Shown: positions 1 to 57,626 of the stretch, one piece after another | Numbering within the stretch: the stretch's first letter is position 1 | Layout of the letters: each line of letters opens with the position of its first letter | Assembly (NCBI GenBank): GCA_034723395.1 | Contig: JAYEOW010000050.1 | Coordinates: 1-57,626 of the forward strand | Source: Candidatus Margulisiibacteriota bacterium | GTDB taxonomy: Bacteria; Margulisbacteria; WOR-1; O2-12-FULL-45-9 | Length of the DNA stretch: 57,626 bases | Direction: 5' to 3' | The notes under the pieces: model-generated | Databases searched by the model: none | Told to the model about the DNA's origin: nothing | The model's input: only the letters and a program-made list of their open reading frames with translations | Made by a program: the position numbers and the translations under genes

Positions 1-108
1 GCGTTCGCTCAGGACAAGCTCCGTCGAAGGGCTTGCCCCGAGCGAACGAACGAAGTGAGGGAGTCGAGGGGCTGTAGCTGCGGGCATTTATTCGACATTG
101 AAATAAGA
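1..108 (+). repeat. Direct repeat copy A (REP-like palindrome cluster plus ATTTATTCGACRTTGAAATAA)
   Basis: 1-71 matches 17421-17491 with one mismatch; 86-108 matches 17494-17516. Confidence 0.9.
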
Positions 109-151
109 GGGTGGAGTTCAAAACTCAAAGATCAAATTTCGGAATGACAAC

Positions 152-985
152 CTATCCTATCTTCAATAATTGATATTCCAAGAATTTCCCTATTATTTCG
201 TCGAATGAGGATTTATATTTGTCTAAGCCATAGCTCACATTTAAATTGTAAAAGTCTAATTTGTATTTATATTCTGTTATAGCTATCGAATTGGCGTCCG
301 GATCAATTTGTATTTGAAAGCCCGCACGCCCCATCATTTTATTGAATTGTTCTTGATTCTCGATTGCTAGGTCGATTACTGGAAGTATATTATAATCTGA
401 ATATCCCCTGGAACGAACAGAAATTTTCCAAATTGTTTTATTTTTAAATTCAATCGTTGTTTTATAGTGGTTTGTTTCATCTGAGAAAATATTCTTGGGA
501 AAATGAGGGATTTTATATCGTATTTCTTTTTGCCCCTTAAGATTTGCAGCGTCGACGTGTTTTTTTAGAGACTCAAAAAAGTAGGCGTAAACACTTCTAT
601 ATTTATTATTGGTTTCGGCGATCCTTTGTTTAATTGCCAATTCCTTTTTTTCTATTTCAATTTTTCTGATATCTTTCTCGCTCAAAAATTTGTTATACCA
701 ATCAGTAAAATCATTTTCTAATTCTTGAATTTGTGTTTTTATTTTATTGGAGGAGGTATCTTTCTTGAATTCTTCAAGCTGTGCTTTGAATGAAGAGAAT
801 TCTTTCCTGATGCTTGCTGATGATCCAAGATGTTCATAATATCCAGCAGCACCCAATAGAATTACTCCAACAATATATATTATCCAAGTGCGTACTTTGC
901 TTATACTGGATATTTTCGGCGCAAGAATAAGAAGAATTGTGCCGACTGCTCCTGTAGAAATTGCTGTATACATATAACCGTTCAT
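152..985 (-). CDS. Hypothetical protein, 2 N-terminal TM helices plus coiled coil
   Basis: 277-aa ORF; hydrophobic N-terminus then K/E-rich heptads. Confidence 0.75.
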   Translation of the reverse strand: MNGYMYTAISTGAVGTILLILAPKISSISKVRTWIIYIVGVILLGAAGYYEHLGSSASIRKEFSSFKAQLEEFKKDTSSNKIKTQIQELENDFTDWYNKFLSEKDIRKIEIEKKELAIKQRIAETNNKYRSVYAYFFESLKKHVDAANLKGQKEIRYKIPHFPKNIFSDETNHYKTTIEFKNKTIWKISVRSRGYSDYNILPVIDLAIENQEQFNKMMGRAGFQIQIDPDANSIAITEYKYKLDFYNLNVSYGLDKYKSSFDEIIGKFLEYQLLKIG

Positions 986-1296
986 AACATTTATATTCTA
1001 ACATATTTTTTGAGTCTTTTTGTAATGGTGGCCTAAAGATTTATTGGATTTTTTACTTTTGCATTTTAAGTTTGAATTAAATGGGCCTTTGCGAGTCATC
1101 TCTACCCACTTTTTCTGTCAATGGAAAGAGAGGAAGTCGAAATAGAGATTTTTGGCTTGCCCTTTGAGGGCGAAGTTGATTGAATGGTAGCGTGGGGCAG
1201 CGAATAGCGATTTTATCCTTGTATTTTTGTTAAGGAGGGCTTAGAATTTAGACAGGAAATGTCTGCCGCCGACGGCGGAATTATTTAAATAAGAAT

Positions 1297-2448
1297 ATGG
1301 CAAACAGCTATCTTACAAACGCAAAAAGGGCAAAGAACGACGAGTTTTATACTCAGTACGGTGATATTCAAAAAGAGATTGAATCATATTTAGAATACAA
1401 TCCCGATGTATTCCGCGGTAAAGTTGTTTACTGCAATTGTGACGATCCGTTCGAGAGCAATTTCTTCCGCTATTTCGTGCTTAATTTCAACAAACTTGGA
1501 TTGAAACAGCTTATCACCACTAGCTATAGACCCTCACCTGTAGCCAACACTCAACTGGCGTTGTATGGCGATGATAAAACTCTCACAAAAGCAAAAGGCC
1601 GTCCTAAGATAAATGCCAACAAATTCATTATCAAAGAAGTGCACGACATAGACGGCGATGGTGAATTCAATTTGAAGGATGTTGCCATGCAGTTAAAGGC
1701 GAACAAGCACAACGAATGGGTTCCGTTAGAAGGCGACGGAGACTTTCGTAGCGATGAATGTTTAAAGATGCTTAAACAATCTGATATCGTGATAACGAAT
1801 CCGCCATTCAGCCTATTTCGCGAATATATTAAGCAACTTTTTGATTGCAGTAAAAACTTTGTCATTATTGGTAATATGAATGCGATTACATATAAGGAAA
1901 TATTCCCGCTCATTAAAGATAATAAAATATGGCTAGGAGCTGGTAAAAACGATGGACGAAACGTATGGTATCAAGTTCCTGATAGTTACAAAAGTTTTCA
2001 TAAAGAGGAAGCTGGAAAGAAATATGCATTTGTTGCAGGAACAGTTTGGTTCACTAACCTTGACCATGGACGTCGTCATCAACCACTGCCCTTAATGACT
2101 GAGAAGGAAATAATTAAATTTGTTACAAAAAAGCCTTTTAATGAATATGACAACTATGATGCTATTGAAGTGCCGTTGGTTAAAAATATTCCGAGTGATT
2201 ACAATGGTGCAATGGGTGTGCCTATCAGCTTTCTTAGTAAATATAATCCTGAACAATTTGAAATATTAGGATTAAGCAGGTATATAAAGACACGAGGTAT
2301 GTCAAAGGAATTTGTTGACGCATACTATAAATCTGGGCAAACAGGGACAATCAGTGAAGGACACCCAGACTTATGTTATTATGATCATAATAACCGACCA
2401 GTCGTCCCTTATATGAGAGTTATAATTAAATTAGTAAAGATTAAATAA
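1297..2448 (+). CDS. Adenine-specific DNA methyltransferase, EcoRI family
   Basis: KNDEFYT, YCNCDDP, GDFRS and catalytic ITNPPFS motifs. Confidence 0.9.
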   Translation: MANSYLTNAKRAKNDEFYTQYGDIQKEIESYLEYNPDVFRGKVVYCNCDDPFESNFFRYFVLNFNKLGLKQLITTSYRPSPVANTQLALYGDDKTLTKAKGRPKINANKFIIKEVHDIDGDGEFNLKDVAMQLKANKHNEWVPLEGDGDFRSDECLKMLKQSDIVITNPPFSLFREYIKQLFDCSKNFVIIGNMNAITYKEIFPLIKDNKIWLGAGKNDGRNVWYQVPDSYKSFHKEEAGKKYAFVAGTVWFTNLDHGRRHQPLPLMTEKEIIKFVTKKPFNEYDNYDAIEVPLVKNIPSDYNGAMGVPISFLSKYNPEQFEILGLSRYIKTRGMSKEFVDAYYKSGQTGTISEGHPDLCYYDHNNRPVVPYMRVIIKLVKIK

Positions 2449-3522
2449 ATGAAAACAACACTTAAAACCGACATTACTATTAAGGAAATATGCGAAGGTT
2501 TTGTTTATAACGAGCTCGAAGGCAAAGGTTTATTTGGTTTGTCAGGTAAATTGACCATTCAACCCGAATATCAACGCAACTACATTTATGCCTCCGATGG
2601 TGGAAAAAAAGAGGTTGCCGTTATTGAATCACTGCTCAAAGGTTACCCCATAGGCTTGATATATTTTAATAAGGTTTCTGAAAATAATCTGGAAGTTTTG
2701 GACGGGCAACAGCGCATCACCAGTGTTGGACGTTTTGTAACCGATAAATTTGCCATCAAAGACGATAACGGTATGGAACAATATTTTAGCGGCATGGCAA
2801 AAGACAAGAAAACCAAGATTTTGGAAACTAAACAACTCATTTATGAATGCGAAGGAACAGAAAGCCAGATAAAAGAGTGGTTTAAGACGATTAATATAGC
2901 TGGAGTTCCGCTCGTCCCCCAAGAATTGTTAAATGCGATCTATTCCGGACCATTCGTTACGCTAGGTAAAGAGGAGTTCAGTAACAGCCAAAATGCCAAT
3001 ATTCTAAAATGGAGCGCGTATGTATCTGGCAGCGCAAACAGACAGGCGTTTTTGGAATGTGCGCTTGATTGGGTTTCAAGTGTATTTGTTGATGTGGAAA
3101 GTGAGATGTGCGGACTTGAGTGGGGGCGGCTTTACGAGGAGTATCACAAAAAGCCATATAACCCAGCTAAAATATCAGCCGAGGTGCGTAATCTCTATGG
3201 TGACTCATATATTAAAAATCGTAAAGGTATTTTTGAATACGTTCTTGGTGGCTCAGTTGATAAAAAATTGCTAAATGTCCGAGTTTTTGATGAGGAAACA
3301 AAGAAAGCTGTTTACGCAAAACAAACTCGACAGGCCAAATCTAAAAAGAAGTCAAATTGTCCGCATTGCAGTATTGGTCATAAAGCTAACAAGAGTAATA
3401 TTTGGAGTTTTGGCGAAATGGACGCCGATCATGTAACAGCTTGGAGTAAGGGTGGAGCGACTTCGGCTAAGAACTGTCAGATGCTCTGTAAGACACACAA
3501 TCGAGCAAAAGGGAATCGATAG
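2449..3522 (+). CDS. DUF262 (GmrS-like) plus HNH endonuclease, putative cognate restriction enzyme
   Basis: QPEYQRNY and LDGQQR (DUF262); C-terminal CPHC and DADH...GG...NCQMLC..HN HNH motif; starts directly after MTase stop. Confidence 0.85.
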
Positions 3523-3674
3523 GAATATGAGCGACACACCAATATGAATCTAAGAACAACAGAGATCGAGCTGGGCGTTTTTTCAATTGATGGGGATATT
3601 GGCTCGAAACTCGAAACCCTGGAAACCCTGGATCAGGTCTATTTAAAATTCAAGTATAGTTTTTAGGTTTGCTT

Positions 3675-3920
3675 ATGGATCAAATCGATATCTTTAATAA
3701 AGTAAAACACATTATCGCTCGCGAGCTTAATAAGGATAAACAGCTCATTAACATGGATGTTTCCTTAAAGGGCGATCTGAATTTTGATTCGATAGATCAT
3801 CCGCTATTAATGGCGGCATTGGAAAAAAGGTTTGCGGTTCAAATATCTGACGAAGAATCGGATAAATTGACAATCGTTGCTGAAATAGTTGAATTGATTG
3901 AGAAGAAAAAAGGATGTTAG
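3675..3920 (+). CDS. Acyl carrier protein
   Basis: About 81 aa, acidic; DLNFDSID phosphopantetheine-Ser motif; LEKRFAVQISDEE. Confidence 0.85.
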   Translation: MDQIDIFNKVKHIIARELNKDKQLINMDVSLKGDLNFDSIDHPLLMAALEKRFAVQISDEESDKLTIVAEIVELIEKKKGC

Positions 3921-3924
3921 AACA

Positions 3925-4014
3925 TTGCCTAATTGGTGGGTAATTGTATTAGTTTTACTATACGTGTGTTTTTTGATCGCACTGGTATTATGGACATCGT
4001 CTCAAAAACGGTAA
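3925..4014 (+). CDS. 29-aa single-TM microprotein (MPNWWVIVLVLLYVCFLIALVLWTSSQKR)
   Basis: TTG start after AAGGA; hydrophobic core with basic tail; not in ORF track. Confidence 0.5.
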   Translation: MPNWWVIVLVLLYVCFLIALVLWTSSQKR

Positions 4015-4024
4015 GGAGACAAAA

Positions 4025-4150
4025 ATGAGCTGGACCTGGATAGCGATTATTATCATTATTATTTTAATTGTAGTTGTGTCAATGGTTGTCTTAATCTATT
4101 TATTGATTCTGCGAGCAGGGGGTGAATATTTATGGATGTTAAGAAAATAA
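4025..4150 (+). CDS. 41-aa single-TM microprotein (MSWTWIAIIIIIILIVVVSMVVLIYLLILRAGGEYLWMLRK)
   Basis: ATG preceded by AAGGAG; not in ORF track. Confidence 0.6.
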   Translation: MSWTWIAIIIIIILIVVVSMVVLIYLLILRAGGEYLWMLRK

Positions 4151-4224
4151 TAGTAATCTTAATTTTGATTGCTGCTTTTGTGCTGGTCTGGTGGGTTTAT
4201 CAGAAATTTAGAGTAGAGAAATAA
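4132..4224 (+). CDS. 30-aa single-TM microprotein (MDVKKIIVILILIAAFVLVWWVYQKFRVEK)
   Basis: ATG preceded by GGGGGTG; stop 1 nt before acyltransferase ATG. Confidence 0.6.
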   Translation: MDVKKIIVILILIAAFVLVWWVYQKFRVEK

Positions 4225-4225
4225 A

Positions 4226-4900
4226 ATGCTTAAAAACATTATTAAGGAAAGCTATATAGAAACCATGTCTCTTTTGCTCTGGCTGCTTTCTATGGCCATT
4301 AATAAAACGGTCAGGTTGAATGTCGTAGGGGAAGAGTACATAAAGGAGAATCATAAAGAGGGAAAGAATGTGGTTTTTGCTTTCTGGCATCAAGCGACCT
4401 TTCCTCTATTTTATTACTATCGCAATCGTAATGTTTTCATTGCGCCGCTGGACAATACCGAGGGGGAAATCCTGGCGCGTTTCGCAAGAAGATATAAATG
4501 TCAAATCCTAAGAACGCCGGCTGAAGGTGATTCTTTTTCAAGAGCCAAGAGTAGCTTATCTATCTTAAAATCTTTAAAAAATAAATATGACTGCGCGATT
4601 GCGGTTGATGGTCCGCCAGGGGAATCAATATTTAAGGTTAAACCGGGGGGGTTATTTCTTTCGAAAAAAACAGGTAGAGTGGTTGTGCCGGTTGGGGTTC
4701 ATGCGCGTTGCAAGATAACTCTGCCAATGAGATGGGATAAATATTTTATCCCCCTGCCTTTTAGTCGGGTAATTATTGTGTTTGATAAACCATTTAGAGT
4801 TTCTTCAGATATTAATGGTCTTGGGCTGAAGAATGAATCAGAAAAACTTGAGAAGACACTGCATAAAATTACACATAAAGCAAAGGGTTTTAATGAATAA
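4226..4900 (+). CDS. Lysophospholipid acyltransferase family protein (DUF374-like)
   Basis: FAFWH, AVDGP.G, VKPG, WDK..IPLPFS motifs. Confidence 0.8.
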   Translation: MLKNIIKESYIETMSLLLWLLSMAINKTVRLNVVGEEYIKENHKEGKNVVFAFWHQATFPLFYYYRNRNVFIAPLDNTEGEILARFARRYKCQILRTPAEGDSFSRAKSSLSILKSLKNKYDCAIAVDGPPGESIFKVKPGGLFLSKKTGRVVVPVGVHARCKITLPMRWDKYFIPLPFSRVIIVFDKPFRVSSDINGLGLKNESEKLEKTLHKITHKAKGFNE

Positions 4901-5372
4901 AAAAGAAATAATTTATAAGATATTTTTGATTATTTGTTTTGCAGTGGCCATGGGATATTTTGAGGCTGTGGTTGTTGTCTATCTCCGTGCTGCCATGCAA
5001 AAGCTCCCCTATATTCTGGAGCCAATTGCGCAAGTAACCCAAAAACTTGCCAAAGAACCTCTTTATCTTATTGAGCAATTTCGAGAAGCAGCTACGATTA
5101 TAATGTTAGCTGCTTTTGCTATTTTGACGGGTAAGAACTTGTGGGAAAGATTTGCCAATTTCCTGCTTACCCTTGGAATCTGGGATATTGTTTACTATAT
5201 CTCTTTATATGTTATTCTCCGCTGGCCGCCGTCTATTTTTACTGAAGACGTTCTATTTCTGATTCCTGTTCCCTGGAAAGGGCCGGTCATCGCGCCGGTT
5301 CTAGTGTCAACTCTAATGATAATCTCGGCTTTTGTTATTTTGAAAAGCAAAGTATGGGATAAGGAGATTTAA
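4893..5372 (+). CDS. Multi-TM membrane protein
   Basis: EAVVVVYLR, EQFREAAT, WDIVYY, LFLIPVPW motifs of an uncharacterised membrane family; start moved to ATG 4893. Confidence 0.75.
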   Translation: MNKKEIIYKIFLIICFAVAMGYFEAVVVVYLRAAMQKLPYILEPIAQVTQKLAKEPLYLIEQFREAATIIMLAAFAILTGKNLWERFANFLLTLGIWDIVYYISLYVILRWPPSIFTEDVLFLIPVPWKGPVIAPVLVSTLMIISAFVILKSKVWDKEI

Positions 5373-5373
5373 T

Positions 5374-5532
5374 ATGTGGATATCCTGGATATATGCTGTC
5401 TGTGCAGCCTGGCTTGTAGTTTCTGCTTTCACTATCGCGCATTGGGACACGAGCTTTAACTTGTGGAATAACTTGATTGTAGGAATCGTAATCGGCATAA
5501 CAACAGTCGTATTATGGACAAAAAAAGATTAA
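5374..5532 (+). CDS. 52-aa two-TM small protein (SPW-repeat-like)
   Basis: AAGGAG SD; MWISWIYAVCAAWLVVSAF...WNNLIVGIVIG...; exactly fills the gap between neighbours. Confidence 0.65.
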   Translation: MWISWIYAVCAAWLVVSAFTIAHWDTSFNLWNNLIVGIVIGITTVVLWTKKD

Positions 5533-5533
5533 A

Positions 5534-6778
5534 ATGAGCTTCATTTTAACATTTATTATAATCTGCGCGGTTATAACCTCTGTGGTCATGTTTCTACGCC
5601 TTTTGCAGATAGCTTTCCTTTTTACATATAGAAAGAAACCATCCGAGATTAAAATTGTTCCGGACAAAGAGCTGCCGAAAGTTTCGATCATGATCCCGGC
5701 TTATAATGAAGAAAAGGTGATTGCGAAAACCCTGAAAAACATTTTGGCTTTGGATTACCCCGATGACAAATTACAGATCCTTATAATAAATCCTAGTTCA
5801 AAAGACAATACTGCCAGTATTGCCCGAGAAATTGCCTCCCGCAGCAAAAGAAATATAAAAGTAATTGATGCCTCGAATGATTTCGAGCACCATGGCAAGC
5901 CTCGAGCTTTGAACTTCGGCTTAAGATATGTAGAAGGGGAAATTATTGTAATTTATGATGCGGATAGCATAGTAGATAGAATGGCTGTCAAACACCTGGC
6001 CTCTTATCTGGTTGCCCATCCAGAAGTGGCTATGACCTTTGGTATGCGAAAAGCCGTAAACCCGCACGGTTTTTTTGCTCGTTTTGGTTATCTCGAATCT
6101 TTATCTCAACAGCTTCTAACCGAAGCCGCACCCCCGCGGGAGGGGCAAAAATTTCTCTTTTCTCCAGGAACCAATGTGGCTATCCGAAAATCAGTCCTGG
6201 AAGAACTGGGAGGCTGGGATGACAATGCCTTAACCGAAGATTTCGAGCTCTCTGTCCGGCTCCATTCCCATGGGTATAAAATTGAATATGTCCATTCTGC
6301 TTTATCTTACGAAGAGGTTCCGGAAAAACTTCGGGTTTGGGTTGCTCAAAGAACTCGATGGGCGAGGGGCGGCAATCACGTATTCTTTAAAACCCTCAAA
6401 GAGATGAGAAAGATCTTTAAAGAGAGAAAACTAAAATTCGTAAACTTTGTTGTCCTTCTTAAGGTAATCGAATTCTATTCCCCCCTTCTGGCTTTAGTGC
6501 TTGCAAATCTTCTTTTTATTTTAGGAATGATAGAAATTCTCGTGTTTGAGGGAATGGGAATTGGTTTTTTTCTATGGATGCTGTTTTATGCGCTGCTTTT
6601 TCTGCAGCTCCTGGCCTGCTTGATTTATACTCGAGAAATTAATTTTAAGAATATAATTGTTTCGTTGCTTTTATATTTTTATTTCCAGATCTGGCTTTTT
6701 GTTTTCGGAAGAGTTATCTGGCTGGATTTGGTCCGCGCCCCCAATCTCTGGGAGAAAACTGAAAGATTTTCTAATTGA
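5534..6778 (+). CDS. Processive GT2 glycosyltransferase, membrane-bound
   Basis: IPAYNEE, GKPRALN, YDAD, LTED and QRTRW motifs; C-terminal TMs. Confidence 0.9.
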   Translation: MSFILTFIIICAVITSVVMFLRLLQIAFLFTYRKKPSEIKIVPDKELPKVSIMIPAYNEEKVIAKTLKNILALDYPDDKLQILIINPSSKDNTASIAREIASRSKRNIKVIDASNDFEHHGKPRALNFGLRYVEGEIIVIYDADSIVDRMAVKHLASYLVAHPEVAMTFGMRKAVNPHGFFARFGYLESLSQQLLTEAAPPREGQKFLFSPGTNVAIRKSVLEELGGWDDNALTEDFELSVRLHSHGYKIEYVHSALSYEEVPEKLRVWVAQRTRWARGGNHVFFKTLKEMRKIFKERKLKFVNFVVLLKVIEFYSPLLALVLANLLFILGMIEILVFEGMGIGFFLWMLFYALLFLQLLACLIYTREINFKNIIVSLLLYFYFQIWLFVFGRVIWLDLVRAPNLWEKTERFSN

Positions 6779-6822
6779 AAAATAGATGTAAGCCACAAGT
6801 TAAAATGCTAAACTAATCTAAC

Positions 6823-7737
6823 ATGAATGATATAAAAAGAAGACGAAAAATTGGCTTAGCTTTAGGGACCGGTGCCGCCCGCGGTCTTGCCCATATTGGC
6901 GTAATCAAAGTATTAGAAGAGACAGGAATAAAAGTAGATTATATTGCTGGGGCAAGTATGGGGGCCATGATTGGCGGCGGATATGCAGTGACCCTGGATA
7001 TTAAAAAGATAGAATCAATAGCCCTTGAGACCGATTGGAGAAAGCTGTTTTCTTTAGTTGATCTGGCCCTCCCCTTAAATGGCATCATCGATGGGCGGAA
7101 AATTCAGGAATTCATAAAATCTTCCATTGGGGACGCAAAATTCTCTGACGCTAAAATTCCTTTAACTGTCGTAGCCACAGAGGTACCGACAGGTGAAAGA
7201 ATAATTTTGAAAGAGGGGAACATCGCCAGGGCTGTTAGAGCGAGCGTTTCTATTCCGATCCTTTTTACGCCTTACAATTATGAGGGAAGATTCCTGATCG
7301 ATGGCGGAGTAGTGGATCCGGTGCCCGTTAGGCTGGTTAGAGAAATGGGGGCGGATTTTGTCATTGCGGTAAATTTGTTCTCAGATTTGAAAAGATATTT
7401 TTCAGAAGAAAAGCCGTCGGAATCCAAAAGTAAAAAATTATCCAAGCTTCAGATGCTAAAGGAAATCATTCCGCCCGGCCCGATAAGAGCAAAAGCGGAT
7501 GAGATTATATTTAACCGAATTGATCGAATTCTGAAGACACCTACTCTGGTTGGGACTGGAATGCAGACGATCGCCATTATGGAGAGACACCTGGCCATAC
7601 CTCAGTTAATGGAAGCAGATGTTGTGATCACTCCCGAAGTAGGTGACATCGGGTCAATCGAATATGTCCGAGCAGGGGAATGCATTGCCAGGGGCGAAGA
7701 AGCTGCCAAACAAATCTTAGCGAGGACATTAAAATGA
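6823..7737 (+). CDS. Patatin-like phospholipase (RssA/NTE family)
   Basis: GTGAARGLAHIG, GASMG nucleophile, DGG motif. Confidence 0.9.
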   Translation: MNDIKRRRKIGLALGTGAARGLAHIGVIKVLEETGIKVDYIAGASMGAMIGGGYAVTLDIKKIESIALETDWRKLFSLVDLALPLNGIIDGRKIQEFIKSSIGDAKFSDAKIPLTVVATEVPTGERIILKEGNIARAVRASVSIPILFTPYNYEGRFLIDGGVVDPVPVRLVREMGADFVIAVNLFSDLKRYFSEEKPSESKSKKLSKLQMLKEIIPPGPIRAKADEIIFNRIDRILKTPTLVGTGMQTIAIMERHLAIPQLMEADVVITPEVGDIGSIEYVRAGECIARGEEAAKQILARTLK

Positions 7738-8105
7738 GAAACTTGTTCGTATGGATTTTGTTTTATACCTTCATTATGGCTTTCAGCCAGCTGCTTTTGA
7801 AATATGGCGCAAATCAAATTGGTATTCTTAAAATTAAGGAGCTCAAAGATGTTTTCTCAATCGTTTTTCAAGTTATCAAAAACCCTTTTGTTTTAATGAG
7901 TATTTTATTCATGTGCTCTTCTTTTTTTCTCTGGATGTATATCCTTTCCAGGTTTAAGCTTGGCCTGATTTTTCCTCTGACTGCTCTAACCTATGTCTTT
8001 GTGGCCTTGATCTCTTTTTTCATTCTTGGAGAAAAATTTTCCCCATTCAATTATTTTGGCGTGGCCTTAATTGCTTCCGGAGTCTTCTTTTTGCTTTATA
8101 AATAG
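7734..8105 (+). CDS. SMR/EamA-like 4-TM transporter (ArnE/F-like flippase subunit)
   Basis: SQLLLKYG, FPLTALTYV, LGEK motifs; start moved to ATG 7734. Confidence 0.75.
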   Translation: MRNLFVWILFYTFIMAFSQLLLKYGANQIGILKIKELKDVFSIVFQVIKNPFVLMSILFMCSSFFLWMYILSRFKLGLIFPLTALTYVFVALISFFILGEKFSPFNYFGVALIASGVFFLLYK

Positions 8106-8165
8106 AAATCCGCTCCCAGCTCGCACCGAGCTTGTCGAAGGGTTTTTTAATTCAAATCCCCGCCC

Positions 8166-8198
8166 AAAAAAGAGCAACCGCCAGGTTAAGCGGTTGCT
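8166..8198 (-). terminator. Rho-independent terminator outside left inverted repeat
   Basis: Stem AGCAACCGC/GCGGTTGCT, 8-nt loop, U-tract on minus strand. Confidence 0.6.
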
Positions 8199-8250
8199 TA
8201 AAGGTATAATTCTCCGAAGTCCTCCGAAGCTCCGGAGGAGCGAAGGAGGA

Positions 8251-8362
8251 TGGAGTCCGCGTTTCCCCAACGAACTATTAAATTAATCTTACCGAACAAT
8301 ATTCATGGCTGTAAGAAGATGAATCTCAAAGATCCTAGATAGTCCTTCGACTCTCCCTCGAC
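8251..8362 (+). repeat. Left long inverted repeat (IR-L)
   Basis: Reverse complement of 27124-27235; first 55 nt identical, 104/112 overall by manual alignment. Confidence 0.95.
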
Positions 8363-9329
8363 TCGCTGCGCTCGCTCGGGACAAGGTGCGGTCTGCCCGG
8401 GGAATCCCGCACAATCCCTATATAGTTATATATTGTACACACACTGCGCTGCGTAGCGTCCTATTGCGGCTTCTGGCTTTGTGTTTATATATAAGGCAAT
8501 GATCCTGCTCCTGCTGCTTTGTTCTATTGTGCTTTAAATAAGGGGCAGGTTTTTCACATTAAAAACAGATCATACATTAAGGGTGAGATCCTAATCTTGA
8601 GGCTGGTTTTCAGCTTAAGCCCAGACACAAATAAATGAGCCTGGAGCGGGTTCTACTGTTCTGCTTAAGACCACACACACCCTAAGACAAACAGCTCGAT
8701 CAAAGGGCAGAATTACTTAAGGCAAAATCAGGACCAGCTTCTCATCATACACAAGACCAAAAAATTGGAGCCAGTTTTTCCGCTTCGTTGTTTGCTTTGT
8801 GGCCTGCGGTTAATTTGTGGTGGTAAGCATAGGGGGTGGTTTTTTAAGGAAAAGACAAGGAAAAAAGAGGGTGTTAAAATTCCCGAATTCCCAGATACAA
8901 GGCACCAAGGACAAGACTAAGGAACAGGCCGCTTCGCGCCCCCACCACCACCGCCTCCCAACCCCTTCCGGAAAGCCCTGAGATTATTATTCCCATCATC
9001 ATTTTTTAAAAACCCCGCCACCACCTCGAATTAAAGACACTTTGTACGACCTGCGTGCTGCTCACCAGCTCGCAGCACAGCAGGTCTTCATTGATCCATA
9101 TTTGGGGCAATAATGTTCCCCAACTTTTTCTTCATCGTTTACCGGATCTTTCAAGCTGCCATACCCGGGTGGGTGTTTTATGGATACTTGTCGTTCAATT
9201 GGCCTTATTATCTATATAAAATCACGATACAAGCAAAAAGCCCTATTGTACGGGTTTTCCGCACTATCTGGGGGGATAGACCGCATTATCAGCCGGAAAT
9301 CCCGCATAATGACATATTTATGATATATA

Positions 9330-9357
9330 TTGCAAAAATCCTTTATAGGAGTATAAT
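9330..9357 (+). promoter_or_regulatory. sigma70-type promoter for thermonuclease operon
   Basis: TTGCAA-16 nt-TATAAT. Confidence 0.55.
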
Positions 9358-9369
9358 AACGCCAGAAAC

Positions 9370-9858
9370 ATGACAAAAAGATCATTGGCTATTTTCTGTC
9401 TACTTTTTATAGCCAGTTTGTTCATAACTGGTTTTGGGAAACCTCCTGCTTCAGCGCCTGAAAATATTTACCTTGTAACGAGAGTCATTGATGGCGATAC
9501 GATCGAATTAGCCAATGGCGAAAGAGTAAGATATATTGGTATTGATACGCCAGAAACAAAACATCCCGAAAAACCGGTTCAATACTTCGGCAAAGAAGCC
9601 TATGAAGCAAACAAGAAGCTGGTAGAAGGGAAAAAAGTCAGGCTCGAGTTTGACGTTCAAAAAAGAGATAAATATGGAAGGATACTCGCCTATGTCTATG
9701 TTGATAATATTTTTGTAAATGCATGGTTGGTTGAAAATGGATATGCCTATGCAGCCACTTATCCACCAAATGTTAAGTATCAGGAATCGTTTTTAAAGCT
9801 GCAAAAGGAAGCCAGAAAAAATAAAAGAAGATTATGGAGAGGAGGCCAAAACCAATGA
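9370..9858 (+). CDS. Thermonuclease (SNase family), exported
   Basis: VIDGDT, VRYIGIDTPE, DKYGRILAYV motifs; N-terminal signal. Confidence 0.92.
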   Translation: MTKRSLAIFCLLFIASLFITGFGKPPASAPENIYLVTRVIDGDTIELANGERVRYIGIDTPETKHPEKPVQYFGKEAYEANKKLVEGKKVRLEFDVQKRDKYGRILAYVYVDNIFVNAWLVENGYAYAATYPPNVKYQESFLKLQKEARKNKRRLWRGGQNQ

Positions 9859-10226
9859 GTATTTGGGATCTTTTTAAATTATTCAAAGCAGCACATCACA
9901 GCAATCTTGGTGGCACTTATGCAGAACAGGGTAAACTTGAAGATGCAATTAGAGAATATAAAATGGCATTAGAAATAAATCGAAACTTGGCTGAGACTCA
10001 TTTTGGCTTAGGTGCAGTCTATCAAATGCAGGGCAAATTTGAAGAAGCTATTACTCAATATAAAGTCGGATTGGAAATAAAGCCCGATGATGCTCAAGCA
10101 CATTTTAATCTTGGCCAAATATATAAAGAATTAAATAACGAATCTGAGGCTCAAGAAGAGTTTAATCAAGCTAAGAAAATAGATCCAGATATTATTGGGA
10201 AAGCTTTGAAAGAATTAGGTCAATAA
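9855..10226 (+). CDS. TPR-repeat protein
   Basis: Three TPR units (HSNLG, HFGLG, HFNLG); start moved to ATG 9855. Confidence 0.85.
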   Translation: MSIWDLFKLFKAAHHSNLGGTYAEQGKLEDAIREYKMALEINRNLAETHFGLGAVYQMQGKFEEAITQYKVGLEIKPDDAQAHFNLGQIYKELNNESEAQEEFNQAKKIDPDIIGKALKELGQ

Positions 10227-10270
10227 TGAAATAAAATGAAGCAAGATATAAAAACAACAATAATTATCAT
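10226..10270 (+). repeat. Diverged duplicate of the 5' end of the DUF6804-like gene
   Basis: atgaaataaaatgaagcaagatataaaaacaacaataattatcat vs atgaatccaatgaaacaaaacataaaaacaataataattaccat at 11167-11210. Confidence 0.75.
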
Positions 10271-10294
10271 ATCCTGGGATAGGAGGCAAGTTGA

Positions 10295-11170
10295 ATGAAA
10301 AAGGCAGATTATATTGGCATTGTTGGAGGTATACTAATAGCATCAATTGTAATTGCATTAGCAAAAGAAATTGGTCTTATATTAGGTTTTGTCCCTGCCG
10401 TTTTACTTGTCTTGGGGGGATATTGGCTTACTAAAACAATAGCAAATAGAATAATTAGCGATAAGGAAGAACCAATAGGACCTGTTATAAAAGAAGAAGA
10501 AGAAGAAATGTCACAAGATGTGAAAGATGCTTTGAATAATATGGCTTTAAAAACTGAGGAACTCAAGAGAAAACTAAATAAAGAGCCAAAAGAAAACATT
10601 TGGTCGAAATTTAAAGGGAAACCCAATAAAAAAGGGCTTTTAAAAGGGAAAGCAACTTTTTTAATGCCTCTTTTAGTTGAAAATAGTATTGGGTTGGCTT
10701 CTTTCATTACAGATTATTCTAAAATCCAAGGAAAAGAAAAAATTTTAGTATGGGAATCTTTTGCGTTTTTCTTACATCTTGTAGAAAGAATCAGCTTAGA
10801 ATATCTTAATCCTGAGGATAGTGAGTATTTTTGCAAGGAATTAATAGATTTAATAGCAATAGATAATATTGCCAATTATCTAAAGCAAGGTAGAGATCCC
10901 ACAAAAATAGCTAAAATGAAAGAGGATTCAAAAAATTATTTGACATCAAGATGGTTATCAACTAAAGCAGAATACTTTGAATTTAGCAATCTGCTTCCGG
11001 CTAATCCACGAGAAGGGTTTGCGGATTCCCTATTTTGGCATTTTGGTTCTAAAATAACAGAAATTTTACTCGGCCATCCTGAAGATGCGGTAATCTGTTT
11101 TGCAGTATTGATATGTTGTACTAAAAGCTATATATCATTGCAATTGCACAATCTTTTTAGAGAAGAATGA
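10295..11170 (+). CDS. Hypothetical membrane-anchored protein
   Basis: 291-aa ORF, AGGAGG SD, two N-terminal TMs. Confidence 0.75.
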   Translation: MKKADYIGIVGGILIASIVIALAKEIGLILGFVPAVLLVLGGYWLTKTIANRIISDKEEPIGPVIKEEEEEMSQDVKDALNNMALKTEELKRKLNKEPKENIWSKFKGKPNKKGLLKGKATFLMPLLVENSIGLASFITDYSKIQGKEKILVWESFAFFLHLVERISLEYLNPEDSEYFCKELIDLIAIDNIANYLKQGRDPTKIAKMKEDSKNYLTSRWLSTKAEYFEFSNLLPANPREGFADSLFWHFGSKITEILLGHPEDAVICFAVLICCTKSYISLQLHNLFREE

Positions 11171-11490
11171 ATCCAATGAAACAAAACATAAAAACAATAA
11201 TAATTACCATTGTCGCAATTCTAGCTTTAATTCTACCTGTTTTCACAAAACTGCCCTATAACTATTTCGTAATCCTCCGCTGGTTTATTTGCATCCTTGC
11301 TCTTTATTATGTGTACTTATTCTACACAATTAGAAAATTTGGTCTTTTATGGCTCATGGCAATAATAGCTATTCTCTTTAATCCAATCGCAAAATTTTAT
11401 TTTAGAAAAGAAACTTGGTTAATTATTGATTTGGTTGTTGCAGCAGTTTTCGGATTTAATTTGTTTTATCTAAATAAAATAAGAAAATAA
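11167..11490 (+). CDS. Small membrane protein, DUF6804-like
   Basis: LPY.YF..LRW, ILFNPI and W..ID motifs. Confidence 0.7.
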   Translation: MNPMKQNIKTIIITIVAILALILPVFTKLPYNYFVILRWFICILALYYVYLFYTIRKFGLLWLMAIIAILFNPIAKFYFRKETWLIIDLVVAAVFGFNLFYLNKIRK

Positions 11491-11499
11491 GGAGAACAT

Positions 11500-12405
11500 A
11501 TGAGAATCCGATCGTTCATAGTTTTTGTTTTAATTGCTGCTATTTGCATGTATTTTTGGGATAACTTAGGATTTATCATTGCTATTCCTGTGGCAATTTT
11601 TATCAATGTTCTAATTAGCACTTTTGAGGCGATGAATTATTGCAATAAATCCAAAAAAGAGTATGATTCCATGATTTCTGACGGTTGTTCTAAAGAAGAC
11701 GCATTAATGAAAATTTCAAAAAAGAGCCATCCCGAATTGGGCGAAAAGATCCATTCAGAGATCATAAACAGATTTAATGACATCCATCTTCTTACCAATT
11801 TTATCAAAGGTGCTTTGCCGAACAAAAAAATTACTGATGATTATGCTTTGGATATCTTATATCATACGACGATTCGTGATTATGGAGGAGGTAGATGCAG
11901 GGTTATTACTGATTGGGCTAAATATGTTCCTAGTTCGGCTGAAGAAAAGATTGATGATAAATACTCATATTTATTTTCGAGGGGCAGATGGAAGGAGCTT
12001 GGAGAAAACGTTCTCAAGAAGATAGTTGAGAATTTCGAAGGAATAGAAGATAAGAAGTTTGTCGAATTTGTTCAATTATCGGAGCATTATAAATTATTGG
12101 AAAATAATTTCTTATCTCTTGCTCAAATGAGTAAGGATCTGTCTCATTTGCTTTCTCTTATGGCAACTACGATGCAGAATTGTGGTGGTAAAATAGTGGA
12201 GCAGTATGAGAAGAATAATGATACGGATTATTTGAAAGCAGGTATGTCTTGTTATTATATTTCTACAGTATTAAACAAAAACCATTTAACTGGATATGTT
12301 TCTTTATCCGGCGCTTTAGCCATTGAAGGGGAGAAGGACAAGGCGATAAATACTTTGGAAAAACTCAAAGAAAGATATTTAGCTCTACAAAAAAAACAGA
12401 GATAA
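11500..12405 (+). CDS. Hypothetical membrane-anchored protein, probably frameshifted (natural end 12490)
   Basis: 301-aa ORF; A8 run at 12389-12396 shifts into a frame open until TAA at 12488-12490. Confidence 0.7.
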   Translation: MRIRSFIVFVLIAAICMYFWDNLGFIIAIPVAIFINVLISTFEAMNYCNKSKKEYDSMISDGCSKEDALMKISKKSHPELGEKIHSEIINRFNDIHLLTNFIKGALPNKKITDDYALDILYHTTIRDYGGGRCRVITDWAKYVPSSAEEKIDDKYSYLFSRGRWKELGENVLKKIVENFEGIEDKKFVEFVQLSEHYKLLENNFLSLAQMSKDLSHLLSLMATTMQNCGGKIVEQYEKNNDTDYLKAGMSCYYISTVLNKNHLTGYVSLSGALAIEGEKDKAINTLEKLKERYLALQKKQR

Positions 12406-12490
12406 ATTAGCAACTTATGATAGTGTAATGCTAGATATGTTTAGTGAATCTATGATTGATGAATTAATAGAAAATATTCAGGGTGCATAA

Positions 12491-12688
12491 ATGATAAAAA
12501 ATATTCTTCTCGCCATTATAATTTATTTTGCTATAGGCATTATTGTAGTTGCATTAGACTATTGGCGAAATCTACAAGAACCTGTTTATAGTCAGCCTCA
12601 ATATGTTTATAAAAGAGATATGCGCATAATATTATTATGGGTAGTTTTCTGGCCTTTGCTCATTTATTTACGAATTCGTTATCGTTAA
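12491..12688 (+). CDS. Small two-TM protein
   Basis: 65 aa, two hydrophobic stretches, FWP motif. Confidence 0.65.
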   Translation: MIKNILLAIIIYFAIGIIVVALDYWRNLQEPVYSQPQYVYKRDMRIILLWVVFWPLLIYLRIRYR

Positions 12689-12734
12689 TTGAAAATAACG
12701 CACTCCAAGGAGAAAAGTAAAATAGACAACTATA

Positions 12735-14210
12735 ATGGCCGACCAAATCGAATATCTTAATCTAAATGAAATAAATGCCTTGCTCAAATCAATTGATGAT
12801 CTCCGCGACCGTGCGATAGTAACTCTCTTTTTGACCACCGGAGTATTTCTAAAGGAATTGTTCAACCTCAAGATAGATTCGATTAACTGGGAAAAGAAGA
12901 TGCTTGCCATCCCTGGCACCAGGAAGAGGGACATACCATTAAATGACCAGGCCTTTGATGCCCTTGCCAAGTGGTCAAAGGAGCGGCCGGATGTACGCTG
13001 TCCTTCTTTCTTTATAACCACCAAAGGTAAAGTAAAGGGGCTGTCTGACCGCAGTGTTGATCAAATCGTCAGGAAGTATGGCAAGAGGGCAGGGATTGAG
13101 AAAAAGGTCAATGCCCAGATACTCCGCAATACCTTTGCTGTCCGATTGTTTACTGAGGAGATCTCAGCAGACAAGGCAACTGCCATATTGGGTATAACTG
13201 ATGCCGAATCTATCAACCGCTATGCCCAGGCAGCTAAAAAGCCACCGCCCCAGCCACAGATTCCCAAACCTGAGCAGGTTGAACACCTTGATACTCGCCC
13301 CTGGTTCACCAAGCTTATATCCAGGTATTTCCCGACCAAGCCAAAACTGGCTAAGCCGGTTACCGAGATCAAGGGGCCGATTATTCCCAGCCCGGAAGAG
13401 GTTGTTTTTGGCAGAAAAGGTGTTATTGAAGATATAAAGTCTAGCCTTAATAAATTTGAATCAGTTCTGCTGATCGGTCCCATGGGCATTGGCAAGACCC
13501 ATATCCTGAGGCATATGATTAAGATATTGGGCCCCAACACTGTCTATATATCCTCCCCATCTCCTCTTAAAAACATGCTCACACAGATATGCGATAAATT
13601 AAACCCTGATTGGAAAAAGCAGATCAAGACTCGCGCTTCGACCAAGGAGATCGCCGATTTCATCATAAAGAGCAAGGGGGCTAAGCCTCCCATTCTTATT
13701 ATTGATAATCTGAATAACCTTAAGGCCCCGGATACCGATATTTTCTTGTCCCTTTTGGGAAGTTTCTCTATCCTTGCTGATACTGATGAAATGAAACCAA
13801 AGCTCAAGCAGATCTGGTATAAATTTAAGAGGATCGATCTTAATCCCTTAAGCGAAAATGCCGCAAAAGAGCTGATCAGGTATTTAACTCAAAATCTCTC
13901 TATCAGCGATTATGAGATGCTGGAAACAAGGATCATGACCTTATCAAACCGTTTACCTTTAGCCATTGTTGATATGGTCCATCAAGTCAGCCATCGGCCT
14001 GTGGTTACAAGGGACGCGGTCAGGGATGTTTACCACGAAGCGGGGATCAGGTATCGTGACTGGACAGCTGTGATTGTTGTGCTTTGGGGCATGGCGATCA
14101 TGTTTCGTTTTATTGCTTTAGGAACGCACAGTTTTGAAGGATATATCTTGGCCGGGTTTGGTACGGCATTTATGCTGGTGATGAGATTTTTTGTATTTAG
14201 AATGAGGTGA
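12735..14210 (+). CDS. Degenerate tyrosine-recombinase catalytic domain fused to P-loop NTPase and 2 TM helices
   Basis: RDRAI...TGVFLKEL, AQILRNTFA, ILGI...RY (XerC/D-like boxes with substitutions); Walker A GPMGIGKT; Walker B ILIIDN; hydrophobic C-terminus. Confidence 0.85.
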   Translation: MADQIEYLNLNEINALLKSIDDLRDRAIVTLFLTTGVFLKELFNLKIDSINWEKKMLAIPGTRKRDIPLNDQAFDALAKWSKERPDVRCPSFFITTKGKVKGLSDRSVDQIVRKYGKRAGIEKKVNAQILRNTFAVRLFTEEISADKATAILGITDAESINRYAQAAKKPPPQPQIPKPEQVEHLDTRPWFTKLISRYFPTKPKLAKPVTEIKGPIIPSPEEVVFGRKGVIEDIKSSLNKFESVLLIGPMGIGKTHILRHMIKILGPNTVYISSPSPLKNMLTQICDKLNPDWKKQIKTRASTKEIADFIIKSKGAKPPILIIDNLNNLKAPDTDIFLSLLGSFSILADTDEMKPKLKQIWYKFKRIDLNPLSENAAKELIRYLTQNLSISDYEMLETRIMTLSNRLPLAIVDMVHQVSHRPVVTRDAVRDVYHEAGIRYRDWTAVIVVLWGMAIMFRFIALGTHSFEGYILAGFGTAFMLVMRFFVFRMR

Positions 14211-14213
14211 GCG

Positions 14214-15491
14214 ATGAATACTTTTGGTTGTTATAAAAAGAAACAGCTAGATTCTGAGGTTTGCAAAGAATGCAACAAGAAAATAGATGATCAAATTAAT
14301 GAATTGGATCATGGGAAAATAAAAATCGTTGATCCTATATATGGATTAGTAGAAATTGATGATTATATTAAGATCATAATAGATACTTGTTATTTACAAA
14401 GATTGAGAAGGATAAAGCAACTTGGTTTTTCATATCTTACATTCCCAAATGCAACTCACACAAGATTTGAGCATTCTTTAGGCGTTTATTACCTGATTTA
14501 CCGAATATGTGAAAACGAAAATCATGCGATTGATAATAAGTTTAAATTCATATTAAAAACAGCGGCTATTTTGCATGATATAGGACATGGTCCTTTTTCA
14601 CATTTCTCCGAAGAACTTTCTGACCTTGTTCTGGGAAGGGAGCATAGCCACGAAAAAAGAGCAGGAAACATGATTAGTCCGGAATGGTCCTGTTTAAATA
14701 AGACATTAAAGAAGATTATGTCTAAATTGGGTTTTTCTGATAAAGATCAAGCTGATATCCTAAAAAAGATTCCTAACTATATATCAGGTTACAGCAAAGA
14801 TAGTCTATCTTTGTTGATTAATGGCCCAATCGATGTTGATAAAATGGATTACATAGTTAGAGATTCCTATCATACTGGGGTTCCTTTTGGGTTGGGGGTA
14901 GATTTGTTTTTTATTTGTGACAATATAAGATTTGATAAAGTCAAAAAGAACGGACATAAACAAATTATTTTTAATGAAAAAGCTGAAGCAGCAATTCTAA
15001 ATTTATTATATGCTTATGCAACTTCTTATCAAGCCATACATTATCATCATGTTAACATAATTGCTTCAGAGATGATTTTGAAAATATTTAATGATGTAGA
15101 TATTTCCAAAATATCAGATAATGACAAAACAAGCCTTTTTTGGACAGACGATTGCAATTTTTTAAATAGACTAGGAATGATTCTCTCGAAAAAAGCTCAA
15201 AAGAAACAATATCATGAGATTTATAAAATGTTTTTGCGTATAAATAATCGTTGTTTGCCTAAGCGGAAAAAGCAGGGAATAACGGATGTGGGCAAGAAAC
15301 TTGATTTTAACGAAAGACGTGCTGAGGAGAAAAAATCAGAAATTATTACTTGTTCGTCCTTAACAAAGAAGGTCAAAAATGTCGATAGGATTAGAGTGGT
15401 AAAAAGGGACGGGTCATTAAGAGAATTGTTGGGTTATGTAAAAGGAATAAAAGACAGATTTAGAAAAATTGTCTGGGAATGTTCTTTTTAA
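14214..15491 (+). CDS. HD-domain dNTP triphosphohydrolase (SAMHD1/YwfO-like)
   Basis: DPIYG, QRLRRIKQLG, HTRFEHSLG, LHDIGHGPFSH, DVDKMDY. Confidence 0.88.
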   Translation: MNTFGCYKKKQLDSEVCKECNKKIDDQINELDHGKIKIVDPIYGLVEIDDYIKIIIDTCYLQRLRRIKQLGFSYLTFPNATHTRFEHSLGVYYLIYRICENENHAIDNKFKFILKTAAILHDIGHGPFSHFSEELSDLVLGREHSHEKRAGNMISPEWSCLNKTLKKIMSKLGFSDKDQADILKKIPNYISGYSKDSLSLLINGPIDVDKMDYIVRDSYHTGVPFGLGVDLFFICDNIRFDKVKKNGHKQIIFNEKAEAAILNLLYAYATSYQAIHYHHVNIIASEMILKIFNDVDISKISDNDKTSLFWTDDCNFLNRLGMILSKKAQKKQYHEIYKMFLRINNRCLPKRKKQGITDVGKKLDFNERRAEEKKSEIITCSSLTKKVKNVDRIRVVKRDGSLRELLGYVKGIKDRFRKIVWECSF

Positions 15492-15506
15492 TTATGGATG
15501 AAATAA

Positions 15507-16829
15507 ATGCTAGCACCAACTCATAGCGTATTTGGAATATTTTTGACCCTGATTATCCTGGCGGTCTTCGGCGTCCAGTGGAGTCTCCACTGGACCATCA
15601 TCCTTTTTGCCATATTAGGGGCGGTCATGCCGGATATTGATCACCCCAAATCAATTATTGGCAAACTATTCTACTTTATCTCTGCCCCAATTGAGCGAAG
15701 ATACGGTCATCGCACTATAACCCATTCTTTAATTGGCTTGGCGATCTTTACGGTCATATTTGCCGTAATAATTGGCTTGATAAGCTTCCTGCCTCAAATC
15801 TCAGCCTGGGGCTGGACCGATCTTCCTATTCGCTGGATAGCCGCATTTTCGATCAGCTATTTTTCTCATCTGGTGCTTGATATGTTCAACCGTCGTGGCT
15901 CTCAGATGTTCTGGCCTGATCCTGGTAGGGATGTGATTCCCAGAAACCAAAGATTCAGGATTAAGTCTGGGTCGCGCACTGAGATTATTGTTTTTATAGT
16001 GCTCCTGGCTCTGATGTTTCTGGCTTTTCCTATTTCCAAGTACGGCCCGGCCAGTACTGTGCGTTGGCTTCTGGCAACTTCAGGCTCTGCCATTGAAGAA
16101 TTCAAAACCTCAGATACGGTTTCCTATCTGGAGTTCAAAGGTTATTTTAAAAACACAAAACAACCTGTCGAAGGCAGGGCTGAAATTCTCGGTGTTCAGA
16201 ACAAAAGATTAATTATCCTTTTAAAAGACGACGGACAAATATATACAATCAGCGATGAGTTGGCTTCTGATATTCTAGCCGAGAAAATGAGGGTTGAAAA
16301 AAGTAATAAGCCTCTTAAGGTTGAAAAAAGAGAGTTTAAAAATGAGGAACGGGGATATCTATTATCACAAGTCCCTGATGGCGCGCGAATTTCAGGAGTT
16401 ATTAACCTTCCAGCAGGCATGAACGTAACCATTCCTGAATCGCCGGGATTCTTTAAAGTATTCGAACAAAAAGGAGACGATCTTCATCTCAATTTTGCTA
16501 ATCGGGAAATGATCGAAAAGCTGGGTTTAACCGAACAGTTTGACCTCCAGAAGAAAAAAGATATGGTAGAACTTTCTGGCCTCGTGACCCGAGCCAGGAA
16601 GATTAGAAATGAGATTAGCGAAATACAAAGTAAAGATGGTTTAACTGAGCTTGGTCAGACGTTGCTTTTGGGCAAAGATAAAATTGAAAAACAAAATACA
16701 CGCCTAGCCGAGCTAAGAAGCCAGCTTGCTGATGTAAATCTAAAGATCGAGGAAGTTAATCTAAAGATAAAGTCCAGGAAGTTTGTATTTTCAGGAAGCG
16801 TCTATATTAGACAACGAGGAGGAAAATAA
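15507..16829 (+). CDS. YdjM-like membrane metal-dependent hydrolase with long soluble/coiled-coil C-terminus
   Basis: THS, PDIDHP, GHRTITHS, SHLVLD motifs among TMs. Confidence 0.8.
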   Translation: MLAPTHSVFGIFLTLIILAVFGVQWSLHWTIILFAILGAVMPDIDHPKSIIGKLFYFISAPIERRYGHRTITHSLIGLAIFTVIFAVIIGLISFLPQISAWGWTDLPIRWIAAFSISYFSHLVLDMFNRRGSQMFWPDPGRDVIPRNQRFRIKSGSRTEIIVFIVLLALMFLAFPISKYGPASTVRWLLATSGSAIEEFKTSDTVSYLEFKGYFKNTKQPVEGRAEILGVQNKRLIILLKDDGQIYTISDELASDILAEKMRVEKSNKPLKVEKREFKNEERGYLLSQVPDGARISGVINLPAGMNVTIPESPGFFKVFEQKGDDLHLNFANREMIEKLGLTEQFDLQKKKDMVELSGLVTRARKIRNEISEIQSKDGLTELGQTLLLGKDKIEKQNTRLAELRSQLADVNLKIEEVNLKIKSRKFVFSGSVYIRQRGGK

Positions 16830-16830
16830 G

Positions 16831-17361
16831 ATGAAAAGGTTTATTGCAGTGTTTCTGATAATTTTACATTCATTCGTCATTAGTCATTCGGCATTAGGAA
16901 TTGAAAGGGAGTATGTTCTCGGACCGTACGATATGTTAGAAGTCGAGATTATTAACCACCCGGAGCTAAAAACCAAACAAACGGTTACCCCTGACGGCCA
17001 GGCTTCGCTTCCGTTGCTGGGGGTTGTGTCAGTTGAGGGTAAAACTCTTAAAGGGCTGCATGATTTCCTTACCACAAACTACGCTGCTTATATCGAAAAA
17101 CCGCAATTAACGATTAATTTAACACCCAAACCCATCTATGTGATCCAGTATGATCTGAGAAAAGATACCTGGGAAGTTAAAAAGGCTACGTCGATTGATG
17201 AGGCTAAAGCCCTAACAGGGATTGAGCCAACTTTGGCTATTGAGCATGGGAATGTTTATAAGGTTAGTATGGGGAAGAAGGCGGATTGGTTGGAAGACAA
17301 CTGGTACAAAGTAATTACAGCCACGGCGGTTATGGCAGGTATCTACTCAACCTTGAAATAA
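16831..17361 (+). CDS. Polysaccharide export (Wza/Poly_export N-domain) family protein
   Basis: YVLGPYD.L, VTPDG..SLPLLG.V...GKT; signal peptide; GAGGAGG SD before ATG 16831. Confidence 0.8.
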   Translation: MKRFIAVFLIILHSFVISHSALGIEREYVLGPYDMLEVEIINHPELKTKQTVTPDGQASLPLLGVVSVEGKTLKGLHDFLTTNYAAYIEKPQLTINLTPKPIYVIQYDLRKDTWEVKKATSIDEAKALTGIEPTLAIEHGNVYKVSMGKKADWLEDNWYKVITATAVMAGIYSTLK

Positions 17362-17371
17362 GAAGATAATT

Positions 17372-17516
17372 GCTCGCCTTGAGCTTGTCGAAAGGCTTGC
17401 CCTGAGCCCTTCGATTCACTGCGTTCGCTCAGGACAAGCTCCGTCGAAGGGCTTGCCCCGAGCGAACGAACAAAGTGAGGGAGTCGAGGGGGGATTTATT
17501 CGACGTTGAAATAAAA
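17372..17516 (+). repeat. REP-like palindrome cluster and direct repeat copy B
   Basis: Three CCYGAGC...GTCGARGG-type units, one nested; 17421-17516 duplicates 1-108. Confidence 0.85.
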
Positions 17517-17698
17517 GGACGATTGCTTGTTCTGAACGAAGCCAGAGGTTGATTTTTTTGATATTGGGGCGTAGCATTAGGTAGAGCTTTAATAACTGAT
17601 CCAACATAATATGGTGATTTGTAAAACAAAAGCCGCTAGAAATAGCGGATTTTTTCGTTTTTGGTTAAAGGAAGCAAAATTTTAGAGAGGTGTTAAAA

Positions 17699-18844
17699 AT
17701 GGCTCAAAATACGATTAAATGTCCAAAATGTGGGGAAATAATTTCTATAGATGATGTTCTAACCCATGATATAGAAGATAGAGTAAAAAAAGAATTTGAA
17801 GCAAAGCAAAAGATACGAGAAAAAGAACTAGCTTCAAAGTTTATCAAAGAGGCAAGGGCCGAAGCTGAAAAAGAGCAACGAGAAAAAACAAATCTTTTAG
17901 AGGAACAGCTAAAGAGTAAGAATGCAAAATTAGATGATGCCATGAAAAAGGAAGTTGCTCTGCGCAGAGAAAAAATGAAGCTCGATGATGAGAAACGAGC
18001 TTTTGAAACCGAAAAGTTACGCCAATTGGAAGAAGCAAAAAAGACCATTGCTGAGGAAGCTGCCAAAAAAGCAGCAGAAGAACAGCAATATAATATTGCC
18101 CAATTAAAAAAGCAGCTGACAGATGCAACTAAGGCAAAAGATGAGCTTGCACGTAAGCTAGAGCAAGGGTCGCAGCAGACGCAGGGTGAGGTGTTGGAAT
18201 TAGAGTTGGAAGAATTATTGAAAGTAGAATTTCAGCAGGATGAAATTGTTCCTGTGCCCAAAGGCGTAACCGGTGCTGATATTATCCAAACCGTTATGAA
18301 TCGTTCTGGCCGGGAGTGTGGGAAAATTGTTTGGGAATCTAAAAAGACCAAGGCCTGGAGTGAGGGATGGGTGCAGAAGTTAAAAGATGACCAACGGGCG
18401 ATTAAGGCAGATATTGCTGTGCTTGTGTCAGTTACTTTGCCTGAGGGAGTAAATGGCTTTGTTTTTCGCAATAATATTTGGATTTGTGATGTTAAAACTT
18501 TTATCGCGTTAGCTACGACGCTGAGGATGAGCCTGGAAGCCGTAACCCGAGAAAGATCGATGTCTGTGGGCAAAAACGAAAAAATGGAAGTGCTTTATTC
18601 TTATTTAACTGGCGTAGAGTTTCGCCAAAGGGTAGAGGCAATTATTGAAGCTTTTTCGAATATGGATACAAGTTTAAAAAAAGAACGGATAGCTTATGAA
18701 AAAATATGGGCTGAGCGTGAGCAACAGCTTAAAAAAGTGATGAAAAGTACGATTGGTATGTATGGTGATATGAGCGGGTTAGTTACGCTTCCGCAGATAA
18801 AAACTTTGGAGTTGGGGGAGGGGAAAAGTCATAAAGATAGTTAG
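17699..18844 (+). CDS. DUF2130 domain protein
   Basis: IKCPKCG Zn ribbon, coiled coil, GSQQ.QGEVLE..LE, G.D and WESKKTK nuclease-like motifs. Confidence 0.85.
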   Translation: MAQNTIKCPKCGEIISIDDVLTHDIEDRVKKEFEAKQKIREKELASKFIKEARAEAEKEQREKTNLLEEQLKSKNAKLDDAMKKEVALRREKMKLDDEKRAFETEKLRQLEEAKKTIAEEAAKKAAEEQQYNIAQLKKQLTDATKAKDELARKLEQGSQQTQGEVLELELEELLKVEFQQDEIVPVPKGVTGADIIQTVMNRSGRECGKIVWESKKTKAWSEGWVQKLKDDQRAIKADIAVLVSVTLPEGVNGFVFRNNIWICDVKTFIALATTLRMSLEAVTRERSMSVGKNEKMEVLYSYLTGVEFRQRVEAIIEAFSNMDTSLKKERIAYEKIWAEREQQLKKVMKSTIGMYGDMSGLVTLPQIKTLELGEGKSHKDS

Positions 18845-20534
18845 GTTAACAATAAACAATTTTAGGGGTATAAATAAGTTTTCACAGAATTTATTCGATA
18901 AGGATAGTATTTATTTTGTTGGGAGGGGAGATACGGGAAAATCAACAATATTAGATGCGATCTCGCTTGTTTTTTCTCCAAATTCGTATTTACATTTTTA
19001 TGATAGTGATTTTTACAATAGTAACACTAATGATCCAATTGAGATTGAAGTATCTATAGTGGATTTCCCTCAGAAACTGATAACAGAGTTTAAGTATTTT
19101 TCTCATTTGAGAGTAATGGATAAGAATACTGGAAATATATATGATGATATTGAAGTTATTCAAGATATTCCAGATGACTTTGAGAAAGTATTAACGATAA
19201 AATTTGAAGTTAATAAAGACTTGGAAGCTAAGTGGTATGTTATAAGTGATCGACATGAGCCAGTTCAAATGTCACCAAGGGATAGAGGGAGTCTCAATGT
19301 TTATAAAATATCAGATTATATTGACAGGCACTTTTACTGGAGTAAAGGAAGTCCTTTGTATTCACTTTTATTAGATGATGAGGGGGCTGAGGATGTTGTT
19401 AAAGAAAATATTATTGTAGATGTAGTAAGGCAGGTAAAGCAGAAAATTGATGAATGTCCATTTGAAAGTTTTCAGAATGTGACGGCTAAAATCAAAACAC
19501 AGGTTTCAAATTATGGAATAAAAATAGATGATGTAAAAACCTCAATTGATTTTAAGGATATATCAATAAAAGAAGGCCAGGTTTGTTTGCATGATAAAAA
19601 CATTCCTTTTAGGCTAAAGGGTAAAGGGTCGAAAAGGTTAATATCAATTGCAATTCAGGCAGCCCTTGCGCAGAAGAGTGGGATAATTCTCGTGGATGAA
19701 ATAGAGCAAGGTTTAGAACCAGATAGGGTGAAGCAATTAATAAGAACGATTAAAGCTGCTGGACATGGCCAAATGTTTGTTACCACTCACTCGGTAGAAG
19801 CGATTACAGAAATCGATTGTTGTGAACTAGGTGTTTTAAAAAATGACAAAGGAAGTGTGTCTGTTAATTATCCCGATAAGGAGCTTCAGGGCGTCGTGAG
19901 GGCTTGTCCACAAGCTTTTTTTTCTAATAAAATTATTGTTTGTGAGGGAAACACTGAAGTTGGATTATGCAGAGCGTTGGATATCAATAGAAAAGCTAAC
20001 GATAAGGAATATATGGCTTTTTTGGGGTGTGTGTATATTTGTGGTATGGGGGACAACTTTCCCAATTATGCCTTAAAATTAAAATCGCTGGGATTCAATA
20101 CAGCAATTTTGTGTGATTCTGATAAAGATTATTTAAGCCATTCAAAGAAAGAATTGGCCGATAATGGTATTGAAATATATGATTGTGATAAAGAGAAATC
20201 CATAGAGAATCAATTGTTTTGTGATTTGCTATGGAAAGCAGTTGCTGAGTTGATAAAATATAGAGAAGAAACGGATGGGCATACCAAGAATGCAATAGCA
20301 CAGGCAGTTAAATCAAAATATGGGGCAAAATTTCCGGATCAATGGTTGGAAGATGACACTCTCAGAATGAGAACCGCAATAAGCGAAGCATCGGTCGTTA
20401 AGGGGAAAGAGTGGTTTAAAAGAATTGATCATGGGGAATTTCTTGGAAAAAAAATATTTGAGTATAAAGCAGAAATGCTTGAAAAGAGAATAGTAAGAAT
20501 GATGGATGATCTGTCGAAATGGATTGATGAATGA
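18831..20534 (+). CDS. gajA: Gabija GajA-like OLD-family ATPase/TOPRIM nuclease (needs ATA start at 18831)
   Basis: Frame open from ATA 18831: NFRGI, Walker A GRGDTGKST, Walker B LVDEIE, TTHS, TOPRIM CEG..E and DSD. Confidence 0.8.
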   Translation: MKIVRLTINNFRGINKFSQNLFDKDSIYFVGRGDTGKSTILDAISLVFSPNSYLHFYDSDFYNSNTNDPIEIEVSIVDFPQKLITEFKYFSHLRVMDKNTGNIYDDIEVIQDIPDDFEKVLTIKFEVNKDLEAKWYVISDRHEPVQMSPRDRGSLNVYKISDYIDRHFYWSKGSPLYSLLLDDEGAEDVVKENIIVDVVRQVKQKIDECPFESFQNVTAKIKTQVSNYGIKIDDVKTSIDFKDISIKEGQVCLHDKNIPFRLKGKGSKRLISIAIQAALAQKSGIILVDEIEQGLEPDRVKQLIRTIKAAGHGQMFVTTHSVEAITEIDCCELGVLKNDKGSVSVNYPDKELQGVVRACPQAFFSNKIIVCEGNTEVGLCRALDINRKANDKEYMAFLGCVYICGMGDNFPNYALKLKSLGFNTAILCDSDKDYLSHSKKELADNGIEIYDCDKEKSIENQLFCDLLWKAVAELIKYREETDGHTKNAIAQAVKSKYGAKFPDQWLEDDTLRMRTAISEASVVKGKEWFKRIDHGEFLGKKIFEYKAEMLEKRIVRMMDDLSKWIDE

Positions 20535-21947
20535 ATGGATTATCAAGATTTCGTTTTAAAGGAAAAAAGTCTTCTTGTTGCTCCGGCAGGATTTGGCAAA
20601 ACATATACTATAGCGAAATGTCTAGAATTCACACAGGGCAGACAACTTGTTTTGACTCATACGCAAGCGGGAGTAGCTTCGCTTAGGGAAAAGATTAAAT
20701 CAAACGGGATAGATCCAAGAAAATATCGCATTCAAACAATAATGAGTTATGCGCAGAAATATGTTAATGCGTTTTATGTTGGTAAAGATGTCCCTGATCA
20801 GGAGACAAAAGCATATTGGCCCTTTATTCTTGAAAAAGCAACTGCTCTACTACGATTAAAACTTATAACTGATATTATAAAGGCTACATATTGTGGGCTA
20901 TTTGTTGATGAATATCAGGATTGCACTATTTCACAACATAAATTTATAGCTTCGATATCATCTAATATGCCAACACACATATTAGGGGATCCACTTCAGG
21001 GAATATTTGATTTTAATAAAGAGAAACTTGTGATATTTGACGAAGATCTTAAGGATTATATTAAAAACAAAGTTCAATTGACTGAACCACAGAGGTGGAT
21101 GAGGGGGAATAATCTCCGCTTAGGAGAGTGTTTGCATGAGATTAGGGGGAAGTTGGAAAGACGGGAGAACCTTGACCTGGGGGAGTATGATTCAGTTATT
21201 GAGGTTGAAATTGCCGGAGAAAATTCTTCATATATATCTCATAAGAAAATCTGGGATTTAATTGATGGTGAAGATAGTCTACTGATATTACATCCTGATA
21301 GCTTCAGCATTGGTGCAAGATTGAGGATTACAAAAATATATAGGAACTTGATTTATCTAGTTGAGTCAATAGATAGTGGTGATTTCTATAAACTTGCAAA
21401 AATGCTTGACTCGATGTCTATACAAAATGTTGGGAACATTCTAAAAAAAATATCGTATAAGTTATTCAATAGTGGTGAGTTGGATAAGTGGTTTAGTGAA
21501 AGTCCAAAAAAGTATTTCAAAGATAAAACAGTAGATGCTGAGCAAAAAAAAGTTAAGCCTATAAGTGAATTGTTTGGAATATTAAAGGTAAAGACATCCT
21601 TTTCTCTGTTTTCAATGATTTTGCGAGAGATATATAGTCTTGCAAATAAAAAATGTTTCAGAAAGGAGCTGTTTTTTGATCTTTGTACGGCGTTAAACCA
21701 AGCTGATGAGAACACATCTGTTTATAATGCAATGAAAACATTGCGCAACCATAGGCGTATAATGGGGAGAAAAATATACGGAAAATGTATTGGCACAACA
21801 TTATTGACAAAAGGATTAGAGGCTGATGTTGTTGTTGTCTTAGATGCCCATAAGTTTAAGGATCCAAAAAATATTTATGTTGCATTGACGAGGGCCTCGA
21901 AAAAGTTGGTTGTTTATTCTAGAGATAGGGTGTTGTCTCCTTATTAA
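20535..21947 (+). CDS. gajB: Gabija GajB-like UvrD helicase
   Basis: APAGFGKT, FVDEYQD, GDPLQ, TKGLE, YVALTRA; abuts gajA stop. Confidence 0.82.
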   Translation: MDYQDFVLKEKSLLVAPAGFGKTYTIAKCLEFTQGRQLVLTHTQAGVASLREKIKSNGIDPRKYRIQTIMSYAQKYVNAFYVGKDVPDQETKAYWPFILEKATALLRLKLITDIIKATYCGLFVDEYQDCTISQHKFIASISSNMPTHILGDPLQGIFDFNKEKLVIFDEDLKDYIKNKVQLTEPQRWMRGNNLRLGECLHEIRGKLERRENLDLGEYDSVIEVEIAGENSSYISHKKIWDLIDGEDSLLILHPDSFSIGARLRITKIYRNLIYLVESIDSGDFYKLAKMLDSMSIQNVGNILKKISYKLFNSGELDKWFSESPKKYFKDKTVDAEQKKVKPISELFGILKVKTSFSLFSMILREIYSLANKKCFRKELFFDLCTALNQADENTSVYNAMKTLRNHRRIMGRKIYGKCIGTTLLTKGLEADVVVVLDAHKFKDPKNIYVALTRASKKLVVYSRDRVLSPY

Positions 21948-22021
21948 AAATTAACAAAAAAACTAGCCGCCGTTAAGACGGGGTTGTAACAATATGGTTT
22001 TGCGAGGGGAGGTGAAATACT

Positions 22022-22249
22022 ATGGAGCGATATAAAAATCTAAGTGGAAAATCTGGCGTTGCTGCTTTTGAAAATGGAGAGGACAATATTATTGTCCAAT
22101 TTAAAGATGGAGGAAAGTATCTTTATAATAATGCAGTGACTGGAGCAGGGCATATTGTTGAGATGAAGAAACTTGCTATTAGTGGAAGAGGCTTAAACAG
22201 CTATATTAATAGGCATGTTAGAAAAGCATATGCCTCAAAATTAAACTAG
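22022..22249 (+). CDS. Small KTSC-like protein
   Basis: SG..A......I.VQFKDG..YLY...G.GLNSYIN pattern; GGAGGTG SD. Confidence 0.65.
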   Translation: MERYKNLSGKSGVAAFENGEDNIIVQFKDGGKYLYNNAVTGAGHIVEMKKLAISGRGLNSYINRHVRKAYASKLN

Positions 22250-22284
22250 AAATTATCAAAAAAGATATCTAAGGATGGTCAATT

Positions 22285-22605
22285 ATGAGTAAAAATGATA
22301 TTGTTAAGCGTGCGATTGAATTAAAAAAACCAATTTCTTTCCATTATAATAAAGGGGATAAGGTTAGGGGTGAACGGAGAGGGAATCCACATGTTTTATA
22401 TATTAGTCCATCATCGGGGATGTTAATGATTGATGTTTTTCAGACAAGTGGGGTTACGGATACTGGTCCTCTCCCGAAATGGGGCCGATTTCATGTTGAT
22501 TATGTGGATGATCTACGATTATTGGATACGGAACCGTCTTTTGACGTTGCCGACGGCTATGCCCCAGACTCTGATAGATATAGTCAGGCTATAACGAAGA
22601 TTTAA
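22285..22605 (+). CDS. Small hypothetical protein, WYL/Sm-like fold suspected
   Basis: AI......F.Y......R...PH and W..F.VD pattern. Confidence 0.6.
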   Translation: MSKNDIVKRAIELKKPISFHYNKGDKVRGERRGNPHVLYISPSSGMLMIDVFQTSGVTDTGPLPKWGRFHVDYVDDLRLLDTEPSFDVADGYAPDSDRYSQAITKI

Positions 22606-22608
22606 AAA

Positions 22609-22656
22609 GCATGTTAAAAAAACGTATGCCGAAAAATTAAGCTGGATGTTATCAAA
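22609..22656 (+). repeat. Diverged duplicate of the 3' end of the KTSC-like gene
   Basis: gcatgttaaaaaaacgtatgccgaaaaattaagctggatgttatcaaa vs 22213-22260 gcatgttagaaaagcatatgcctcaaaattaaactagaaattatcaaa. Confidence 0.8.
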
Positions 22657-22701
22657 CCAAATAACTGGTTGAATGAAGATGTGATTGGGAGAAGGGATAA
22701 A

Positions 22702-24192
22702 ATGACTATTAAGCTAACGAAAACTGATTATATTTTATACAGAGACTGCCCAAAAAACGTCTGGTATAAGAAGCATAGGCCAGAGATATATAAACTGGTA
22801 AAATTGTCTGATTTTGAAAAAGCACTTATGGAAAGCGGTATTGAAGTTGAACTCGTTGCCAGAAAATTATTTCCGAACGGGGTTTTGATTGATAGCTCAA
22901 ATACAAAAGGACAAGAAGAAACGCAGGAGTATCTTAAACAGAAAAAAGATGTGTTATTTCAGCCAGTCTTTTGTAAGGATGGATATTTAGCCGCTATTGA
23001 TATTCTTAAATATGAACCAGAAACAGGTGTCTATTCAGTCTACGAAGTAAAATCAAAAAGTAGTGTTGATGAAAAAGTTTATTATCATGATTTAGCTTTT
23101 CAAGTAGATTTACTTAGAAGATTCGGCCTAAAAATAAACAAATCATATATTATCCATCTCAATTCTGAATATGTTCGTGCTGGCAAGCTGGATATTGTGC
23201 AATTATTCAAAATTGTTGATGTTAGCGATGAGGTCGAAAGCCTTTCTGGTGACATAGCCAGTGAGATGGCAAAAGCACTAGAATATCTATCTCAAGACTC
23301 AGAACCAGCGGGGTTTTGTTCTTGTGTTTATAAGGGAAGATCAAAACATTGCTCAACTTTTAAGCATGCAAACCCAGAGATCCCCGAATATAGCGTTCAT
23401 GATATAACTCGTATCGGGAACAGTAAAAAAAAGCTCAAGGAATTGATAGATAATAAGGTCTTTTTGCTTGATAATATTCCGGCTCATATGAAGTTGTCAG
23501 AAAATCAACAAAATCAGGTTGATGCCTATGTCCATAATAAAGTTATTATTGATAAAAAAATGATAGCAGAAGAGCTTGGTAAATTAATATTCCCCTTGTA
23601 TTTCCTGGATTATGAAACCTTTAATCCTGCAATCCCAAGATTTGATGGGTTCTCCCCATATAACCAAATACCGTTCCAATACTCTGTTCATGTATTAGAG
23701 ACAATAGATAGCGAACCAAAACACTATGATTTTTTGCATATAGTGACTGACGATCCAAGCAATTTGTTTGCTAAATCTCTACAAACTCACATTGGAGCAA
23801 AAGGGAGCATTGTTGTTTGGTATAAGAGTTTTGAGTGTACAAGAAACAAGGAAATCGCAAAAAGAATCCCTGAGCATAGTGATTTCTTTCGTTCTCTTAA
23901 TGATCGCGTTTATGATCTTATGGATATTTTTAGTAAACAATACTATATACATAAGGGTTTTAAAGGTAGTGCTTCAATAAAGCAGGTTCTTCCAGTCCTT
24001 GTGCCAACATTATCTTACAAGGAACTTACGATACAAGCTGGTACAGAAGCGGGAATAGCTTGGAACAATATTAATGCTGGATTATTGGATGATAATGAGA
24101 AAACAAAAGCAATCAGTGATCTTAAAAAGTATTGTGGGCTTGATACTTTTGCGATGTACTCCATTTGGCTTGTGCTGAGCAAGCTTCGGTAA
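22702..24192 (+). CDS. DUF2779 domain protein (PD-(D/E)xK N-domain plus RNase H-like domain)
   Basis: CPK..W, IDIL...YEVKS...DLAFQ, YFLDYET, PFQYSVH, SIK.VLP, YC.LD. Confidence 0.8.
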   Translation: MTIKLTKTDYILYRDCPKNVWYKKHRPEIYKLVKLSDFEKALMESGIEVELVARKLFPNGVLIDSSNTKGQEETQEYLKQKKDVLFQPVFCKDGYLAAIDILKYEPETGVYSVYEVKSKSSVDEKVYYHDLAFQVDLLRRFGLKINKSYIIHLNSEYVRAGKLDIVQLFKIVDVSDEVESLSGDIASEMAKALEYLSQDSEPAGFCSCVYKGRSKHCSTFKHANPEIPEYSVHDITRIGNSKKKLKELIDNKVFLLDNIPAHMKLSENQQNQVDAYVHNKVIIDKKMIAEELGKLIFPLYFLDYETFNPAIPRFDGFSPYNQIPFQYSVHVLETIDSEPKHYDFLHIVTDDPSNLFAKSLQTHIGAKGSIVVWYKSFECTRNKEIAKRIPEHSDFFRSLNDRVYDLMDIFSKQYYIHKGFKGSASIKQVLPVLVPTLSYKELTIQAGTEAGIAWNNINAGLLDDNEKTKAISDLKKYCGLDTFAMYSIWLVLSKLR

Positions 24193-24292
24193 TCTCGCAC
24201 CACCATCTTTCTCTGTTAATGGAATCATAAGCTTCTTTAGTTGAAGATAGCTTGCCCTATACATACTCGAAGTGTAGAATTTTAAAATCAAC

Positions 24293-24784
24293 ATGAAGAG
24301 GCAAAAAAGACAATATGTAAGAGATGGAAGGGCCCCAATTCCCGAAAAAGAAATAACTTCGCAAATCATGAGCGCGATAAAAGGCAAAAATACGTCTCCG
24401 GAGAAAAAATTAAAGAAAGCACTGATGAAGCTCAGGATTAATGGTCTAAGAACCCATCTAAAAACTTTGCCCGGTGTCCCAGACATTAGCTATCCGAAAG
24501 AAAAAGTTGCTATCTTTGTTAATGGTTGTTTTTGGCACCGCTGTCCGAAATGTAAGCTCAAATTGCCAAAGACCCACAAGTCTTATTGGAAGCGTAAATT
24601 TACTAGAAATGTTGAAAGAGATAAAAAAAATATAAAATTATTGAAAAAAGAAGGTTGGACTGCCAAAACAATCTGGGAATGTGAAATAAAAAAAGATGCT
24701 TTAAAAGTTGCTGAGAGAATTGATAAAGCATTGGCTAAAAAACGATCAAGAGGATATAATACCAGCATCCATGAAAAAGAATGA
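24293..24784 (+). CDS. vsr: Very short patch repair endonuclease
   Basis: MSAIKGKNTSPE, LPG.PD, NGCFWH, IWEC. Confidence 0.92.
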   Translation: MKRQKRQYVRDGRAPIPEKEITSQIMSAIKGKNTSPEKKLKKALMKLRINGLRTHLKTLPGVPDISYPKEKVAIFVNGCFWHRCPKCKLKLPKTHKSYWKRKFTRNVERDKKNIKLLKKEGWTAKTIWECEIKKDALKVAERIDKALAKKRSRGYNTSIHEKE

Positions 24785-25478
24785 TTATAAAGACATTCTA
24801 AAACAAGCTAAAGTATTTTTCAAACAAACAATAGCTGTTAATCATTTGAAGAATTGTGAAAAGGCATCGAAACTCTCTGACTATAATGTTAATCCTTTTT
24901 TGATCAAATATCTGGCTAATTTTCTCCGGGGGGACGAAAAACCAAGAAGCATTGCCGAGGCTTTGGTTTATCCGCGGATACTGGGGACGTCTATCACAAC
25001 ATCTTTTGGTAATAATGTACAAAAATTTATAAGCCAGGTTTTGAAAGGGTTTGGGTCTGCAGTTGGCGGTATTGATATCGAATTTATTGACCATGAAGAT
25101 GGCAGAAAGAAATACGCCCAATTAAAATTAGGGCCAAACTGCATTAACAAGGACGATATTTCAACAATTATAGGGCATTTTAAAAAAGTGAGGAACCTCG
25201 CAAGAACAAACAACTTAAATATTGGAATCGATGATCTCGCAATAGGGGTTTTGTATGGCCGAAGGGAAGAACTTAATTCTTTCTATAAAAAGTTGAATTT
25301 TGATTATCCTGTTTTTGTTGGTGAAACTTTTTGGTACCGGCTTACTGGGCATAGGAAATTTTATTTTGACTTAATTAATATTTTCGGGGAGGTTGCTGTT
25401 GAAGTTGATGGAACAAAGGCGTTGAAAGAAACGATTGATGCCTTGGAAAAAGAAATAAAAATTAGCCCCTCTTTCTAA
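24771..25478 (+). CDS. Type II restriction endonuclease (PmeII/EcoO109I-like)
   Basis: NPFL..YLA, TSITTSFG, GIDIEF, QLK.GPN.IN; lies between vsr and 5mC MTase; start moved to 24771. Confidence 0.7.
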   Translation: MKKNDYKDILKQAKVFFKQTIAVNHLKNCEKASKLSDYNVNPFLIKYLANFLRGDEKPRSIAEALVYPRILGTSITTSFGNNVQKFISQVLKGFGSAVGGIDIEFIDHEDGRKKYAQLKLGPNCINKDDISTIIGHFKKVRNLARTNNLNIGIDDLAIGVLYGRREELNSFYKKLNFDYPVFVGETFWYRLTGHRKFYFDLINIFGEVAVEVDGTKALKETIDALEKEIKISPSF

Positions 25479-25523
25479 CCCTTCCCTGTCCCGAAAAAGG
25501 AAAAGCGTATAAAAAAATAACCC

Positions 25524-25552
25524 TTGCCATATGCATTGGTTATCAGTATAAT
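25524..25552 (+). promoter_or_regulatory. sigma70 promoter giving a leaderless MTase transcript
   Basis: TTGCCA-17 nt-TATAAT, 6 nt before ATG 25559. Confidence 0.7.
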
Positions 25553-25558
25553 AGCTTT

Positions 25559-26797
25559 ATGAAAAAGAATGTGGTGACGGTAGCTGATGCCGCAGAATTG
25601 CTAGATGTTTCCGTTGATACTATTCGAAGATGGGAAAAAAAGGGCTTAATTAAGTCAAAACGGTCCGACCACAATTATAGGCTTTTCAACCTCCAAGAAA
25701 TTAAGCGTATCTTAAAAAGGAACGATCCTTCTTCCGGAAAAAGTAAATATAGGATCCTTAGGGCAAGAAATAGAACAAATTATTCTGTTATTGATTTGTT
25801 CTCGGGCGCTGGCGGAACTGCTCTTGGCTTTGAAAATGCCGGCTTAAACCATGTTTTTTTGAATGAGATTAATAAGGATGCTATTAGTTCGCTTCGGCTA
25901 AATAAGCCGCGCTGGAAGGTTAATGGTGGTGATATCTCTGAAATTTCATTCAAAGGGATGAAGGCTGATATTGTTGAGGGAGGGTTTCCTTGCCAAGCCT
26001 TCAGTTATGCAGGAAACAAATTAGGGTTTGAAGATGCGAGAGGTACTCTGTTTTTCCAGTTTGTCCGTTGTATAAAAGAAGTAAGGCCGAAGATTGCTGT
26101 GGGTGAGAACGTGCGCGGTCTTTTAAGGCATGACAATGGTCGGACATTAAAATCAATGGTTAGCATCCTAAATGATATTGGATACAAAGTTGTTTACAGG
26201 GTACTAAGATCACAGTACCTTGATGTGCCCCAAAAACGTGAAAGGCTAATTATGTTTGCCTTAAGAAGAGATTTGGATCCTATTTTTGTTTTCCCAAAAG
26301 AAAAAGATTATATAGTGACTTTAGGAGAAGCATTAAAGAATTGTCCAGGGTCTCCGAGCCAAAAATATCCTGTAGGTAAAAAGAAAATTCTGTCATTAGT
26401 TCCTCCTGGCGGTTATTGGAAAGACTTGCCCAAAAAATTGCAGAAAAAATATATGGGCGCTAGTTTTTATATGGGAGGGGGCAAAACTGGAATGGCAAGA
26501 AGGCTTTCATGGGATGAGCCATCCCTTACGCTGACCTGTAGCCCTGCTCAGAAACAAACGGAACGATGTCACCCCGAAGAGACAAGACCCCTTTCTGTGA
26601 GAGAATATGCAAGAATACAAACTTTTCCTGACAGTTGGGAATTTGTTGGATCGACAGCATCACAATATAAGCAAATAGGGAATGCTGTGCCAGTTAATTT
26701 GGGCTACCATATAGCAAAGGCTGTTATTGCGATGCTTGATGGTATATACGATTCGAAATTAGTGGATATTGTTGATTCAAGAGGAAGAGTGAATTAG
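25559..26797 (+). CDS. dcm: DNA (cytosine-5)-methyltransferase with N-terminal MerR-like HTH
   Basis: DLFSGAGG, GFPCQ, ENV, Q.RER, GNAV; TRD like GGNCC-type enzymes (Sau96I/Eco47II); N-terminal AAELLDVSVDTIRRWE. Confidence 0.92.
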   Translation: MKKNVVTVADAAELLDVSVDTIRRWEKKGLIKSKRSDHNYRLFNLQEIKRILKRNDPSSGKSKYRILRARNRTNYSVIDLFSGAGGTALGFENAGLNHVFLNEINKDAISSLRLNKPRWKVNGGDISEISFKGMKADIVEGGFPCQAFSYAGNKLGFEDARGTLFFQFVRCIKEVRPKIAVGENVRGLLRHDNGRTLKSMVSILNDIGYKVVYRVLRSQYLDVPQKRERLIMFALRRDLDPIFVFPKEKDYIVTLGEALKNCPGSPSQKYPVGKKKILSLVPPGGYWKDLPKKLQKKYMGASFYMGGGKTGMARRLSWDEPSLTLTCSPAQKQTERCHPEETRPLSVREYARIQTFPDSWEFVGSTASQYKQIGNAVPVNLGYHIAKAVIAMLDGIYDSKLVDIVDSRGRVN

Positions 26798-26835
26798 CAC
26801 CGCTTTTTGGTTTTTCAGCGAGCACCATTTATTAG

Positions 26836-27042
26836 AGCGGGGCTAAACTAGAACTCCTAACCAAACAAGAAGTCGCAAAACTGCTAAAAGTTAATCCAAG
26901 AACCATTACCCACTTAACTTCTACAAGGCGAATCCCTTTTGTAAAAGGCATTGGCAAAGAACACCGCTATCTAAGAAGCTCCATAATTGAGTGGCTCAAA
27001 CAACGTGAAGTTAAGCCGCTGAATGATTATGTTGATCTCTAA
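26836..27042 (+). pseudogene. 5'-truncated excisionase-like HTH_17 protein
   Basis: LLTKQEVAKLLKVNPRTI...RIPFVKGIGKEHRY.RSSIIEWL; in-frame TAG at 26833 and no start codon; absent from ORF track. Confidence 0.7.
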
Positions 27043-27097
27043 TTAAAAACCGCCCCGGAAAAAAGAGCACTAAAAAGTAATCTTTTTAAAATTACGT

Positions 27098-27131
27098 GTC
27101 CCGAGCCTGGTTCCCCCGAGCTTGTCGAGGG
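27098..27131 (+). repeat. 34-bp nested REP-like unit, identical copy at 28530-28563
   Basis: GTCCCGAGCCTGGTTCCCCCGAGCTTGTCGAGGG in both places. Confidence 0.9.
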
Positions 27132-27235
27132 AGAGTCGAAGGGTTATCTTGGAGCCTTAAGATTCATCTTCTTACAACCGTGAATATTGTTCGGTAAGAT
27201 TAATTTAATAGTTCGTTGGGGAAACGCGGACTCCA
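27124..27235 (-). repeat. Right long inverted repeat (IR-R)
   Basis: Reverse complement of 8251-8362. Confidence 0.95.
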
Positions 27236-27248
27236 GTCTATTAATATT

Positions 27249-27287
27249 ACAAACCGCCGCATTATCAAAATGGGCGGCTTTGTTTTT
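27249..27287 (+). terminator. Rho-independent terminator outside right inverted repeat
   Basis: CCGCC(G)CATT/AATGGGCGG stem followed by CTTTGTTTTT. Confidence 0.55.
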
Positions 27288-27362
27288 AGGGGGTGGCCGG
27301 CGGCATTTTTTTGGGTGGCGGCTTAAGAAATAGAAGGTGAAATCACTATATTTACTACTGTT

Positions 27363-28412
27363 CTATTTTTTAGCTTCATGTCTTGACCGATCGACCATAA
27401 ACTTGACCCCTTCATTCATGTTTTCCGTTTCAAGTCTAATGTTAGGGTGTCTATTGTGGAACACCCGAAAAATTTCATCAGCAAAAGCCTGGCCAACCAG
27501 TGGAACTTTATTGAAATCAAAAACAATAACCTTGAATTTTTCAAGTCCAGATAGAACCCGGCGTGCCTGCGAGCGTGAAATATGCGCACCACCGAGAGTG
27601 TAGAGCTTAACCTGGATCATGGTCTTGTCAAATCCATAATCACTGTCTTTGGCTTGATTTGTATATTGCTTGAACACATCATTTAAATGTCTTACCTGAT
27701 CCACATCAATTTTAAAAGATACTTTTGTTCCCCGCTTAATTTTTTTAGTTTTCCGCACAAAAACATCGGGTATTTTATTGTTTACAGTAAGTTGATGACC
27801 AAAGCTATCCAGAATAAATACATCGCCGACTTTGGAAGTAAAAAAGATCCCCTCCCCTGAATGCGATTTGGGCATGGTGGTAGTTTTACCTTTCATCAGA
27901 TCCTGGATAGCCTCGAATTCGGATTTTAGTTTTCTCTTTTTCTTCACGTTTCTAAATACGCCGATACCAGAATCCTTAACCACAAAAGACAGCGCCCCAC
28001 CCTGGATAGCCACCTCAACTCCAATACGAACTGAAGTAGAGTGCTCGATTGCATTATTAAGCATTTCAGAAAAAGCATAAGTAAAGATGTTTCTGATATT
28101 TTCGGGCAGGTTTTTTAAAAGAGGGAAAGCTTTCTCAATTTGATCAATAACCTTATGTTCTTCTAAAGCACGGTTGTTAAAGGCTGTTTGATAACGCAGG
28201 GGGTAAACCTCGGGATGTTTTTGGGCATACTCTGGCAGCACATAAAAGGCTTTTCGGGTTGATCCCAGCTTAATAAGCTTCTCATCTGCCACCAATTCTG
28301 CGATCAAAGAATTAGCATACTGCCGGGAAAGTTCAAAGCGTTTTACCAGGTCACGGGTAAAAACCTTACCTTTTTGAGCCGCAATTTCCAATATCTTATT
28401 TTTGGTTAACAT
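27363..28412 (-). CDS. wHTH + HATPase_c + DUF4325 (STAS-like) protein
   Basis: SEMLNNAIEHS, D.GIG, HSGEGIFF, SRSQARR, FADEIFRV; start at ATG 28412. Confidence 0.85.
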   Translation of the reverse strand: MLTKNKILEIAAQKGKVFTRDLVKRFELSRQYANSLIAELVADEKLIKLGSTRKAFYVLPEYAQKHPEVYPLRYQTAFNNRALEEHKVIDQIEKAFPLLKNLPENIRNIFTYAFSEMLNNAIEHSTSVRIGVEVAIQGGALSFVVKDSGIGVFRNVKKKRKLKSEFEAIQDLMKGKTTTMPKSHSGEGIFFTSKVGDVFILDSFGHQLTVNNKIPDVFVRKTKKIKRGTKVSFKIDVDQVRHLNDVFKQYTNQAKDSDYGFDKTMIQVKLYTLGGAHISRSQARRVLSGLEKFKVIVFDFNKVPLVGQAFADEIFRVFHNRHPNIRLETENMNEGVKFMVDRSRHEAKK

Positions 28413-28413
28413 A

Positions 28414-28464
28414 TTGTAAACCAATTGTAAACCATTCTATATTCAATTGTCAAGTAATTGACAA
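28414..28464 (-). promoter_or_regulatory. Promoter with palindromic and tandem operator
   Basis: TTGTCAA-ttac-TTGACAA palindrome over -35; TGGTTTACAAT twice over -10 and +1. Confidence 0.6.
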
Positions 28465-28529
28465 CCAACTTATTTTTAGCTTTTTTATGCCTTTTTTGAC
28501 CACTTCTTTTTGCTCTTTTTTTCATCCTC

Positions 28530-28572
28530 GTCCCGAGCCTGGTTCCCCCGAGCTTGTCGAGGGGTCGAGGGA
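28530..28572 (+). repeat. Nested REP-like palindrome
   Basis: First 34 bp identical to 27098-27131. Confidence 0.85.
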
Positions 28573-28726
28573 TTAAATAGTGCTAGGACACGATAAGGTG
28601 GGCAAAAGGCAGAGAGTAGGCGTGATGTGTTTATCTAAGATAATACCTTTTAGGCCTCAAGGCCTATCGGCCTTTTCTGCCTTTGGCCTGGTTGAATAAA
28701 GGCCGCTAGGCCGAAAAGGTTAACAC

Positions 28727-29140
28727 TGGAGCTGGCGGGAGTCGAACCCGCGTCCGAAAAGGCAGCGTAAGAGTTACTACGAGCGTAGCTTCATTTTAAA
28801 GTTCGCCCGGGACTTAACCCGAAGCAGGGCAGTTCCCGCGCTATCCGATATAAGGCTTAGTAACCGGCCAAACGGAAAAGGCCGATTAGGCAGTCGAAAA
28901 AATAACGTCTTGACTGAGCCTTTCGACAAAACTCAGGAGACGAGCTGCTTATATATTAAGCAGCGTAAGCCGGTGCCGGTGAGAGAACAGACGAATCTGT
29001 CCATGCCCACTGAACATCAGCCATCGCATTTTTAACGTCTGCGTTTATACGTTTGCCGCCGCTGATTAACGAGGTAAAGGCGACATCCTCGGCTCGCAAC
29101 TTTTACTACCACAACTTCCCGTCAAAACCCTTGCAGCCCC
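28727..29140 (-). ncRNA. ssrA: tmRNA, about 414 nt
   Basis: 5' GGGGCTG pairs with 3' CAGCTCC-A (G.U pair); T-arm GCGGGTTCGACTCCCGC; tag ORF ending YAA-stop in a hairpin; downstream of smpB. Confidence 0.95.
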
Positions 29141-29202
29141 ACGACCGCTTCGCGGTAATAACCAATTATCAAGGTACAATAACCAATGAAGGTAGAATTA
29201 TT

Positions 29203-29676
29203 TTATAATTCTTTAATAGAATCGTTTAAAAGGCCCAAGAAAGACTCAACTTGTTCCTTAGACATGTTATTAAGCAGTTCGGCGAAGTTTTGCCAATCTT
29301 GCGCTTCTTCCATGAGGCCTTTATTTTTCTTTATCTTTTCAAGTTCCAGGCCGATCTCTTTTTGCAGCCTCTTGTTCGCTTCTTCCAGCGCGGATTGCGG
29401 ATCCTTTAGCCCGGTCAATTTAATAACCTCTTCTAAGATCCTTTCAAATTCTTCGGCGCCAATCTCTTTCTCTTTGGCTTCGGTTGCCAGGGCGGCCAAC
29501 CTTACCGCCAGGGCGCGGGCGTCCAGTTCGGGGCCGCGGCCGATATCCGCTCTGGCAGGGGCCGCTTTGGCCGGATTGGCCTGCTTTTGCTCCCCCTTTT
29601 TTTCTACCTCTTTACCGACCTCTTTGGGAGTGATCGGGGGGGGGATATGCGGTTTATTTCCAGGAACATGGATCAT
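29203..29676 (-). CDS. Hypothetical helical protein
   Basis: 157-aa ORF overlapping upstream stop. Confidence 0.7.
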   Translation of the reverse strand: MIHVPGNKPHIPPPITPKEVGKEVEKKGEQKQANPAKAAPARADIGRGPELDARALAVRLAALATEAKEKEIGAEEFERILEEVIKLTGLKDPQSALEEANKRLQKEIGLELEKIKKNKGLMEEAQDWQNFAELLNNMSKEQVESFLGLLNDSIKEL

Positions 29677-29852
29677 ATCAGCTTCATTTCCTTTAAAACG
29701 CCCTTGGAGAGGACGCTTCCCAGCTCTTTCATCTTAATCTCTTCATTTTTATTTAGGGGGCGTTTTTTTATTCCCTGCATCTCTTCCCTTAGCATTTTGT
29801 ATGCTTCGCTCTTTAGATCGGCTACCGTATATTTTTTTCCCACTTTAGTCAC
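29673..29852 (-). CDS. Small basic hypothetical protein (59 aa)
   Basis: GTG at 29852 overlaps smpB end; the longer ORF-track version overlaps smpB implausibly. Confidence 0.55.
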   Translation of the reverse strand: MTKVGKKYTVADLKSEAYKMLREEMQGIKKRPLNKNEEIKMKELGSVLSKGVLKEMKLI

Positions 29853-30309
29853 GAGTTTTTCCTTTAAAAGCTCTTTCAATTTCTCTTTCAGTCTCTTTTC
29901 GTCGAAGTTTATCACGTTTTTCGTATTTTTTCTTCGCAACCCCCAACCCCAGCTCGATCTTCGCCCAGTTGCCGTCAAAAAAGACCTTAAGCGGAACCAG
30001 GATCAACCCTTTTTCGGATACTTTCCCGATCAATTTCACTAATTCTCTTTTTTTAAGCAGGACCTTCCTGGGACGGACCGGGTCGATCGGTTGCTTTCCC
30101 GCGGTCTTGTAGGGAGAGATGTGCATTCCGTAGATCAAAATCTCTTCCTTTTCAACCTTGCCAAAACTGTCTTTCAGGTTGACTTTTCCCTGGCGGACCG
30201 ATTTTACCTCGAAGCCTTCCAGGATCAGACCGGCTTTACAGGTTTCGATTATATTGTAATCAAAACGGGCCTTCCGGTTTTCGGCAATAACTTTAAAGTA
30301 CTTAGCCAC
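29845..30309 (-). CDS. smpB: SsrA-binding protein
   Basis: NRKARFDY, G.EVKSVR, R.RKVLL, KK.YEKR. Confidence 0.97.
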   Translation of the reverse strand: MAKYFKVIAENRKARFDYNIIETCKAGLILEGFEVKSVRQGKVNLKDSFGKVEKEEILIYGMHISPYKTAGKQPIDPVRPRKVLLKKRELVKLIGKVSEKGLILVPLKVFFDGNWAKIELGLGVAKKKYEKRDKLRRKETEREIERAFKGKTRD

Positions 30310-30316
30310 ATTTATA

Positions 30317-30412
30317 AATCCAAAATCCTAATGTCAAAATCCAAATAGTGGAGTAAATTATTATTATTTATAATAAATACATTGTTTGGATTTGAGATTT
30401 TGTCATTTGAGT
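30317..30412. repeat. Inverted pair of degenerate 7-bp tandem repeats
   Basis: (AATCCAA)-like x4 facing (TTTGGAT)-like x4. Confidence 0.7.
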
Positions 30413-30415
30413 TTA

Positions 30416-31102
30416 TTATAGCAGGTTCTCAAGGCCGTAAACCAGCCCTTTTACTTTTTTGACCTTGCGGATTGCCATGGTTACCCCGGGCATGAATGAT
30501 TCACGCGAAATAGAGTCGTGCCTGATCTTTAGGGTCTGTCCCAGGCCGCCAAAAATTACCTCCTGGTGCGCGACCAGCCCTTGCAACCGCACGCTATGGA
30601 CCGGGATCTTTTTGCGTTTGATATTCTTCCGCTCCCCATCGATTAGCGCGGCGGTTTTGATCGCTGTCCCCGAAGGGGCGTCCAGTTTTTTATCGTGGTG
30701 AAGCTCGATAATTTCAACCTGGGGCATATAGTGCGCCGCCTCTTTAGCAAATTTCATCATCAATACGGCGCCAATCGCAAAGTTTGGCGCGACTATACAA
30801 TTAACCCTGTTTTTTGAACAGAGTTTTTTAATTTCGGCAAGATTAGCCGGCGAAAGCCCGGTAGTTCCAACCACGGCGTGCGCTTTGTTGCTGAGGATCG
30901 TTTTTGCATTTTTCATCGCTACTTTAGGCTGAGTAAAATCGACCACGACTTCAGCTTTTGTGCCACGGATCGCCTGCGCCAGATCATCTTTCAGGTCGGT
31001 CTGCCCGACTAGTTCCAGGTCGACCGCCCTTGATACCGCCCTGACGGTTTCGCTCCCCATCCGCCCTTTAGCTCCGTTCACCAAAACTTTAATCTTTTTC
31101 AT
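30416..31102 (-). CDS. dapB: 4-hydroxy-tetrahydrodipicolinate reductase
   Basis: GAKGRMG, VDFT, GTTG, ELHHDKKLDAPSGTA. Confidence 0.96.
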   Translation of the reverse strand: MKKIKVLVNGAKGRMGSETVRAVSRAVDLELVGQTDLKDDLAQAIRGTKAEVVVDFTQPKVAMKNAKTILSNKAHAVVGTTGLSPANLAEIKKLCSKNRVNCIVAPNFAIGAVLMMKFAKEAAHYMPQVEIIELHHDKKLDAPSGTAIKTAALIDGERKNIKRKKIPVHSVRLQGLVAHQEVIFGGLGQTLKIRHDSISRESFMPGVTMAIRKVKKVKGLVYGLENLL

Positions 31103-31566
31103 TGTTTATTTACCCCCGTATGACCAAATCCTCCGGCTCCCCGGTTGGTGTCTGCAAGTTCCTCGACCTCTTCGAAAATAATTCTTTCGATTTTGTTTAT
31201 GATCATTTGCGAGATCCGGTCGCCGCGCTTTACAATTAAATCTTTCTTGCTATGGTTCATTAAAATTACTCCGACCTCACCTCGATAATCGGCATCAACC
31301 GTCCCCGGCGTGTTCAGCACCGAAACGCCCTGTTTTAGGGCCAATCCCGATCGCGGCCTTACCTGGGCTTCGAACCCCTCGGGGATTGCGATCGAGATCC
31401 CGGTGGGGATCAATCTCCATTCACCCGGAGGGATGATCGTTTCATCGTTTACTGCCGCGTATACGTCCATCCCTGCCGCATGATCGCTCATGTAGGAGGG
31501 TAAGGGGAGGTCCATCCCATGTGATAATCGCTTGATTTGTACTTTAATATTTTCCATGGTCAGCAA
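31099..31566 (-). CDS. dut: dUTP diphosphatase
   Basis: AGMD, RPRSGLA, GTVDADYRGE, RGAGGFGHTG. Confidence 0.97.
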   Translation of the reverse strand: MLTMENIKVQIKRLSHGMDLPLPSYMSDHAAGMDVYAAVNDETIIPPGEWRLIPTGISIAIPEGFEAQVRPRSGLALKQGVSVLNTPGTVDADYRGEVGVILMNHSKKDLIVKRGDRISQMIINKIERIIFEEVEELADTNRGAGGFGHTGVNKQ

Positions 31567-32822
31567 CGAATTTCCTTGATCGGTAACTTATCCATATCGC
31601 CGATGACTGCCAGGGTCAAAACTTCGCTTCTAAAGAATTTATCGGCAAGCCTAATTATATCATCATTGCTCACTTTATCAACTTTGTCGAAGATCTCGTC
31701 GATGGTCATTATCCGTCCATAATTATACTCGGATTTAGCCAGCCAGTTCATTCGTGAAGAAGTGGCCTCAAGCCCTAATACGAGGGTCCCTTTCATATAT
31801 TCCCGGGCTTTTTCGAGCTCCTCTTTTGTTACCCCTTCTTTTTTGAGTTTGCTGAATTGTTCGAGGATCAGATTAACCACCGGTTCAAGGCTCTCTTTGC
31901 TGGTCCCCGCGTAAACGTAAGCGATCCCGAAATCTTTAAATGGAGAGCTGGTAGAAAAAATCGAATAAGCAAGCCCCCGCTTTTCGCGGACCTCCTGGAA
32001 GAGGCGGGAGCTCATGCTTCCGCCGAGTAAATTATCCAAGAGCGCATACGGATAACGGTCCTCATCGACCTGGGACACCCCTTTCACCCCTAAACAGAGA
32101 TGGACCTGTTCGGTTTTTTTCTTTTTTAAATTTATACTCCCCTTGATTGCGGGGGTCGTGGGATGGCGGACGGTCTGGTTGCCGCTCCAATTATTAAAAA
32201 AGAATTTTATCCTTTCGATTAGGTCGTCGGGGATCGCTCCGGCGACCGAAATTATAGTATCTGCCGGGGTGTACCATTTTTTCCGGTAGTTTAAGATGTC
32301 TTTTTGTTTGAATGATTTAACGGATTTTTCATTGCCAATGGTTGGTTTTCCGATCGGATGGCCATGAAGGATCTTTTGGGCGAATAAATCGTGGACCTGT
32401 TCGTCCGGGGTATCCTCGTACATCTTGATCTCTTCGAGGACTACTTTTTTTTCGGTATCCATATCTTTCGGGTCGTAGAGTGAATTTAAAATCATGTCTG
32501 ATAAGACATCGATCGCGGTGTCGATATGTTTATCAAGCACAACCGCGTAGTACATCGTCTGCTCCTTGCCGGTGTAGGCGTTAATTTTCCCGCCGACCGC
32601 GTCGAGCGCGTGGGCGATCTCAAAGGCGGAGCGCTTTTTGGTCCCCTTAAAGGTCATATGCTCGATAAAGTGGGAGATCCCGCTCTCTTTTTCGGTCTCG
32701 TTACCCGATCCGGCGCTGATCAATATCCCCATGGCCGCCGATCGCAGGGTGGGGATCTCTTCGGTGACGATCCTTAACCCGTTATCGAGCGTGATTTTCC
32801 TGCCGTTAGGGATATTGCTCAT
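31560..32822 (-). CDS. M16 family Zn peptidase
   Basis: HFIEH inverted Zn motif, NAYT, SRLFQEVREKRGLAY. Confidence 0.93.
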   Translation of the reverse strand: MSNIPNGRKITLDNGLRIVTEEIPTLRSAAMGILISAGSGNETEKESGISHFIEHMTFKGTKKRSAFEIAHALDAVGGKINAYTGKEQTMYYAVVLDKHIDTAIDVLSDMILNSLYDPKDMDTEKKVVLEEIKMYEDTPDEQVHDLFAQKILHGHPIGKPTIGNEKSVKSFKQKDILNYRKKWYTPADTIISVAGAIPDDLIERIKFFFNNWSGNQTVRHPTTPAIKGSINLKKKKTEQVHLCLGVKGVSQVDEDRYPYALLDNLLGGSMSSRLFQEVREKRGLAYSIFSTSSPFKDFGIAYVYAGTSKESLEPVVNLILEQFSKLKKEGVTKEELEKAREYMKGTLVLGLEATSSRMNWLAKSEYNYGRIMTIDEIFDKVDKVSNDDIIRLADKFFRSEVLTLAVIGDMDKLPIKEIRC

Positions 32823-33424
32823 TGGTAAAGCTCGTTTGCCTTTATGTAATTTTCGATTATTTTGGGGACAACCGTGCTGACCGATTTGCCCTCTCTCAAC
32901 TTCTGGCGGATATCCGAGGAAGAGATGTTTTCCTTTAGTTCCATCAGGTGGATCTTGTCGACCTCTTTTTGCAATGGAGGGAACTTGACCAGCCTTTTAA
33001 AGGTCCTGATCTTGGTCCCGGGGCGGGTGCCGACAATAAATTCGCAGAGCTTAAAAAGTTCGAGCGGTTTTCTCCATTCGAGGATCTCGTTGATCGAGTC
33101 GAGCCCCATGATATAAAAAAGCTTGGCTTTTTTGCCGAATTTTTTCTCTAAAGCGTTGAATGTGTCGACGGCAAAGGACACTCCTTTGCGGTCGAGCTCG
33201 ATCCTGGATATTTTTAATCCCTTTTTGCCGTGAATCGCTTTCCCGACCATGTTGTAGCGATGCTCTTTATCGGTAACCTCGTCTTTTTTTTTGTGCGGGG
33301 GGTGGCCGGAGGGGATAAAGATGATCTCGTTGAGAACAAATTCTTCCATAGCGGCTTTGGCGAGGGCCAAATGTCCCTTATGGATAGGGTCGAATGTGCC
33401 TCCCATAATGCCGATTCTTTTCAC
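32819..33424 (-). CDS. nadD: Nicotinate-nucleotide adenylyltransferase
   Basis: GGTFDPIHKGH, IMG.D, ISSSDIR; start moved to GTG 33424. Confidence 0.93.
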   Translation of the reverse strand: MKRIGIMGGTFDPIHKGHLALAKAAMEEFVLNEIIFIPSGHPPHKKKDEVTDKEHRYNMVGKAIHGKKGLKISRIELDRKGVSFAVDTFNALEKKFGKKAKLFYIMGLDSINEILEWRKPLELFKLCEFIVGTRPGTKIRTFKRLVKFPPLQKEVDKIHLMELKENISSSDIRQKLREGKSVSTVVPKIIENYIKANELYQ

Positions 33425-33661
33425 TGGAAATAGTATAGCACTTTTAATCAGTTTGAGTGAAATTATTGTTTGATTTGTTTTATTGTTTTTTATTCCATGA
33501 TACCCAGGCAACTTTTTTGGTGGCAAACTGGCGAGTAGACGCGGCCCTCTCGACAGTGCTCGGGGTCGCTCTGCCAGCCTCAAACAGAGCTGCTCAAAGG
33601 AGCCTATCATTATATTCAAAAGGTAAGAGATTAGTTGGTTGGGTGAGGGCAGAGTGAAGGT

Positions 33662-34912
33662 TTACCTAACCTGCCCGCTGCCCTCAATCAAATACTTATA
33701 CGAAGTTAATTCTGGCAGGCCTAATGGTCCCCGTGCATGTAGTTTTTGGGTAGAGATCCCGATCTCGGCGCCGAAGCCGAACTCAAAGCCATCGGTAAAC
33801 CTGGTTGAAGCGTTTACATAGACCGCCGCGGAATCGACTTCATCGGCAAATTGGTTGGCCGCTTTCTTATCTTTGGTAATAATCGTTTCCGAATGTTTTG
33901 TCCCATACTTATTTATATGATCGATCGCCGCTCTAACGCCGGGGACAAGCTTGATCGCCAGGGTATAATCCAAGAATTCAGTTTTCCAGTCATCTTCGGT
34001 TGCCGCTTTGGTCCCCTTCAATATCTTTTGCGTCTTTTTGCATCCTCGAATCTCTACGTTCTTTTCATCCAGCTTCCTTTTTAATTTAGGAAGAAGCTCG
34101 GTCGCGATGGAATCGTCTACTAATAAAGTTTCGATCGCGTTACAGACCGAAGGGCGGCTGGTTTTTGCATTAAAAACGATCTCGATTGCCATCTTTTGGT
34201 CAGCGCTTTTTTCCACATAAGCATGGCAATTCCCTTCACCGGTCTCAATGGTTGGTGCCTGGGCTTTTTGAACAACGGTTTGGATCAAGTTTTTCCCCCC
34301 GCGAGGGATAAGGACATCAACATACTCTCTTGCTTTCATCAATTCTTCGGCGGTTTCCCGGTCGGTATTTTCGACCAGCTGGATGCTCCCTTTTGGGATT
34401 CCGGCCGCGTAAGCGGCTTCAGAGATCGTTTTTGCTATCTCAATATTTGACTGGATGGCGTTTGATCCCCCGCGAAGAATTGCCGCATTTCCCGCTTTCA
34501 TGCAGAGGGCGGCAGAATCGACCGTAACATTCGGCCTTGCTTCATAGATTATTCCAATTACCCCGAGAGGGACCCTCACTTTTTTGATCTTAAGCCCGTT
34601 TGGCCGGGCCCATTCGGACAATATTTCGCCGATCGGATCAGGGAGGGACCTGACGACGTTTAGGCCCTCGATCATCCCTTCGATCCTTTTCCCGTCAAGT
34701 GATAAGCGATCGAGCAGGGCGCGGGATAGCTCTCTCTTTTCGCCCGCTTCAAGATCGATTGAGTTAGCGTCGATAATTACCTTGGCGTTTTTCTCTAAGG
34801 CATCCGCCATGCGGGCCAGAGCTTCGTCTTTTATTTTTGTTGAGGTTATCGCCAGCTTGTGCGCCGCAGCTTTTGCAATTTTGCCTTTTTGGGTGATTTC
34901 CGAAGTTTTCAC
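33662..34912 (-). CDS. proA: Gamma-glutamyl phosphate reductase
   Basis: IYEARPNV, CNAIET, NASTRFTDG, KLHARGP. Confidence 0.97.
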   Translation of the reverse strand: MKTSEITQKGKIAKAAAHKLAITSTKIKDEALARMADALEKNAKVIIDANSIDLEAGEKRELSRALLDRLSLDGKRIEGMIEGLNVVRSLPDPIGEILSEWARPNGLKIKKVRVPLGVIGIIYEARPNVTVDSAALCMKAGNAAILRGGSNAIQSNIEIAKTISEAAYAAGIPKGSIQLVENTDRETAEELMKAREYVDVLIPRGGKNLIQTVVQKAQAPTIETGEGNCHAYVEKSADQKMAIEIVFNAKTSRPSVCNAIETLLVDDSIATELLPKLKRKLDEKNVEIRGCKKTQKILKGTKAATEDDWKTEFLDYTLAIKLVPGVRAAIDHINKYGTKHSETIITKDKKAANQFADEVDSAAVYVNASTRFTDGFEFGFGAEIGISTQKLHARGPLGLPELTSYKYLIEGSGQVR

Positions 34913-34977
34913 GGTGGAGTTATTATAAATAATAATAGGTGATTTGTCCAGGGAACGAAAGGGATTTGCCGGACTGT

Positions 34978-35880
34978 TTATTTTATGATCAGGAACAGGA
35001 AAAAATATACTACAGGCGCGGCGTAGAGAAGGCTGTCAATCCTGTCCAGGATCCCACCAATGCCGGGAAGGAATTTCCCGGAATCTTTTATATGTGCCTC
35101 TCTTTTTAAGCTGGACTCAACCAGGTCGCCAAGCTGGCTTACAATTGAAATTACGGCCCCCAAAAGCAAGATGTATAATATCCCCAGGTCGGGCATAAGG
35201 TAGCTGATGAGATAGGCTATCAGGACCGATACGCCCAGGCCGCCGAGCGATCCCTGCAGGGTCTTGTTCGGGCTGACTCTCGAAAAAAGTTTTGTTTTGC
35301 CAAATATTTTGCCGGAATAATAAGCGAATATATCATTGCCGATGGTAATAAGGAAAAAGAAGAGGAGGTAATTTAGGCCGTTTTCCATATTTCTAATTAA
35401 TATAAAATAACTCGACGTCAAGGCGACATAAAGGATGCCCAGAATAGTTACAGAGCTGACTGGCACATCGATGGAAAGGTCTTTCCTGATCTGGCGTTTA
35501 TATATGGGCATGGCGAAGATCCCGAGCGTAAAGAGGATGGCGCTCATGTGGAATATCTCGCTTCCAAAAAGGAACGCGATCAGCGGGAGCGCCGCGCCCA
35601 AGGCTGTGCCGGTAAGCTTGAAGGATTTTACATGGCAATGCGCGGCCAGGTAATAGAATTCTTCGATCCCTACTATCACAATTAACATTACAATAGCCAG
35701 GAAGACATAACCCCCAAAATAGGCGGAAATAGCAAATGGGGGGAGGATCAACAGCCATCCCAGGACCTTTTTTAAGGAGGCGATATTCCTGGTGCGCAGG
35801 GAAATAAAGAGATTAAAAGAAACGCCCACAATGAAAAAGCAGAGAAAGATCAATAAGGTTTTTAAGAGCGTATCGTTCAT
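34978..35880 (-). CDS. cdsA: Phosphatidate cytidylyltransferase
   Basis: SPNKT..G, GDLVESSLKR...KDSG..PG.GGILDRIDS. Confidence 0.92.
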   Translation of the reverse strand: MNDTLLKTLLIFLCFFIVGVSFNLFISLRTRNIASLKKVLGWLLILPPFAISAYFGGYVFLAIVMLIVIVGIEEFYYLAAHCHVKSFKLTGTALGAALPLIAFLFGSEIFHMSAILFTLGIFAMPIYKRQIRKDLSIDVPVSSVTILGILYVALTSSYFILIRNMENGLNYLLFFFLITIGNDIFAYYSGKIFGKTKLFSRVSPNKTLQGSLGGLGVSVLIAYLISYLMPDLGILYILLLGAVISIVSQLGDLVESSLKREAHIKDSGKFLPGIGGILDRIDSLLYAAPVVYFFLFLIIK

Positions 35881-35893
35881 AATGTAATCAGTT

Positions 35894-36781
35894 TTAAAAG
35901 TCCCTTTTCGCGAACAATTCCAGTCCTTGGGGGATAACTTTTATGCGATACTCTTTCTCTTTCGATATTTCTCCGTCTACTTCGGCGGTTAGCAGGGTTT
36001 CGCACTTGATATTTATCTTTTTTGCCTTGTACATCTTACAAAAAGGGAGCTTAACGTGTTTTCCGCTCATGGTTTTGGGCAGGTGCCAGAGGGCCTTTAA
36101 TGTTCCTATGTAATCTAAAACACAGACGTCCAGCAGCCCGTCGTTGGCTGCCGCAAATGGCGTCAGCTGGAACCCGCCTCCGCAGAACTTGCCATTGCCA
36201 ATGCTGATAAGCAGCACTTTTTTTTGGGGAAGAAAAGTGTCGTCCATTTGTATCTGGACTCTTTTAGGCTTATATGTGAATAGGGTGGGGAGGGAAGCCC
36301 CCAGATAAGCGAAGAAACCGCGAAGATATTTTTCCATCTTCTGTTTGCGCTCGCCGATCTCTCCGTCAATAGCCAGCCCTACGTTATTTAGAAAATAGCC
36401 GTCGTTTATTTTTCCCAGGTCTATCTTTTTTGTATGCCCCTCTCGGATAACATCGCAGGCTTCTCCTATGCTTTTCCCGGATATCCCGGCCAGGCGGGGC
36501 GCGTCATTACCGGAACCACAGGGGATAATCCCGAGAGCCGCGTCGCTTCCAACCATCCCGTTGACGACCTCATGGGTCAGGCCGTCACCGCCTACCGCAA
36601 TGATCTTATCAAAACCGTTTTGGACGGCTTCCTTCGCGAGAATGAGCGCTTCGCCCCTCTTGGATGTGCGGGACAACTCATAGGGCATGTCTCTCTGATC
36701 AAGGCATTCCTGGATCCTTGGCCATATTTTTTCGGCTTTACCGTGCGAGGCGGCAGGGTTGAAAATCAGTTTATATTTCAT
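35894..36781 (-). CDS. Diacylglycerol kinase family (YegS/DagK) lipid kinase
   Basis: FNP.A, GGDG, P.GSGND, GGGF, DGE. Confidence 0.9.
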   Translation of the reverse strand: MKYKLIFNPAASHGKAEKIWPRIQECLDQRDMPYELSRTSKRGEALILAKEAVQNGFDKIIAVGGDGLTHEVVNGMVGSDAALGIIPCGSGNDAPRLAGISGKSIGEACDVIREGHTKKIDLGKINDGYFLNNVGLAIDGEIGERKQKMEKYLRGFFAYLGASLPTLFTYKPKRVQIQMDDTFLPQKKVLLISIGNGKFCGGGFQLTPFAAANDGLLDVCVLDYIGTLKALWHLPKTMSGKHVKLPFCKMYKAKKINIKCETLLTAEVDGEISKEKEYRIKVIPQGLELFAKRDF

Positions 36782-37839
36782 AAAATTACCAAATTGTCCC
36801 GGTGGACTGCTTCTCCTACTCCTTTATTACCAATTAATTTAGCTAGTTCATCAGAAGATATCTCAACCAATCCACGTGCGAGCTCTTTGTTGCTTTCATC
36901 AATAATAGAAACTAAAGCCCCGGATTTGAATTTCCCCTTGATAAATTGAATTCCAACCGGTAGCAGGCTGGTCCCTTTCTTCATTAGCGCCGATTCCGCG
37001 CCGGAGTCGATCGTTAACGTCCCTTCAACCGGGAGGCCGTGTGCCAGCCACCGTTTACGGCTGTCCATCCTAAGTGGTTTTGGAGTAAAAATAGTCCCAA
37101 CCGGCTTACCTTTTAAAAGTTTCCTGATTAGCCCGTCTTTTTTCCCATGGACAATCGCCATATGGATCCCGGCATCACTGCAAATTTTAGCCGCTTGCAG
37201 TTTGGTGATCATTCCGCCGGTCCCAAGCTGGGTTGACGGGCGTCCGGCGGCATTTTCCACGTTGCCGTTAATCTCTTTTATCTCGGAAGCCAGGTAGGAG
37301 ACCCCTTCTTCGTTCTCCATATAAAAACCGTCAACATCGGTCAAGAGGACCAGTATATCTGCTCCGACCAGGCTGGCGGTAAGGGCGGCTAAATTATCAT
37401 TATCCCCGATCGTGATCTCGTCAATCGCAACCGTATCGTTTTCGTTAACGATCGGAACAACCTTTTCACCAAAGAGGGTATCGAAGGTATGGCGCGCGTT
37501 TAAATAGCGGTCCCGGTTAGCGATCGCGTCACGGGTTAAAAGAAGTTGAGCAACGGTTATATCGTGGGCTTCAAACGCTTTTTCGTACTGGCGCATCAGG
37601 CGTGATTGGCCGACTGCGGCTGCCGCCTGTTTTTGCGGGATCGTCTTTGGTTTGCCCAATCCTAATCTCTCCGCGCCGCAAACGATCGACCCGGAGGTTA
37701 CGATAACAACCTTCTTTTTTTGATTAATCAGCTCTGCGGCTTCAGCGACGACCCTTTTAAGGTTTTTCAGGTCCAGCTTTCCCTTGGGGTTTGTAAGCGA
37801 GGAACTCCCGATTTTGATGACAATCGTTTTGTAGGCCAT
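36778..37839 (-). CDS. proB: Glutamate 5-kinase with PUA domain
   Basis: KIGSS, NENDTV, GDND, GTGGM.TK, HRDNLV. Confidence 0.97.
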
Positions 37840-37840
37840 G

Positions 37841-38083
37841 TTATGCAGGCTGGACGCTTACCCGTTTCCCTGGTTCAAAAACGACTCTTCCGCTAGCCAG
37901 GGCGAAAAGGGTGTGGTCGTTGCCGATCCCGACATTTTGTCCGGGGTAAAATTTGGTCCCGCGCTGGCGAATGATGATTGAGCCGGCAGAAATAACTTGT
38001 CCGCCAAAGGACTTAACGCCCAAGCGCTGGCCTACTGAATCTCTTCCGTTTTTTGACGCCCCTCCCGCCTTTTTATGAGCCAT
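37841..38083 (-). CDS. rpmA: 50S ribosomal protein L27
   Basis: MAHKKAGG...NGRDS...RLGVK. Confidence 0.98.
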
Positions 38084-38384
38084 GTTTGACTTCCTCGATT
38101 TCTACCCTGGTATAGGGCTGTCTGTGCCCAATAGTGCGGTGATAATTGGTCTTGTTTTTATATTTGAAAGTAGTGACTTTTTTATCTTTCCTGTCGCCGA
38201 GGATCTTTGCCGAAACCTTTGCCCCCTTAACATATGGGGCGCCGATCTCAACTTTTCCGTCATCGGCTAGAAAAAGGACCTTATCAAAGGTTACGTGGCG
38301 TTTTGCTTCGATCAGCTCGACGTCCAAAAGGTCTCCTTTGTTCACCTTGTATTGTTTTCCGCCAGTTTCAATAATCGCGTACAT
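38073..38384 (-). CDS. rplU: 50S ribosomal protein L21
   Basis: [14 protein letters not shown]...GHRQPYT; start moved to 38384. Confidence 0.97.
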
Positions 38385-38394
38385 GACTCTGGTA

Positions 38395-38694
38395 TTATAC
38401 CAGAAAAGCTTCAAGGATTTCAATACCCCGGGGGAGCTCCTTGTTAAGCTTTGCCATAACTTCATGTGGTTTGATATTCTCTTCGAATTGGACCACTGCG
38501 CGCTCATCCATTGATGAGCGCCCGACTTTAAGCGCGTTTCCCCAGGATATCCGCATATGGGGATTAAACCCTTGTGAGTAGACAACCGGCAGGTCGGCGC
38601 GGCGGATTGCCCGCTGGAAGACCTGCATTAGGTTTCGATGCGAGATAAACTTTACCTCGTCACCTTTAGTATATTTAATTTTTATCCGCTTCAC
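38395..38694 (-). CDS. Radical SAM-linked protein (TIGR03936/DUF2344-like), short form
   Basis: FISH..L...RA.RRA.LP..YSQGFNPH; GTG start 38694. Confidence 0.8.
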   Translation of the reverse strand: MKRIKIKYTKGDEVKFISHRNLMQVFQRAIRRADLPVVYSQGFNPHMRISWGNALKVGRSSMDERAVVQFEENIKPHEVMAKLNKELPRGIEILEAFLV

Positions 38695-40327
38695 GCCGCA
38701 ATATCTCCTTTGGTACTCCGGTATTAATAAAATCCCAGGGCAGGGGTTCTTCGATTCTTCGAGCTTTAAGATAATTGTTGGGATTAATGCCGGTCTCTGT
38801 AAAAGCTTTTTGCCAGATATCAAATTTAATATGCTCGTACCAGGCGTCGAGCCGGGCTCCGAGCTGCCACGCCTTCTCGATAACCTTCGAAAGTTTTTGG
38901 TCTCCCCGCGAAAAAACGCCTTCAAGATAGCTCGATTCGGCCTGGTGCCAGCGGACCTTGGCCCCTTTTTTGTTTTTAAGGATGCTTTTTATCAGGTTTT
39001 GTTTATTAACCGTTTCCTCGATCGAAATTTGTTTTTCCCATTGGAACGGGGTGTGCGGTTTTGGAATAAAGGTCGATAAATTAACCGTTACTTTAGCCCT
39101 TCCTGTCCGCGCCCGTCCGATGCCAAGTATTTTTTGGGCGAGTTCGCAGATCCCTGCGACATCTTCGTCGGTTTCGGTCGGCAGTCCGAGCATAAAGTAG
39201 AGCTTGATCGATTCGATCCCCTCGGAAAATGCGGCATTTACCCCATTTATTATATCTTCTTCGGTCATCTTTTTCCCGATAACATCTCTAAGCCTTTGGG
39301 TCCCCGCCTCGGGAGCGACTGTAATTCCAGACGGCCTTACCCGGGAGATCTCCTTGGCCAGTTTTACCGAAAATGTGTTCGTTCGCATTGAGGGGAGGGC
39401 GATGTTTACCCGTTTTTTTTCATATTTTTGTGCCAAGGTTTTTGCCAGCTCGTCGATCCTGCGGTAGTCAGAGGTTGAGAGGGAGACCAGTGAAAGTTCC
39501 TGGTGTCCGGTGTTTTTTATCAGCTTGTCGGCGAGCTCGATTACTTTTTCCATTTTCTTTTCCCTGACCGGGCGGTTGGTCCAGCCCGCCTGGCAGAATT
39601 TGCATCCCCACTTGCAGCCGCGCATGATCTCAATCACCGCGCGGTCGTGGACCGCTTCAATGAAAGGGATGATCGGTTTTTCGGGGTAGGGAAGATTCGT
39701 AATATCTTTTTCGTATGCTTTTGTGACCTTATTGTGCAGGGATGGAACATAAACTCCGGGAATTTTTGCCAATTCTTCTAAATTCCTATTTTTTACTTTT
39801 TTCAGAATTTCTACAATTGCAGTTTCGCCTTCGCCGATCACAAAAAAATCAATGAAGTCTTCGATCGGGGTTGGATTAAAGGTGCACGGTCCGCCGGCCA
39901 TCACCAGCGGATCACTATCTTTCCGGTCTTTGCTCCAGGGGGGGATCCCGCCGAGTTTTAGCATGTTATAAATATTTGTGTAAGTGAGTTCGTGCCCAAT
40001 GCCAAATCCTACCAAATCAAATTCGGACAAGGGCTTAAATGATTCGAGTGTCGTAAGTTGTAAGTTGTTAGTAATTAGTTGTTCCTCCATGTCCGGCCAG
40101 GGAGCGAAGGCCCGTTCGGCCAGGGCATATTCCTGCTGGTTGATGATCTGGTAAAGGATCTGGATGCCGAGATTAGACATCCCGATCTCATAAGTGTCGG
40201 GATAGGAGAGCGCGACTTTTAGATCGATTTTGTCCCAATCTTTGTGGGCCGCGTTCAGCTCGTTTCCTATATAGCGCGCCGGTTTCAGCACGTTGGGCAA
40301 GATCTTTTCTTCGAAGGCTTTTTTCAT
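38675..40327 (-). CDS. B12-binding radical SAM protein (TIGR03960-like)
   Basis: KPARY.G.E, YEIGMSNLG, RGCKWGCKFCQAG (CxxxCxxC). Confidence 0.9.
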   Translation of the reverse strand: MKKAFEEKILPNVLKPARYIGNELNAAHKDWDKIDLKVALSYPDTYEIGMSNLGIQILYQIINQQEYALAERAFAPWPDMEEQLITNNLQLTTLESFKPLSEFDLVGFGIGHELTYTNIYNMLKLGGIPPWSKDRKDSDPLVMAGGPCTFNPTPIEDFIDFFVIGEGETAIVEILKKVKNRNLEELAKIPGVYVPSLHNKVTKAYEKDITNLPYPEKPIIPFIEAVHDRAVIEIMRGCKWGCKFCQAGWTNRPVREKKMEKVIELADKLIKNTGHQELSLVSLSTSDYRRIDELAKTLAQKYEKKRVNIALPSMRTNTFSVKLAKEISRVRPSGITVAPEAGTQRLRDVIGKKMTEEDIINGVNAAFSEGIESIKLYFMLGLPTETDEDVAGICELAQKILGIGRARTGRAKVTVNLSTFIPKPHTPFQWEKQISIEETVNKQNLIKSILKNKKGAKVRWHQAESSYLEGVFSRGDQKLSKVIEKAWQLGARLDAWYEHIKFDIWQKAFTETGINPNNYLKARRIEEPLPWDFINTGVPKEILRREADKN

Positions 40328-40377
40328 AATTGAATTATAGCACATGTATGTTATAATCCGCAGAGCAGGGGGTTAAA

Positions 40378-41214
40378 ATGAAGAAAAGTATAATAATTTT
40401 ATCTTTGATTATCTTATTCTCGGGGATTGCGACAGCCCAATTTGGCGCTCCGGAACGGCTGGAGCAAGCTACTTACGGTAAATTAACCGTTTATTCCGAT
40501 GTTTTAGGATCGGATATTTATGTGGATGCCAAGTTTATCGGTCAGGACCGCGCGTCGGTCACTAATATCCCTACCGGGAAACATTATGTGCGCGTAGTAA
40601 AAGACAAAAAAACGATCCAAAGCGGAATTGTCAGGGTTCAAGCGGGAGAAGAGACCGTAATTGTAGCAAAGAGCAGGGAAGATCAGCTTGAAGCGAGACA
40701 GAAGAAGCCGAATTATGTCCTGTTCTTTGGCGGATTGACCGATCTCGGTTATAATGCGACGGTGGCGGGGGGGACCATAACTTATAATTATTTACCCCAG
40801 CTTGGATTTGGGGCGGAAGTTGAATTTGCCGTGCCTAATTTCGATCTTAGGGCTGATGTCGGATTCGTTCAGAATTATCCATCTAAAATAACTACCAATA
40901 CCGGGGACGCTTTTATGGCCATATCTTCCCCTTATCTAAATTTAAGCAAGAATTTGATTAAAACTACCACCTTTAAAATAAATGCGGGGGGCGGAGTAAA
41001 CTACGCGATATTCTCACCCGGCTACCAGACCCTAATTACGGTTTCCAGTAAAATCGGCTATCAGGTATTTATCGAAGCGGTGAGATCGAGCGGAGAAAAC
41101 CGAAAACTTGTATTCCGGATCGGGTACGCTTCGTATAACGGCTTAAGCGCTGATCCGGCGGATATTAACACCTCGGGGATATATGCCAGAGGCGGGGTAG
41201 GATACCAGCTCTAA
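40378..41214 (+). CDS. PEGA-domain protein with probable C-terminal outer-membrane beta-barrel
   Basis: Signal peptide; G.LTV.S...G.DIYVD...G PEGA pattern; terminal strand GGVGYQL. Confidence 0.7.
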   Translation: MKKSIIILSLIILFSGIATAQFGAPERLEQATYGKLTVYSDVLGSDIYVDAKFIGQDRASVTNIPTGKHYVRVVKDKKTIQSGIVRVQAGEETVIVAKSREDQLEARQKKPNYVLFFGGLTDLGYNATVAGGTITYNYLPQLGFGAEVEFAVPNFDLRADVGFVQNYPSKITTNTGDAFMAISSPYLNLSKNLIKTTTFKINAGGGVNYAIFSPGYQTLITVSSKIGYQVFIEAVRSSGENRKLVFRIGYASYNGLSADPADINTSGIYARGGVGYQL

Positions 41215-41219
41215 GCCGG

Positions 41220-43520
41220 TTATTTAACTACCAGGTTTACCAGTTTACTGGGTACGTAGACCTCTTTTACGATACTTTTTCCGCCAGTGAAGTTTTGGAC
41301 TTTTTCTGATCTTTTTGCAGCAACCAGTATTGTTTCCTTTTCGGCCCCGACTGGAACTTTAATTGTATCCCTTAGCCTTCCGTTTACTTGAACAGGAATT
41401 GTAAGCTCGTCTTCAGTTACTAATTTTGGGTCGTATTTTGGCCACGGTTCGAGGTGGATACTTTTTTTATTCCCAAGCGCGCTCCATAGCTCTTCGGCAA
41501 TATGCGGGGCGAAGGGCGCGAGCAGGATCAGTAATGCTTTTAAAGAGTTAGTATCTATATTCTCTTTTTTATTTAACTCATTTACAAATTCCATAAGGCG
41601 AGCAATAGCTGTATTAAAAGAAAACTTCTCGAGGTCTTCAGTTACCGATTTTATTGTTTTATGGAGGATTTTTAATAGTTCATTATTATTCATTAATTCG
41701 TCATTCGTCATTAGGCATTCGGCATTTTCTCCAACGAGCCTCCAAACACGATTCAAGAAACGGAACGATCCCTCAACTCCCTTGTCCGACCATTCGAGTT
41801 CCCGTTCCGGAGGCGAAGCGAAAAGGACAAAGAGGCGGGCGGTGTCGGCCCCGTAATTTCCGATAATATGGTCCGGATCGACCACATTCCCCTTGGACTT
41901 GCTCATCTTAGCGCCGTCTTTAATGACCATCCCTTGAGTAAGCAGGTTTTTAAATGGTTCATCAACTGGAACTAGTTTTTGGTCATATAAAACTTTGGTA
42001 ACGAAGCGGGAGTAGAGGAGATGGAGGATGGCGTGCTCGATCCCTCCGATATACTGGTCGACCGGCATAAAGCGATCGACCTTATCTTTGGCAAACGCCT
42101 CTTTTTTATTCTTTGCGTCGCAATATCTTAGGTAATACCAGGATGAGCAAATGAATGTATCCATCGTGTCGGTTTCACGGCGTGCTTTTTCTTTGCACTT
42201 TGGACACCTAACTTCGGTAAATTCTTTAATCGAAGCGAGCGGCGAAGCTCCCTCTCCGGTGAATTTAACGTTCTTGGGAAGTTTTACCGGAAGATCTTTT
42301 TCGGGTACGGGAACGATCCCGCATTTTTCACAGTAGACCATCGGGATCGGCGCTCCCCAATACCTTTGCCGGGAGATCAGCCAATCGCGCAGTTTGTATT
42401 TTATCTTCTGCTCTCCAATATTGCCCGTGTAAGGTTCCGCCTCTTTAATTGGTAGGTTGTTTTGTTTGGCAAACTCAAAATCACGCTGGTCGTGGGCAGG
42501 GACCGCCATGATGGCCCCGGTCCCATATTCCATTAAGACGTAATCGGATATCCAGATCGGGACCTCCTCGTTGTTGGCAGGATTTACGGCATAAGCGCCA
42601 GTGAATACCCCTTCTTTGTTCGAACTCTCTTCACGTTCATGAAGCGTTTCATGTTTTACCTTTTCTTTGAACGCTTTAACATCTTTTTCGTATTTAGTCC
42701 CATTAGTTAGTTCGCCAACCAGGGGATGTTCTGGAGCTAAGACCATGTAGGTTACGCCAAATAGCGTATCTGGTCGAGTAGTATATACTTTTAAGACGCG
42801 GGACGGGGGACGTGGGACGGTGAAGTCGATCTCGACGCCGCGGGATTTCCCGATCCAATTCCTCTGCATTGTTTTTACCGATTCCGGCCACCCTTTTAGC
42901 TTTTCAATATCCTGCAGCAGCCTTTCGGAATAGTCGGTGATCTTAAAGAACCACTGTTCCAGCGGCTTTTCTTCGACTGCCGAATCGCAGCGCCAGCATT
43001 TTCCATTTTTAGCTTGCTCGTTTGCCAGGACGGTCTGGCATTTCGGGCACCAGTTGATCTTTGCTTCCTTGCGATAAGCTAGTCCCTTCTCATAGAACTT
43101 GAGAAAAAGCCACTGGGTCCATTTATAGTAATCCTCTTTACAGGTGGTGACTTCACGCGACCAGTCGTAGCTGATCCCCATCCTTTTTAACTGTTTGGTC
43201 ATCCGCTCAATGCATTTCGCGGTCCAGTCCGCGGGGTGGGTCCTGTTTTTGATTGCCGCGTTCTCGGCCGGCATCCCAAAGGCGTCCCATCCGATCGGCT
43301 GCAGGACTTCGAAGCCGTTCATCCGTTTAAAGCGGGCGATCACATCACCGATCGCATAGTTGCGGACATGCCCCATATGGAGGTTGCCGGAGGGGTAGGG
43401 GAACATTGCCAGGTCGTAATACTTTGGCTTATCTGACCTATCCGAGGTTTCGTATAATTTATCTTTTTCCCAAACCTTTTGCCATTTGGGCTCGATTTGT
43501 TGTGGAGTATATTCGGCCAT
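41220..43520 (-). CDS. leuS: Leucine--tRNA ligase
   Basis: [33 protein letters not shown]. Confidence 0.97.
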
Positions 43521-43641
43521 GGTTTTAAATTTTAGCATATTTTAGTGAAATTATCTGCAAAAATGGGCGATAAACAATTGTCATGGTACAAGTCCACAAC
43601 CGCTTGGGCCGGGCAATATCCCCTGGGATGCCAATGCTGGC

Positions 43642-45678
43642 ATGCAGCGATTGCGCAATCAGTTGATTTTAATGACGGCGGAAGGGGAGGGGAGAGGGAC
43701 AAACTGGAACGCAGAATGGGGAGAGCCTCCTGAAGAGTGGGAAATGGCACGGGTGGAAACGCTTCCGTTTTATAAGTTGCCAGGCCCATCCATTACAAAA
43801 CTACTTTCTGTTTTCCAAATGTTTTGTGCTATTGAAAGCATGTTTGGCATGGTACTAAAAGAACCACTGGGACGAGCGCTTTTGAGTATGGATCAAAAAA
43901 GGATTGTTCAAATATCAGAAGGGATTTCGGATGGGACAAGAGCTTGGTTAAAAAATGGAAGAATAATTGATCTGGCTCGTGCGGAAAAACCTTCTGCTCC
44001 TTCTGTTTCTCTGGCTGCGCATGAGTGGAAAGATGCTTGGGGCAAAGAACCAAATGATAGTATGCAGTCTTTTGCAAAAAGAAGTTTTGACCAGACCAGT
44101 TTTTGGGGTAGAACTTATTCACGAACTGCCTGGGAAGCTTTTCGCGCGGAAGTAGGCGAGAGCAATGGCGAGAGCCTAAAATCTTTGTGGCATGAAAATC
44201 CAGATTTAGCCGGCATGATTTTGCGCAGCGCCAAGTTCCATGGTGAAACAGAAAAGCTTTTAAGGTCGCTCACGGATGCGCATATTGCTTTTATTCTCGA
44301 TACCCAACTCAGCCGCTTTAGTGAGTTTAAGGGCCCGCTTGCTCCGCGTTTTATGGAGATTGATGGTTGTTCGCTTATGAAAATCGTGGCGCTTTTTCCC
44401 GCAGAGCGCACGGCAAATATTTTAAATCTTATATCTGTTGAAACCAGGGCCGCTATTTTTAATCAAGGTTATCATATGGCTGCCAACGAAAGAACTTATG
44501 TTTGCCGGCTTTTAAGTCGAGAACTGTTTTTATTAAACGAATTTGCCCAAAAATTAGCACAAATTCTTGCTCCTGTGCTTTTAGCTTCTGGTATAAAAGA
44601 TATGAAGGGTGTAAAAGATGGATCAACAGTCGCCAAAATTGTCATTGTTGATGCATCGCTGCGCGCACAAGATTGGGGGATCCCGCTTGCGCAAATGCCC
44701 GCTGCGTCAAGACTTTTAAAGGGATTTAATGGTAAATGGGTGGCTTTAGAAGTAAAAGATGGAGTTGCCTCTTTGCGCAGAGCAACTGAAGACGAAGTTC
44801 AAAGCGCGCGAGCAGGCCATGGATTGATTTCAGTTGGGCAAATTATTAAGGATAAAGCTAATATTATTGTTGATCATGCGGATATCCTCCAAGGCCCGGG
44901 CAGAGTAGGTAGAAAAACATATAATCTGGCCAGGCTGGCAGAAATAGTAGATGTTCCGCCTTTTGTTGGGGGGACGGCTGGCGCTGTGCATCGCTATTAT
45001 AAGGCGAACGGGTTGTATAAAAGGATTCCGGGGATTTTATCCGGTAAAGAGCCTTTGAACAAAAGGCTTATGGAAATAAGAAAGTTGATTTCCAAGGGGG
45101 TGATGCCGAAAGGGATGCTGCCGGATTTTGCCGGAGTAGATCTTGGGACCGAGACCATAATTGTTCGATCGAGCAATCTGCTGGAGGATCTGCCGCAGTT
45201 TATGGCCGCAGGGATATATCATTCTCCAGTTGGGAAAAAATCTGAAATGGGCGATCTATTGAGAGGGGCCTGGGCCTCTTATTGGAGTGAAGCGGCCTAT
45301 GCCGGCCGCGAAAAGTTTGGTATAGATCATATGTCACAGCTTCCGGCAGTCGCGGTCCAGGCTTTTATCAAAGGGGAGATTTCCGGGACGATGATCGTGG
45401 GAAAAAACAGGGTGATCATCAATGCGGTCCCGGGGTTGAATGAAGGATTTACTTCCGGGAAGGTCGCGCCAAATGTTTATGAATATGTGAATTCAGCTGG
45501 AGTAATTGAGCAGAAGTCCGCAGTCCATTCTCTGAAAGTGCCGGTTGATGCGCTGGCAAAATTGGGCCAGAAGATATACGGGATCGAAGATTCTGAACAT
45601 ATTGATGTTGAATATACGATCGCAAATGGGAGAATCTTTATTCTCCAATCCAGGCCGTATACAGGGACAATCCGTTAA
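43642..45678 (+). CDS. Protein with C-terminal PEP/pyruvate-binding (PPDK-N ATP-grasp) domain and unknown N-terminus
   Basis: VGRK..NL, VRSS...EDL....AG.Y.S, VQ.FI, DVE......FILQSRP; no phospho-His domain seen. Confidence 0.75.
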   Translation: MQRLRNQLILMTAEGEGRGTNWNAEWGEPPEEWEMARVETLPFYKLPGPSITKLLSVFQMFCAIESMFGMVLKEPLGRALLSMDQKRIVQISEGISDGTRAWLKNGRIIDLARAEKPSAPSVSLAAHEWKDAWGKEPNDSMQSFAKRSFDQTSFWGRTYSRTAWEAFRAEVGESNGESLKSLWHENPDLAGMILRSAKFHGETEKLLRSLTDAHIAFILDTQLSRFSEFKGPLAPRFMEIDGCSLMKIVALFPAERTANILNLISVETRAAIFNQGYHMAANERTYVCRLLSRELFLLNEFAQKLAQILAPVLLASGIKDMKGVKDGSTVAKIVIVDASLRAQDWGIPLAQMPAASRLLKGFNGKWVALEVKDGVASLRRATEDEVQSARAGHGLISVGQIIKDKANIIVDHADILQGPGRVGRKTYNLARLAEIVDVPPFVGGTAGAVHRYYKANGLYKRIPGILSGKEPLNKRLMEIRKLISKGVMPKGMLPDFAGVDLGTETIIVRSSNLLEDLPQFMAAGIYHSPVGKKSEMGDLLRGAWASYWSEAAYAGREKFGIDHMSQLPAVAVQAFIKGEISGTMIVGKNRVIINAVPGLNEGFTSGKVAPNVYEYVNSAGVIEQKSAVHSLKVPVDALAKLGQKIYGIEDSEHIDVEYTIANGRIFILQSRPYTGTIR

Positions 45679-48503
45679 CCCTTTTTCTTTCCCTGTTTCT
45701 TCGGCTTCACCGGTTTTTTTGCCGCGGTCTTTGACGCTTGTGCGACCTCTTTGGCCGTGGCAGTTTCACCGGTCTTTTTAAAAACGATCTTTTTGTCCTG
45801 GACATCTGCCCTGACGATATCCCCCGGTTTAAATTTACCTTCGATGATTTCGTTGGAGAGCGGGTTCTCGATCAGGCGCTGGACGGCGCGGTGAAGAGGC
45901 CTTGCCCCAAATTTGGGTTCGTAGCCCTCTTTAACAATGATCTCTTTGGCCGCTTCGGTGATCTCAAGCTCCATCTCCTGGTTCCTCATCTGTTTCTGGA
46001 CATCGGTGATGATCAGCCCGGCGATCTGCTTGAGCTCGACATCGGTCAGCGGATGGAAGACGATCGTTTCGTCGACCCGGTTTAAGAATTCGGGCCGGAA
46101 CTCTTTTTTCATCGCGTCTAAAACGGTGTCTTTTATCTTATCATAGGTCGCTTCGCGGTCTTCTCTGGCCATAAAACCGATCGCTCCCTCAGCGACGATC
46201 TTTTTCTGACCGATATTTGAGGTCATGATAATGACCGTGTTCTTAAAATCTACCGCGCGCCCTTTGGAATCGGTTAGCTTTCCGTCGTCTAAGATCTGCA
46301 GAAAGATATTGAAGACATCGGGATGCGCTTTTTCGACTTCGTCGAATAAGATGACAGAGTATGGTTTTCTTCTTACCGCTTCGGTCAGTTTTCCACCCTC
46401 TTCATAGCCGACATAGCCGGGCGGGGCGCCGACCAACCTTGAGACAGTATGTTTTTCCATAAATTCAGACATATCCATCCGGATCAAGGCGTCCTGGGTG
46501 CCAAAAAGGAATTCGGCCAGGCGTTTGGCAACTTCGGTCTTACCGACCCCGGTAGGTCCGGCAAAAATAAATGATCCGACCGGCCGCTGAGGCGGTTTTA
46601 ATCCCGCTCTCCCTCTCCGGATAGCCTGCGATATAGCGCGTACTGCGTCATCCTGACCGATGACCCGTTTGTGCAGTTCTTCTTCCATCTTGGTGAGCTT
46701 TTCGGTTTCAGCGGCGGTCAGTTTTACTACCGGGATTCCTGTCCAATCGGATACGATCTCGGCGATATCATCTTCGGTGACCATCGCCTCTCCCTGCTCA
46801 ACTTCCGCCTTGTGGGTTTCTTCGAGCGTCTTTAATTTTTTCTTTGCCTGGGTGATCTTGTCCCTTAATTTTGCCGCCTCTTCATATTTTTGGGAAGCTA
46901 ACAGGGCGTTCTTTTCGCGCTCCTCTTTCTCAATTCCCTTCCTTAAGGACTGGATGTTTTTTACCGGTGATAGAAGTCTCATCCTGACCTTGGCGGCCGC
47001 TTCGTCCATTACGTCGATCGCTTTGTCCGGCAGGAAACGGTCGGAGATATAGCGATCGGCCAGCGACGCGGCGGCGATCAGCGCAGCATCCGGGATCTTG
47101 ATCTTGTGATGCTCTTCGTAACGGTCGCGGAGCCCTTTTAAAATGTCGATGGTAAGGTCGACCGAGGGTTCGTGGATCATGACCGGCTGGAACCTTCGCT
47201 CGAGGGCCGAGTCCTTTTCGATATGCTTGCGGTATTCATCGAACGTGGTTGCCCCAATGACTTGAAGTTCTCCCCTGGCCAAAGCCGGCTTTAGCATATT
47301 TCCGGCATCGATCGCCCCTTCGGCGCCGCCCGCCCCAACCAAGGTGTGCAGTTCGTCGATAAAGAGGATAATTTGTCTCTTTTTTGCCAGGATCTCGTCC
47401 AGTATCTTTTTAACCCGCGATTCAAATTCACCCCGGTATTTTGTCCCCGCGACCATTGCCCCAAGATCAAGAGCGATCACTTGTTTATCCCTCAAGATGT
47501 CCGGAACATCCCCTTTTATGATCCGCTCTGCCAGCCCTTCGATAATTGCTGTTTTACCAACTCCTGGATCGCCGAGCAGGGCGGGATTGTTCTTGGTCCT
47601 GCGCGAAAGGATGCGGATCACCCGTTCGGTCTCTTTATCGCGGTCGATAACCGGATCAAGTTTCCCTTCCCTGGCCATTGCGGTCAGGTCCCTGCCGAAA
47701 GAGGAAAGCGCGGGTTTCTGTTTTTTTGGCGGCGCCCCAAGCCCTAAGCCGGGGAAGCCGAACATTGCTTCCGGCCTTTCAAATTCTTCGGGGGGGACAT
47801 CTTCGGGCATCTCTTCTTCGGAGAGGCCGGCTTCCGGCCCAAGACCGAGCCCTTTTTCGGCCTCGGTAATAATTTCGCGAGCGACTTTATCGAAGGTTAC
47901 TTTCCGCTTATGCAGCGCCTGCGCGGCAATGCTCTCACCTTCACGGATAATGCCGAGCAGGATATGTTCCGGCCCGACGTAGTTAAACCCGAGCTCGCGG
48001 GCGGCGTTGTATGCGAGTTCGAGCACTCGTTTAGCGCGGGGGGAGAGGATGATCTTGTCCGGGGACCCTTCTCCTCTGCCGATCAGCGCTTCTACATCGG
48101 AAAAGAGATTAACGATATCAACCTTCAGGGTTTGCAGTACTTTAGAAGCCAATCCTTCCTGTTTGATCAATCCGAGTAAAAGATGTTCGGTCCGCACATG
48201 GTCGTGGCCCAGCCTTTTTGCCTCTTCGCTGGCAAGTTGGAGGACCCTTTGCGCTTCTTCGGAAAAATAGTCGTAAAAGCGTTCGGACGGCCGTCGTTTA
48301 AACAGTGATGCAAAGATGTCGGGGAATTCAAAAAAACCCGGGAAGCCGAGCTCATCGAACCCTCCTCCGCTGATCCCGCCGCCGGGCATAACCCCTTCTT
48401 CGGCGGCGCATATTTCACAAAGGTGTCGGGTAGTCTTTTTCCCGTTAACTATTTTGGTAATATGGACATGGGCCTCTCTCTTTTTACATTTTTCACAAAT
48501 CAT
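45675..48503 (-). CDS. clpC: ClpC-type ATPase with extra N-terminal CxxC/CxxC Zn finger
   Basis: Two Clp-N repeats, GDPGVGKT, UVR middle domain, GPTGVGKT, IGF loop. Confidence 0.93.
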   Translation of the reverse strand: MICEKCKKREAHVHITKIVNGKKTTRHLCEICAAEEGVMPGGGISGGGFDELGFPGFFEFPDIFASLFKRRPSERFYDYFSEEAQRVLQLASEEAKRLGHDHVRTEHLLLGLIKQEGLASKVLQTLKVDIVNLFSDVEALIGRGEGSPDKIILSPRAKRVLELAYNAARELGFNYVGPEHILLGIIREGESIAAQALHKRKVTFDKVAREIITEAEKGLGLGPEAGLSEEEMPEDVPPEEFERPEAMFGFPGLGLGAPPKKQKPALSSFGRDLTAMAREGKLDPVIDRDKETERVIRILSRRTKNNPALLGDPGVGKTAIIEGLAERIIKGDVPDILRDKQVIALDLGAMVAGTKYRGEFESRVKKILDEILAKKRQIILFIDELHTLVGAGGAEGAIDAGNMLKPALARGELQVIGATTFDEYRKHIEKDSALERRFQPVMIHEPSVDLTIDILKGLRDRYEEHHKIKIPDAALIAAASLADRYISDRFLPDKAIDVMDEAAAKVRMRLLSPVKNIQSLRKGIEKEEREKNALLASQKYEEAAKLRDKITQAKKKLKTLEETHKAEVEQGEAMVTEDDIAEIVSDWTGIPVVKLTAAETEKLTKMEEELHKRVIGQDDAVRAISQAIRRGRAGLKPPQRPVGSFIFAGPTGVGKTEVAKRLAEFLFGTQDALIRMDMSEFMEKHTVSRLVGAPPGYVGYEEGGKLTEAVRRKPYSVILFDEVEKAHPDVFNIFLQILDDGKLTDSKGRAVDFKNTVIIMTSNIGQKKIVAEGAIGFMAREDREATYDKIKDTVLDAMKKEFRPEFLNRVDETIVFHPLTDVELKQIAGLIITDVQKQMRNQEMELEITEAAKEIIVKEGYEPKFGARPLHRAVQRLIENPLSNEIIEGKFKPGDIVRADVQDKKIVFKKTGETATAKEVAQASKTAAKKPVKPKKQGKKKG

Positions 48504-48572
48504 CGGTAACCCTCGCTTTCTTCAAGATTATATCTTGATATCAATTATTACTCAAGCATCTGATCGATCATC

Positions 48573-49286
48573 TCATAACTTGAAAGATTTACCGGAGAAG
48601 CCGGTATTGATCTTTATATTTTTCGTTTTAAGCTTAAAGCCTAACCCAATTAGAGCGTGATTACTTAATTCAATCGCCGACTTTCCATACGTTTCATAAG
48701 GGACCCAGATCCCTTTTATCTTTTTGTATTTTATGAATACATCTCCGGAGAGCCGGTTATTTATAAGTGTTAGATGGAGCTTGCGCAGGAGATATTCCTT
48801 TGGGTCGATATAGAAGGTGACTTTGGTTATATTTTTTAATATTCCGGGCTTTGGGATCCCTTCAATAACGATCTCTTCCGCGTCGTCTTTGATCAATGTA
48901 AGGTTGAAATTATAAGGAATTATGCCGGGATGGAATCCAGGGGCGAGATTGGGGGCATTTAACAGTTTGATATTATATTTTTTGCCGTCTTTTGTCACCT
49001 TCAGGATCCGGTTTCCCCGGGCGTAGTAGCTGTTTCCGTGCTGGTTGGTCCCCCAGAGCTTGTCGGGCGCCATATAATATGCCTCTCCACTAAGGCGGCG
49101 GGTGCCGGCGCAGCCAAAAAGGCAGAGGTTGTAGTCGAGGATCAAATCCCCTTTTGCGTCCTTTATTTTTAAGAAATTTGCCTTAACCTTATCAACGATC
49201 TTTTCCGGAGTCCTTTGCGCAAAAGCTGACGTCAATAAAACAGTAAAAGAGAGGATAAATAATAGTATTATCGCTTTGATTTTCAT
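48573..49286 (-). CDS. Exported LolA-like protein
   Basis: Signal peptide; beta-rich pattern ending Y.KIKGIWVP...INTG. Confidence 0.6.
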   Translation of the reverse strand: MKIKAIILLFILSFTVLLTSAFAQRTPEKIVDKVKANFLKIKDAKGDLILDYNLCLFGCAGTRRLSGEAYYMAPDKLWGTNQHGNSYYARGNRILKVTKDGKKYNIKLLNAPNLAPGFHPGIIPYNFNLTLIKDDAEEIVIEGIPKPGILKNITKVTFYIDPKEYLLRKLHLTLINNRLSGDVFIKYKKIKGIWVPYETYGKSAIELSNHALIGLGFKLKTKNIKINTGFSGKSFKL

Positions 49287-49323
49287 TTGTCTTTTACATA
49301 ATTATAACATATAATAAACCATC

Positions 49324-50484
49324 ATGTTTGAGTCGCTACCGGACAAAAAAGGGCGTTTTGGAAAATTCGGCGGCAGGTTCGTCCCCGAAACACTGGTCTC
49401 TTCGCTTGAAGAGCTGACGAACGCCTATCTGGCCGTAAAAGATGATCAGGGTTTTAAAGATGAGCTCGCTTATTATCTGGAGCACTATGTCGGAAGGCCG
49501 ACCCCGCTTTATTTTGCCGAAAGGCTGAGCGAAGAGCTTGGCGGCGCTAAAATTTATCTTAAACGGGAAGACCTTTGCCATACCGGGGCCCATAAGATCA
49601 ATAATACGATAGCCCAGATACTTCTTGCCCGGAGAATGGGGAGAAAAAGGATCATTGCCGAGACAGGGGCGGGACAGCATGGGGTGGCGACGGCGACCGC
49701 GGCCGCCCTTTTTGACCTCGAATGTATCGTCTATATGGGAGAAGAGGATGTAAGAAGGCAGGCCTTAAATGTTTTTCGGATGGAACTGCTTGGCGCAAAA
49801 GTTATTACGGTCAAGACCGGGAGCAGGACACTAAAAGACGCGGTGAACGAAACTCTCCGTGACTGGATGGCGCACCCCCGGGATACATTTTACTGTATGG
49901 GGTCGTGTGTCGGTCCGCACCCATACCCAATGATGGTGAGGGACTTTCAATCGGTCATCGGAAGAGAGGCCAAAGGACAGCATTTTGATGTTGAAAAAAG
50001 GGAGCCGGATTATCTTCTTGCCTGCGTGGGGGGAGGAAGCAATTCTATCGGCCTTTTTCACCCCTTCCTGGATGACCCAGAGGTGAAAATGATCGGGGTT
50101 GAGGCGGCAGGTGCGGCTTCAATTAATAAAGGGAAGGTCGGTTCTCTGCACGGGTCAAAAAGCTACATACTCCAGACCAAAACCGGGCAGATTTTAAATA
50201 CCCATTCGGTATCCGCCGGACTCGATTATTCCGGGATAGGACCGGAACACAGCTATCTTAAGGATTCGGGAAGGGTGGAATATGCGGCAATAAATGATAG
50301 GGAGGCTTTGCAGGGGTTTAAGCTCCTGGCAAAGAGTGAAGGGATCATCCCCGCGCTGGAATCTTCGCATGCCATCGCTTACCTGAAGAAGCTGGCGCCG
50401 AAGCTGGACAAAGGCCAATCAATTATTGTCTGTTTATCCGGAAGAGGAGATAAAGATGTCGAAGTTGTCAGAAGCCTTCTCTAA
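49324..50484 (+). CDS. trpB: Tryptophan synthase beta chain
   Basis: [36 protein letters not shown]. Confidence 0.97.
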
Positions 50485-51196
50485 AAGAAAGGCTTTAATA
50501 ACCTATATAACCGCCGGAGATCCGGACCTGGCAACAACCGAAAAGCTGATCTATAAGCTTGAAGAGGCAGGGGCCGATATTATCGAGTTGGGGATCCCAT
50601 TCTCCGATCCTTTGGCCGATGGCCCGGTTATCCAGGCTTCGCACCAGCGGGCATTGAAGAAAAAGGTTTCGCTGGCGGATGTTTTTAGGTTGGTCAGGAA
50701 GGTCCGTAAAAAAACGCAGGTCCCGATCGTTTTTATGCTCGCTTATAATTTAGCGGCGCAATACGGCCCTAAAAAGTTCCATGAAGATATGGAGAAATAC
50801 GGAGTGGACGAATCGATCGTCCCGGACCTACCGCCGGAAGAGGCGAGCTACAAGGGGGTCTATCTGGTTGCCCCTACCAGCACAGATGAGCGGATAAAAA
50901 AGGTGGCGGAGATGTCGACCGGCTTTATTTATCTGATCTCGGTTGCCGGGATAACCGGCAAACGGAATAAGTTGGATGAAGATATCGCTGGTCTGGTTTC
51001 GCGGATCAGGAAGTATTCCGACCTTCCTGTCGCAGTCGGCTTTGGGATCTCTACTCCGGCCCAAGCCAAAGAGGTTTCCAGGCTTGCGGATGGAGTAATT
51101 GTCGGGTCAGCGATCGTTGACCTGATTGCCAAACGGAAATATAAGGCGGTCTCAAAATTTGCCGCCTCACTTCGACGCGCGATCGATGCTAGATAG
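50456..51196 (+). CDS. trpA: Tryptophan synthase alpha chain
   Basis: [30 protein letters not shown]; start moved to 50456. Confidence 0.96.
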
Positions 51197-51716
51197 TATA
51201 ATTTATCGGATAAAACAATTTTGTTACGGAATGTTCTCCCGCTATACCAAAGCCGATCACAATTTCACCCGCAGTTATCTCAATATCCAGGAGATGGCGC
51301 TTTTTAACCAGCTTCCCGGTTTTGAAAAGAAACATTCGGTTATCGTGGCCAGGAAAATGATGGGAAAGGCGCATGAAGATCCAAAACTTGATGAGCGAAG
51401 GCTGGTTAAATTAGGGTTGCTTCACGATATCGGAAAAGTAGTAGAGCATAATTCGACCGTTACCAAATCGATCCTGGTTATTATCCGGTATTTCTTTCCC
51501 GATTCTTATAACAAAATGGCCAATAAAGGTAAAGACAATCCCCGGTTCCGCCGCTATTATATCCACAAACACCACGGGATAGTCGGCGCGGAATTGTTGT
51601 CGAAAATAGGGGAGGGCGAAGATATCCTAACGATCATAAGCCGGCATGATCTTGTGCCCAAAGATAACGATCCGATCGAGCTAAAGATCCTCCAGCAGGC
51701 CGATTCTACTTACTAA
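51186..51716 (+). CDS. HD-domain metal-dependent phosphohydrolase
   Basis: HS, LLHDIGK, H...GAELL, AD; start moved to 51186. Confidence 0.8.
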   Translation: MLDSIIYRIKQFCYGMFSRYTKADHNFTRSYLNIQEMALFNQLPGFEKKHSVIVARKMMGKAHEDPKLDERRLVKLGLLHDIGKVVEHNSTVTKSILVIIRYFFPDSYNKMANKGKDNPRFRRYYIHKHHGIVGAELLSKIGEGEDILTIISRHDLVPKDNDPIELKILQQADSTY

Positions 51717-52092
51717 ATTCTGCAGAAACCGTAGTCTTGATCCCGCCCCGCACATTTATATCACCAACCACTTTCGCGTAACGGGGCTTGCATGCTTTTA
51801 CGATGTCATCCAGGATTTTATTCACTAAGTGTTCGTGAAATATCCCAATGTCTCGGTAAGAGATAAAATATTCCTTGAGTGATTTTAATTCGAGGCAATC
51901 TTTGTCCGGAGTGTAATCGATAAAAATAGTTGCAAAGTCGGGAAGTCCGGTCTTGGGACAGACGCAGGTGAACTCGGGATTTTCCAAGTGGATATTATAA
52001 TCTTTGTCTGGATATTGGTTTTTCCAGGTGTCGATTTTAGGGGTCTTAAGCTCCCTTATATTTTTTTGTAATCCTTTATACGATTTTTTCAT
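51706..52092 (-). CDS. queF: preQ0 reductase
   Basis: EFTCVCPKTGLPDFA, ELKSLK, HE, RGGI. Confidence 0.95.
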   Translation of the reverse strand: MKKSYKGLQKNIRELKTPKIDTWKNQYPDKDYNIHLENPEFTCVCPKTGLPDFATIFIDYTPDKDCLELKSLKEYFISYRDIGIFHEHLVNKILDDIVKACKPRYAKVVGDINVRGGIKTTVSAEFSK

Positions 52093-52807
52093 TGATCTGT
52101 TCCCTTAAAGTTTTGGCCGCTTTTCGCGGGTCGTCCGCATAAATAATGCTGCGGGACGAATTGATGATAATGTTCTTTCCGCCGATCTTTACGATCGATC
52201 CTAGATCTCCGCCCTGCGCGCCGACTCCGGGAATTAAGAGAAGAGCATTCGGGGCGATTTTACGGATCTCTTTTAACTCTTCCGGCTTAGTAGCGCCAAC
52301 TACAAGTCCGGCGTTACTGAATTTTTTTGCGACTTCTTTGTAGATCGGTGGTTGGAAGTCTTTAGCTCCCGGGTTGCTGGTCAAACAGAGGACAAAAACA
52401 CCTTTATCTTTGTAATCGATAAATGGTTTTACCGAATCGTATCCCATATAAGGGCTGACGGTTACCGCATCCGCTTTGTAGGCCTCAAAGACCGCTTTCG
52501 CATAAGCAACGGAAGAGTTTCCGATATCACCGCGTTTAGCGTCCAGGACCACCGGAAGGTCGAATTTATGAATATATTCGATGCTTTGGATCAGGGCCTC
52601 GATCCCTTTGGTCCCATACATTTCGTAGAAAGCGATATTTGGCTTGTAAGCGCAGACTAAATCTTTGGTCGCATCGACAATTGATCGGTTGAATTCGAAG
52701 ATCGTGGAATGTTCTTTGGGAATTTTATTCAGGTCGACATCCAACCCGACACAGAGGAGAGAATTGTTTTTTTGAGAGGCGTCCTTTAATCTATCTATGA
52801 ATTTCAT
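52076..52807 (-). CDS. pyrF: Orotidine-5'-phosphate decarboxylase
   Basis: LCVGLD, YKPN.AF, DAKRGDIG, PGVGAQGG. Confidence 0.95.
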   Translation of the reverse strand: MKFIDRLKDASQKNNSLLCVGLDVDLNKIPKEHSTIFEFNRSIVDATKDLVCAYKPNIAFYEMYGTKGIEALIQSIEYIHKFDLPVVLDAKRGDIGNSSVAYAKAVFEAYKADAVTVSPYMGYDSVKPFIDYKDKGVFVLCLTSNPGAKDFQPPIYKEVAKKFSNAGLVVGATKPEELKEIRKIAPNALLLIPGVGAQGGDLGSIVKIGGKNIIINSSRSIIYADDPRKAAKTLREQINEKIV

Positions 52808-54309
52808 GCTTCGGAGGACATGTCTTGGTCGTTGGTCTCGTCACGAGCCGGCGCTTCTTTCTCTTTTTCCTCCTCCTCTGAAGCTTCGGAGGAGTCCTCT
52901 TTTTCGGCAAGCGCTTTCTCTTTTTCGGCGATCATATCGCCGATGGTTACTTTTTGTTCCGGCTGGGAAGAAGTTACTTCACTTAATTTCTCTTTTTCCT
53001 TTTTGATGATTGCCGCTTTGATCGAAAGGCCGATCTTTTGTTGCTCCGGCAAAACACGCAATATCTTTACTTCTACTTCGTCGTCGATCTTGGCCGCGTC
53101 CCCCGGATCTTGTATCGGCTCTTTTGACATTTCGGAGATATGGATCAATCCTTCCAACCCATGGCCAATGTCGGCAAAAGCGCCAAACTTGGCAAAGCGG
53201 AGGATCTTTACTTTAACGATCTGTCCCGGCTTGAAATATTCGGTCGCCATTTCCCAGGGATCGGGCTGCAGCTCTTTTAAGCCGAGCGCGATCTTCTTAT
53301 TTACCTTATCAACCCCAAGCACAAAGACTTCCAGTTCCTGTCCGACTTTTAAAACTTCAGATGGATGCTTTACCCTCTTCCAGGAGAGTTCGCTTAAGTG
53401 GATAAGCCCGTCCATACCGCCGAGGTCGACAAAGGCCCCGAAATTCTTGAGACTGGATACTTTTCCTTTACGGATCTGGCCGACTTCAAGCTCGTCGAGG
53501 ATCTTAAATGACCTTACTTTATCTTTTTGGCCCGCTGCCTGCTTATGAGAGAGGACGATCTTTCCCTGCCGCCGGTTTATCTCAATTACCTTTACCGGCA
53601 ATACTTTATCTTTGAATGAATCGAGCGATTCGCTGGTTTTCTTTTGTACCTGCGAAGCGGGGATAAATCCGCGGACCCCTTCGCAATCGACCACCAACCC
53701 GCCCCGGACTGCCTGGATAACCTTCCCTTCGAGGATCGATTTCTTTTTATAGGCCTCATAAGCCAATCTCCAGCGGGTCTCCTGGTCGGCCCTGACCTTC
53801 GAGAGGACGGCATATCCCTCTTTGTTTTCGAGGTTTTCTATAAACACATTGATTATGTCCCCGACCTTTACCACCTGGTCTGCCGGGATAGAAGACTTTT
53901 CTGATAGTTCGCCGGGAGGGATGATCCCGTCGGCTTTGTAATTTATATCAACTAAGACACCGCTTTGATCAACTTGAAGCACTTTCCCCTTAACGATGTC
54001 TCCGACCTTATATTCTTTAAAGGTGGCGTCGTACTTATCTAGCTCGGGAGGGGGATTGCTTTCCCCTTTGCCTTTCGGGATTCGGGGAACAGGCCGAGCT
54101 TCGGCGGACAACTCTTTTTTGGGGAGGGTTATCGAAGTTGCTTTGAACTCTGATTTTTTCTTTTCTTCCGGGGCTTTTGGGGCCGGGACTGGTTCTTCTT
54201 TGACCGATTTACTTTCGCTTAGGGTCTCTTTGATAAGTTTTTCGACCTCTAAAAACTCATCGGTGCCTTTGCCTTCGCCAATATTGGTTGCGTCAAATTG
54301 ATCAGCCAT
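52804..54309 (-). CDS. rpsA: 30S ribosomal protein S1 (four S1 domains, disordered termini)
   Basis: GFIPASQ, FGAFVDLGG.DGLIH.SELSW, GLIHISE repeats. Confidence 0.9.
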   Translation of the reverse strand: MADQFDATNIGEGKGTDEFLEVEKLIKETLSESKSVKEEPVPAPKAPEEKKKSEFKATSITLPKKELSAEARPVPRIPKGKGESNPPPELDKYDATFKEYKVGDIVKGKVLQVDQSGVLVDINYKADGIIPPGELSEKSSIPADQVVKVGDIINVFIENLENKEGYAVLSKVRADQETRWRLAYEAYKKKSILEGKVIQAVRGGLVVDCEGVRGFIPASQVQKKTSESLDSFKDKVLPVKVIEINRRQGKIVLSHKQAAGQKDKVRSFKILDELEVGQIRKGKVSSLKNFGAFVDLGGMDGLIHLSELSWKRVKHPSEVLKVGQELEVFVLGVDKVNKKIALGLKELQPDPWEMATEYFKPGQIVKVKILRFAKFGAFADIGHGLEGLIHISEMSKEPIQDPGDAAKIDDEVEVKILRVLPEQQKIGLSIKAAIIKKEKEKLSEVTSSQPEQKVTIGDMIAEKEKALAEKEDSSEASEEEEKEKEAPARDETNDQDMSSEA

Positions 54310-54343
54310 AACCCTCCAAGGGTAGCATAAATTTAATGAGGGG

Positions 54344-54985
54344 TCAAACCGGGAAGCCGAATTTACCGACTAGAGGGACAAAAACGCAGGGGACCGTTCC
54401 ATGGCTTATTAATTTATCTTCTTTTTTGGTAATGGTGGTCAAAATTTGCTGGTGCTGTCCGCCTATCGGAAGGACGATTCTGCCGCCCTCTTTCAATTGG
54501 GCTAAGAGAGGAGGGGGGATGGCAGGGCAGGCGGCGGTTACGATGACCCGGTCGTAAGGGGAAAATTCCTTGTATCCTCCGGTCCCATCCGTAACGATGA
54601 ACTCAATATTTTTATATCCGATTTTTTTGATCAGTTCCTCTGCATTTTTTGAGAGGGATTCGATCCTCTCGGCGGTGATTACTTTTCCCCCGATTTCAGC
54701 CAGGATTGCCGCTTGATAACCCGATCCGGTCCCGATCTCAAGGATCGTTTCCCCTCCCCTGAGATTTAGTTCTTGGGTCATTATTGCGACCATGTAGGGT
54801 TGGGATATTGTCTGTCCCTGGCCAATTGGCAAGGCGCAATCTTCATAGGCGGATGCCTGCAGGTGTTCCGGAATAAATTTTTCGCGGGGGACCCTGTTAA
54901 AAGCCTTTAATACCAGCGGATCTGTGATCCCCCGGGGGATAAGCTGTGATTCAACCATGAGCTCTCTTTGGCGGGTATAGTCCAT
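54344..54985 (-). CDS. pcm: Protein-L-isoaspartate O-methyltransferase
   Basis: GQTISQP, LEIGTGSGY, PYD.VIVTAA, FVPL. Confidence 0.96.
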   Translation of the reverse strand: MDYTRQRELMVESQLIPRGITDPLVLKAFNRVPREKFIPEHLQASAYEDCALPIGQGQTISQPYMVAIMTQELNLRGGETILEIGTGSGYQAAILAEIGGKVITAERIESLSKNAEELIKKIGYKNIEFIVTDGTGGYKEFSPYDRVIVTAACPAIPPPLLAQLKEGGRIVLPIGGQHQQILTTITKKEDKLISHGTVPCVFVPLVGKFGFPV

Positions 54986-55009
54986 TGCCGATATTATATA
55001 ATACCTGGG

Positions 55010-55038
55010 TTGACAAATCGACGATTAAAAGGCAGAAT
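55010..55038 (+). promoter_or_regulatory. sigma70-type promoter for speD-like/speB
   Basis: TTGACA-17 nt-CAGAAT, 8 nt before ATG 55047. Confidence 0.55.
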
Positions 55039-55046
55039 TGGTTAGT

Positions 55047-55448
55047 ATGGAACTCGGATTTGGCTCACATTTAATGCTCGATTGCCATGGATGTCCAAAG
55101 GATAAACTTTCGGATATCGATTTTTTGTCTGGCCTGTTAAATACCTTCCCGGCAAGGATCGGGATGGCCCCGATCTCCCTTCCAAGCGTGTTTAAGTATC
55201 ACGGAAAGCTGTCAGAAGACTGGGGGCTGTCGGGCGTAGTCTTGATTGCCGGATCGCATATTTCGATCCACACCTTTCCGGACAAAGAGTATGTTTTTAT
55301 TGATGTTTTCTCAAGCGGCGAATTTGATGTCGATTATGCAAAACTGGAGTTGATCACCGCTTTTTGCGCCAAGCAGCATGACGCTTCGGTTTTAAATCGC
55401 GGAGCAAGGCTCCCCAGAGATTTAGATGTCCTCACGCCAATTTCTTGA
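55047..55448 (+). CDS. speD: SpeD/SpeH-family pyruvoyl decarboxylase, variant
   Basis: G.HL.LD, GLSGVVLIA(G)SHISIHTFP, DVFS(S). Confidence 0.8.
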   Translation: MELGFGSHLMLDCHGCPKDKLSDIDFLSGLLNTFPARIGMAPISLPSVFKYHGKLSEDWGLSGVVLIAGSHISIHTFPDKEYVFIDVFSSGEFDVDYAKLELITAFCAKQHDASVLNRGARLPRDLDVLTPIS

Positions 55449-56259
55449 TCTAGGCTCACAATACCGCGATTACCAAAACGCAAAGTTTGTTGTTATTCCC
55501 GTCCCTTATGAAAAAACAACGACCTATGGTAAGGGGGCCAGGAACGGCCCGTCCGCGATCCTTACGGCATCTCAAAAACTTGAGACTTTTGATGAAGATT
55601 TAAAATTAGAACCATACAAAAAGGCGGGTATTCATACCACCAGGCCAATTCACATATCGCATATCTCATCTCACGTTTCAAGGATATTAAACGATAACAA
55701 AATCCCCGTTGTTTTCGGCGGTGAACATTCGATCTCTCCCTATGCCGTAAAAGCGTGTGCTGAAAAATATAAAGATCTTTCGGTCCTCCAATTTGACGCC
55801 CATGCCGATCTGAGGGATTCTTATCAAGGGTCAAGGGAAAATCATGCTTGTCCGATGCGCCGTATCCTTGAGATCTGCCCAGCGGTTCAGGTTGGTATCC
55901 GCAGTATTTCCAAAGAGGAGCACGCATTTGCCGAGGAATCTGGACAAATAAAAAAGATCCACTGGGCGAAAAAGATCGAGCTGGCCGAAAAGATCGAGAA
56001 CCAGTTGTCAAAGGATGTCTATATTACGATCGATGTGGATGTTTTTGATCCAGGCCTTATCCCGGCGACAGGAACCCCTGAGCCGGGCGGGATGTTCTGG
56101 TATGAGGTGATCGATATCCTTTCCCGAGTTTGTCGAGACAAGAATGTTGTCGGGTTTGACGTTGTAGAGCTTGCTCCAATTAAGGGGAGGCACGCGCCGG
56201 ATTTTACTATAGCCAAGCTGGTTTATAAGATGATGGGATATATCAGCTCAAAAAGTTAA
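55426..56259 (+). CDS. speB: Agmatinase
   Basis: GGEHS, DAHADLR, DVDVFDP...TGTPEPGG. Confidence 0.93.
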   Translation: MSSRQFLDLGSQYRDYQNAKFVVIPVPYEKTTTYGKGARNGPSAILTASQKLETFDEDLKLEPYKKAGIHTTRPIHISHISSHVSRILNDNKIPVVFGGEHSISPYAVKACAEKYKDLSVLQFDAHADLRDSYQGSRENHACPMRRILEICPAVQVGIRSISKEEHAFAEESGQIKKIHWAKKIELAEKIENQLSKDVYITIDVDVFDPGLIPATGTPEPGGMFWYEVIDILSRVCRDKNVVGFDVVELAPIKGRHAPDFTIAKLVYKMMGYISSKS

Positions 56260-57626
56260 GCGCCTTTTGCAACCGTTCTTCAACTTTTTCTTTCCCTAAA
56301 ACCTCGACCACATCATACATCCCCGGAGATTGCAAAGTTCCTGTCAAAGCGAGGCGGCAGGGGTGGATGACGACGCCGAGTTTGACGCCCATTTCTTCGG
56401 CCAAACCTTTAAATACCGGTTCGATGTTCGCTTTTACATAAGGATCGACCTTGGGTAACCTTTCTTTTAAAGACTCCAATATCTTTTTTGCATGCTCGGT
56501 TTTAAAATGCTTTTCGATCCCTTTAGGATCGTATTCAAAATCATCAACAAAGAAATATTTTGATAAAGGGATGATGTCGGGGATCAAAACCAACCGGTCG
56601 TGGATCGCAGAGACGACTTTTTTGATATATTCGATATCATGGGTCCCGTAAGCGTCGATCAACGGCGGTTCGCAAAGATCGACTAATCTATCAGGGAGAA
56701 TATTTCGAATATATTTTCCGTTTAGCCAGTTTAATTTATCGGTATCAAAGATTGCCGGAGTTTTTCCTACCCCCTCAAGGGTGAACATTTCGATCAGCTT
56801 TTCGCGTGAGAATATTTCCTCGTCTCCATGTCCCCAACCGAGCCTGGCTATATAATTTAACATTGCTTCGGGGAGATAGCCCATTCCGCTGTAATCGATT
56901 ACCGAGGTTGCTCCGTGGCGTTTAGAGAGCCGGGCTTTATCTTTTCCAAGAATCATCGGGATATGGGCGAATTGCGGCAGCTTCCAGCCGAACGCCTGAT
57001 AGAGCAGAATTTGTCGAGGAGTATTCGATAAATGGTCATCCCCTCGGATAACATGGGAGATCTCCATTAAATGGTCGTCCAGCACACAGGCAAAGTTGTA
57101 GGTGGGGAAGCCGTCTGATTTTAGAATAACGAAATCATCTAAAAGATCGTTCTGGAACTTTACCTTGCCACGGATCATATCTTCGACAATAGTATCGCCT
57201 GCGGTCGGGAGGCGAAAACGGACAACTCCCTTCCTCCCACTTTCAAGATGTTTTTTTATCTGCTCTTCGGATAATTTTCTACAAGCCCCATCATAGCGTG
57301 GAGCCTCTTTGCGAGCGGCCGCCTCTTTTCTCTTTTTTTCCAGTTCTTCTGGAGTGCAGAAACAATGGTATGCTTTTCCCCCGTCAACCAGTTGTTTAGC
57401 GTATTTTTGATGGATCGCCAATCTTTCGGTTTGGAAATATGGTCCGTAGTTTCCGCTGACATTTGGCCCTTCATCCCAATCGAGGCCGAGCCATTCCAAG
57501 CCGTGAAAGATCGCCTGGTTTGCCTTCAGGGTCGAGCGCTCACGATCGGTATCCTCGATGCGAAGGATAAATTTACCCCCGTTGTGTCTGGCAAAAAGCC
57601 AGTTAAAGAGGGCGGTGCGCGCTCCC
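56243..57626 (-). CDS. gltX: Glutamate--tRNA ligase (5' end outside window)
   Basis: ARTALFNW, LRIEDTD, RGDDH, LSKR; frame open to window edge. Confidence 0.96.
   Translation of the reverse strand, partial: GARTALFNWLFARHNGGKFILRIEDTDRERSTLKANQAIFHGLEWLGLDWDEGPNVSGNYGPYFQTERLAIHQKYAKQLVDGGKAYHCFCTPEELEKKRKEAAARKEAPRYDGACRKLSEEQIKKHLESGRKGVVRFRLPTAGDTIVEDMIRGKVKFQNDLLDDFVILKSDGFPTYNFACVLDDHLMEISHVIRGDDHLSNTPRQILLYQAFGWKLPQFAHIPMILGKDKARLSKRHGATSVIDYSGMGYLPEAMLNYIARLGWGHGDEEIFSREKLIEMFTLEGVGKTPAIFDTDKLNWLNGKYIRNILPDRLVDLCEPPLIDAYGTHDIEYIKKVVSAIHDRLVLIPDIIPLSKYFFVDDFEYDPKGIEKHFKTEHAKKILESLKERLPKVDPYVKANIEPVFKGLAEEMGVKLGVVIHPCRLALTGTLQSPGMYDVVEVLGKEKVEERLQKALNFLS

Follow-up and report, generated by a model that had tools for sequence, protein, structure and literature searches.

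Inverted repeats that look like gene tails with REP-like units flank 19 kb of anti-phage genes next to ssrA in a Candidatus Margulisiibacteriota bacterium

The locus described here bears on how defence islands come to be put together and rearranged. In a contig of a Candidatus Margulisiibacteriota bacterium (JAYEOW010000050.1), a 19-kb block of anti-phage genes lies within a larger low-GC island downstream of ssrA and is bracketed by two inverted repeats with TG...CA ends. Are these repeats the ends of a transposon, the relics of an integration event, copies of a small gene or RNA, or sites at which the block recombines and may be inverted? The analysis covered the whole contig of 57,626 nucleotides, which we call the window, and the features discussed below are collected in Table 1.

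The repeat was first described in a sequence-only reading as 112 bp long and lacking a target-site duplication, and both statements were borne out. The outermost 55 nt are perfect and 104 of the 112 positions are identical, and the reverse complementarity of the two arms extends to 117 nt with 91% identity. The 10 mismatches are found at the arm positions 56, 59, 77, 80, 82, 86, 92, 93, 113 and 114. The inverted repeat is real and far beyond chance. Within 3 nt on either side of the arm boundaries no direct repeat of at least 4 nt was detected. The homology has a sharp edge at 5'-TG / CA-3' on the outer side, and the outer flanks share no further homology; one 30-nt match (80%, E = 0.02) between the left outer and the right inner flank is T-run/GC-rich terminator-like sequence. 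That both copies end at the identical nucleotide is left unexplained by the reading we favour below, unless only one copy was truncated. Across the 57.6 kb, a search for further copies found only the two arms (nhmmer, with E = 3e-41 and E = 4e-41), the best remaining match having E = 0.56; a third copy, even a degenerate one, was not seen in the window. Plasmid and phage collections contained no copy either. A 20-mer of the arm tip gave a single chance match among 185,579 species genomes, of which the source genome is evidently not one; it lies in a Conexibacter chromosome and does not extend past the 20-mer.

Table 1. Positions of the repeat arms, their reading frames and the surrounding features in the window
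Feature	Position	Strand	Remarks
Left arm of the inverted repeat	8251..8367	+	tip TGGAG at 8251
Right arm of the inverted repeat	27119..27235	-	tip at 27235
Left-arm inward frame	8250..8342	+	ATG (A in flank) + 29 codons + TAG
Right-arm inward frame	27144..27236	-	CTG + 29 codons + TAA
REP-like family sites	1-71, 8108-8141, 8344-8400, 17380-17491, 27098-27140, 28530-28571		
REP-like GC-rich hairpin unit, left	8344..8400		directly after left stop codon
REP-like unit, right	27098..27140		directly after right stop codon; 34 nt identical to 28530-28563
Internal REP-like cluster	17380..17525		divides the block into two modules
Intrinsic-terminator-like hairpin + T-run	8173..8198	-	outside left arm; strong
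Hairpin + UUUGUUUUU	about 27249..27288	+	outside right arm, between convergent methylase and HATPase/DUF4325 genes
Cargo module 1: SNase, TPR, DUF6804, membrane-like proteins of no known identity	9370..12405	+	
Cargo: degenerate Tyr-recombinase-like/ATPase fusion, HD protein, YdjM-type hydrolase fusion	12735..16829	+	
Gabija	18801..21947	+	GajA open from 18801; GajB 20535-21947
Vsr, EcoO109I-like endonuclease, C5 cytosine methylase	24293..26797	+	
tmRNA gene	28724..29140	-	3' end faces the low-GC island

When the arms were read from the tip inward, their differences turned out to be codon-phased. In one inward frame, counted with its stop, 6 of the 7 differences fall on third codon positions; between the left and the right copy there are 5 synonymous changes, 1 D/A replacement and a TAG/TAA exchange at the matching codon. 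In the other five frames, 0-4 silent changes stand against 3-8 non-silent ones. For a null expectation 7 substitutions were placed at random 20,000 times in the arm positions 56-92 and the best of the six frames was taken each time. Only 0.3% of these placements reached at least 6 silent changes (p about 0.003). The first 18 codons contain no synonymous change, whereas the last 13 contain 6 silent ones (hypergeometric p about 0.002, calculated by hand), a distribution that points to an extra constraint at the nucleotide level or to a recent conversion. In both arms a REP-like unit begins 1-3 nt after the stop codon. Because the divergence is codon-phased and a REP-like hairpin follows the stop, the arm is better read as a gene tail than as a transposon terminus. 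Each arm resembles the final 29 codons of an unannotated open reading frame without known relatives, with a 3' REP after them, and we infer that the arms were or are translated.

The predicted 29-residue tail was then searched for in protein collections. Word-index searches found no protein of 25-81 or 82-2000 residues with three 5-mers in common, phmmer against 1.84 billion representatives gave 0 matches at E <= 0.001, and Pfam, PHROGs and the window itself contained no match or paralogue. Neither frame is joined to a gene body. The left one is closed 16 codons upstream of the arm, and the right one continues from the HATPase/DUF4325 gene only across the normal stop of that gene. A lost C-terminal extension of the HATPase/DUF4325 protein was ruled out as the source of the right arm, since the best 120 of its 7312 homologues (E <= 1e-5) are 333-389 residues long.

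The surroundings of the arms are those of a mosaic island. The REP-like GC-rich family occupies six places, all in the low-GC left half of the window. The inner 20 nt or so of each arm merge into such a unit, as had been proposed from the sequence, and further units follow the stops of 7680-8105 (by 2 nt) and 16783-17361 (by 18 nt) and lie at other module borders of the island. The first 115 or so positions of the contig are a direct repeat of 17421-17525. REP and BIME elements are extragenic palindromes, and the arms resemble them in that their inner 20 nt and the sequence beyond form GC-rich hairpin units just after stops. In contrast to them, the first 95 nt or so of the arms lie outside the family and occur in only 2 copies, and the arms fold no better than shuffles, so that a REP/REPIN assignment does not fit the arms as a whole. 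The outward-facing terminators claimed just outside both repeats were also recovered. The left one, read from 8198 to 8173, has no minus-strand gene to serve; the right one was not flagged by the terminator scan, which is limited to 8-nt loops, probably since its loop is longer. Between the arms, all 18 open reading frames scanned are on one strand, and the Vsr, EcoO109I-like and methylase genes make up a Vsr/type II restriction-modification set.

Our preferred reading, to which we give a rough probability of 0.35, is that the arms are duplicated gene-end modules at which recombination takes place and through which the block could be inverted. Each arm would be a copy of a gene 3' end, comprising 29 codons and the stop, with the REP-like hairpin immediately after it, and the two copies would have been placed tail-to-tail around the mosaic 19-kb defence block. 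They would then be recombination junctions of a REP-littered island rather than transposon termini. Their outer 55 nt may be held identical by repeated exchange or conversion between the arms, or by a constraint on the sequence. The pair could serve as the substrate for inverting the whole block, whether through homologous recombination or with a recombinase whose gene lies elsewhere, and the terminators outside the two arms would shield the neighbours whichever way the block is turned. On this reading, exchange between the arms would occur and the block would invert.

It is possible, if unlikely, that the arms are instead the terminal inverted repeats of a large non-autonomous transposon with defence cargo, whose transposase is encoded elsewhere and for which the 55 nt are the binding end. 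Such an element would have the sharp TG...CA boundary and the perfect outer end with divergence further in that are observed here, its cargo lies in an island beside ssrA, and the absence of a transposase from the inside is what a non-autonomous element predicts. None of the 31 open reading frames scanned has a transposase domain, those of no known function did not reveal a hidden one even at E <= 1, and no tnsABC, DDE or ATPase transposition set was found in the window. The earlier statement that the segment has no transposase thus stands for transposases, but a degenerate tyrosine-recombinase domain is located inside it, at 12735-14210.

The motifs that gave the repeat its transposon flavour were compared with shuffles of the outer 75 nt of the arm. 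The two CGAAC half-sites and the ATTCA dyad are present as described, but neither exceeds chance: an exact direct repeat of at least 5 nt occurred in 77% of the shuffles and an equally good dyad in 22%. The best 22-nt direct-repeat window in the arm agreed at 10 of 22 positions, which was matched by 98.5% of the shuffles. With the supposed subterminal binding repeats at chance level, no target-site duplication, and a codon-phased divergence with a kept stop, which is not predicted for a transposon end, the case for TG...CA ends and half-sites as transposon features is weakened. TG...CA ends with short internal repeats should not be read as transposase sites without such a chance control. Also against a transposon, the contig, the plasmids, the phages and, by the 20-mer, the species genomes yielded no other copy, and a look-up of 10 proteins at 90% identity gave 9 singletons, namely 8 of the 9 taken from the block and the HATPase gene product outside it. 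With its proteins mostly singletons at this level, the block has not spread recently as a unit. Large cargo transposons (Tn7-like, Mu-like and those with IS3/IS21 ends) and MITE composites have TG...CA termini, long ends, defence cargo and sites at RNA genes, and by description the locus shares TG...CA, long ends, defence cargo and the vicinity of an RNA gene with them. It differs in having no 5-bp or other duplication and no transposition genes, and in arms that are near-symmetric and codon-phased, with internal repeats at chance level and no further copies found.

We regard as improbable that the arms are relics of site-specific integration, in which mobile elements aimed at a gene (or at ssrA) bring along a substitute for its 3' end, so that native and imported copies of one gene tail are left at the island borders, and one of them was later inverted. 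The tails do differ mainly synonymously, like alleles from different hosts, their identical 55 nt could serve as a crossover core, and the site lies within a low-GC island, at a distance of 1.5 kb from the tmRNA 3' end. However, the copies are inverted instead of direct, neither is joined to an intact gene body, and no database protein was found to end in the 29-residue tail. The outer end of the arm had been thought to echo the tmRNA 3' end, and this similarity proved to be at chance level. When the arm was aligned locally to the final 64 nt of tmRNA, the result was no better than for 69% of the shuffles, only 13 of 25 bases agreed in the end-anchored register, and the 3' 22-mer of tmRNA, with up to 3 mismatches allowed, had no copy in the window besides the tmRNA gene itself. 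The gene adjoining the tmRNA 3' end encodes the HATPase/DUF4325 protein and no integrase. The proposal of two head-to-head ssrA att sites is therefore not upheld, given no second tmRNA 3' end, no integrase and only chance similarity. Islands that target tRNA or tmRNA genes are bounded by direct repeats of the RNA 3' end and carry an integrase. The locus is like them in that a low-GC defence island adjoins tmRNA at its 3' end, while smpB and core genes flank tmRNA on the opposite side; it is unlike them in that the window has neither the direct repeat nor the integrase.

A similarly small chance is left for two copies of a free-standing 30-codon gene, intact on the left and cut at its start on the right, or of a small RNA, which bracket the block by an accident of duplication. 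The purifying-selection pattern and the conserved stop would fit such a gene, the left copy has an ATG with TATAAT at 8205-8210 and GGAGG motifs upstream, and the empty protein searches would be explained by the rare annotation of such short proteins. Against it, the homology sets in precisely with the TG of the start codon, and the right copy has CTG at this position, with none of the 42 open codons upstream being a canonical start. The left promoter-like site has no -35 element. Only 5 of 31 genes of this organism have a Shine-Dalgarno motif, and the left GGAGG is therefore no evidence of translation. Codon usage is uninformative on whether the frame codes, as 25% (left) and 42% (right) of open unannotated windows reach the same score. 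For the RNA version, Rfam returned nothing for the arms at gathering score or E-value thresholds (best sub-threshold hit 29.2 bits against 75), ARAGORN called the tmRNA as the sole RNA gene, and the fold z-scores of the arms against shuffles were +0.68, +0.74, -0.06 and +0.60. An outward transcript would, moreover, come from the other strand than the coding-type frame. Two small-RNA copies, as suggested from the sequence, are thus not supported, given the lack of a family, folding no better than shuffles and a substitution pattern of the protein-coding type.

Among the three explanations first offered, an invertible region fits best because the arms are inverted with 55 identical nt, lack a target-site duplication and read inward as coding sequence, with terminators facing outward. 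The arms have the inverted orientation that two recombination sites of an invertible segment would have. No active recombinase is encoded nearby. The protein encoded at 12735-14210 contains a tyrosine-recombinase catalytic domain with F, Q and I at the Arg-I, His-II and His-III positions, where its plasmid homologues retain the catalytic residues, and the loss of these three residues ruled it out as the invertase. No informative inverted repeats were found around the plasmid homologues. A promoter-like site lies inside the block (9330-9357, 10 of 12 positions), so the cargo needs no outside promoter and an inversion could pass without an obvious phenotype.

The phage Mu G segment and the shufflons are examples of gene-altering programmed inversion. 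In PMC9881135, such inversions have inverted repeats in coding sequence that read inward from the ends of the invertible DNA, make no target duplication and often occur in defence loci, some without a nearby recombinase. Compared with these inversions, hsdS and pglX switches included, the locus is similar in its inward-reading, apparently coding repeats, the missing duplication and its place in a defence locus. The differences are that no outside gene body is fused to the arms, that both arms encode the same 29-residue tail and hence no variant protein, and that several whole systems lie within the 19 kb, where the only recombinase-like domain is degenerate. A stronger version of the preferred reading is a programmed invertible defence cassette, with translated gene tails as sites, identical over 55 nt and under purifying selection in both arms because each would be expressed in turn, and with an outside recombinase that flips Gabija, the restriction-modification genes and the recombinase-like/HD/hydrolase module together. 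We consider this version very unlikely.

A chance similarity or an assembly artefact at a common 55-mer is scarcely credible: the window is a whole assembled contig that starts inside a repeat, and the perfect stretch has exactly 55 nt, a k-mer length common in assemblers, but the similarity continues to 117 nt with 10 mismatches, which a graph artefact would not produce, the interior does not form a palindrome, and the repeat exceeds chance by far. An artefact would affect at most the written orientation of the block.

If no inversion takes place, the pair is an ordinary recombination scar of a mosaic island. If it does, the block would be an unusually large switch that acts on several systems at once. 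Repeats that resemble transposon ends and carry the coding signature of a gene tail would mark a different route of island reshuffling, in which multi-system blocks are exchanged or inverted at duplicated gene-end/REP modules with no resident transposase.

Over positions 1 to about 28,700 the G+C content was 32-46%, versus 44-55% in the remainder of the window, which is one entire assembled contig. The remainder is core genome (smpB, dapB, dut, proAB, leuS, a clpC-like gene, trpBA, pyrF, rpsA, gltX). On the low G+C, the core genes on the far side and the tmRNA 3' end facing in, we take the whole left half to be an island beside ssrA, with the repeat-bounded 19-kb block (8251-27235) nested in it. 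As a whole it resembles ssrA-linked genomic islands, but without their direct repeats and integrase in the window. The tmRNA tag predicted by ARAGORN is unusually long (28 residues, ending AYAA). A minus-strand gene for a HATPase with a STAS-like DUF4325 domain (27363-28424) adjoins the tmRNA 3' end. It has more than 7300 homologues, and the best 120, the window's own entry aside, are 66-85% identical, nearly fixed in length at about 350 aa, with source names from Margulisbacteria, CPR groups and Deltaproteobacteria; the gene is highly conserved and evidently mobile. Outside the block, a second restriction-type pair, an EcoRI-like adenine methylase followed by a GmrSD-N/HNH endonuclease, was found at 1297-3522, and in the N-terminal part of the ClpB/ClpC-type chaperone at 45675-48503 (minus strand) 39 residues matched the McsA zinc-finger activator.

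Features of the island and the block
Feature	Position	Strand	Remark
REP-like units	1-71, 8108-8141, 8344-8400, 17380-17491, 27098-27140, 28530-28571		
SNase, TPR, DUF6804, unknown proteins	in block	plus	
Recombinase-like/ATPase fusion, HD protein, YdjM-type hydrolase fusion	12735-16829	plus	
Poly_export fragment, DUF2130	in block	plus	
Gabija: GajA, then GajB	in block, GajA open from 18801	plus	
DUF2779, Vsr, EcoO109I-like endonuclease, C5 methylase	in block	plus	
tmRNA gene	28724-29140	minus	3' end toward low-GC part

The block is bounded by two arms (8251-8367 and 27119-27235), which are reverse complements over 117 nt with 91% identity. The sequence-only reading had described 112 bp with 55 nt perfect and 104 matches in all, and both figures were reproduced within the longer extent. 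The 10 mismatches lie at arm positions 56, 59, 77, 80, 82, 86, 92, 93, 113 and 114, leaving the outermost 55 nt identical. The outer edge of the homology is abrupt, at 5'-TG, and no further homology was found between the outer flanks. The absence of a target-site duplication held, with no direct repeat of at least 4 nt within 3 nt of the arm ends on either side. When the 57.6-kb window was searched with an arm profile, two places were recovered (E = 3e-41 and 4e-41), the next best having E = 0.56. The outer 20-mer had a single match in species genomes, in Conexibacter, without extension beyond it, and the plasmid and phage collections gave no match to the arm. Across the window and these collections, the arm showed no sign of being the high-copy dispersed repeat that had been considered before. 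The arm repeat is real and unusual.

When the arms were read from the outer tip inward, both shared one open frame of 29 codons with the stop in register (TAG in the left arm, TAA in the right). Seven arm differences fall within the frame and its stop, six of them at the third codon position. Codons for His, Gly, Leu, Lys and Pro account for five synonymous changes, the stop codon for a sixth silent one, and the only replacement is Asp/Ala. The remaining five frames had 0-4 silent versus 3-8 non-silent changes. With 7 substitutions placed at random in positions 56-92 (20,000 trials, best of six frames scored), six silent changes were reached in 0.3% of trials. A REP-like unit follows 1-3 nt past the arm stop codon, and the genes 7680-8105 and 16783-17361 also carry one after their stops. 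From the codon phase, the shared stop and this placement, the arm unit has the anatomy of a gene 3' end with a 3' REP, suggesting a coding gene tail, neither a transposon end nor an RNA. The first 18 codons had no change, versus six silent changes in the last 13 (hand hypergeometric p ~0.002), which suggests that the outer 55 nt are either under additional nucleotide-level constraint or recently homogenised. Several results limit this coding reading. Codon usage of the frame was indistinguishable from that of other open windows. The right copy begins with CTG, no canonical start codon lies upstream of its frame, and the encoded peptide had no relative in any protein search run; a Shine-Dalgarno motif precedes only 5 of the 31 genes. 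The right frame runs on through 42 open codons (27236-27365, minus strand) from the in-frame TAG that ends the HATPase/DUF4325 gene, a continuity judged coincidental because the family length is fixed (333-389 aa among the best 120 homologues).

The REP-like units are GC-rich hairpins with the motifs CCCTCGAC, CTCGGGAC and GTCGAAGG, mostly directly past stop codons. All six places are at module borders in the island, and the 29-kb core part of the contig has none. A direct repeat of the REP-like cluster joins the contig start (1-115) to 17421-17525 in the middle of the block, with 99% identity over 71 nt and continuing past a 12-nt indel, and this is probably where the contig broke.

The outward terminators reported on both sides are real. 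The left one has a 10-bp stem and a T-run on the minus strand (8198-8173), and no minus-strand gene is present for it in the present orientation; the right one, on the plus strand, is a hairpin with UUUGUUUUU after it and was not flagged by a consensus scan. Besides this orphan terminator, the left flank (8166-8250) contains a CU/GA-rich hairpin of 8 bp (8221-8240), and upstream of the pair no minus-strand gene is present; together they may mark a small RNA, or the 3' end that remains of a gene since lost. Directly inside the left arm, 8363-9112 comprises 750 nt without an ORF above 83 codons, with C-rich low-complexity runs and no Rfam match.

Genes in the block are on the plus strand only, with promoter-like sites of their own. 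Nine of ten proteins looked up (eight of nine from the block, and the HATPase protein outside it) were singletons at 90% identity, which argues that the block has not spread recently as a unit. The recombinase-like domain (12735-14210) aligns to XerA with F, Q and I at Arg-I, His-II and His-III, whereas its plasmid homologues in Flavobacterium and Haliscomenobacter keep all three. Despite this loss, the protein falls in a 90% cluster whose 8 members lie on other contigs. Both here and on two Bacteroidota plasmids (L002:6938-10164 and L003:6962-10022), one protein combines a tyrosine recombinase catalytic domain, a P-loop ATPase and two membrane helices at the C-terminus, and is followed by a YdjM-type 'metal-dependent hydrolase' of about 430 aa; the HD protein between them is added in the window copy. 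As judged from these copies, fusion and hydrolase form a conserved pair of genes, as yet uncharacterised. Closely following the pair on the Haliscomenobacter plasmid (L003) are two copies of a perfect palindrome of 33-40 nt, one on the hydrolase side of a KilA-N gene (10038-10077) and one within it (10868-10900); the palindrome is a possible site for that plasmid's recombinase.

Tn7-like elements have TG...CA ends and defence cargo. Both are found here, but three defining features of these elements were tested and were absent. That the block is a non-autonomous transposon is unlikely, although it ranks next after our preferred reading: the target-site duplication is missing, the arm divergence is codon-phased and the sub-motifs give no support. 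The window ORFs hold no transposase, as noted before. The internal half-sites and dyad proposed earlier are present but uninformative: when the outer 75 nt were shuffled, 77% of the shuffles had an exact direct repeat of a 5-mer, 22% had a dyad as good as the observed one, and 98.5% equalled the best direct match over 22 nt (10/22).

Relics of integration are improbable, with the arm orientation wrong, no gene body attached and no integrase. The proposed att sites of ssrA-targeting elements fail likewise: a second tmRNA 3' end was not found in the window, and the loose echo of that end is unconvincing, its local alignment being matched by 69% of shuffles and its end-anchored register giving 13/25 matches. 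Equally improbable are copies of a free-standing mini-gene or small RNA. Rfam, ARAGORN and folding against shuffles rejected an RNA gene. An assembly artefact or chance is very improbable.

Mu G and the shufflons are gene-altering programmed inversions. Such systems (PMC9881135) have coding repeats reading inward at both ends, which is the geometry of the arms here. Unlike them, no outside gene is fused to the arms, the two tails are identical in kind, and the span is 19 kb with no active invertase nearby; the earlier proposal of an invertible region stands on the inverted arms with 55 identical bases and lacks this enzyme.

Taken together, we tentatively favour, at a probability of about 0.35, a reading in which duplicated gene-end/REP modules make up the arms and act as junctions for recombination within a mosaic island. 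This would account for the sharp edges and the identical core, for the codon phase seen in each arm, for the lack of both a target-site duplication and a transposase, and for the terminators facing outward on either flank; it leaves the shared end nucleotide of both copies unexplained. The inverted arms would let the block invert, whether through homologous recombination or through a recombinase whose gene lies elsewhere, and since the cargo comes with promoter-like sites, inversion would have no obvious phenotype.

Follow-up and report, generated by a model that had tools for sequence, protein, structure and literature searches.

Genes and domains of the locus

The window analysed here is the whole stretch of 57,626 nucleotides of contig JAYEOW010000050.1 from a Candidatus Margulisiibacteriota bacterium. 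Its central gene, P0001, occupies positions 12735..14210 of the forward strand, starts with ATG and runs uninterrupted for 491 aa; the first frame of the opposite strand, the one translated, carries stops throughout. A chance origin of the frame is excluded because hundreds of full-length homologues exist, and for the same reason the one-off fusion or assembly chimera against which the first-pass annotation had warned does not apply. All the motifs which that annotation quoted (TGVFLKEL, QILRN, LGI, the tyrosine, GPMGIGKT and ILIIDN) are present in the translation.

Pfam identifies Phage_integrase (PF00589) at residues 7-168 (E 2.5e-22, 79.9 bits for a cut-off of 27.1) and, further along, AAA_22 (244-335, 1.4e-7), AAA_16 (224-341, 3e-7) and AAA (244-329, 1.6e-6). 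In the AlphaFold2 model (mean pLDDT 82.1) an Int fold (residues 1-170) and a compact AAA+ module (224-430) are joined by an unstructured linker (pLDDT <50 at 172-183 and 210-213), and two terminal helices occupy 444-462 and 467-490. On the forward strand, the XerA-like catalytic fold with its degenerate active site (residues 5-168) corresponds to 12747..13238, the Pro-rich, poorly conserved linker (169-222) to 13239..13400, the AAA+ module with its lid (223-432) to 13401..14030 and the two-helix hairpin (444-490) to 14064..14204. The succession of Pro-rich linker, NTPase and two C-terminal helices described earlier is thus borne out by the model, Pfam and hydrophobicity, the last of which, together with the model, predicts the hairpin to be a membrane anchor. 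This hairpin is also the best-conserved part of the protein, with R458, F459, L462, G463, E468 and Y470 invariant.

A recombinase head without its catalytic set

The head superimposes on XerA with a VIA-align Z of 21.7 (5hxy_B, 171 residues, rmsd 2.2) and of 19.0 (4a8e). Among the NCBIfam models XerA is likewise the best (E 1.3e-29), all scores lying below the curated cut-offs: 103.6 versus 220 for XerA, 63 versus 335 for XerC, 66 versus 330 for XerD and 27.4 versus 265 for the integron integrase. Tyrosine recombinases require the catalytic set R-K-H-R-H/W-Y, and no characterised member of this family or of the type IB topoisomerases dispenses with either arginine. Catalytic columns were set by alignment with the genome's own pair of ordinary Xer recombinases. 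In P0001 three of the six catalytic positions are replaced: Phe38 stands for Arg-I, Gln128 for His-II and Ile154 for His-III. The earlier statement that only the second arginine and the tyrosine remain holds for Arg131 (Arg-II) and Tyr163 (the nucleophile) and needs a refinement at the hairpin Lys column, where P0001 has Arg63. This column does not discriminate dead from intact sites, since R or K also stands there in catalytically intact relatives. The same alignment confirms that the N-terminal core-binding domain, of about 100 residues in the Xer proteins of this genome, is absent from P0001, and the intact relative P0193 also starts at the catalytic domain. P0001 therefore differs from XerA, XerC and XerD, whose catalytic-domain fold, Arg-II and Tyr nucleophile it shares, by the missing core-binding domain, the three replaced catalytic residues and the fusion to an AAA+ module and a hairpin.

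The family alignment comprised 232 sequences, of which 5 non-members were dropped and 227 kept. The full set R..H-x-x-R..H..Y is present in 90/227 members and partly missing in the other 137, the commonest degenerate pattern being F-R-Q-R-N-I-Y (n=68). Average-linkage clustering on overall identity, which is not a rooted tree and does not by itself show a single ancient loss, separates a cluster of 133 sequences that holds P0001 and in which none has the full set from another of 80 sequences in which 79 do. In the first, Margulisbacteria cluster, Arg-I, His-II and His-III are replaced in all 133 members (mostly by Phe, Gln and Ile), the Arg-I column holding an aromatic or other non-basic residue throughout, and Arg-II and Tyr are kept. 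The degenerate site is thus conserved among homologues, as had been asked of it, and is not a recent accident. Judged by its residues, the recombinase site of P0001 is dead, and strand cleavage and exchange would have been lost.

Mean pairwise identity is 0.58 in the hairpin, 0.55 in the dead head, 0.48 in the AAA+ module and 0.34 in the linker. Because the dead head is under stronger constraint than the ATPase, its repurposing as a DNA-binding module, proposed from the start, is the natural reading of fold and conservation. The companion idea that the architecture was made for sensing fares less well: distant relatives with the same three-part architecture, at 22-29% identity, keep the complete catalytic set.

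An AAA+ module of the ORC/Cdc6-TnsC type

The ATPase part (residues 214-438) matches Cdc6/Orc1 (2qby_B, 2v1u_A and 1fnn_A, Z 18.0, 17.7 and 17.6), TnsC (7plh_A, Z 17.3; second match 16.8) and MuB (8xvc_A, Z 16.1; second match 16.0), the matches to core and lid covering about 215-221 residues. The per-domain searches thus returned the recombinase fold and NTPase of the first description, and the latter can be narrowed to an AAA+ of the ORC/Cdc6-TnsC type without catalytic Glu. The Walker A motif is GPMGIGKT and the Walker B motif ILIIDN, which departs from hhhhDE in its last residue. Across the family the Walker A Lys is kept in 95% of the 137 degenerate and 98% of the 90 intact members and the Walker B Asp in 100% and 74%, respectively; the residue after this Asp is Asn in 83% of the degenerate members and Asp in 34% of the intact ones. 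As the catalytic Walker B Glu is missing, the ATPase fits a switch of the ORC/Cdc6-TnsC type and is unlikely to be a DNA pump. By analogy with its fold class, it may assemble on DNA in an ATP-dependent manner.

With ORC/Cdc6 and TnsC/MuB/TniB, AAA+ switches that assemble on DNA, P0001 shares the fold and the Pfam families AAA_22/AAA_16. The pairing of a DNA-breaking-and-joining fold with an AAA+ regulator recalls TnsB-TnsC and MuA-MuB; here, however, both lie in a single, membrane-anchored polypeptide, the enzyme fold is that of a tyrosine recombinase instead of a DDE transposase, and no winged-helix follows the lid. FtsK-XerCD, a membrane DNA-dependent ATPase working with an Xer-type recombinase, is alike at the level of the concept only: FtsK is an N-terminally anchored RecA-fold translocase, whereas P0001 is a C-terminally anchored AAA+ without catalytic Glu whose recombinase site is dead. 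GspA/ExeA and the PEP-CTERM-associated ATPase also place an AAA_22-type domain at the inner membrane, with envelope assemblies as partners (P0001 against TIGR03015 pepcterm_ATPase: E 0.0016, 17.9 bits, cut-off 324.5), but P0001 and its neighbours include neither a periplasmic peptidoglycan-binding domain nor polysaccharide genes.

Two partners with predicted places in the envelope

Two genes on the forward strand accompany P0001. The first, YdjM-long (15507..16829), encodes a membrane protein with a metallohydrolase part, a beta domain and a helical hairpin. It belongs to Pfam YdjM (PF04307, E 3.2e-30, 105.3 bits, cut-off 29); residues 1-180 contain five helices and residues 181-440 form the beta domain and hairpin (model pLDDT 83.1). 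Invariant positions are H6, D43, D45, H68, R69, T70, T72, H73, S74, H121 and D125, and the His/Asp ligands among them (H6, D43, D45, H68, H73, H121, D125) show no variation in 28 sequences drawn from both clades; they may resemble those of P1 nuclease or phospholipase C. The loops that hold the ligands (46-74 and 127-155) are predicted to be cytoplasmic because they are rich in Lys/Arg, and the C-terminal domain periplasmic because five helices precede it; from the sequence and the model helices, the beta domain and hairpin (181-440) are accordingly read as periplasmic. The hairpin superimposes on the periplasmic adaptors LipC (Z 9.3) and HlyD (Z 9.2), scores which are tied with those of unrelated hairpins. 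Foldseek gave no match at E <= 0.001 (MacA came at E 0.3), and a profile search against PDB sequences returned coiled-coil noise only.

The first-pass annotation had asked whether the YdjM- and Wza-like neighbours are conserved, and they are. YdjM-long lies 3' of the ATPase gene in 22/31 related genome loci and in 48/62 metagenome loci with a detected ATPase ORF, and its position after the ATPase gene is common to all three settings of the family, Margulisbacteria, Bacteroidota and gammaproteobacterial plasmids. The Wza-like protein encoded at 16831..17361 combines a signal peptide, a Poly_export domain (Pfam, E 1.5e-19, 70.4 bits, cut-off 28), a second small domain and a conserved C-terminal hydrophobic helix; it matches TIGR03027 pepcterm_export at E 5.4e-14 (52.2 bits, cut-off 180), and a Poly_export protein is present in 15/31 genome loci.

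This small secreted partner changes with the lineage: it is Wza-like in Margulisbacteria and TolC-like (family C1) in Bacteroidota, and on the gammaproteobacterial plasmids it belongs to no recognised family. One C1 member scores 26.0 bits against Pfam OEP (cut-off 22), the protein of Flavobacterium plasmid pA5BP1 remains below the cut-off with 20.3, and C1 structure matches in the Atlas to TolC-named clusters reach TM 0.62-0.66. Between C1 and the gammaproteobacterial upstream proteins hhalign gave a probability of 0.1% and BLASTP no match; judged by sequence, the lineages use outer partners that are not homologous.

The three predicted locations match those of tripartite envelope systems, with a Poly_export or TolC-like outer partner and, in YdjM-long, a beta domain and long helical hairpin resembling a periplasmic adaptor in the model. 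In contrast to those systems, the module contains no ABC, RND or MFS transporter, its 'adaptor' is fused to a YdjM metallohydrolase, and the adaptor likeness is statistically no better than for any helical hairpin.

Chromosomal copies and their variable cargo

In Margulisbacteria the module is chromosomal and patchy: it was found in 29/146 genomes, with 1-4 matches each, some of them broken. Of the 120 matches listed, most by far have the P0001 architecture at full length, and they come from many independent assemblies and sources; closed chromosomes (1.67 and 1.77 Mb) carry it as well.

In the window, an HD-domain phosphohydrolase gene (14214..15491, forward strand, 425 aa, Pfam HD E 7e-13) lies between P0001 and YdjM-long. 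BLASTP found no homologue of its product in any of the 31 related loci, in several of which (L006, L007, L014, L017, L018 and L019 among them) YdjM lies within a few bases of the ATPase gene; the HD gene is cargo inserted between two conserved genes, outside the core. Upstream, a secreted staphylococcal-nuclease homologue (9370..9858, forward strand, Pfam SNase E 1.5e-30) has counterparts in L003, L005 and L010, which precede the ATPase gene and, in L005 and L010, overlap it; it is a possible accessory partner. An inverted repeat of 117 nt has its left arm at 8251..8367 and its right arm, 91% complementary, at 27119..27235. Its long part occurs in these two copies only, genome-wide, and 8 other loci show no long inverted repeats around the module.

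A tmRNA gene on the reverse strand (28724..29140; Rfam RF00023, 149.8 bits; ARAGORN) marks the border between a low-GC island and core genes of normal GC: per 1-kb bin, GC is 0.32-0.46 (mean about 0.38) before it and 0.44-0.55 after it. The island also holds Gabija, two restriction-modification sets and a GmrSD-like gene. Elsewhere, the cargo beside or between the module genes is of defence type and comprises Schlafen AlbA_2 with HATPase_c_4, AbiEi/AbiEii, DUF4062, HNH, DUF559, type I R-M and patatin.

At two of the 31 loci, cargo is associated with additional 3' ends of the ATPase gene. A 65-nt copy of the gene's last codons, 86% identical, comes after the cargo that follows it in L001, and in L005 two further partial copies follow successive cargo blocks. 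All the extra copies continue to a stop codon, and the short ones (copy 2 of each locus) start sharply at the I-L-A-G-F-G codons. No integrase family was found among the scanned cargo ORFs of L001 and L005, and no 3'-end copy of P0001 occurs elsewhere in the window. A distance of about 0.5 kb separates the ATPase gene from upstream tRNA genes in L024 and L025; no direct repeats derived from tRNA or tmRNA were found. The module itself looks like an insertion hotspot.

Intact relatives on small plasmids

Relatives with an intact head are hallmark genes of circular plasmid-like contigs of 7-14 kb and of Bacteroidota isolate plasmids. We collected 17 contigs (16 distinct elements) that overlap at their ends or contain the unit more than once, the periods being 7.1-14.1 kb. 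TolC-like C1 and YdjM-long are found beside the intact-head gene in 17/17 of them. The replication gene varies, with a primase-helicase in 14/17 and Rep3 or other initiators elsewhere, and ParA is encoded in only 2/17. On Flavobacterium sp. pA5BP1, Spirosoma taeanense pTS and Haliscomenobacter hydrossis pHALHY01 a 'site-specific integrase' adjoins a 'metal-dependent hydrolase', and on pHALHY01 the module genes are near the replication gene. Plasmids of Nitrosococcus and Methylobacter carry, in order, a secreted protein of 217-279 aa, an ATPase-hairpin protein and YdjM; on these gammaproteobacterial plasmids ATPase-hairpin and YdjM-long persist and the recombinase domain is absent.

PLSDB types the matched plasmid records as non-mobilizable (8/8 in one search, 9/9 in the other), and no relaxase or type IV secretion genes were seen in the plasmid regions inspected. 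IMG/VR contained no relative of alignment A1, alignment A2 matched there ordinary integrases only (residues ~3-205), and no phage record covers 80% of the intact relative P0193; the metagenome scan was made with 7 closer sequences. HMMs of the plasmid backbone families C1, C3, C7, C4 and C13 detected nothing beside the Margulisbacteria copies except a weak C3 match in L012. The best reading is that the module of Margulisbacteria was inherited from plasmids.

Whether such a family had been described can be answered in two parts. Title-level literature searches found no paper joining YdjM with a tyrosine recombinase in one module, no YdjM paper on such a module among the matches listed, nothing on PF00589 combined with PF13401, and unrelated matches only for pA5BP1, and broader searches likewise brought up nothing relevant; to this extent the claim of an undescribed architecture stands. 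The family itself is nevertheless large, present in public databases and typical of plasmids, where it is annotated only as 'site-specific integrase'. Its folds are familiar, yet for their combination the libraries and literature searched offered no counterpart.

What the module may do

We tentatively favour the reading that P0001 is the inner-membrane, DNA-facing subunit of a plasmid-derived envelope module handling the DNA of its carrier element. The dead Int head and the AAA+ domain would bind DNA and, when ATP-bound, oligomerise on it at the inner face of the membrane, where the P0001 hairpin would dock the DNA-bound assembly onto YdjM-long. With its active-site loops facing the cytoplasm, YdjM-long would span the periplasm by its beta domain and hairpin to reach the small outer-membrane-channel-like protein. 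The module would thus tie the DNA of the carrier element to an envelope-spanning complex, for export from the cell or for inheritance. Strand exchange would be an optional extra, of use to a plasmid, which the chromosomal lineage may have dropped while keeping DNA recognition.

Several observations speak against this envelope model. The AAA+ of P0001 is without catalytic Glu, the plasmids are typed as non-mobilizable and relaxase and type IV genes are absent from the regions seen; the adaptor likeness of YdjM-long is not significant and the outer partner is not homologous across lineages. The defence-rich surroundings of the chromosomal copies would suit a defence function as well.

A defence or exclusion system of this kind is a strong rival, if somewhat less probable. 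The Int/AAA+ part would sense foreign DNA or recombination intermediates at the membrane, oligomerise and activate YdjM-long as an effector acting on incoming DNA or on the membrane, the module being carried for its benefit or as an exclusion function. The patchy, multi-copy and sometimes broken distribution in Margulisbacteria is consistent with this, as are the low-GC island with its Gabija, R-M and GmrSD-like genes and the defence-type genes of other loci. The ATPase switch type is found in STAND/NLR immunity too, and immune ATPases of modular build typically have an N-terminal head that varies or is missing. Like STAND/NLR proteins (Avs and others), P0001 has a switch-type P-loop module and a G-L-P-L-A-like helix; its fold matches plant NRC resistosomes at Z 16.9-16.4 (NRC3 16.9), tied with the ORC/TnsC scores, and weak Pfam/NCBIfam matches include nSTAND3 (0.0013) and Avs4 (0.01). 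Unlike them, it has no C-terminal repeat sensor in Pfam, and the model ends in the hairpin right after the AAA+ module. The likeness to antiphage architectures pointed out in the first-pass annotation found no support in PADLOC-DB 2.0, where no known defence family matches: P0001 is hit at the P-loop level only (best match mad8, 3e-4, 18.4 bits, on the P-loop stretch), the best match of YdjM-long is LmuB (5.9e-4, on a coiled coil), the Poly_export protein has none, and no system model fits P0001 or its conserved partners. Moreover, small plasmids keep the trio while the replicon changes, which is the mark of a backbone function and not of defence cargo that is readily exchanged; known defence systems, to our knowledge, seldom include a secreted outer-membrane-channel-like partner; and, with a module that looks like an insertion hotspot, nearby defence genes count for little. 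Between defence on one side and DNA tethering or export on the other, the evidence leans slightly to the latter.

Plasmid maintenance in a narrower sense we consider unlikely. The head would resolve multimers while the anchored ATPase and YdjM-long keep the plasmid copies at the envelope so that they are inherited, a counterpart of FtsK-activated XerCD in a single polypeptide, and the Margulisbacteria copies would be integrated remnants kept for another reason. Plasmid tyrosine recombinases classically resolve multimers, as in Cre/loxP and Xer/cer, a few kb separate the module genes and the replication initiator on Haliscomenobacter pHALHY01 and the Methylobacter plasmid, and the rarity of ParA on the circular contigs fits as well. 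A metallohydrolase and a secreted channel-like protein are, however, not needed for resolution, the gammaproteobacterial versions do without the recombinase domain, and the dead-site chromosomal copies are strongly constrained, unlike remnants.

Less probable again, and in our view improbable, is that the head is still a recombinase with a non-canonical site, or recruits one, and captures defence cassettes at its own 3' end in an integron-like manner. The 3'-end copies after cargo in L001 and L005 with their sharp start, the lack of an integrase family among the cargo ORFs scanned there, the retained Arg-II and Tyr, and the tRNA genes upstream in L024 and L025, islands usually keeping their integrase beside a tRNA gene, would all suit it. 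Yet Arg-I, one of the two arginines needed for catalysis, is replaced across the whole cluster, the extra copies concern two loci and not the window, tRNA-derived repeats were not found, and the insertions could be due to an integrase encoded beyond the flanks retrieved. As for a recently decayed integrase, a fusion artefact or an assembly chimera without function, to which only the missing catalytic residues point, it is refuted by substitutions that are shared instead of scattered, by a head more conserved than the ATPase, and by full-length relatives in independent assemblies, closed chromosomes and isolate plasmids, so that we give it practically no credence.

Going beyond the envelope role favoured for P0001, the trio could be an unrecognised envelope-spanning DNA apparatus, the self-propagation module of a large, so far undescribed family of small plasmids of several phyla, which in Margulisbacteria became chromosomal, lost its strand-exchange chemistry and serves, at the 3' end of the P0001-type gene, as a platform for defence cassettes; as a whole, this picture is doubtful.

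Significance of the family

Active, dead or absent heads on the same ATPase-hairpin and YdjM partner form a natural series in which the role of a tyrosine-recombinase fold without catalysis can be followed, and the module gives the uncharacterised YdjM family, in its long form, a first genomic context. Direct tests are feasible on isolate plasmids such as Flavobacterium pA5BP1. A defence function would make the module a new membrane-based system whose DNA sensor derives from a recombinase. Should the module move or anchor DNA, it would give plasmids a new minimal way of being inherited or spread, one that acts on replicons typed by PLSDB as 'non-mobilizable' in Bacteroidota, Gammaproteobacteria and candidate phyla.

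Anatomy of P0001 and its family

The ORF at 12735-14210 (+), 491 open codons with an ATG start, encodes P0001; its opposite strand carries many stops in the first frame, the sole frame translated. The first-pass annotation had read this ORF as a degenerate tyrosine recombinase fused to an NTPase and two C-terminal helices, and this anatomy proved correct. Pfam places a Phage_integrase catalytic domain at residues 7-168 (E 2.5e-22) and the P-loop families AAA_22, AAA_16 and AAA at residues 224-355. In the AlphaFold2 model, built from 48 sequences (mean pLDDT 82.1, pTM 0.61), a recombinase fold (1-170) is joined through a disordered linker to a compact AAA+ domain (224-430), and the chain ends in helices 444-462 and 467-490. 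Alignment with the two ordinary Xer recombinases also encoded in this genome puts Phe38 at Arg-I, Gln128 at His-II, Arg131 at Arg-II, Ile154 at His-III and Tyr163 at the nucleophile, and the ~100-residue core-binding domain of the Xer pair is absent. The top NCBIfam model, archaeal XerA, scores 103.6 bits, below its cut-off of 220. P0001 thus departs from tyrosine recombinases in catalytic set, core-binding domain and curated scores; of the AAA+ features, it has the fold and Walker A and lacks the catalytic Glu.

A word-indexed search returned 200 relatives. Of the 120 listed, the large majority measure 478-570 aa, with 95-100% query coverage and 42-94% identity, so the fusion is not a one-off, and the named ones mostly belong to Margulisbacteria lineages. 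When P0001 is aligned with 47 of these relatives, Arg occupies the Arg-I position in no displayed row. L130-R131 and G153 never vary, I154 and Y163 seldom do, and conservation is highest in the hairpin. An exhaustive representative search (6795 matches at E <= 0.001, 325 at <= 1e-10, 56 at <= 1e-30) added full-length relatives of 22-29% identity and also ~290-aa proteins aligning only to residues ~224-489.

The active site exists in two states. We aligned 232 sequences of 430-620 aa and removed five non-members (two tandem integrases, three headless); the 227 kept mirror the searches made and are no census. The full R..H-x-x-R..H..Y set is found in 90 of them and is incomplete in 137, the commonest pattern being F-R-Q-R-N-I-Y (68 sequences). 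Clustering on overall identity only, without a rooted tree, gives one cluster of 133 with no full set and one of 80 in which 79 have it. Loss of three catalytic residues is fixed in the close clade of Margulisbacteria relatives, and there the dead head is under constraint, with an identity of 0.55 vs 0.48 for the ATPase; being the more conserved of the two, it is functional. Recent decay, envisaged at first pass, does not agree with such conservation nor with losses common to the whole 133-sequence cluster.

A switch-type ATPase

Folds were scored with VIA-align run on Foldseek candidates. Residues 1-174 match XerA (Z 21.7), and residues 214-438 match Cdc6/Orc1 (Z 18.0-17.6), TnsC (17.3 and 16.8), NLR resistosomes (about 16.9) and MuB (16.1). 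These likenesses place the ATPase among switch-type AAA+ proteins associated with DNA. The Walker A motif is conserved. Walker B keeps its Asp, after which comes Asn in 83% of close-clade members and never a conserved Glu, which argues for an ATP-binding switch and not a motor.

Partner genes

Of 31 loci taken from species-representative genomes, 22 encode a YdjM-family protein of 430-480 aa downstream of the ATPase gene and 15 a Poly_export protein of ~180 aa; the conservation of YdjM/Wza-like neighbours, raised at first pass, is thus borne out. A secreted nuclease gene lies upstream in 3/31. Loci without partners are mostly truncated by contig ends, yet in three of them (L001, L010, L020) the sequence continues downstream for several kb without YdjM. 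The HD gene of the window (14214-15491, +) has a counterpart in none of the other 31 loci and is on this ground cargo.

The His/Asp ligands of YdjM-long (15507-16829, +) are invariant in 28 sequences spanning both clades. In its model (pLDDT 83.1), five membrane helices are followed by a beta domain (204-331), a long hairpin of helices (343-423) and a final strand. The ligand-bearing loops are rich in Lys/Arg, which suggests that the active site faces the cytoplasm and that the C-terminal domain is periplasmic; likeness to periplasmic adaptors is not significant. The Wza-like Poly_export protein (16831-17361, +) carries a signal peptide, and its C-terminal hydrophobic helix is conserved.

The intact type is at home on plasmids

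A scan of metagenomes seeded with seven sequences of the intact type found 79 loci. In 62 the ATPase ORF was recognised, and in 48 of these YdjM-long follows it. Gene clustering defined a recurrent set: C1, a secreted TolC-like protein of ~218 aa (56 loci), either a primase-helicase (24) or a Rep3 initiator (14), the ATPase gene with YdjM-long, a small lipoprotein, and a ParE-type toxin with a small adjoining gene read as its antitoxin, at times with ParA. Terminal overlaps or more than one unit were found in 17 contigs (16 distinct elements), with periods of 7.1-14.1 kb. C1 and YdjM-long are present in 17/17, the ATPase gene being there by construction, and the replication gene is variable. 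Contigs L135, L136 and L121, with periods of 8164, 9547 and 9639 nt, each hold more than one unit of a single circular element; gene counts per contig therefore exceed the true copy number.

Isolate plasmids confirm this setting. A ~500-aa 'site-specific integrase' adjoins a 'metal-dependent hydrolase' on Flavobacterium sp. pA5BP1 (14.4 kb), Spirosoma taeanense pTS and Haliscomenobacter hydrossis pHALHY01, and further matching plasmids occur in Flammeovirga and Thiospirochaeta. Plasmids of three Nitrosococcus species and one Methylobacter match the ATPase-hairpin alone; on the two examined (N. oceani plasmid A and that of Methylobacter), a secreted protein of 217-279 aa precedes the ATPase-hairpin and YdjM follows it. 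A toxin-antitoxin pair of MazF type (L197:6156-6696) separates these two genes on plasmid A of N. oceani; this junction therefore accepts insertions outside Margulisbacteria too. All matched isolate plasmids are typed as non-mobilizable in PLSDB, and the virus collections yielded no full-length relative.

The ATPase gene and YdjM-long are thus inherited together in three settings that differ widely. A small secreted protein is encoded nearby each time: Wza-like here, TolC-like in Bacteroidota, unclassified in gammaproteobacterial plasmids.

Chromosomal copies and the island

In the phylum of the window, the gene is found in 29/146 genomes (21/72 high-quality), with 1-4 matches per carrier, some interrupted by stops; the window's genome has one copy. 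Genes between or beside the three conserved genes belong largely to defence-type or mobile-element-type Pfam families. At L001, cargo is followed by a 65-nt copy of the ATPase gene 3' end, 86% identical, and at L005 two more partial copies come after successive cargo blocks (L001:7995-8059 and 11123-11187; L005:3608-3670 and 4740-4934). These extra copies comprise the last ~21 codons, ~65 in one case; two short ones start sharply at the codons for I-L-A-G-F-G, and every one extends to a stop codon. Such copies are the mark of site-specific insertion into the 3' end of the gene, where there is a putative attachment site. The window contains no such copy. Two paralogous ATPase-gene copies of one genome have a tRNA gene ~0.5 kb upstream (tRNA-Ser L024:7437-7524; tRNA-Glu L025:7431-7505), which is where the integrases of islands are usually found; the fetched flanks contain no tRNA-derived repeats.

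Low GC (0.32-0.46 per 1-kb bin, mean about 0.38) marks window 1-28700, which begins with the contig and extends to the tmRNA gene (28724-29140, -); the core genes that follow have 0.44-0.55. SmpB lies at 29845-30309 (-). The stretch is interpreted as a genomic island, its left end lying beyond the contig. It holds Gabija, restriction-modification and other defence-type genes, among them an EcoRI-like methylase with a GmrSD_N+HNH protein (1297-3522) and a set of Vsr, EcoO109I-like endonuclease and MerR-fused C5 methylase (24293-26797). A 117-nt inverted repeat (arms 8251-8367 and 27119-27235, 91% complementary), the long part of which has two sites only in the whole genome, brackets 8251-27235; this 19-kb segment contains the module, Gabija and one restriction-modification set. 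No comparable long inverted repeat was found in 8 other loci. The Gabija pair consists of GajA (19059-20534; PADLOC E 1.1e-125, profile positions 78-568 of 570, the N-terminal ~77 residues being absent from the called GTG-start ORF) and UvrD-like GajB (20535-21947). Between the right arm and the tmRNA gene lies a HATPase_c + DUF4325 (STAS-like) protein (27363-28424, -).

Other features were observed in the island. Just inside the right arm, a 68-codon stop-to-stop frame (26836-27042, +), helix-turn-helix/excisionase-like by eye, has no ATG, GTG or TTG start. Four GC-rich REP-like elements lie at 8119-8145, 17372-17398, 27109-27135 and 28541-28567, the copies 27098-27131 and 28530-28563 being 100% identical over 34 nt, and short sequences related to them are also present elsewhere in the genome, on other contigs. 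A stretch of 1.26 kb (8106-9369) separates the EamA-like gene from the nuclease gene; it contains no gene-like ORF and gave no match at Rfam gathering thresholds.

Possible role of the module

The trio persists while replication genes are swapped, and so reads as a self-propagation function, not swappable cargo. We tentatively favour the view that the module hands over or anchors the DNA of its carrier replicon via an envelope-spanning assembly. A defence or exclusion system would agree with the patchy, multi-copy, island-borne distribution and with a switch-type ATPase, but the persistence of the trio speaks against it; we consider it a strong rival, only somewhat less likely than self-propagation. 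The module matches no PADLOC model. That it is a maintenance device appears improbable. Active, dead and absent recombinase heads all exist, so strand exchange would be accessory; a still-active, cassette-capturing recombinase is very improbable. Given the constraint on the dead head, decay or artefact may practically be dismissed. In the openly accessible literature searched, we found no published description of this architecture or gene set.

If the module indeed acts in self-propagation, the head and AAA+ domain would be DNA-binding and, in the ATP state, would form an assembly on the DNA at the membrane's inner face. Through the hairpin, this DNA-bound assembly would be coupled to YdjM-long, which may span the periplasm towards the outer partner, and the module would thereby serve its own carrier replicon.
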